A stretch of DNA of 32,000 nucleotides from Candidatus Saccharimonadota bacterium. GTDB taxonomy: Bacteria; Pseudomonadota; Gammaproteobacteria; Enterobacterales; Enterobacteriaceae. Below the pieces are notes generated by a model. That model saw nothing but the letters and a program-made list of their open reading frames with translations. It was not told where the DNA came from and did not search any database. Location of the stretch: positions 90,001-122,000 of the forward strand of contig CP024013.1 of assembly GCA_002688505.1 (NCBI GenBank). The letters run 5' to 3'. Numbering within the stretch: the stretch's first letter is position 1; each line of letters starts with the position of its first letter. Shown in pieces: positions 1-32,000 of this stretch. Both the position numbers and the translations under genes were made by a program.

Positions 1-880
<880 letters not shown>

Positions 881-1144
881 AAAAAACTATACTTTAAATA
901 TCTAAAACTTTAAATATATGTAAAATTTTGTAATATAACTACAAAAATTTTTATTTTAAAGAACAAATTAATTATTATAATAATTAATTATTAATACAAT
1001 TAATAAATATAACAATAAAATAAAAATAAAACAAGATATTTTTTTAAAATTTATACAAAATATATAAATATTTCATTATTTAAAATAGTATAAAAATTAT
1101 ATACATTATTAAATAATTAATATACAAAAATAATATAAAACATT

Positions 1145-1591
1145 TTAATTTAAAGACTTTATTTTAATCAAAAAATTAAAATAATCTTTTTTATATAAAG
1201 ATATATTTATTATATAATTACCTAAATATTTTATAGGACCTTTAGGTAAAATAATACATTTTTTAGAAATTTTAATATTTAATTTATCTAAAAATATATT
1301 TTTAATATCTATATTTTTAATAGAACAAAATAATTTATTATTTTTATCAGATCTCAATTTAATATTTAAAGGAGATAAACTAATAATTTTTCTTTTTAAT
1401 TTATCTAATTTAAATAATTTAAAATCTAAAAATTTACTTTTATTAGAAAATTTATTAATATTTTTATAAGTAGCATATACAGCCTTATTATAAGGTATTA
1501 AATAATTTCTAGCATAACCAGGATTAACTTTTAAAATATTACCTATATTAGAAATACTTTTATCTAAAATTATTACCTTTACTTTAACCAT
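1145..1591 (-). CDS. rplI: 50S ribosomal protein L9
   Basis: 148-aa ORF. The N-terminus MVKVKVIILDKSISNIGNILKVNPGYARNYLIPYNKAVYAT is the L9 signature. It sits last in an rpsF-rpsR-rplI operon. AGGA-like SD upstream; TAA stop. Confidence 0.93.
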   Translation of the reverse strand: MVKVKVIILDKSISNIGNILKVNPGYARNYLIPYNKAVYATYKNINKFSNKSKFLDFKLFKLDKLKRKIISLSPLNIKLRSDKNNKLFCSIKNIDIKNIFLDKLNIKISKKCIILPKGPIKYLGNYIINISLYKKDYFNFLIKIKSLN

Positions 1592-1609
1592 TTACATATC
1601 CTAACAATA

Positions 1610-1834
1610 TTATTTATTTAAATCAGTATATGGTAATAAAGCTAAATATCTAGCAATTTTAATAGCTATAGCTAATTTTCTCTGATATTTAGCAGAAGTA
1701 CCAGTTACTCTTCTAGGAATAATTTTATAACATTCTGTTATATATAATTTTAATAATTCTATATTTTTATAATCTATAATTTTTATTTTTTTATTAGAAA
1801 AATAACAATATTTTTTTTTATTATAATTAAACAT
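1610..1834 (-). CDS. rpsR: 30S ribosomal protein S18
   Basis: 74-aa ORF with [50 protein letters not shown] (S18 core). GAGGA SD 8-9 nt upstream. Confidence 0.95.
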
Positions 1835-1854
1835 AATAAATCCTCATAAAAACT

Positions 1855-2199
1855 TTATTTATTAAATAAATTTAAATTACTTATTTTTTTATTCATTATA
1901 GAAGAATTATATTCAGCAAAATTTTTTCTTAAAATAATAAATCTTAATATACTATCATTAAATCTAAAATTACTTTCTATATTTTTAATATATAATTTAT
2001 TTATTTCTATATTCATTAATATATAATGAGCTTTATACATATTATTAATAGAATAAGATAAATATTTTAAACCCCAATCTTCTAATCTATGTACTTTACC
2101 ATTTTTATTATTAACAAAATTAATATAATAATTAATAATATTTTTAATATACATTGTTTTATCAGGATAAACTAAATAAACTATTTCATAATGATTCAT
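1855..2199 (-). CDS. rpsF: 30S ribosomal protein S6
   Basis: 114-aa ORF starting MNHYEIVYLVYPD (S6 N-terminus) with a GGAG SD upstream. It lies directly upstream of rpsR, and there is no room for priB in the 20-nt gap. Confidence 0.9.
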   Translation of the reverse strand: MNHYEIVYLVYPDKTMYIKNIINYYINFVNNKNGKVHRLEDWGLKYLSYSINNMYKAHYILMNIEINKLYIKNIESNFRFNDSILRFIILRKNFAEYNSSIMNKKISNLNLFNK

Positions 2200-2287
2200 A
2201 ATAACTCCAAATAATATTAATTTATTTTAATTATATAAAATATTTAAATAAAAAAAACTATATAATATATTAAATTTAAAATTAATA

Positions 2288-4696
2288 TTATTTTAAAAAA
2301 TTTAATGTTTTAAAAATATTAAAAGATTTTTTAACTATACATTTAGGTATTCCACACTTATAAGCTATTAAAAAACTACAACTATTATTACAAATACCTT
2401 TTTTAATTTTATATAAAAAAATAATATTATTATTTTTTTTTATAAAATCAAAATAAATACTTCTAATATTATTATACAATTTACCTATCTTAGGCAATTC
2501 AAAAAAATGAGTAGAAAATAAAGTTATACTTTTAATATTTCTAGATATATAATCTAAACATGATCAAGCTAAAGAAATACCTTCATAAAATGAAGTACCT
2601 CTTCCCATTTCATCTATTAATAATAAACTATTTTTAGTAGCATTATTAATTATATAAGAAATTTCAGACATTTCTATCATAAAAGTAGATTTATTAGAAG
2701 ATATATCATCTGAAAAACCTATTCTAGTTAAAATCTTATCAATAAAACCTATATAAGCTTTACTAGCAGGTACATAACAACCAATATAAGACATTATACA
2801 AATAATAGCAATTTGTCTCATATAAGTACTCTTTCCACCCATATTAGGACCTGTTATTAATAAAGTTCTTACATTTTTATCTATTAATATATTATTTGTA
2901 ATAAATTCAAATTTTTCAATATAATCAAATATAGGATGACGACAATTTCGAATATCTAAAAAAGAACAATTACTAAATAATTTAGGTTTCTTAAAATTTA
3001 AACAAACTGATCTTTCAACAAAACTAGATAAAACATCTAATTTAGAAATACAATTAGATATTAATTTTAAATTATTAATATATAAAATAATATAATTTAA
3101 TATTTTATTAAAAATTTCATTTTCTAATAATTTTATTTTTTTATTAATATAAATTATTTTAATTTCCAATTTTTTCAAATCTTTAAATATATATCTTTTA
3201 TAATATTTAAAAGATTGAAATTTTATATAATATTTAGGAACTAATTTCCAATCTAATTTACTAATTTGAATATAATAACCATGTACTTTATTAAATTTTA
3301 TAGATAAACTATTTATTTTAGTATTCCTCTTTTCTTTTTCTTCAATATTACTAATATAAACTTCTTTATTTTCATTAAAATATTTTAATTTATCTAAATA
3401 TTTATTATAACCTTTTAATATTAAATTATTAGAATCTAATTTTGGATTTACAATAGAAGTCTTAATTAAAATAATAATTTTTTTTAATAATTTTTTATTA
3501 ACAAATAAATATTTAAATACTTTAAATCTTAAAAATTTACTATTTTTAAATAATTTTAATATACTAATTATTAAATATAAATAAATTCTTAAATTTATTA
3601 AATCTTTAGAAGATACATTAAATAAAATTATTCTACCTAAAATACGTTCTAAGTCACCAACTTTATTTAAAATTTTTCTTAAATCTTCATTATAAAATCA
3701 TATAAAATTAATTATAGAATGACGATTTTTTATTATATTTAAATCTAAAACTGGTCTAATTAACCATCTTTTTAATAAACGACTACCCATAGGAGTAACA
3801 GTAGAATCTAAAATATTTAATAAAGTAAATTTTTTACTATTTAAAGAATCTATTAATTCTAAATTTTTAATAGTAGAAAAATCCATAAATAAATATTTAG
3901 AATCAGAAATTAATTTAATATTACTAATATGTACTAAATTTATAAATTGAGTAAATTTTATATAATTTAATAAACAACCAGCAGATATAATAATTAATTT
4001 TTTATTACTTATACCAAAACAATCTAAATTAGATAATTTAAAATGATTCAATAAAACTTTTAAACATAAACTATAATTAAAATATTTAAAAGAAATAGAA
4101 TTAAAATAATTAAATTCATTAAATAAAGAAGAAAAATCAAAATTATCTTTAGAATAAATTATTTCAGAAGGATTATTTTTAAATAATTCTGTTTTAAGTT
4201 CATCAAGACTTTTAATTTCTAAAACATAAAATTTACCACTAAAAATATCTATTAAAGAAAAACCAAAATTATTATTTATACCTTTAAAAATACAAGATAT
4301 ATAATTATCTTTTTTCTTATTTAGGTAAAAACTCTCAGAGATTGTACCTGGAGTAACTATTTTAATAACTTTTCTAAGTTTAATTTTTTTATTATTATTA
4401 TAATAAACATTATTATCATCTATTTGATTACATATAGCTATAGATTCACCTAATCTAACTAATTTTAAAACATATTTTTTATAAGAACATATAGGTATAC
4501 CAGCCATAGGTACATTTTTATGTTTAACAAATTTTTTTTCAGTTAAATTTAAATTTAATAAATTTGATATTTTAATTGCATCATCATAAAATAATTCATA
4601 AAAATCTCCTATTTGATAAAATAATAAAATATTCTTATATTTTTTTTTAATATTTAAATATTGTTCAATAATAGGACTTAATTTTTTTTTATCCAT
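2288..4696 (-). CDS. mutS: DNA mismatch repair protein MutS (802 aa when TGA=Trp)
   Basis: Three track ORFs (3698-4696, 2564-3178, 2288-2497) share one frame. They are separated only by in-frame TGA at 3698-3700 and 2564-2566. I checked every codon of 3179-3697 and 2498-2563 and found no TAA or TAG. Motifs present: GDFYELF (mismatch-binding domain I), VGDLERILGRI, Walker A GPNMGGKSTYMRQ, Walker B LLLIDEMGRGTS and FSTHFFEL. Confidence 0.93.
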
Positions 4697-4702
4697 ATTA
4701 AA

Positions 4703-5098
4703 TTAACGTTTAGAATATTGATGTTTACTACGAGATTTAATTAATCCATATTTTTTCCTTTCTACCTTTCTGGAATCTCTAGTTATAAACCCCCAATTTC
4801 TTAATATATTTTTTAAATTATTATTATATTTTAATAAAATTCTACTTATTCCATGTCTAATAGCAATAGATTGACTAGATATTCCACCACCTTTAACAGT
4901 TATATAATAATTAAAATTATTTATATATTTATTATCCTTAACAATTAAAAAAGGTTTCATAATTATTAATCTATGTTTATTTAAAAAAAAATATTTATTA
5001 AATAATAATTTATTTATTTTAATTATTCCTTCTCCTTTTTTCATAAATATTCTTGCAGAAGAAGTTTTTCTACGACCTGTACTATATAAATTTTTCAT
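4703..5098 (-). CDS. rpsI: 30S ribosomal protein S9
   Basis: 131-aa ORF with GRRKTSSARIF, GGGISSQSIAIRHGISRIL and a C-terminal RKKYGLIKSRSKHQYSKR. It lies downstream of rplM, as in the rplM-rpsI operon. Confidence 0.95.
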   Translation of the reverse strand: MKNLYSTGRRKTSSARIFMKKGEGIIKINKLLFNKYFFLNKHRLIIMKPFLIVKDNKYINNFNYYITVKGGGISSQSIAIRHGISRILLKYNNNLKNILRNWGFITRDSRKVERKKYGLIKSRSKHQYSKR

Positions 5099-5105
5099 AT
5101 TAAAT

Positions 5106-5525
5106 TTAATTAATTAAAATTAATTTTTTAGAATTATGTTTATGAATATTTTTAGTATAAATTTTTAATCTCTTTAACATTAATCTACCTAAAAAATTTT
5201 TCGGTAACATACCTTTAACACAATGTCTTATAATTCTTTCAGGAAATTTTTCAAAAATATTTTTAAAAGATTTACATTTTAATCCACCTATATAACCACT
5301 ATGATGATAATATAATTTATTGCTAAATTTATTACCAGTTAATTTTATTTTAGAGATATTTATAACTACAACATAACTTCCATTAATAATATTAGATTTA
5401 AAACTATAATTATTTTTTCCCATTAATAAATATACTATTTTAGTACATAATCTACCTAATATTTTATCTTTAGCATTAATTAAATATCATAAACTATTCT
5501 TTTTAATACTTTTAATATATAACAT
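5106..5525 (-). CDS. rplM: 50S ribosomal protein L13 (139 aa when TGA=Trp)
   Basis: The track ORF 5106-5423 extends upstream through in-frame TGA 5487-5489 to ATG 5523-5525. The next in-frame stop upstream is the TAA at 5544-5546. The extension reads MLYIKSIKKNSLWYLINAKDKILGRLCTKI and matches the L13 N-terminus (..W-Y-hhh-D-A-x-x-x-x-LGRL). The rest contains LYYHHSGYIGGLK. Confidence 0.92.
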
Positions 5526-5543
5526 ATATAAACCTTTATAAAA

Positions 5544-6989
5544 TTAATTTAAACCACCAACTGTTATACGATCAATTTTTAATGTTGGTTGTCCAACACT
5601 TACAGGTATATTTTGATTATCTTTACCACATATACCCATACCACTATCAAAACTTAAATCATTAGCTATCATACTAATTTTATTAATAATATCAATTGAA
5701 GATCCTATTAAAGTTGAACTTTTTATAGAATTTAATATTTTACCTTTCTTTATTAAATAACCTTCTAATATAGTAAAAACAAAATTACCAGAAGTTATAT
5801 CTACTTGACCACCTGACAAATTAACAATATATAAACCATAATCAACACTATTAATAATATCATCAACACAATATTTTCCAGGTAATAAATATGTATTACT
5901 CATTCTAGGAATAGGTAAACATGAATAAGATTCCCTTCTACCACAACCATTAGATATCATATTCATTAATCTAGCATTTAACTTATCCAATAAATAAGAC
6001 TTTAATATACCATTTTTAATTAAAATTCTTTTTTGAGCTAATACACCTTCATCATCAATACTAGAAGAACCCCTTTTTTGATATAAAGTATTATCATCTA
6101 TAATATTAAAATTATTAGGAGCAACTTTTTTATTAATATATTTATAAAATAAAGAAGTATTTTTTCTATTAAAATCACCTTCTAATCCATGGCCAATAGC
6201 TTCATGTAATAATATACCAGGAGAACCATTTGATAAAACAACAGGCATTTCACCAGCAGGTGTATTAGAAGCATATAAATTATTAATAGCTATTCTAACA
6301 GCTTCATCAGCCCAATGATAAATAATAGGAATATTATTATATTTTAATAATAAAAGTTTATTAAAAGAATAACATCCACCTCCTCCACTAATACCTATTT
6401 CCCTACAAGTTTTGTTTTGTACTTGAACTTTTATTGATAAATTTAATAATTTTCTAATATCTCTAGCTAATATAAAATCTGTATTAGATAATAAAATTAA
6501 ATCATATTTAATAAATAAACTTATTGAAATATAATTAATTCTAGAATCTAGTTTTTTTATATAATTATATAAATCAAATAAAATATTTATTTTCTTTTTA
6601 TTATAAATAAAATTTATATTTGATATATTACTAATAATCTTATTTTTTAATAAAATTAATTTTTTTTTATTAACAAAAATATTTTTCTTATAAAAATTAT
6701 TAAATTTTTTAATTAAATTAAACAAAGAATTCTTACTAATTTTATTAGTATAAGAAAAAAAAGTTTTATCAAATTTATTTAATCTTAAACTTACACCTTT
6801 TATACAATTTAAAAAATTATCTTTTAATTTATTATTTTCTATACATAATAATTCACTACAAGAATCTTGAAAATAAATATCAGCATAATCAAAACCATAA
6901 TGTGAAATTTCATTAATTACATTTAATATATCTGATTTTAATATTTTATTTTCATTTAATATTTTATTATCAACTATATTTAAATTCAT
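5544..6989 (-). CDS. tldD: TldD-family metalloprotease
   Basis: 481-aa ORF, the same length as E. coli TldD. It has the HEAIGHGLEGDFNRK zinc motif and the C-terminal GMGICGKDNQNIPVSVGQPTLKIDRITVGG. Confidence 0.9.
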   Translation of the reverse strand: MNLNIVDNKILNENKILKSDILNVINEISHYGFDYADIYFQDSCSELLCIENNKLKDNFLNCIKGVSLRLNKFDKTFFSYTNKISKNSLFNLIKKFNNFYKKNIFVNKKKLILLKNKIISNISNINFIYNKKKINILFDLYNYIKKLDSRINYISISLFIKYDLILLSNTDFILARDIRKLLNLSIKVQVQNKTCREIGISGGGGCYSFNKLLLLKYNNIPIIYHWADEAVRIAINNLYASNTPAGEMPVVLSNGSPGILLHEAIGHGLEGDFNRKNTSLFYKYINKKVAPNNFNIIDDNTLYQKRGSSSIDDEGVLAQKRILIKNGILKSYLLDKLNARLMNMISNGCGRRESYSCLPIPRMSNTYLLPGKYCVDDIINSVDYGLYIVNLSGGQVDITSGNFVFTILEGYLIKKGKILNSIKSSTLIGSSIDIINKISMIANDLSFDSGMGICGKDNQNIPVSVGQPTLKIDRITVGGLN

Positions 6990-7238
6990 AAATAACCTAA
7001 TTTAAAAAAAATATTATATATAATATATTTAATAATTATAAAAATTAAAATAAAAATATATAATTATTTAAATAAAAATATATATTTAAAAATAAAATAT
7101 ATAAAATCATTATAATTTATTATTAAATATTTAATAAATAAAAATATTTAATTTATAAAAATATTTTTTAAAATATTTATATAAATAATTTTATATTAAA
7201 ACAAATTTATTATTTATACTTTAATAAATATAATTAAT

Positions 7239-7267
7239 TTGATAGTATTAAATAAATTTAATATAAT
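7239..7267 (+). promoter_or_regulatory. Candidate sigma70 promoter for rplU-rpmA-obg (TTGATA-N17-TATAAT)
   Basis: TTGATA at 7239-7244, a 17-nt spacer, then TATAAT at 7262-7267, ending 25 nt before the rplU ATG. TATAAT-like hexamers are frequent by chance in this composition, so support is weak. Confidence 0.3.
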
Positions 7268-7292
7268 ATAAATTATTTAAGTAAAATAAAAT

Positions 7293-7619
7293 ATGTATGC
7301 AATAATTGAATCTGGTGGTAAACAATTTAATATAAAAAAAAAAGAAAAAATTACAGTAGAAAAAATTAATAAAAAAATAGGAGAAAAAATTAAACTAAAA
7401 ATAATAATTTTATTTAAAAAAAATAATGAAATAATATTAGGAAAAAAATTAAAAAATTATCAAATTATAGCAAAAATTAAAAAACATATAAAAAATAAAA
7501 AAATAAAAGTAATAAAATTTAAAAGAAGAAAAAATTATTTAAGAATTAAAGGTCATAGACAACAATTAACTATATTAAAAATTAAATCAATTAAGAAAAT
7601 AAACAAAAATGGCACATAA
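7293..7619 (+). CDS. rplU: 50S ribosomal protein L21
   Basis: 108-aa ORF starting [25 protein letters not shown] (L21 N-terminus). It overlaps rpmA by 11 nt. Confidence 0.93.
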
Positions 7620-7860
7620 AAAAGCTGGTGGATCAACTAAAAATGGAAGAGATTCTCATTCTAAAAGATTAGGAATAAAATGTTATGGAAATCAATTAGT
7701 ATATCCAGGATATATAATACTAAAACAAAGAGGAACAAAATTCCATGCAGGAAAAAATGTTAAATGTGGAAAAGATTATACACTTTATGCAATAAAAAAA
7801 GGAAAAATAAAATTTGAAACCAAAGGTATTAAAAAACGTAAATTTGTAAGTATAATATAA
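7609..7860 (+). CDS. rpmA: 50S ribosomal protein L27
   Basis: 83-aa ORF reading [51 protein letters not shown], the canonical L27 sequence. Confidence 0.97.
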
Positions 7861-7862
7861 AA

Positions 7863-8873
7863 GTGAATAATAATAATAATATATATAAAATTAAAATAAA
7901 ATTAATTTCAGGTAAAGGAGGAGATGGAATAATAAGTTTTTATAGAAATAAATACATTAATAAAGGTGGTCCAGATGGAGGTAATGGAGGTAAAGGAGCA
8001 AATATATATTTAGAAACTAATTCTAATATAGATTCATTTAATCATTTAAAAAATAAAAAAGTCATAAAATCAGAAAATGGTAAAAATGGAAAAAAAAATA
8101 ATTGTACTGGTAAAAATGGAAAAAATTTATACATTAAAATACCTATAAATACAAAAATAACTATATTAAAAAAAAAAAAAAAATATTTAATTAAAAAAAA
8201 CAATATTAAAATATTAATAACTAAAGGAGGAAAACCAGGTATAGGAAATAATAAATTTAAATCATCAATTAATAGAACACCATTACAATATACTAAAGGA
8301 AAAAAAGGAGAAAAATTAAATATAAAATTAGAAAAAATATTTTTTTATGATATAGGACTAATTGGATCACCAAATTGTGGAAAATCTAGTATTTTTAAAA
8401 AACTTACATCAATAAAAAAAATAAAAATTAAAAATTATCCATTCACAACATTAGATATACAAATAGGAATAATAAGAATAAAAAAAAAAAAATTAAGTAT
8501 AGTAGATACACCAGCAATAGTTAAAGGATCGCATAAAAAAAAAAATAAATTATCAATTAAATTTTTAAAATACATTAAAAATTGTAAACTTATATTACAT
8601 ATTTTAGAAATTAATAAAAAAATAAAATATATTTTTAAAAATATAGATATTATAAAAAAAGAAATATTTAAATATGATAAAAATATATATAAAATAAAAC
8701 AGTTTTTAATATTAAATAAAAAAGATTTAATAAATATAAAAATAATAAAAAATATAAAAAATATTTTTATAAAAAAAAAAATAAGAAATAAAATATTCTT
8801 TATATCAACAAAAAAAAATCTTGGAATAAATAAATTAAATAATAAAATATATAAATATTTTAATAATAATTAA
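7863..8873 (+). CDS. obg: GTPase Obg/CgtA
   Basis: 336-aa ORF with a GTG start 2 nt after the rpmA stop. It has the Obg fold motif GKGGDGIISFYRNKYINKGGPDGGNGGKGANIYL, G1 GSPNCGKSS and G4 NKKD. G3 reads DTPA instead of DxPG. Confidence 0.9.
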   Translation: MNNNNNIYKIKIKLISGKGGDGIISFYRNKYINKGGPDGGNGGKGANIYLETNSNIDSFNHLKNKKVIKSENGKNGKKNNCTGKNGKNLYIKIPINTKITILKKKKKYLIKKNNIKILITKGGKPGIGNNKFKSSINRTPLQYTKGKKGEKLNIKLEKIFFYDIGLIGSPNCGKSSIFKKLTSIKKIKIKNYPFTTLDIQIGIIRIKKKKLSIVDTPAIVKGSHKKKNKLSIKFLKYIKNCKLILHILEINKKIKYIFKNIDIIKKEIFKYDKNIYKIKQFLILNKKDLINIKIIKNIKNIFIKKKIRNKIFFISTKKNLGINKLNNKIYKYFNNN

Positions 8874-8927
8874 AAAAATTTTTATTTAAATTAATTAAAA
8901 TATAATCTTTTAATAAATGGAGTAAAT

Positions 8928-9398
8928 ATGAATAAAATACCTATGACAATAAAAGGAGAAAAAAAACTACGTAAAAAACTAGAAATTTTAAAAAATATAA
9001 AAAGACCACAAATAATATCACTAATAGCAGAAGCTAGAAAATTTGGAGATTTAAAAGAAAATTCAGAATATCATGCAGCTAAAGAAGAACAATTAATATG
9101 TGAAAAAAAAATTACAGAAATAGAAAATAAATTAATAAATGCTCAAATAATTGATATATCTAAAATAAATTCTAAAAATAAAATTAGATTTGGATCAAAA
9201 GTTAAAATAAAAAATTTAAAAAATAAAAATATATTTACTTATAGAATAGTAGGAGATGACGAAGCGAATATAAAAAAAAAATTGATATCAATAAATTCAC
9301 CTTTATCAAGAGAACTAATAGGTAAAAAAATTAATAATAAAATATTAGTAAAAACTATCAAAGGAAATATAAAATATAAAATTTTAAAAATAAAATAA
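8928..9398 (+). CDS. greA: Transcription elongation factor GreA
   Basis: 156-aa ORF with MTIKGEKKLRKKLEILKNIKRPQIISLIAEARKFGDLKENSEYHAAKEEQ (the GreA coiled-coil, including the acidic tip region). TGGAG SD 8 nt upstream. Confidence 0.93.
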   Translation: MNKIPMTIKGEKKLRKKLEILKNIKRPQIISLIAEARKFGDLKENSEYHAAKEEQLICEKKITEIENKLINAQIIDISKINSKNKIRFGSKVKIKNLKNKNIFTYRIVGDDEANIKKKLISINSPLSRELIGKKINNKILVKTIKGNIKYKILKIK

Positions 9399-9431
9399 TA
9401 TTATTAACTATATAAAATATTTCTGTTAAAA

Positions 9432-10045
9432 ATGAAAAAAAAAAATAATTTTTTTTTAAAAAAAAAAATAAATATAATAAATTATCAATAAAAAACAAAA
9501 CAATATCAAAATCATGATTTAAATTATTTGAAATAAATAAAAAAAATCATATTTTTAAAAAAAATCATAACATAATAAATTTAGGATCTAGTCCTGGAGG
9601 ATGAACAAAATTTTTAATAAATAAAATTAAAATTAAAGGAAAAATATTTTGTTGTGATATTTTAAATATTAAAAATAAATTCAATACAAAATTTATACAA
9701 GGTGATATTTGTAATAAAAAAATATTTAATTTAATTATTAAAAAAACTAAAAAATATAACATAAATAATATAATATCAGATATATCACCAAATATAACAG
9801 GAATTAAAGAAATAGATAATCCTAAAAATAACAAAATTATAAAAACTATACTAAAATTATGTAAAAAAAAATTAATAAAAGATGGAAATTTAATAATAAA
9901 AATATTTTTAGGTGAAAATTTTTCTAAATATTTCAAAATAATAAAAAAAATATTTAATAATATAAAAACACAAAAACCAAAATCATCTAATATATTTTCA
10001 AAAGAAATATATATAATAGCAAAAGGTTATAAAAAAATATTTTAA
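9432..10045 (+). CDS. rlmE: 23S rRNA (U2552-2'-O)-methyltransferase RlmE/FtsJ; the start region needs a -1 frame change or a non-ATG start
   Basis: The frame-2 reading from 9449 to the TAA at 10043-10045 gives ..NKYNKLSIKNKTISKS-W-FKLFEI..NLGSSPGG-W-TKF..QGDI..ISDISPNITG..IIKIFLGE..QKPKSSNIFSKEIYIIAKGY. The Trp residues are encoded by TGA at 9515-9517 and 9602-9604. This frame is closed upstream by TAA 9446-9448 and has no ATG, GTG or TTG. The only ATG (9432) is in frame 0, which ends at TAA 9489. The antisense track ORF 9565-9936 is spurious. Confidence 0.85.
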
Positions 10046-10076
10046 ATAATTTTAATAAAAATTAAATCTTAAAAAA

Positions 10077-11891
10077 ATGACAAAAAATTTAATATTTTGA
10101 TTAACTGCTACAATAATAATATTATTTATTTTTAATAATTATAATAATAATTATTATCATAATGAATTAAATTATTCCAACTTTTTATTAGATATTAAAA
10201 ACAATAAAATTAAAAAAATAAAAATAAATGGAAGAGAATTAAAAATAATAAAAAAAAATAATTATAAATATAAAACATATATGCCTATTAATGATATTAG
10301 TTTAATTAATAAATTAATTAAAAAAAATATTATAATAGAAAGTACTAATAAAAATAAACCTACTATATTTATATCAATATTAATATCTTGAACTCCAATT
10401 ATATTAACAATATTTATTTGAATTTTATTTATTAAACAAATAAAAAGTAGTAGTAAAAATTCATTATTCTTTAATAAAAAAAAAACAAAAATTTTTAACA
10501 AAAATATTAATATAACTTTTAAAGATATAGCAGGATGTAATGAAGCTAAAGAAGAAGTTAAAGAATTAGTAGAATATTTAAAAAAACCAAAAAAATTTCA
10601 AAAATTAGGTGGAAAAATACCTAAAGGTATATTAATGATAGGACCACCTGGAACAGGTAAAACTTTATTAGCAAAAGCTATAGCTGGAGAATCTAAAGTA
10701 CCTTTTTATAATATATGTGGATCAGATTTTGTAGAAATGTTTGTAGGAGTAGGAGCTTCTAGAGTTAGAAATATGTTCGAAGAAGCAAAAAAAACATCAC
10801 CATGCATAATATTTATAGATGAAATAGATGCTGTAGGTAGAAAAAGAAGTATAAGTATAAGTGGAGGTAATGATGAAAGAGAACAAACATTAAATCAAAT
10901 GTTAGTAGAAATGGATGGATTTAATAATAACCAAGGAATAATTATAATAGCTGCAACAAATAGACCAGATGTTTTAGATCCAGCTTTATTAAGACCAGGA
11001 AGATTTGACAGAAAAATTATAATAGACTTACCTGATTTAATAGAAAGAAAACAAATAATTAAAATACATATTAAAAAAATACCTTTAAATAAAGATATAA
11101 ATATAAATACTATAGCAAAAAGTACACCAGGATTTTCAGGAGCAGATTTAGCAAATTTAATAAATGAATCAGCATTATTAGCTGCAAAAAATAATCTTAA
11201 TAATATTTCAATGAGAGAAATAGAAACATCAAAAGATAAAATTATATTAGGATCAATTAGAAAATCATTAATAATAACAAATTTACAAAAAGAATCTACA
11301 GCTTATCATGAAGCAGGACATACAATTATAGGAAATATTGTACCTGAACATGACCCTGTACATAAAGTAACTATAATTCCTAGAGGTAAATCATTAGGAG
11401 TAACATTATTTTTACCAGAAAATGACAATTTATTTATAAGTAAAAAACAATTAGAAAGTAAAATATCAACTTTATATGGAGGAAGAGTAGCTGAAGAAAT
11501 AATATATGGAAAAGAAAATATATCAACAGGAAGTAGTAATGATATTAAAATAGCAACATCTATAGCTAGAAATATGGTAATAAAATGAGGTTTCTCAGAT
11601 AAACTTGGACCATTATTATATGAACAAAATGAAGAAAACCTAATACAAAACCAAATATATAACAAACATTATTTTATATCCGAATATATATATAAAATTA
11701 TTGATAAAGAAATAAAAAAAATAATAAAAAAAAATTATAAAAGAGCAAAATATATTTTAATTAAAAATATAAATATATTACATATAATGAAAAATGAATT
11801 AATTAAACATGAAACTTTAAATTATAAAGATATTATAAAAATAATGTGTATAAATAATAATAATAAAAATAAATTAATAAAAAAAAATTAA
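10077..11891 (+). CDS. ftsH: ATP-dependent zinc metalloprotease FtsH (604 aa when TGA=Trp)
   Basis: ATG at 10077. In-frame TGA codons fall in the N-terminal and TM region (10098-10100 and two more) and at 11586-11588 ([14 protein letters not shown], matching the enterobacterial WGFSEKLGPLLY). It has Walker [18 protein letters not shown], Walker [10 protein letters not shown], the SRH region and the zinc motif HEAGH. TAA at 11889-11891. Confidence 0.96.
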
Positions 11892-11968
11892 CAATAATAA
11901 TATTATATAATATATAATTTATATTAAAATAAATTTATAAAAATATAAACCAATTTATAATAAATACA

Positions 11969-12256
11969 ATGTATCTATTTTTTTTAACAATATTTTTAAT
12001 AACTTCAATATCATTAATTACATTAATTATAATATTACCTAATAGAAATAATATTATGAGTTCACCAATAACTGAAAAAAATATAAATAATAGAAATATA
12101 AATTTAAATTTATTAAAAGATACACTAAATTATACAATAACAATATTATCTATAATATTTTTTATAACAACTATAATATTAAACAATTTAAATAACACAA
12201 ATATAAAAAATAATAATTTTTTAAATAAAAACAATATTACAAAAAATAAAAAATAA
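11969..12256 (+). CDS. secG: Protein-export membrane protein SecG
   Basis: 95-aa ORF with two hydrophobic segments: MYLFFLTIFLITSISLITLIIIL and LNYTITILSIIFFITTIILNNL. These align with E. coli SecG MYEALLVVFLIVAIGLVGLIML and MTALLATLFFIISLVLGNI. The position, immediately upstream of tRNA-Leu(GAG) as in secG-leuU, also supports the call. Confidence 0.78.
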   Translation: MYLFFLTIFLITSISLITLIIILPNRNNIMSSPITEKNINNRNINLNLLKDTLNYTITILSIIFFITTIILNNLNNTNIKNNNFLNKNNITKNKK

Positions 12257-12262
12257 ATAATA

Positions 12263-12347
12263 GCCGGGATGGTGAAATAGGTAAACACGCTATCATGAGG
12301 AGATAGTTCTTTTAAAAGAATTACGGGTTCAAATCCCGTTCCCGGTA
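12263..12347 (+). tRNA. leuU: tRNA-Leu (anticodon GAG), long variable arm, no encoded CCA
   Basis: Acceptor GCCGGGA/TCCCGGT; anticodon stem CTATC/GATAG with loop ATGAGGA (GAG); long variable arm; T arm ACGGG-TTCAAAT-CCCGT; discriminator A at 12347. It has the same position and anticodon as E. coli leuU. Confidence 0.92.
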
Positions 12348-12498
12348 ATTTAAAGTAATTATATTAATATTTTAAATAAAAAATAAAATATATTATTATA
12401 TAATAATATTAAAACATTGATAATTTAAATAAATTAAAATATTTTATATACATTAAATATATAATTTAAATAAAAATATAATTTAAAATTCTTAAAAT

Positions 12499-13536
12499 AT
12501 GAATAAAGAAATACTAGAAGTAGCAGAAGCTGTATCAAATGAAAAATCTTTACCTAGAGAAAAAATTTTTAAAACATTAGAAAGTGCATTAGAAATTGCA
12601 ATAAAAAAAAAATATGAAAAAAAGATAAATATAAAAGTTTATATAAATAGAAAAAATGGAATATTTAATATATATAGAAGATGAATAATAGTTAAAAATG
12701 TTAAATATCCAGAAAAAGAAATAAATATTAAAAATATAAAAAATAAAAATATTAAAATAGGAGAATATATACAAAATAAAATAAAATCAATTAAATTTGA
12801 TAGAATTTCTACACAAACTGTAAAACAAATAATAATTCAAAAAATGAGAGAAGCTGAAAAATTAATGATACTTAAGAAAATAAAAAAAAAAACAGGTAAA
12901 ATTATTTCAGGATTTGTTAAAAAAATAAAAAATAATTATTTAATTATAGATATAAAATATAATTTAGAAGCTATTCTACTTAGAAAACATATGATTTTAA
13001 AAGAAAAATTTAAAAAAGGTGATAAAATTAAAGCTTTAATATATAAATTTAAACAAACAAATTATAAATATAAAATATTTTTAACAAGATATAAAAATAA
13101 ATTTTTAAAAGAACTTTTTAAAATACAAATTCCTGAAATAAAAAAAAAAACTATTAAAATAATTAATATTTCAAGAGATCCAGGATTAAGAACTAAAATA
13201 GCAATCAAAACAAAAGATAAAAGAATAGATCCTATAGGAACATGTATAGGAATAAAAGGATTAAGAATTAAAAAAATATCTAATGAATTATCAGGAGAAA
13301 AAATAGATATAATTTTATGAAATAAAAATCCAAAAAAATTTGTTATAAATGCAATGGCACCTGCAAAAATAATAAATATTAAAATAAATAAAATCAAAAA
13401 AAAAATGGAAATAATTGTAAAAGAAAATAACATAGCTAAAGCTATAGGCAAAAAAGGTCAAAATATAAAATTAGCATCTAAATTAACTAAATGAAATATT
13501 GATATTATAAATAATAACAAAAAAAATATAAAATAA
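12499..13536 (+). CDS. nusA: Transcription termination/antitermination factor NusA (345 aa; lacks the C-terminal AR1/AR2 extension)
   Basis: Track ORFs 12499-12684 and 12844-13320 plus the tail are one frame joined through TGA at 12682-12684, 13318-13320 and 13492-13494. The sequence includes [69 protein letters not shown] and [24 protein letters not shown] (KH domains). TAA at 13534-13536. Confidence 0.94.
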
Positions 13537-13593
13537 ATTTACAATATTCTATTAAAAAAACATATTTAAATCAATATAATTTTAAATAAAATT

Positions 13594-15523
<1,930 letters not shown>

Positions 15524-15526
15524 ATA

Positions 15527-15880
15527 TTGATAATGAAAAATATAATAATAAATAAAAAAAATAAAATAATAAAGAAATATATTATTAATTTAATAAATAA
15601 AAAATTTAATTATATCTTTAAAACAAATTTAATTTCAATTAATTATATTAATATATGTAAAAATAGTTCAATAATTAAAATTTATATTAATAATTATAAT
15701 GAAAATAATAATAATAATAAAAAAATTATAAATATTTTACAAAAAAATAATTTATATATTATTAATAAATTAATTAAAAAAATAAATTTTAAAAATATAC
15801 CTAAAATTTATTTTAAAATTGATAAATTTTATAATAAAAATAAAAAATTATTTTATTTTTTAAACAAAATAAATAAATAA
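15527..15880 (+). CDS. rbfA: Ribosome-binding factor A
   Basis: 117-aa ORF in the infB-rbfA-truB position. ISINYINICKNSSIIKIYI and FKNIPKIYFKIDKF align with E. coli RbfA VSGVEMSRDLAYAKVYV and LRIVPELTFFYDNS. The track start is TTG at 15527; ATG at 15533 is the more likely start. Confidence 0.75.
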   Translation: MIMKNIIINKKNKIIKKYIINLINKKFNYIFKTNLISINYINICKNSSIIKIYINNYNENNNNNKKIINILQKNNLYIINKLIKKINFKNIPKIYFKIDKFYNKNKKLFYFLNKINK

Positions 15881-15883
15881 AAT

Positions 15884-16597
15884 ATGAATTTAAATAATAT
15901 AAATGGTATATTAAATTTTTATAAACCATGTGGAGTAATATCAAATAAAATATTACAAAAAATTAAAAAAATATTTAATCCAATAAAAATAGGATTTATA
16001 GGAACTTTAGATCCTATTTCATCTGGAATATTATTAATATGTTTTGGAAAAAGTACAAAATTATCTAAATATATAATTAAAGAAAAAAAAACTTATATAG
16101 TAACATCAGTATTAGGTATACAAACAAATACATATGATTCATATGGATATATAACTAAAATAAATAAATATAAAAAAATAAAAAAAAAAAAAATATTCAA
16201 TATAATAAAAAAATATAAAGGAATAATAAAACAAAAAGTACCTATATATTCTTCATGTAAATTTAAAGGAAAATCATTATATAAATATGCAATAAAAGGT
16301 ATTAATATAAAAAAATATAACTACATAAAAATTTATAAAATAAAATTAATTAAATTTAAAAAAAATATAATAAAACTAAAAATTAAATGTTCTAAAGGAA
16401 CTTATATAAGATATTTAATAAACAAAATAGGAAAAGATTTAAAATGTGGATCACATATAATAAAATTAAAAAGAATTAAAATAGGAAATTTTAGTATAAA
16501 AAAATCATTAAAATTTAAAAAATTAATAAAAATAAAAAAAATAAATAAATATATTATTAATCATAAATTTCTATTAAAAAAATATAAAATAAAATAA
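15884..16597 (+). CDS. truB: tRNA pseudouridine-55 synthase TruB
   Basis: 237-aa ORF with GILNFYKPCGVISNKIL..IGFIGTLDPISSGILLICFGKSTKLSKY, which includes the catalytic Asp motif GTLDP. Confidence 0.9.
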   Translation: MNLNNINGILNFYKPCGVISNKILQKIKKIFNPIKIGFIGTLDPISSGILLICFGKSTKLSKYIIKEKKTYIVTSVLGIQTNTYDSYGYITKINKYKKIKKKKIFNIIKKYKGIIKQKVPIYSSCKFKGKSLYKYAIKGINIKKYNYIKIYKIKLIKFKKNIIKLKIKCSKGTYIRYLINKIGKDLKCGSHIIKLKRIKIGNFSIKKSLKFKKLIKIKKINKYIINHKFLLKKYKIK

Positions 16598-16601
16598 AAA
16601 A

Positions 16602-17288
16602 ATGAAAAAATTAGTAATATTAAGACATGGTGAAAGTATTTGAAATAAAAAAAATATATTTACTGGATGAATAGATGTTAAATTATCTAAAAAAGGTATA
16701 TTAGAAGCAAAAAATGCTGGTAAAATTTTAAAAAAAAATAAATTTTCATTTGATATAGCATATACATCTTTATTAAACAGAGCTATACATACTACATGAG
16801 AAATATTAAATAAATTAAATTTAACATGAATTAAAATATATAAAACATGAAAATTAAATGAAAGACATTATGGTAAATTACAAGGTTTGAATAAAAATAA
16901 AGTTTTAAAAAAATATGGAAAAGTTAAATTTCAAGAATGAAGAAGAAGTTTTTTTATAAATCCACCAAAAATTAATGAAAATGATATACAATATCCTGGA
17001 AAAGATATAAAATATAAAAATTTAAATAAAAATAAAATTCCATTAGGAGAAAGTTTACTAGATACATATAATAGAGTAATACCTTATTGAAAAAAAAATA
17101 TATATAAAAATATTTTAAATAATAAATTAATACTAATTGTAGCACATGGTAATTCATTAAGAGCTTTAATTAAATATATAGAAAATATTTCAGATAAAAA
17201 TATATCAAATTATGAAATTCCAACTGGCAAACCATTAATATACGAATATAAAGATGAATTCAAAATTAAAGATAAATATTACTTATAA
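16602..17288 (+). CDS. gpmA: 2,3-bisphosphoglycerate-dependent phosphoglycerate mutase (228 aa when TGA=Trp)
   Basis: This gene is absent from the ORF track because it contains seven in-frame TGA codons. Translation gives [41 protein letters not shown]-..[28 protein letters not shown]-..[15 protein letters not shown]. Examples are TGA 16641-16643 and 16668-16670, which fall on the RHGES-W-N and FTG-W positions of GpmA. TAA at 17286-17288. Confidence 0.93.
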
Positions 17289-17304
17289 ACAAAAAATTTA
17301 ATAT

Positions 17305-17376
17305 TGGCCCCTATTGGATTCGAACCAACGACCAAGCGATTATGAGTCGCCTGCTCTACCACTGAGCTAAAGGGCC
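17305..17376 (-). tRNA. tRNA with CAT anticodon, most likely tRNA-Ile2 (lysidine type, ileX-like); elongator Met not excluded
   Basis: The reverse complement is GGCCCTTTAGCTCAGTGGTAGAGCAGGCGACTCATAATCGCTTGGTCGTTGGTTCGAATCCAATAGGGGCCA, a clean cloverleaf with anticodon loop CTCATAA. It is not an initiator: G1-C72 is paired and there is no GGG/CCC anticodon stem. From memory, the GGCCC acceptor and GGCGA-CTCATAA-TCGCT arm resemble enterobacterial ileX. Confidence 0.85.
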
Positions 17377-17444
17377 TTTAAAAAATATAATAACAAAAAT
17401 AAAATTAAAATTCAACTAAATAGTAATTTTAAAAAAATTTAATA

Positions 17445-18092
17445 TTATTTAGAATTATTATTATTATTATTATATTTAAAAATTTTTACTATAGCAGGTC
17501 TTAATAATCTATCATTTATCATATAACCATCTTGTAAAACTTCCATTATATTATTATCTTTAGATTTATCATTAGTATAAACTATTGAAATAGCTTGATG
17601 ATAATTAGGATCAAATTTCTTAATTTTATCTAAATTAATAATACCAAATTTTTTTAATGTTATTAAAAAATTTTTTAAAGTTAAAGCAATACCTTTAAAA
17701 TTAATATAAGAATCTATTTTTTTATCTTTACTAACTAAAATAGAGGATTTTAAATTATCAACAATTAATAATAAATCTTTAGAAAATTTTTCTAAAGAAT
17801 ATTTATAAATTTTATTAATATTTTTTTCATTTAATTTTCTCATATTATCAATATCAGCTTTAGCTCTTAAATTAATATCATTTATTTTTTTTTTTAAAAT
17901 AGTTAATTTATTTTTTAATTTATTTATTAACTTATTTTTAATATTAATTTCTTCTTCTAACAAAAAAATTTTATCTTTTATTTTTTTTAAAATAGTATTA
18001 TCACAACATAAAGTATTATCTTTAATTTTATTTTTATCTAAACAATCAATATCAAAATTTTTATTATTATTATTATATTCCTTATTATTCAT
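17445..18092 (-). CDS. grpE: Nucleotide exchange factor GrpE
   Basis: 215-aa ORF with LRAKADIDNMRKL, LLLIVDNL, FDPNYHQAISIV and VLQDGYMINDRLLRPAIVKI. Confidence 0.9.
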   Translation of the reverse strand: MNNKEYNNNNKNFDIDCLDKNKIKDNTLCCDNTILKKIKDKIFLLEEEINIKNKLINKLKNKLTILKKKINDINLRAKADIDNMRKLNEKNINKIYKYSLEKFSKDLLLIVDNLKSSILVSKDKKIDSYINFKGIALTLKNFLITLKKFGIINLDKIKKFDPNYHQAISIVYTNDKSKDNNIMEVLQDGYMINDRLLRPAIVKIFKYNNNNNNSK

Positions 18093-18212
18093 ATTTTTTC
18101 CTAAAAAATATTAATTTACATAAAAATTTATATAAAATATTATAAATTAGTTATTATAATATAACAAATATAAAATAAATTATATATATTTAAATATAAA
18201 AATATTAAAAAA

Positions 18213-18638
18213 ATGAAAAAAAAAAATAATATTATATATAATAAATTTATAAAAAAAAAATATACAATAAAAAAAACATTTAAAACAGGTATAATACTCA
18301 AAGGATGAGAAGTTAAATCAATATTAAAAAATAATATAGATATAAAAAATAATTATATATATATTAATAAAAATAAAGAAATTTATATAAAAAATTTAAA
18401 TATATCTCCATTAGAAAATCAAATTGTAAATAAAAAAAATAGAAAAATAAAATTACTATTAAAAAAAAAAGAAATTTATTATTTATATAATAATGTAAAA
18501 ATAAAAGGCTATACAATAATACTAGTATATATATTAATTAAAAAACCATGATTTAAAACTAAAATAGCTTTATGCAAAGGTAAAAAAATATATGATAAAA
18601 GAAATAATATAAAATATAAATACTGAAAAAAACAATAA
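18213..18638 (+). CDS. smpB: SsrA-binding protein SmpB (141 aa when TGA=Trp)
   Basis: Not in the track because of in-frame TGAs. Translation gives MKKKNNIIYNKFIKKKYTIKKTFKTGIILKG-W-EVKSILKNNIDIKNNYIYI...KP-W-FKTKIALCKGKKIYDKRNNIKYKY-W-KKQ. G-W-EVKS (TGA 18306-18308) is the SmpB signature. It lies immediately upstream of ssrA. Confidence 0.9.
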
Positions 18639-18687
18639 TAATATTGACATTAAAAAATTTAATTATATAATTATAATTAATATAAAA

Positions 18688-19043
18688 GGGGCTGTATATG
18701 GTTTTGACAAAATATATTTATTTTAATGTGCATGTCGAGGTTACGGTAGGCCGCGTTAAAAACCGTAAATTTTAATTGCAAAAAACAATCAAAATTGTGC
18801 ATTAGCAGCTTAAAAAACTGTTAGGCCGTTTTTATATATTATTTTATCTCTTTATAAATATAAAGACGTTATATAAAAGAGAAAAAATTATAGATGTCTA
18901 TGTCTATAATTTATATATATAATAGACTAATTAATTATTTATTTTTTTTATTTTAAATAATTAATAAAAATGAAAATAAAATAAACATGTAGTAACAATA
19001 AAATATTTTGTTTTGGAAGCGGGTTCGAATCCCGCCAGCTCCA
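18688..19043 (+). ncRNA. ssrA: tmRNA (one-piece), tag peptide AKNNQNCALAA
   Basis: The 5' GGGGCTG pairs with the 3' CAGCTCC (a G3:U pair, the Ala identity element). The T arm is GCGGGTTCGAATCCCGC, with discriminator A at 19043. The tag ORF GCA AAA AAC AAT CAA AAT TGT GCA TTA GCA GCT TAA spans 18778-18813 and ends in the canonical ALAA. There is no encoded CCA. Confidence 0.95.
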
Positions 19044-19068
19044 ATAATTTAAAAATTATTTTTTTTAT

Positions 19069-19140
19069 AGGTGATTAGCTCAGTGGTAGAGCATCTCTTT
19101 TACAAGGAGAAAGTCAATGGTTCAATTCCATTATCACCTA
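19069..19140 (+). tRNA. tRNA-Val (anticodon TAC), no encoded CCA
   Basis: Acceptor AGGTGAT/ATCACCT; D arm GCTC-AGTGGTA-GAGC; anticodon arm TCTCT-TTTACAA-GGAGA (TAC); T arm AATGG-TTCAATT-CCATT. Confidence 0.92.
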
Positions 19141-19160
19141 TTAAATTTTAATATTTAAAA

Positions 19161-20513
19161 TTATTTAAACTTTAATAAATCTTTATATGAAATTTTTGAA
19201 AAATTATTTTCATAAACTAAAATTAATAATGATAAAGTAATATCTAATATTTCTTTATTATCCAAATTATTAATTATTTTTTCTAAAAAACTTTTATAAA
19301 AATTTAATATTAAATTATTTCTATAAAAATTTTTTTTTATTAAATCTAATATTTTATTAAATCTAAAATCTAATAAGGTATTAAAATTAGGTATATTAAT
19401 CCTTTTAATATTATTATTAAATTTTTTATTTATTAAATTTAAAAATTTTAAATCTTTCTTTTCTAAAAATAAAATAGCTTTTCCGATATTATTAGCTCTA
19501 CCTGTCCTTCCTATTCTATGAATATAAGAATTTATATTATATGGTAAATCATAATTAATTATTAAATTAACATCACTAATATCTAAACCTCTAGAAGCTA
19601 CATCAGTAGCAACTAAAATTTTTATTAAACCATTTCTAAAATTTAAAATAATTTTTTCTCTTAAATTTTGATTTATATCACCATTTAATGCAGAAGATAA
19701 ATATCCCTTCTTCTCTAATAAAGAAGATAATTTTAAACTAAAATCTTTAGTTTTAACAAAAATAATTAATCTAATAAAATTTTCAGTCTCTAAAAATTTC
19801 ATTAATGTATTTATTTTAAATTTATAATTTATAAAACAATAATATTGAACTATATTCAAATTTATTTTATTCTTATTAAGAATAATTTCTTCAGGATTAT
19901 TCATAATATTTTTAGTAATTTTATAAATATGAAAGGACATAGTAGCTGAAAATAAAGCAGTTTGATGCAATATTTTAATATTTTTAATAATAATTTTAAC
20001 ATCTTTTATAAAACCCATATGTAACATTTCATCAGCTTCATCTATAACTAAAATTTTTATATTAGTTAAATAAATAGTTTTTCTATTTATATGATCTAAT
20101 AATCTTCCAGGAGTAGCTATAACTATATTAGGTTTATTTTTTAAATTATTAAATTCAATATTATAATTTTGACCACCATATAAGGATAATATTTTAATTT
20201 TTTTAAAATAATTTATAAATAATTTAAAAAAATTATAAATTTGTATTACTAATTCTCTAGTAGGTGTTATAATCAAAACTTGTAAATCATTATTAATTTT
20301 AATATTATTTAATATAGGTAATACAAAAGAAGCTGTTTTACCACTACCTGTTTTAGCTATAGCTAAAATATCTTTTCCTCTTAAAAAAGCAGGTATACAT
20401 CTAACTTGTATTTCTGTAGGAATTTTATATCCTATATTATAAATAATTTTTAATAATTCCTTATTTAAACCAAAATCATTAAAATTATTTATATTAAATT
20501 GATTTAAATTCAT
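19161..20513 (-). CDS. deaD: DEAD-box ATP-dependent RNA helicase DeaD/CsdA (450 aa; C-terminal extension shortened)
   Basis: Motifs AKTGSGKTASFVLPIL, TPTREL, TPGRLLDHI, VIDEADEMLHMGFI, HQTALFSATM, SSALNGDINQNLRE and YIHRIGRTGRA. It lies downstream of rpsO-pnp, as in E. coli. Confidence 0.9.
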   Translation of the reverse strand: MNLNQFNINNFNDFGLNKELLKIIYNIGYKIPTEIQVRCIPAFLRGKDILAIAKTGSGKTASFVLPILNNIKINNDLQVLIITPTRELVIQIYNFFKLFINYFKKIKILSLYGGQNYNIEFNNLKNKPNIVIATPGRLLDHINRKTIYLTNIKILVIDEADEMLHMGFIKDVKIIIKNIKILHQTALFSATMSFHIYKITKNIMNNPEEIILNKNKINLNIVQYYCFINYKFKINTLMKFLETENFIRLIIFVKTKDFSLKLSSLLEKKGYLSSALNGDINQNLREKIILNFRNGLIKILVATDVASRGLDISDVNLIINYDLPYNINSYIHRIGRTGRANNIGKAILFLEKKDLKFLNLINKKFNNNIKRINIPNFNTLLDFRFNKILDLIKKNFYRNNLILNFYKSFLEKIINNLDNKEILDITLSLLILVYENNFSKISYKDLLKFK

Positions 20514-20577
20514 ATATTATTTTTCCATTATTTTAATATATATTTAAATATTTAATAAAAAATAAAATATTATATTT

Positions 20578-22683
20578 TTAAATATTATGTATATTTAATT
20601 TCATTTTTCCATTTTTAATATTAATATTAAGAACTTTTACAAATATAAACTGACCTATTTTAAAAAAATTAAAAATATTATTTATATTAAATTTTGTAAT
20701 AATATGAGATATATGTAATAAACCTTCTTTTCCATTTTTAAATAATACAAATAAACCAAATTCTACTATTTTAATTATTTTAACTTTATAAATATTACCT
20801 ATTTTTAAATCTTCAGTAATTTTTTTAATATTTTTAATAACATTTTTTACATCATTCTCATTAGATGAAATTATTTTGATAATACCATTATCTTCTATTT
20901 CTATTAAACAATTATGTTTTTCTGTTAAATTTTTAATTACAGAACCACGTTTACCTATAACATATTTAATTTTATCAATATTTATTTTAAAAGTAAATAT
21001 TTTAGGAGCAAATTTAGAAATTCTATTACTTTTATTAATAGATAAATTCATTTTATCCAAAATATATAATCTAGAATCTTTTGATTTATACAAAGAATTT
21101 TCTATTATATCATAATTTATACCATCAATTTTCATATCCATTTGAATAGCAGTTACACCAAAACTAGTACCTATAATTTTAAAATCCATATCTCCTAATC
21201 TATCTTCATCTCCAATTATATCAGATAATATAAATTTTTTATTTTTATATAAAAACAAACCCATAGCAATACCAGAAACATTACTTTTTATAGGAACACC
21301 AGCATCCATTAATGATAAAGAAGCTCCACATACAGAAGCCATAGAAGATGAACCATTAGATTCTAAAATATCTGAAACTATACGTATAGTATAAGGAAAA
21401 TTTTTATTATCTGGTAAAACTGGTAATATTCCTTTTTTAGCCAAATAACCATGACCTATTTCTCTACGTTTTGGTATACCTATATTACCAATTTCACCAA
21501 CAGAATATGGAGGAAAATTATAATGAAAAATAAATTTATCTGTTCTATCACCTAAAAAAATATCATTAAAATTTTGAGCATCTTTAGATGTACCTAAAGT
21601 AACAGTAACTAAAGCTTGTGTTTCTCCTCTAGTAAATAAAGCAGAACCATGAACTCTTTTTGGTAAAAATCCTAATTTTATATCAATATCTCTAATATCA
21701 TCTTTTTTCCTTTTATCTATACGAATATTTTTATTTAATAAATTTAATATTATTATTTTTTTTTCAATTTTCTGAAATTCTTTAAAAATTAAATATTCTT
21801 TAAAATTAAATTTATTTTCAATTAAATTTAATATTAAATTACTTCTTAATAAATCTAATTTTTTATTTCTATCTTTTTTATTTAAAAATGATAAATATAA
21901 ATTTTTAATTTTATTTTTACAAAATAAATTAATATAATTTTTTAATTTATCTGATTTATAATCATTAATATAAGAAAAATCAAATTCAATAATATTATTA
22001 TTTTTTTTAGATAATGAAAATAAATTAATATTTTTAATTACTTCTAAATATTTAATATAACCAAAATCTATAGCATTTAAAATTACATTTTCACTTAAAT
22101 TATTACTAGAAACATCAATTACAGTTATACCACTTTTAGTTCCAGCAATCACTAAATTTAAATCACTATAAAACATTTGAGATATAGTTGGATTTAAAAT
22201 AAATTTTTTATTTATATAACCTATTCTTGCAGCACCTAAAATTTTTATATCTGGTATACCTGATATACTTAAAACAGCTGATACTGCTATTATTGATAAA
22301 ATATCAGCAGTTATCTGAGGATCTATAGAAATTACATTTACAACTATTTGTATTTCATTTAAAATATTTTTATTAAACAAAGGTCTTATAGACCTATCAA
22401 TTAATCTAGATATTATAACTTCTATATCACTGGATCTTCCTTCTCTTCTAAAAAAACTACCTGGTATTTTACCAGCAGAATAAAATTTTTCTTGATAATA
22501 AACACTTAAAGGAAAAAAATTTTGTTCATTATTTAACTGATCATTAAAAACTAAAGTTACTATTACTACTGTATCACCAATACTAGCAATAATAGAAGAA
22601 GTAGATTGTCTAGCTATTAAACCAGTTTCAAATTTTATTATACAATCGCCAAACTTAAATTCAAAAATATTATCTTTTAACAA
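20578..22683 (-). CDS. pnp: Polynucleotide phosphorylase
   Basis: 701-aa ORF with a TTG start at 22681-22683; E. coli pnp also starts with UUG. An AAGGA SD lies upstream. It has two RNase PH domains (FETGLIARQSTSS.., REIGHGYLAKKG) followed by KH and S1 (GNIYKVKIIKIVEFGLFV). Confidence 0.96.
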   Translation of the reverse strand: MLKDNIFEFKFGDCIIKFETGLIARQSTSSIIASIGDTVVIVTLVFNDQLNNEQNFFPLSVYYQEKFYSAGKIPGSFFRREGRSSDIEVIISRLIDRSIRPLFNKNILNEIQIVVNVISIDPQITADILSIIAVSAVLSISGIPDIKILGAARIGYINKKFILNPTISQMFYSDLNLVIAGTKSGITVIDVSSNNLSENVILNAIDFGYIKYLEVIKNINLFSLSKKNNNIIEFDFSYINDYKSDKLKNYINLFCKNKIKNLYLSFLNKKDRNKKLDLLRSNLILNLIENKFNFKEYLIFKEFQKIEKKIIILNLLNKNIRIDKRKKDDIRDIDIKLGFLPKRVHGSALFTRGETQALVTVTLGTSKDAQNFNDIFLGDRTDKFIFHYNFPPYSVGEIGNIGIPKRREIGHGYLAKKGILPVLPDNKNFPYTIRIVSDILESNGSSSMASVCGASLSLMDAGVPIKSNVSGIAMGLFLYKNKKFILSDIIGDEDRLGDMDFKIIGTSFGVTAIQMDMKIDGINYDIIENSLYKSKDSRLYILDKMNLSINKSNRISKFAPKIFTFKINIDKIKYVIGKRGSVIKNLTEKHNCLIEIEDNGIIKIISSNENDVKNVIKNIKKITEDLKIGNIYKVKIIKIVEFGLFVLFKNGKEGLLHISHIITKFNINNIFNFFKIGQFIFVKVLNINIKNGKMKLNIHNI

Positions 22684-22714
22684 AATTATTTATCCTTAAT
22701 AACTAATTAAATAT

Positions 22715-22984
22715 TTAATGCCTAATATTTAAAATTTTTAATAATTTTATATATTTATTAAAATTATAAAATTTTAAATAATTCAATAATTTACGTCTTC
22801 TAAATATTAAATTTAAAAAACCTCTTTTACTATGAAAATCTTTTTTATAAATAAAAAAATGGTTTTGTAATTTATTTATCCTAAATGTTAGTAATATAAT
22901 TTGTGTTTCACAACATCCAGTATTATTTTTTTTATAAGAATATTTTCTAAAAATTTTTTTTTTAAATTCATCAATATTTAACAT
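22715..22984 (-). CDS. rpsO: 30S ribosomal protein S15
   Basis: 89-aa ORF with TGCCETQIILLTFRINKLQNHFFIYKKDFHSKRGFLNLIFRRRKLLNYLK (S15 core). Confidence 0.93.
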   Translation of the reverse strand: MLNIDEFKKKIFRKYSYKKNNTGCCETQIILLTFRINKLQNHFFIYKKDFHSKRGFLNLIFRRRKLLNYLKFYNFNKYIKLLKILNIRH

Positions 22985-23017
22985 AATTTACAATATTTTT
23001 AAAAATTATAAATATAT

Positions 23018-23041
23018 AAAACCTTTTTTTTAAAAGGTTTT
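23018..23041 (-). terminator. Hairpin downstream of groEL, a candidate intrinsic terminator
   Basis: AAAACCTTTT (23018-23027) pairs with AAAAGGTTTT (23032-23041) around a TTTT loop. The structure lies 56 nt after the groEL stop. It is one of the very few G/C-containing elements in a spacer, and it ends in a T-run on either strand. Confidence 0.45.
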
Positions 23042-23096
23042 ATATATTTTATTAAATATAAAATAATAATAAATATAAATATTTTATATATTTATA

Positions 23097-24785
<1,689 letters not shown>

Positions 24786-24806
24786 TTAATATTTTATTAA
24801 TTATTT

Positions 24807-25097
24807 TTATTTTATTATAGCTAATACATCACTTTCAGACATAATTAAAACTTCTTTATTATCTAATTTTTCAGTTTTAATACCATATCCATCATTAAAT
24901 ATAATTAAATCTCCAACTTTAACATCAAGAGATTTTATTTTTCCATTATCTAAAATACGACCTTTTCCAACAGCTAATACTTTACCTCTATTGGATTTAC
25001 CAGCTGCTGAACCAGTTAATACTATACCTCCTGAAGATTTAGATTCAACATTTTTACGTTTTACTATAATACGATCATGTAATGGACGAATTTTCAT
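24807..25097 (-). CDS. groES: Co-chaperonin GroES
   Basis: 96-aa ORF reading [61 protein letters not shown] upstream. Confidence 0.98.
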
Positions 25098-25135
25098 TTA
25101 TTAACTTCCTTATTTATAATAAATTTAATATAAAT

Positions 25136-25144
25136 ATTATAACA
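25136..25144 (-). promoter_or_regulatory. Candidate extended -10 element (TGTTATAAT) for groES-groEL
   Basis: The reverse complement of 25136-25144 is TGTTATAAT (TGnTATAAT), 39 nt upstream of the groES ATG. I could not find a sigma32-type CCCCAT element or a CIRCE inverted repeat in 25098-25299. Support is weak in this composition. Confidence 0.25.
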
Positions 25145-25240
25145 ATAATTATTTATTATATAATTATTAATTAATTTTTTTTTAATAAATATATTAATAA
25201 TATAATAAACTTATTAATATTAATATATAAATATTGAAAA

Positions 25241-25269
25241 TTGACAATTTATTTTTAATACTTTATAAT
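25241..25269 (+). promoter_or_regulatory. Candidate consensus sigma70 promoter for cutA (TTGACA-N17-TATAAT)
   Basis: TTGACA at 25241-25246, an exactly 17-nt spacer, then TATAAT at 25264-25269, ending 30 nt before the cutA ATG. Both hexamers match the consensus perfectly. Confidence 0.4.
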
Positions 25270-25299
25270 ATTAAAGTTTTTAAATTATAATTTAAATAA

Positions 25300-25713
<414 letters not shown>

Positions 25714-25772
25714 ATCAATATTATTTAAAATAAATATAAAAAAATATTAAATTTATTATAAAAATTAATTTA

Positions 25773-27497
25773 TTAATTATTTATTAAATTTTTATTTAAA
25801 ATTTTTTCTATATCTTTATTTGTTTTTTGATCTAAAATTTTATCTAATAATTTTTTACAAGAAGAATAATAAGAACTTCTTATAATTTTTTTTACATTAG
25901 GTATAAAACTTACATTCATACTTAATTCATCTAAACCTAACCCTAATAATAATTTAATAGAATTTAAATTACTAGCTAATTCTCCACATATACCAACTTT
26001 TTTATTTTTTTCATGAATAGTATTTACTATATATCTAATTAAATTTATAATAGAAGGACATAAAGGATTATATAAATAAGAAACTTTTAAATTATTTCTA
26101 TCTACTGCTAAAACAAATTGTGTTAAATCATTAGTACCAATACTAAAGAAATCTAATTCTTCAGCTAAATGACTACATATTATTGCTGCAGAAGGTGTTT
26201 CAATCATAGCACCAATTTTAATATTTTCATCAAAATTAATATTTTCTTTAATTAAATTATTTTTTATATAATCAATTTCACTTTTTAAAAAATATACTTC
26301 TTCCATAGATATTATCATTGGGAATAATATACGAATTTTACCAAAAAAAGAAGCTCTTAATATTGCTCTTAATTGAGTATGTAATATTTGTTTATTGTCT
26401 TTATAAATTCTTATAGATCTTCAACCTAAGAAAGGTACATCTTCTTTAGGAAAATCCATATATGATAAAAATTTATCACCACCTAAATCAACAGTACGAA
26501 TAGTAACTAAATTATCTTTCATAAGTTTAACAGCTTCTTTATAATAGAAAAATTGTTCTTCTTCGTTAGGAAAATCATTTCTATCCATAAATAAAAATTC
26601 TGTTCTATATAAACCTATACCTTCAGCTCCATATTTAAATATATTATTAATATCTTTATTATTACCTACATTAGCTAATAATTTTATATTATAACCATCA
26701 AATGTAATAGCATTTAAATTTCTTAATTTTAATAAATTCTTTTTATCAGAAATAAATTTATTATATTTTTTATCAAATATTTTAATAATACTTTTATCAG
26801 GATTTATATAAACATTTCCTTTAATACCATCTATTATTACATAATCATTATTTTTAATTAAATTAGTAATATTATTAACACCTATTAAAGAAACTAATTC
26901 TAAAGATTTAGATATTATTGAACTATGTGAAGTAATACTACCATTTTCAATAATAAAACCTTTTATAATATCTAAATTAAATTGAACAATTTGAGAAGGA
27001 GATAAATCTTCAGAAATTATAATTATATTTTCTTTATTATTATTTAAAGAATTAAAATCTATTAATTCTATATTTTTAATATTATAAATTAATCTTTTAG
27101 ATATATCAATTAAATCATTAGCTCTTTCTTTAATATAAATATTATTAACTTTTTTAATAAGTTTTATTTGTTTATTTATAAATTTATTAACTGCTGTATC
27201 AGCATACAATAACTTATTTTTTATTAAATTTATAATATCTTTTTTAAATAATTTATCTTTTAATATTAGTATATAACCATCAAATAATAATTTTCTATCC
27301 TTATTTTTAATAGATAAATTTCTTATATTTTTTAATTGTCTTAAAGTCTTTTTATAAGATTTTAAAAAGTTATTAATTTCATTATCTATTTGATTTTTAT
27401 CTATATTATCATTATTTATAATTATATTTTCTTCTTTTAATATAAAAGCCTTTCCAAAAGCATAACCATTATATATTGCAATACCATTTAATAACAT
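25773..27497 (-). CDS. ptsI: Phosphoenolpyruvate-protein phosphotransferase, PTS enzyme I (574 aa when TGA=Trp)
   Basis: Track ORFs 26421-27497 and 25773-26318 are one frame joined through TGA 26421-26423. I checked all codons of 26319-26420. The junction reads [47 protein letters not shown], matching E. coli [37 protein letters not shown]. The active-site region GSITSHSSIISKSLE (phospho-His) is present. Confidence 0.95.
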
Positions 27498-27534
27498 TAT
27501 TATACCTTTTAAATATATGTTAAATTTTATAATA

Positions 27535-27792
27535 TTATTCTAATGAATTTACTATTTTAGATAATTTATCAATAGCTTTTACTTCATCTTTACCATATGC
27601 TTTTATATAAATAAAATCATTTTTTGAAATACCTAAAGTTTGTATTTGTAATAAACTTTTAGCATCTACTTCCTTATTTTTTAATTTAATTTTTATATCA
27701 GAATAAAATTTTTTAGCAGTTTTAACAAATTTTGTAGCTGGTCTTATATGAAAACCATTTTTTAAAGTTACTAAAATTTTTTTCTTTATCAT
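27535..27792 (-). CDS. ptsH: Phosphocarrier protein HPr
   Basis: 85-aa ORF reading MIKKKILVTLKNGFHIRPATKFVKTAKKF (His15 motif G-x-H-x-RPA). It lies upstream of ptsI. Confidence 0.92.
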   Translation of the reverse strand: MIKKKILVTLKNGFHIRPATKFVKTAKKFYSDIKIKLKNKEVDAKSLLQIQTLGISKNDFIYIKAYGKDEVKAIDKLSKIVNSLE

Positions 27793-27964
27793 AAATTATT
27801 ATCCAATTTAAATTAATAAAATTAACTTTACGTAATATAAAATATATTTTAACATAATAAAAAATTATTATTTTAATATTTTTTATTAAATATAAAATTA
27901 ATAAATATAATAATATTCAATAATTAAATAATATTAATTTTAAAAAAATTAAGAGAGATTAAAT

Positions 27965-28984
27965 ATGATCAAAAAATTATTTTTAATAATAATAACACTA
28001 TTAACAGTAAATAAAAATTTATATTCTAAAGAAATCTTAAAAAATAATAATTTATATAATAAAGAAATATATTTTGGAACTAAAATAGGTTTATCAAATA
28101 TTTTAAACTTAAAAAATTTAAATAATAAATTTAAAATAATTAATACTAAATTTAAATCTAATAAATTAGGATATGGAAGTTATTTAGGATATAAAATAAA
28201 TAAAAATATAAATATTGAATTAGGATATGATAATTTAGGTAAAGTCTTAAAAAAAGGAAAATTTATTAATGGTTATTTTAAATCTAGGGGAATAACATTA
28301 TCTAATAAAATTAATTATAATATTACAAATAATACTAATTTATATTTAAGAATAGGATGAATAATAATTAAATCTATTTCAAAAAAAAATAATATTATAA
28401 ATAATACTAAAAATATAATTTCATATAAAAAAATAACTCCTTTAACTTCATTAGGAATTGAATTTAAAATAAATAGAAACTTATTTTCTAGAATTGATTA
28501 TCAATTTATATATAATCTAGGACAAAAAAATATTTTAAATGAAGAACCAAAAAATAATTTTTTTAATATAAGTTTTATATATAAATTTAATTATAATAGT
28601 AAAAAAATTAATAAAATAAATGAAATTATAAATAATGAAAATTTTATTAAAAATTTAATAACAAAAAAATATTTTAATAAAACAAAAATATTTAATAAAA
28701 ATATAAGAAATAATTATAAATATAATTTAATTAAAATTTTAAGTTTAATAAAAAAAAAAAAATATAAAATATTATCAATTAATATTTTTAATTATTCAAT
28801 ATTAAATAAAAATATTAAATTAAAATTAATAAATTTTATTAAATATAATTTAAAAAAATTTAATATAAATACTAATATTAAAATTTATAAATTATTAAAT
28901 AATAAATGTTATAAAAAAGATATATCAAATAATTGTTATAATAATTTAAATAAAATTTTTTTAATTAAGATTAAATTATTTTAA
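27965..28984 (+). CDS. ompA: Outer membrane protein A (339 aa when TGA=Trp); the C-terminal peptidoglycan-binding domain is degenerate
   Basis: Track ORF 27965-28360 continues through TGA 28358-28360 to TAA 28982-28984; I checked all codons. It has a signal peptide MIKKLFLIIITLLTVNKNLYS. Beta-strand blocks align with E. coli OmpA: IYFGTKIGLSN / WYTGAKLGWSQ, KLGYGSYLGYKINKNINIELGYDNLG / [35 protein letters not shown] / LDIYTRLGGMVW and LGIEFKINRNLFSRIDYQF / GGVEYAITPEIATRLEYQW. The two C-terminal Cys residues are retained. AAGAGAG SD upstream. Confidence 0.85.
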
Positions 28985-28992
28985 TATAAATT

Positions 28993-29020
28993 AAAAACCA
29001 CTTTTACAAAAGTGGTTTTT
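28993..29020. terminator. Bidirectional hairpin terminator between convergent ompA and the 5'-3' exonuclease gene
   Basis: AAAAACCACTTTT (28993-29005) and AAAAGTGGTTTTT (29008-29020) are perfect reverse complements (CCAC/GTGG core) and end in T5 on both strands. The hairpin starts 9 nt after the ompA stop and lies 5 nt beyond the exonuclease stop. Confidence 0.6.
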
Positions 29021-29024
29021 AAAA

Positions 29025-29849
29025 CTAATTTATATATAAGTTTTTAAATAAACTTTTATTAAAAATATAATCATTAATTTTAATAGATATGTGAATATTA
29101 TTATTAAAACTAACTAATCTATATCAAATTCTTATATTATAAAAATTAATTTTTAAATTATTAATAATATTTATATTTATACCAATTTTTTTTAATTTAT
29201 TTAAATTATTATATATATTATATATATCACCAAATTTATTTAAAATTTTTAATGCTGTTTTTTTACCTATACCTTTAATACCAGGTATATTATCACTTCT
29301 ATCACCACATAAAACTAAATAATCTTTTAATAAATATGGATATAATCCATAATTTTTATATATTTTTTTAACATTTAATATACTATTATTATATATAAAT
29401 ATATTATTATTAACTAACTGTATAAAATCTTTATCATAAGATAATATATATATGTATATATATTTAAATAATTTATTTAATTTATAAGTTAAATAACTAA
29501 TAACATCATCACTTTCTATATTTATAATTGATATAATATTTAAATTAAAATAAAATAATCTCTTTTTTAAAAAACATATATATTTTTTAAAATTTTTAGA
29601 ATACTTTTTTCTATTAGATTTATAATCATTAAATATTTTATTTCTATAATTAAATTTATTTTTTTTATCAAATATAAAAAAAATGTAATCAGGATTTACT
29701 TTATTATATCTTGAATAAATCATATTTATAAAAACATTAAATGATTTATCAAAATCTTTTATTTTACTTTTATAATTAATTATATAATAAGCTTTATAAG
29801 CGAATAAAGTACAATCTATTAAAAAGATATTTTTATAATAATTAAACAT
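29025..29849 (-). CDS. 5'-3' exonuclease (FEN-like; Pol I N-terminal domain only, or Xni/ExoIX-like), 274 aa when TGA=Trp
   Basis: Track ORF 29124-29849 continues through TGA 29124-29126 to TAG 29025-29027. Motifs: IFLIDCTLFAYKAYY, IFFIFDKKNKFNYRNKIFNDYKSNR, IESDDVISYL, LSYDKDFIQLV and LVLCGDRSDNIPGIKGIGKKTALKIL (H3TH). No polymerase domain follows. Confidence 0.88.
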
Positions 29850-30352
29850 TATTATATTATTATATTATTATTAATTATATATTATATTATTATATTATTA
29901 TATTACGTATAGTAAATATTTTATTTATTTTTTTTAAAATATTATTTTATGATATATAAAAAATAAGATATTAAAATTTTAGTATTATATTAAATTATAT
30001 TATTATATACATATAATATTTTTATAATATATTTAAATATTTTATTTAATAATAATATAAATATATATATTAAATAAAATATATAATTTATTTTATATTA
30101 ACTTTATTAATTAAACATTTTAATTTACTTAAATACTTTGATAGATTTTTCTAAACCCAAATAAATTAATAGATAATTACAAAACTTTTTAATTCTAAAT
30201 ATTTTCTAAGTAATTGATTATATTTCAATTTTAATATTTTTGCAATATAATAAATTTTATATTTTTATTAAATTTTTTAAATAAAATATTAAAAATTATT
30301 GATTTAATTATAAATTATGTTTAAAATATTATAAACTTTTAAAAATTCTAAT
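29850..30352. other. 503-bp A/T-only spacer upstream of mnmG; candidate replication origin region
   Basis: This is the longest non-coding stretch in the window. It is flanked by divergently transcribed genes, one of which is mnmG/gidA, the classical oriC neighbour in gammaproteobacteria. Synonymous-site A/T preference flips across it (see findings). No convincing DnaA box is visible. Confidence 0.4.
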
Positions 30353-32000
30353 ATGTTATTTTCTAATAAATTTGATTTTGAAGTTATTATAATTGGTGGA
30401 GGACATGCTGGTATAGAAGCTTCATATATTTTATCAAAACTAAAGTGTAAAACTTTAATGATTACTTTTAATAAAAAAAAAATAGGTGAATTATCTTGTA
30501 ATCCTTCTATAGGAGGTTTAGGTAAAAGTAATTTAGTTAAAGAAATAGATGCTTTAGGTGGTTTAATGGGTAAATTAGTAGATTTATCTGGTATAAACTA
30601 TAAAATATTAAATATTAGTAAAGGATATGCTGTAAGAGCTACTAGAGTTCAAGTAGATAAAGATATATATAAAAAAAATGTTTTAAAATATTTAATTAAA
30701 TATAAAAAATATTTAACAATTTTAGAAGATGAAGTTATTGGTTTAATAATTAAAAAAAATATTGTATATGGTATAAATTCTAAAAATTTTGGTAATATAT
30801 ACTCTAATATAGTTTTATTATGTACTGGTACTTTTTTAGATTCTAAAATATTTATAGGTAATAAAATTTTTAATGGAGGTAGAATTAATGATTTTAGTTC
30901 TATAAAATTATCTAACTATTTAAAAAAAATTAATTTAGATTTTGGTTATTTAAAGACAGGTACTCCTCCTAGATTAAATAAAAAAACTATTGATTTTAGT
31001 AATTTTGATAAACAGATTAGTAATGTTAATTTAATTTCTAAATTTTCTTTTTTTAATGAATTAAGAAAAAAAAATAAATTACAGCAAAAAAATTGTTATT
31101 TAACTTATACAAATAAACTAACTAATATTATTGTAAAAAAAAATTTACATTTAAGTCCTTTATTTAATGGTTTAATTGTATCTAAAGGTCCAAGATATTG
31201 TCCATCATTAGAAGATAAAATTAATAATTTTTTTAGAGATAGACATATTATATTTTTAGAACCAGAAAATATAGATAATAATATTATATATCCTAATGGT
31301 ATATCTATGAGTTTTCCTATAAATATACAATATAAAATTGTTAATTCAATAAGTGGTATGAAAAATACAGAAATTTTATTACCAGGTTATGCTGTAGAAT
31401 ATATGTATCTAAATCCTATATTTTTAAATAAAAGTTTAGAAAGTAAAATAATTAAAAATTTATTTATTGCTGGTCAGATAAATGGTACTACAGGTTATGA
31501 AGAAGCTGCTTCTCAAGGATTAATAGCTGGTATAAATATTTATTTAAAAATTAAAAATAAAAATTCTTTTATTTTAGATAGATTGAATTCATATATAGGT
31601 GTTTTAATAGATGATTTATGTACTAAAGGAATAAAAGAACCATATAGAATTTTTAATTCTAGATCTGAGTTTAGTTTATTTTTAAGAGAAGATAATGCTG
31701 ATTATAGATTAACGCCATTATCTAATAAATTAAAATTAATTAGCAAAAAGAAATATAATTTTTTTAATAATAAAGTAAATGAAATAAAATTAATTTATAA
31801 TTATTTAAATAAAAAAATATTTTTATTTAAAGATTTACCTATATTTGTTAGAAAATATTTTAAAAATAAATGTAATATTAAAGCAAAATCTTTATTATGT
31901 AATTCATTAATAAAATTTAGTAGAATAAAAAATTTTTTATTTAAAGATAAAAAAATTTTTTTAAAAAGTAAATTTTTAAAAGAAATAAAAATATTATTTA
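30353..32000 (+). CDS. mnmG: tRNA uridine-5-carboxymethylaminomethyl modification enzyme MnmG/GidA (N-terminal ~549 aa; runs off the window end)
   Basis: Not in the track because no stop is reached before the window end. Translation gives MLFSNKFDFEVIIIGGGHAGIEAS..SCNPSIGGLGKSNLVKEIDALGGLMGK..AVRATRVQVDK..LKTGTPPRL..GPRYCPSLEDKI..IFLEPE..GQINGTTGYEEAASQGLIAG..LIDDLCTKGIKEPYRIFNSRSEFSLFLREDNAD. The frame is open from 30353 to 32000. Confidence 0.96.
   Translation, partial: MLFSNKFDFEVIIIGGGHAGIEASYILSKLKCKTLMITFNKKKIGELSCNPSIGGLGKSNLVKEIDALGGLMGKLVDLSGINYKILNISKGYAVRATRVQVDKDIYKKNVLKYLIKYKKYLTILEDEVIGLIIKKNIVYGINSKNFGNIYSNIVLLCTGTFLDSKIFIGNKIFNGGRINDFSSIKLSNYLKKINLDFGYLKTGTPPRLNKKTIDFSNFDKQISNVNLISKFSFFNELRKKNKLQQKNCYLTYTNKLTNIIVKKNLHLSPLFNGLIVSKGPRYCPSLEDKINNFFRDRHIIFLEPENIDNNIIYPNGISMSFPINIQYKIVNSISGMKNTEILLPGYAVEYMYLNPIFLNKSLESKIIKNLFIAGQINGTTGYEEAASQGLIAGINIYLKIKNKNSFILDRLNSYIGVLIDDLCTKGIKEPYRIFNSRSEFSLFLREDNADYRLTPLSNKLKLISKKKYNFFNNKVNEIKLIYNYLNKKIFLFKDLPIFVRKYFKNKCNIKAKSLLCNSLIKFSRIKNFLFKDKKIFLKSKFLKEIKILF

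What the first reader, a model, noticed from the sequence alone, without database searches (positions are those of the whole stretch)
2288..29849. UGA is a sense (Trp) codon: genetic code 4 in what looks like an Enterobacterales-derived endosymbiont
At least 12 genes are intact only if TGA is translated, and the TGA codons fall on conserved Trp positions. Examples are gpmA RHGES-W-N (16641-16643), FTG-W (16668-16670) and five more; ptsI PFLG-W-R (26421-26423); fts[13 protein letters not shown] (11586-11588); rlmE PGG-W (9602-9604); and smpB G-W-EVKS (18306-18308). Further cases are nusA K-W-N (13492-13494), rplM (5487-5489), cutA YI-W-N (25456-25458), ompA RIG-W (28358-28360), mutS (2564-2566, 3698-3700) and the exonuclease (29124-29126). 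Every stop I verified is TAA or TAG: rplI, rpsR, rpsF, mutS, rpsI, rplM, tldD, rlmE, ftsH, secG, nusA, gpmA, grpE, smpB, deaD, pnp, rpsO, groEL, groES, cutA, ptsI, ptsH, ompA, the exonuclease and the infB terminus. Stop-to-Trp recoding is established for Mollicutes and a handful of tiny insect symbionts, mostly alpha- and betaproteobacterial. Here the 16S blocks, GroEL and E. coli-like synteny point to a gammaproteobacterial host lineage, where the recoding is rare.
Basis: partly seen in the sequence, partly recalled or inferred. Interest (0 to 1): 0.8.

Follow-up and report, generated by a model that had tools for sequence, protein, structure and literature searches.

The report
Known UGA-to-tryptophan code in Stammera symbiont
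This window is a piece of the tortoise-beetle gut symbiont Candidatus Stammera capleta, which really does read the stop codon UGA as tryptophan, but this has been published for this organism since 2017, so the finding is correct and not new.

Summary
The window (16.6% G+C) has 30 complete protein genes. All end in TAA (28) or TAG (2), none in TGA. Eleven genes carry 27 in-frame TGA codons.

- With TGA masked as X, 24 of the 26 TGA codons alignable to E. coli orthologues fall on Trp columns (chance about 7e-51).
- In 14 related genomes the same columns hold TGA 196 times and TGG 70 times. Four of the window's five TGG codons are TGA in the closest relative.

So UGA = Trp (code 4) is well supported.

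The organism is Candidatus Stammera capleta (Enterobacterales), the pectinolytic symbiont of Cassidinae beetles. PNPase is 84-87% identical to Stammera genomes. RplI is 100% identical to an NCBI protein on a 271,175-bp contig. Logan contigs of run SRR6147586 match with no mismatch.

Code 4 in Stammera was reported by Salem et al. 2017 and is listed in every later survey I read. Neither gene is in the window.

Small corrections: 11 genes, not 12. ompA and one mutS TGA are not on E. coli Trp columns.

In passing: infB is broken by an A76 run and an exact 77-bp duplication, probably assembly artefacts.

The parts
2288..4696 (-). mutS, 802 codons, TGA at 3698-3700 and 2564-2566, stop TAA
   Evidence: Aligns over its length to E. 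coli MutS (292/791 identical). TGA 2564 lies on E. coli W709 and TGA 3698 on E. coli Q332. Both are TGA in the closest relative L049, and the window's TGG codons 311 and 483 are TGA there.
5106..5525 (-). rplM (L13), TGA at 5487-5489, stop TAA
   Evidence: The TGA aligns to E. coli W15 (KRDWYVVDA vs KNSLxYLINA). It is TGA in L049.
9449..10045 (+). rlmE, TGA at 9515-9517 and 9602-9604, stop TAA. The start codon is uncertain: there is no ATG upstream of the first TGA.
   Evidence: Both TGA codons lie on E. coli Trp (W36, W65). Both are TGA in L049. N-terminal translation.
10077..11891 (+). ftsH, 604 codons, TGA at 10098, 10389, 10419, 11586, stop TAA
   Evidence: All four lie on E. coli W8, W106, W116, W507. 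Relatives carry TGA or TGG at these columns, except one TAT at 10389 in L015.
12499..13536 (+). nusA (345 codons, lacks the C-terminal repeats of E. coli NusA), TGA at 12682, 13318, 13492, stop TAA
   Evidence: All three lie on E. coli W62, W276, W334. Relatives carry TGA or TGG, apart from one TTA.
16602..17288 (+). gpmA, 228 codons, seven TGA (16641, 16668, 16797, 16827, 16848, 16938, 17088), stop TAA
   Evidence: All seven lie on E. coli Trp columns (W16, 25, 68, 78, 85, 115, 165). Under table 11 the longest fragment would be 65 codons. Basal relatives have TGG at all seven.
18213..18638 (+). smpB, 141 codons, TGA at 18306, 18549, 18624, stop TAA
   Evidence: All three lie on E. coli W39, W122, W147. 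Relatives carry TGA or TGG at all three columns, except TAT at 18306 in L005 and L013. The Logan gene caller also called a 141-residue product.
25300..25650 (+). cutA, 116 codons, TGA at 25456 and 25618, stop TAG
   Evidence: Both lie on E. coli W52 and W106. Relatives carry TGA or TGG, apart from one TCA.
25773..27497 (-). ptsI, 574 codons, TGA at 26421-26423, stop TAA
   Evidence: The TGA lies on E. coli W357 (PFLGWR). Relatives carry TGA or TGG.
27965..28984 (+). ompA, 339 codons, TGA at 28358-28360, stop TAA
   Evidence: The TGA aligns to E. coli G120, with Trp three residues later. The column is variable in distant relatives. It is TGA in six close relatives and TGG in L006.
29025..29849 (-). 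5'-3' exonuclease (PolA N-terminal-type), 274 codons, TGA at 29124-29126, stop TAG
   Evidence: Pfam 5_3_exonuc_N 9e-29 and 5_3_exonuc 4e-21. The TGA column is TGA in 10 relatives, TGG in L005, L015 and L016, and AAT in L013.

Best explanation
The window is part of the roughly 0.27-Mb genome of Candidatus Stammera capleta, an extracellular Enterobacterales symbiont of tortoise leaf beetles, which uses genetic code 4. UGA is a tryptophan codon and only UAA and UAG terminate. Shown here: in-frame TGA sits where orthologues have Trp, it alternates with TGG among Stammera lineages, and no gene ends in TGA. Under extreme A+T pressure TGA has largely replaced TGG (27 TGA against 5 TGG in the window). 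Taken from the literature, not from the window: release factor 2 (prfB) is absent from the reference genome, so nothing terminates at UGA. The only tRNA-Trp has a CCA anticodon with a normal 5-bp anticodon stem. Inferred: UGA is therefore read by near-cognate C34-A pairing of tRNA-Trp(CCA), made workable by the lack of RF2 competition. Any help from tRNA body changes or modifications is unknown.
For: 24 of 26 masked TGA codons fall on E. coli Trp columns, P = 6.6e-51. At the window's TGA columns, 14 related loci carry TGA 196 times and TGG 70 times, with few other codons. The window's TGG codons in rpsF, mutS (two) and tldD are TGA in L049. Relatives form a graded series from 0 TGA: 18-23 TGG (L013, L015, L016) through 8:12 (L005) and 15:2 (L012) to 18-22 TGA with at most one TGG. 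Stops are 28 TAA, 2 TAG, 0 TGA. Alignments to E. coli run through the TGA codons in one frame, for example ftsH 338/596 and gpmA 113/226 identical. Identity of the organism: PNPase 84-87% to Stammera genomes, RplI 100% identical to an NCBI protein on a 271,175-bp contig, Logan SRR6147586 contigs with no mismatch, taxonomy. Literature: code 4 in Stammera (Salem et al. [quoted passage not shown]
Against: The window itself contains neither trnW nor the prfB locus, so the two classical molecular markers rest on published surveys, not on my own test. One TGA (mutS 3698) has no independent Trp evidence. There is no protein-level evidence that Trp is inserted, and no measure of how efficiently a CCA-anticodon tRNA reads UGA.
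Confidence: 0.97

Rival explanations
1. TGA is still a stop, and the 11 genes are pseudogenes or are made as fragments in a decaying genome.
For: Tiny symbiont genomes do accumulate pseudogenes. infB in this window looks broken.
Against: Nonsense mutations would not land on Trp columns 24 times out of 26. They would not be matched by TGG in relatives. Essential genes (ftsH, nusA, rplM, smpB, ptsI) stay in frame and conserved on both sides of each TGA. No gene uses TGA as its terminal stop.
Confidence: 0.01
2. UGA is a sense codon for something other than Trp: Gly as in code 25, Cys, or selenocysteine.
For: UGA to Gly exists in Gracilibacteria and Absconditabacteria. One TGA (ompA) aligns to an E. 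coli Gly.
Against: 24 of 26 columns are Trp in E. coli. The alternative codon in relatives is overwhelmingly TGG (70), against one GGT, no other Gly codon and no Cys codon. Published surveys report no tRNA-Sec or selB in Stammera.
Confidence: 0.01
3. The reassignment is incomplete. UGA is decoded slowly or ambiguously by near-cognate tRNA-Trp(CCA), so UGA-rich genes are made at reduced yield and stalled ribosomes are rescued by tmRNA-SmpB. This refines the main explanation rather than replacing it.
For: Only a CCA-anticodon tRNA-Trp with a standard 5-bp stem is reported. Some code-4 Stammera assemblies still carry prfB. tmRNA (18688-19043) and smpB are retained in the window. The most highly expressed genes here (groEL, groES, most ribosomal proteins, pnp) have no TGA at all.
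Against: TGA has almost fully replaced TGG (27:5 in the window, 21:0 in several relatives). This includes seven in one glycolytic gene and three in smpB itself, which is hard to reconcile with costly decoding.
Confidence: 0.15

Closest known systems
Candidatus Stammera capleta reference genome (Salem et al. 2017, Cell; 0.27 Mb, 15.4% G+C, code 4)
   Same: Same organism as far as I can test. An identical RplI lies on a 271,175-bp NCBI contig. G+C, gene order and TGA usage match. Code 4 is the published annotation standard for this species.
   Different: Nothing relevant to the finding. I could not retrieve the accession itself to confirm base-for-base identity.
Candidatus Zinderia insecticola (Betaproteobacteria, code 4)
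   Same: Tiny, extremely A+T-rich insect symbiont. prfB is lost and tRNA-Trp keeps a CCA anticodon.
   Different: Zinderia's tRNA-Trp(CCA) has a 4-bp anticodon stem, shown to promote UGA reading. Stammera's has the normal 5-bp stem. Different class of Proteobacteria.
Candidatus Hodgkinia cicadicola and Candidatus Nasuia deltocephalinicola (code 4)
   Same: UGA to Trp with loss of prfB in tiny insect symbionts.
   Different: They changed the tRNA-Trp anticodon to UCA. Stammera did not.
Candidatus Providencia siddallii PSAC (leech symbiont, Gammaproteobacteria)
   Same: An Enterobacterales symbiont with UGA read as Trp and tRNA-Trp(CCA).
   Different: PSAC keeps a prfB that itself contains a UGA. 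Only about 20% of its genes carry UGA, and some genes still seem to stop at UGA. Stammera is far more advanced, with 62% of genes genome-wide and 11 of 30 in this window.
Basal Stammera lineage using code 11 (gTranslate preprint, 2026)
   Same: Same genus, same gene order. The orthologous Trp columns are occupied by TGG (L013, L015, L016).
   Different: Those genomes retain prfB and use UGA as a stop. For example, smpB of L013 reaches a TGA first after the alignment end. The window belongs to the recoded clade.

Membership tests
Genetic code 4 (UGA = Trp) organism | In-frame UGA codons at positions where orthologues have Trp | tested here: met
   24 of 26 alignable TGA codons lie on E. coli Trp columns with TGA masked, P = 6.6e-51.
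Genetic code 4 (UGA = Trp) organism | TGA and TGG interchange as synonymous codons among close relatives | tested here: met
   196 TGA and 70 TGG at the window's TGA columns in 14 loci. Four of the window's five TGG codons are TGA in L049.
Genetic code 4 (UGA = Trp) organism | UGA not used to terminate genes, with no C-terminal extensions caused by reading through a real stop | tested here: met
   30 of 30 complete genes end in TAA or TAG. Protein lengths are at or below those of E. coli orthologues apart from small excesses (grpE +18, cutA +4, groL +2, rpsI +1 residues). The last TGA codons of smpB and cutA are on Trp columns.
Genetic code 4 (UGA = Trp) organism | Loss or inactivation of release factor 2 (prfB) | not testable with these tools
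Published: absent in the reference Stammera (Table 2), present in 15 of 49 assemblies including the code-11 basal clade.
Genetic code 4 (UGA = Trp) organism | A tRNA able to read UGA as Trp (UCA anticodon, or an altered CCA tRNA) | not testable with these tools
   There is no tRNA-Trp in the window, in 14 related loci, or downstream of the rrn operon of L049, where E. coli rrnC has trpT. Published: only tRNA-Trp(CCA) with a 5-bp anticodon stem.
Candidatus Stammera capleta | Sequence identity and conserved gene order with sequenced Stammera genomes | tested here: met
   PNPase is 60-87% identical to 14 Stammera genomes, against 47% or less in all other hits. The same genes and tRNAs occur in the same order. 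RplI is 100% identical to an NCBI protein on a 271,175-bp contig.
Candidatus Stammera capleta | Extreme A+T richness (13.9-20.4% G+C reported) | tested here: met
   The window is 16.6% G+C. Published range.

The most novel reading that the evidence does not exclude
The least ordinary reading still open is that Stammera reads UGA efficiently with an unaltered-anticodon, normal-stem tRNA-Trp(CCA) through a mechanism not yet described. Candidates are a tRNA body change other than the 4-bp stem, a modification, or a ribosomal adaptation. The graded TGA:TGG series among Stammera lineages (0:21, 8:12, 15:2, 21:0) would then give a natural time course for dissecting it. Nothing in this window tests that.
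Probability: 0.15. Interest if true: 0.55.

Novelty: already known. Interest (0 to 1): 0.1.

Why it matters
For genome scanning, it is a correct call made from raw sequence alone, and a reminder that such windows must be translated with table 4. For biology it adds nothing new. Stammera capleta has been a textbook-listed code-4 bacterium since 2017, and even the code-11 basal lineage has been reported. The one open question it touches is how a CCA-anticodon tRNA-Trp reads UGA, and that cannot be addressed from this window.

Tried and rejected
1. An exact 35-mer from groEL against the species-representative genome collection found nothing. This genome is not a representative there, and relatives were found through PNPase instead.
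2. I looked for tRNA-Trp in the window, in 14 Stammera loci and downstream of the rRNA operon of the closest relative, because E. coli trpT lies after aspT in rrnC. The operon is 16S-tRNA-Glu-23S-5S-tRNA-Asp, but rnt follows immediately and there is no tRNA-Trp.
3. I had no way to target prfB. I relied on published tables.
4. Looking up the window's RplI without its first residue failed. The full 148-residue protein was then found, but the look-up returned only the short Logan contig, not the NCBI chromosome.
5. Cluster look-up gave no accession. Searching papers for the run SRR6147586 found nothing, and CP024013 is only cited as a Stammera 16S reference.
6. The supplements of the tRNA-stem paper hold no Stammera entry, so I could not check the A9C or G24A positions of its tRNA-Trp.
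7. Antisense 'ORFs' also gave BLAST hits to E. coli loci. These are mirror images of real genes and were excluded before counting.
Full report
**What the window is.** The 32-kb window is 16.6% G+C. It starts inside a 16S rRNA gene on the minus strand (1-880). It carries tRNA-Leu(GAG), tRNA-Met, tmRNA, tRNA-Val and tRNA-Phe.

The genes, read with TAA and TAG as the only stops and compared with E. coli K-12 regions and Pfam, are:
- rplI-rpsR-rpsF, mutS, rpsI-rplM, tldD, rplU-rpmA-obgE, greA
- rlmE-ftsH, secG-tRNA-Leu, nusA-infB-rbfA-truB, gpmA, grpE
- smpB-ssrA, deaD-pnp-rpsO, groEL-groES, cutA, ptsI-ptsH, ompA
- a PolA-type 5'-3' exonuclease, and the start of mnmG

Many of these blocks are in E. 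coli order. GroEL is 82% identical to E. coli GroEL.

**Which organism.** An exact 35-mer search of the species-representative genome collection found nothing. A PNPase-based scan returned 14 Candidatus Stammera capleta genomes at 60-87% protein identity. Every other hit was at 47% or below.

The window's RplI is 100% identical to an NCBI protein carried on a 271,175-bp contig. Contigs assembled from run SRR6147586 match the window without a single mismatch over 14902-16209 and 16180-25499. NCBI taxonomy places Stammera in Enterobacterales. The window therefore comes from the Stammera capleta reference strain or something indistinguishable from it.

**Checking the observation.** I defined 30 complete protein genes. 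Their stops are 28 TAA and 2 TAG, with no TGA. They contain 27 in-frame TGA codons in 11 genes:

| Gene | In-frame TGA codons |
|---|---|
| gpmA | 7 |
| ftsH | 4 |
| nusA | 3 |
| smpB | 3 |
| mutS | 2 |
| rlmE | 2 |
| cutA | 2 |
| rplM | 1 |
| ptsI | 1 |
| ompA | 1 |
| 5'-3' exonuclease | 1 |

There are only 5 TGG codons. The count is 11 genes, not 'at least 12'. A twelfth TGA in the rpsR frame lies upstream of its ATG.

To avoid circularity I translated TGA as X and aligned each protein semi-globally to its E. coli orthologue. Of 26 alignable TGA codons, 24 sit on E. coli Trp columns. Trp columns are 44 of about 6,900, so the chance probability is 6.6e-51. The two exceptions are mutS 3698 (E. 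coli Gln) and ompA 28358 (E. coli Gly, with a Trp three residues downstream).

**Evidence from relatives.** At the window's TGA columns, 14 Stammera loci carry TGA 196 times and TGG 70 times, with only scattered other codons. This includes the ompA column (TGG in L006) and the exonuclease column (TGG in L005, L015, L016).

Four of the window's five TGG codons (one in rpsF, two in mutS, one in tldD) are TGA in the closest relative examined there, L049 (CP043978). The fifth (rpsI) is TTA there. TGA and TGG therefore behave as synonymous codons.

The only TGA without independent Trp evidence is mutS 3698, which is also TGA in L049. Alignments to E. coli run through the TGA codons in one frame at steady identity, for example ftsH 338/596 and gpmA 113/226. 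Under table 11, gpmA would be cut into pieces of at most 65 codons.

These results exclude pseudogenisation. They also exclude reassignment to Gly, Cys or Sec.

**What is already known.**
- UGA to Trp in Stammera capleta was reported with its first genome (Salem et al. 2017). It is listed as an established case in the Codetta screen, the Providencia siddallii paper, the Actinomycetota code-4 paper, the gTranslate preprint and the Stammera comparative-genomics preprint, which annotates all genomes with code 4.
- Table 2 of the Providencia paper gives, for Stammera: prfB absent, trnW reading UGG (anticodon CCA), 15.4% G+C, and 159 of 255 CDS with UGA.
- The 2026 NAR paper classes Stammera's tRNA-Trp(CCA) as having the normal 5-bp anticodon stem, unlike Zinderia's 4-bp stem.
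- Across 49 Stammera assemblies, tRNA-Trp(UCA) is never present and prfB is present in 15.
- Five genomes forming a basal clade are inferred to use code 11.

My own tabulation reproduces that picture:

| Loci | In-frame TGA : TGG |
|---|---|
| L013, L015, L016 | 0 : 18-23 |
| L005 | 8 : 12 |
| L012 | 15 : 2 |
| the other nine loci | 18-22 : 0-1 |

**Mechanism.**
- Shown here: UGA is a Trp codon and is not used as a stop.
- From the literature: RF2 is gone from the reference genome, and only tRNA-Trp(CCA) exists.
- Inferred: with no RF2 to compete, the CCA anticodon reads UGA by a C-A mismatch at the wobble position. A+T mutation pressure then converted nearly all TGG to TGA.

Whether extra tRNA features such as A9C, G24A or modifications help is not known to me. 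I could not obtain the tRNA-Trp gene. It is not in the window or in the related loci. It is also not at the rrnC-like position after tRNA-Asp in L049, where rnt follows directly.

A refinement that remains possible is partly inefficient decoding, backed by the retained tmRNA-SmpB system. The near-complete replacement of TGG by TGA argues against a large cost.

**Side observation on infB.** As written in the window, infB is not one open frame. A run of 76 A (13815-13890) separates an ATG-initiated, lysine-rich frame from the G-domain frame, which is one base out of register. An exact 77-bp direct duplication (14821-14897 and 14902-14978, spaced by AATC) introduces an in-frame TAA at 14897-14899.

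All 14 relatives have an uninterrupted IF2, with a 27-codon gap exactly at the extra copy in the closest ones. None has an A run longer than 18. Lengths of 76 and 77 are what an assembler working with 77-mers would leave at collapsed homopolymers and untrimmed contig overlaps. That interpretation is from my own knowledge. I therefore think both features are assembly artefacts, not biology, but only read mapping can settle it.

**Verdict.** It rediscovers a published property of a published genome. Interest is low, and the novelty class is 'already known'.

Noticed in passing
window 13815-13890 (infB 5' region): There is a homopolymer of 76 A. The ATG-initiated Lys-rich reading frame upstream (13595-13902) and the IF2 G-domain frame downstream (13817-14899) are one base out of register, so infB is frameshifted as written. 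Relatives have A runs of at most 18 and a single frame. The likely cause is an assembly collapse (k = 77 minus 1). If the run is real, it would require transcriptional or translational slippage.
   Followed up: partly
window 14821-14897 and 14902-14978 (inside infB): An exact 77-bp direct duplication separated by AATC inserts 27 codons and an in-frame TAA at 14897-14899. E. coli and all 14 Stammera relatives have one copy and an uninterrupted IF2. It looks like an untrimmed contig overlap. An independent Logan contig starts exactly at 14902 but breaks at the A12 run, so it does not settle the matter.
   Followed up: partly
related loci L013, L015, L016, L005, L012 (Stammera genomes CP144787, CP144793, CP144777, CP144790, CP144853): In-frame TGA:TGG ratios form a graded series across Stammera lineages: 0:18-23, then 8:12, then 15:2, then about 21:0. 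In L013 the first stop after the smpB alignment is a TGA. This matches the code-11 basal clade reported in the gTranslate preprint and shows intermediate stages of codon replacement.
   Followed up: partly
L049 10695-16275 (CP043978, left of the region equivalent to the window start): The single rRNA operon is 16S-tRNA-Glu-23S-5S-tRNA-Asp, the same layout as E. coli rrnC. The tRNA-Trp gene that follows aspT in E. coli is missing, and rnt starts 15 bases after tRNA-Asp. The only tRNA-Trp gene of this code-4 organism has therefore moved from its ancestral position.
   Followed up: partly
window about 600-720 (16S rRNA, minus strand): The 16S gene carries an insertion of roughly 70 nt of almost pure A+T in its 5' domain. 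880 bases cover model positions 1-812.
   Followed up: no
window 9449-9520 (rlmE start): rlmE has no ATG, GTG or TTG in frame upstream of its first TGA codon, and the open frame begins TTT TTT TTT AAA. The start codon is unclear (perhaps ATT). The protein is about 13 residues shorter at the N-terminus than E. coli RlmE.
   Followed up: no
window 6990-7292 and 29850-30334: Two long, repeat-rich, almost pure A+T spacers sit between divergently transcribed gene blocks (tldD/rplU, and exonuclease/mnmG). Gene-strand-linked GC skew changes sign at both. Several published Stammera chromosomes are numbered from near the mnmG spacer, so it may be the replication origin region.
   Followed up: no
window, all genes: The genes without any TGA include the most highly expressed ones: groEL, groES, pnp and most ribosomal protein genes. 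Trp as a whole is rare, at 32 codons in about 8,900, or roughly 0.36%.
   Followed up: no
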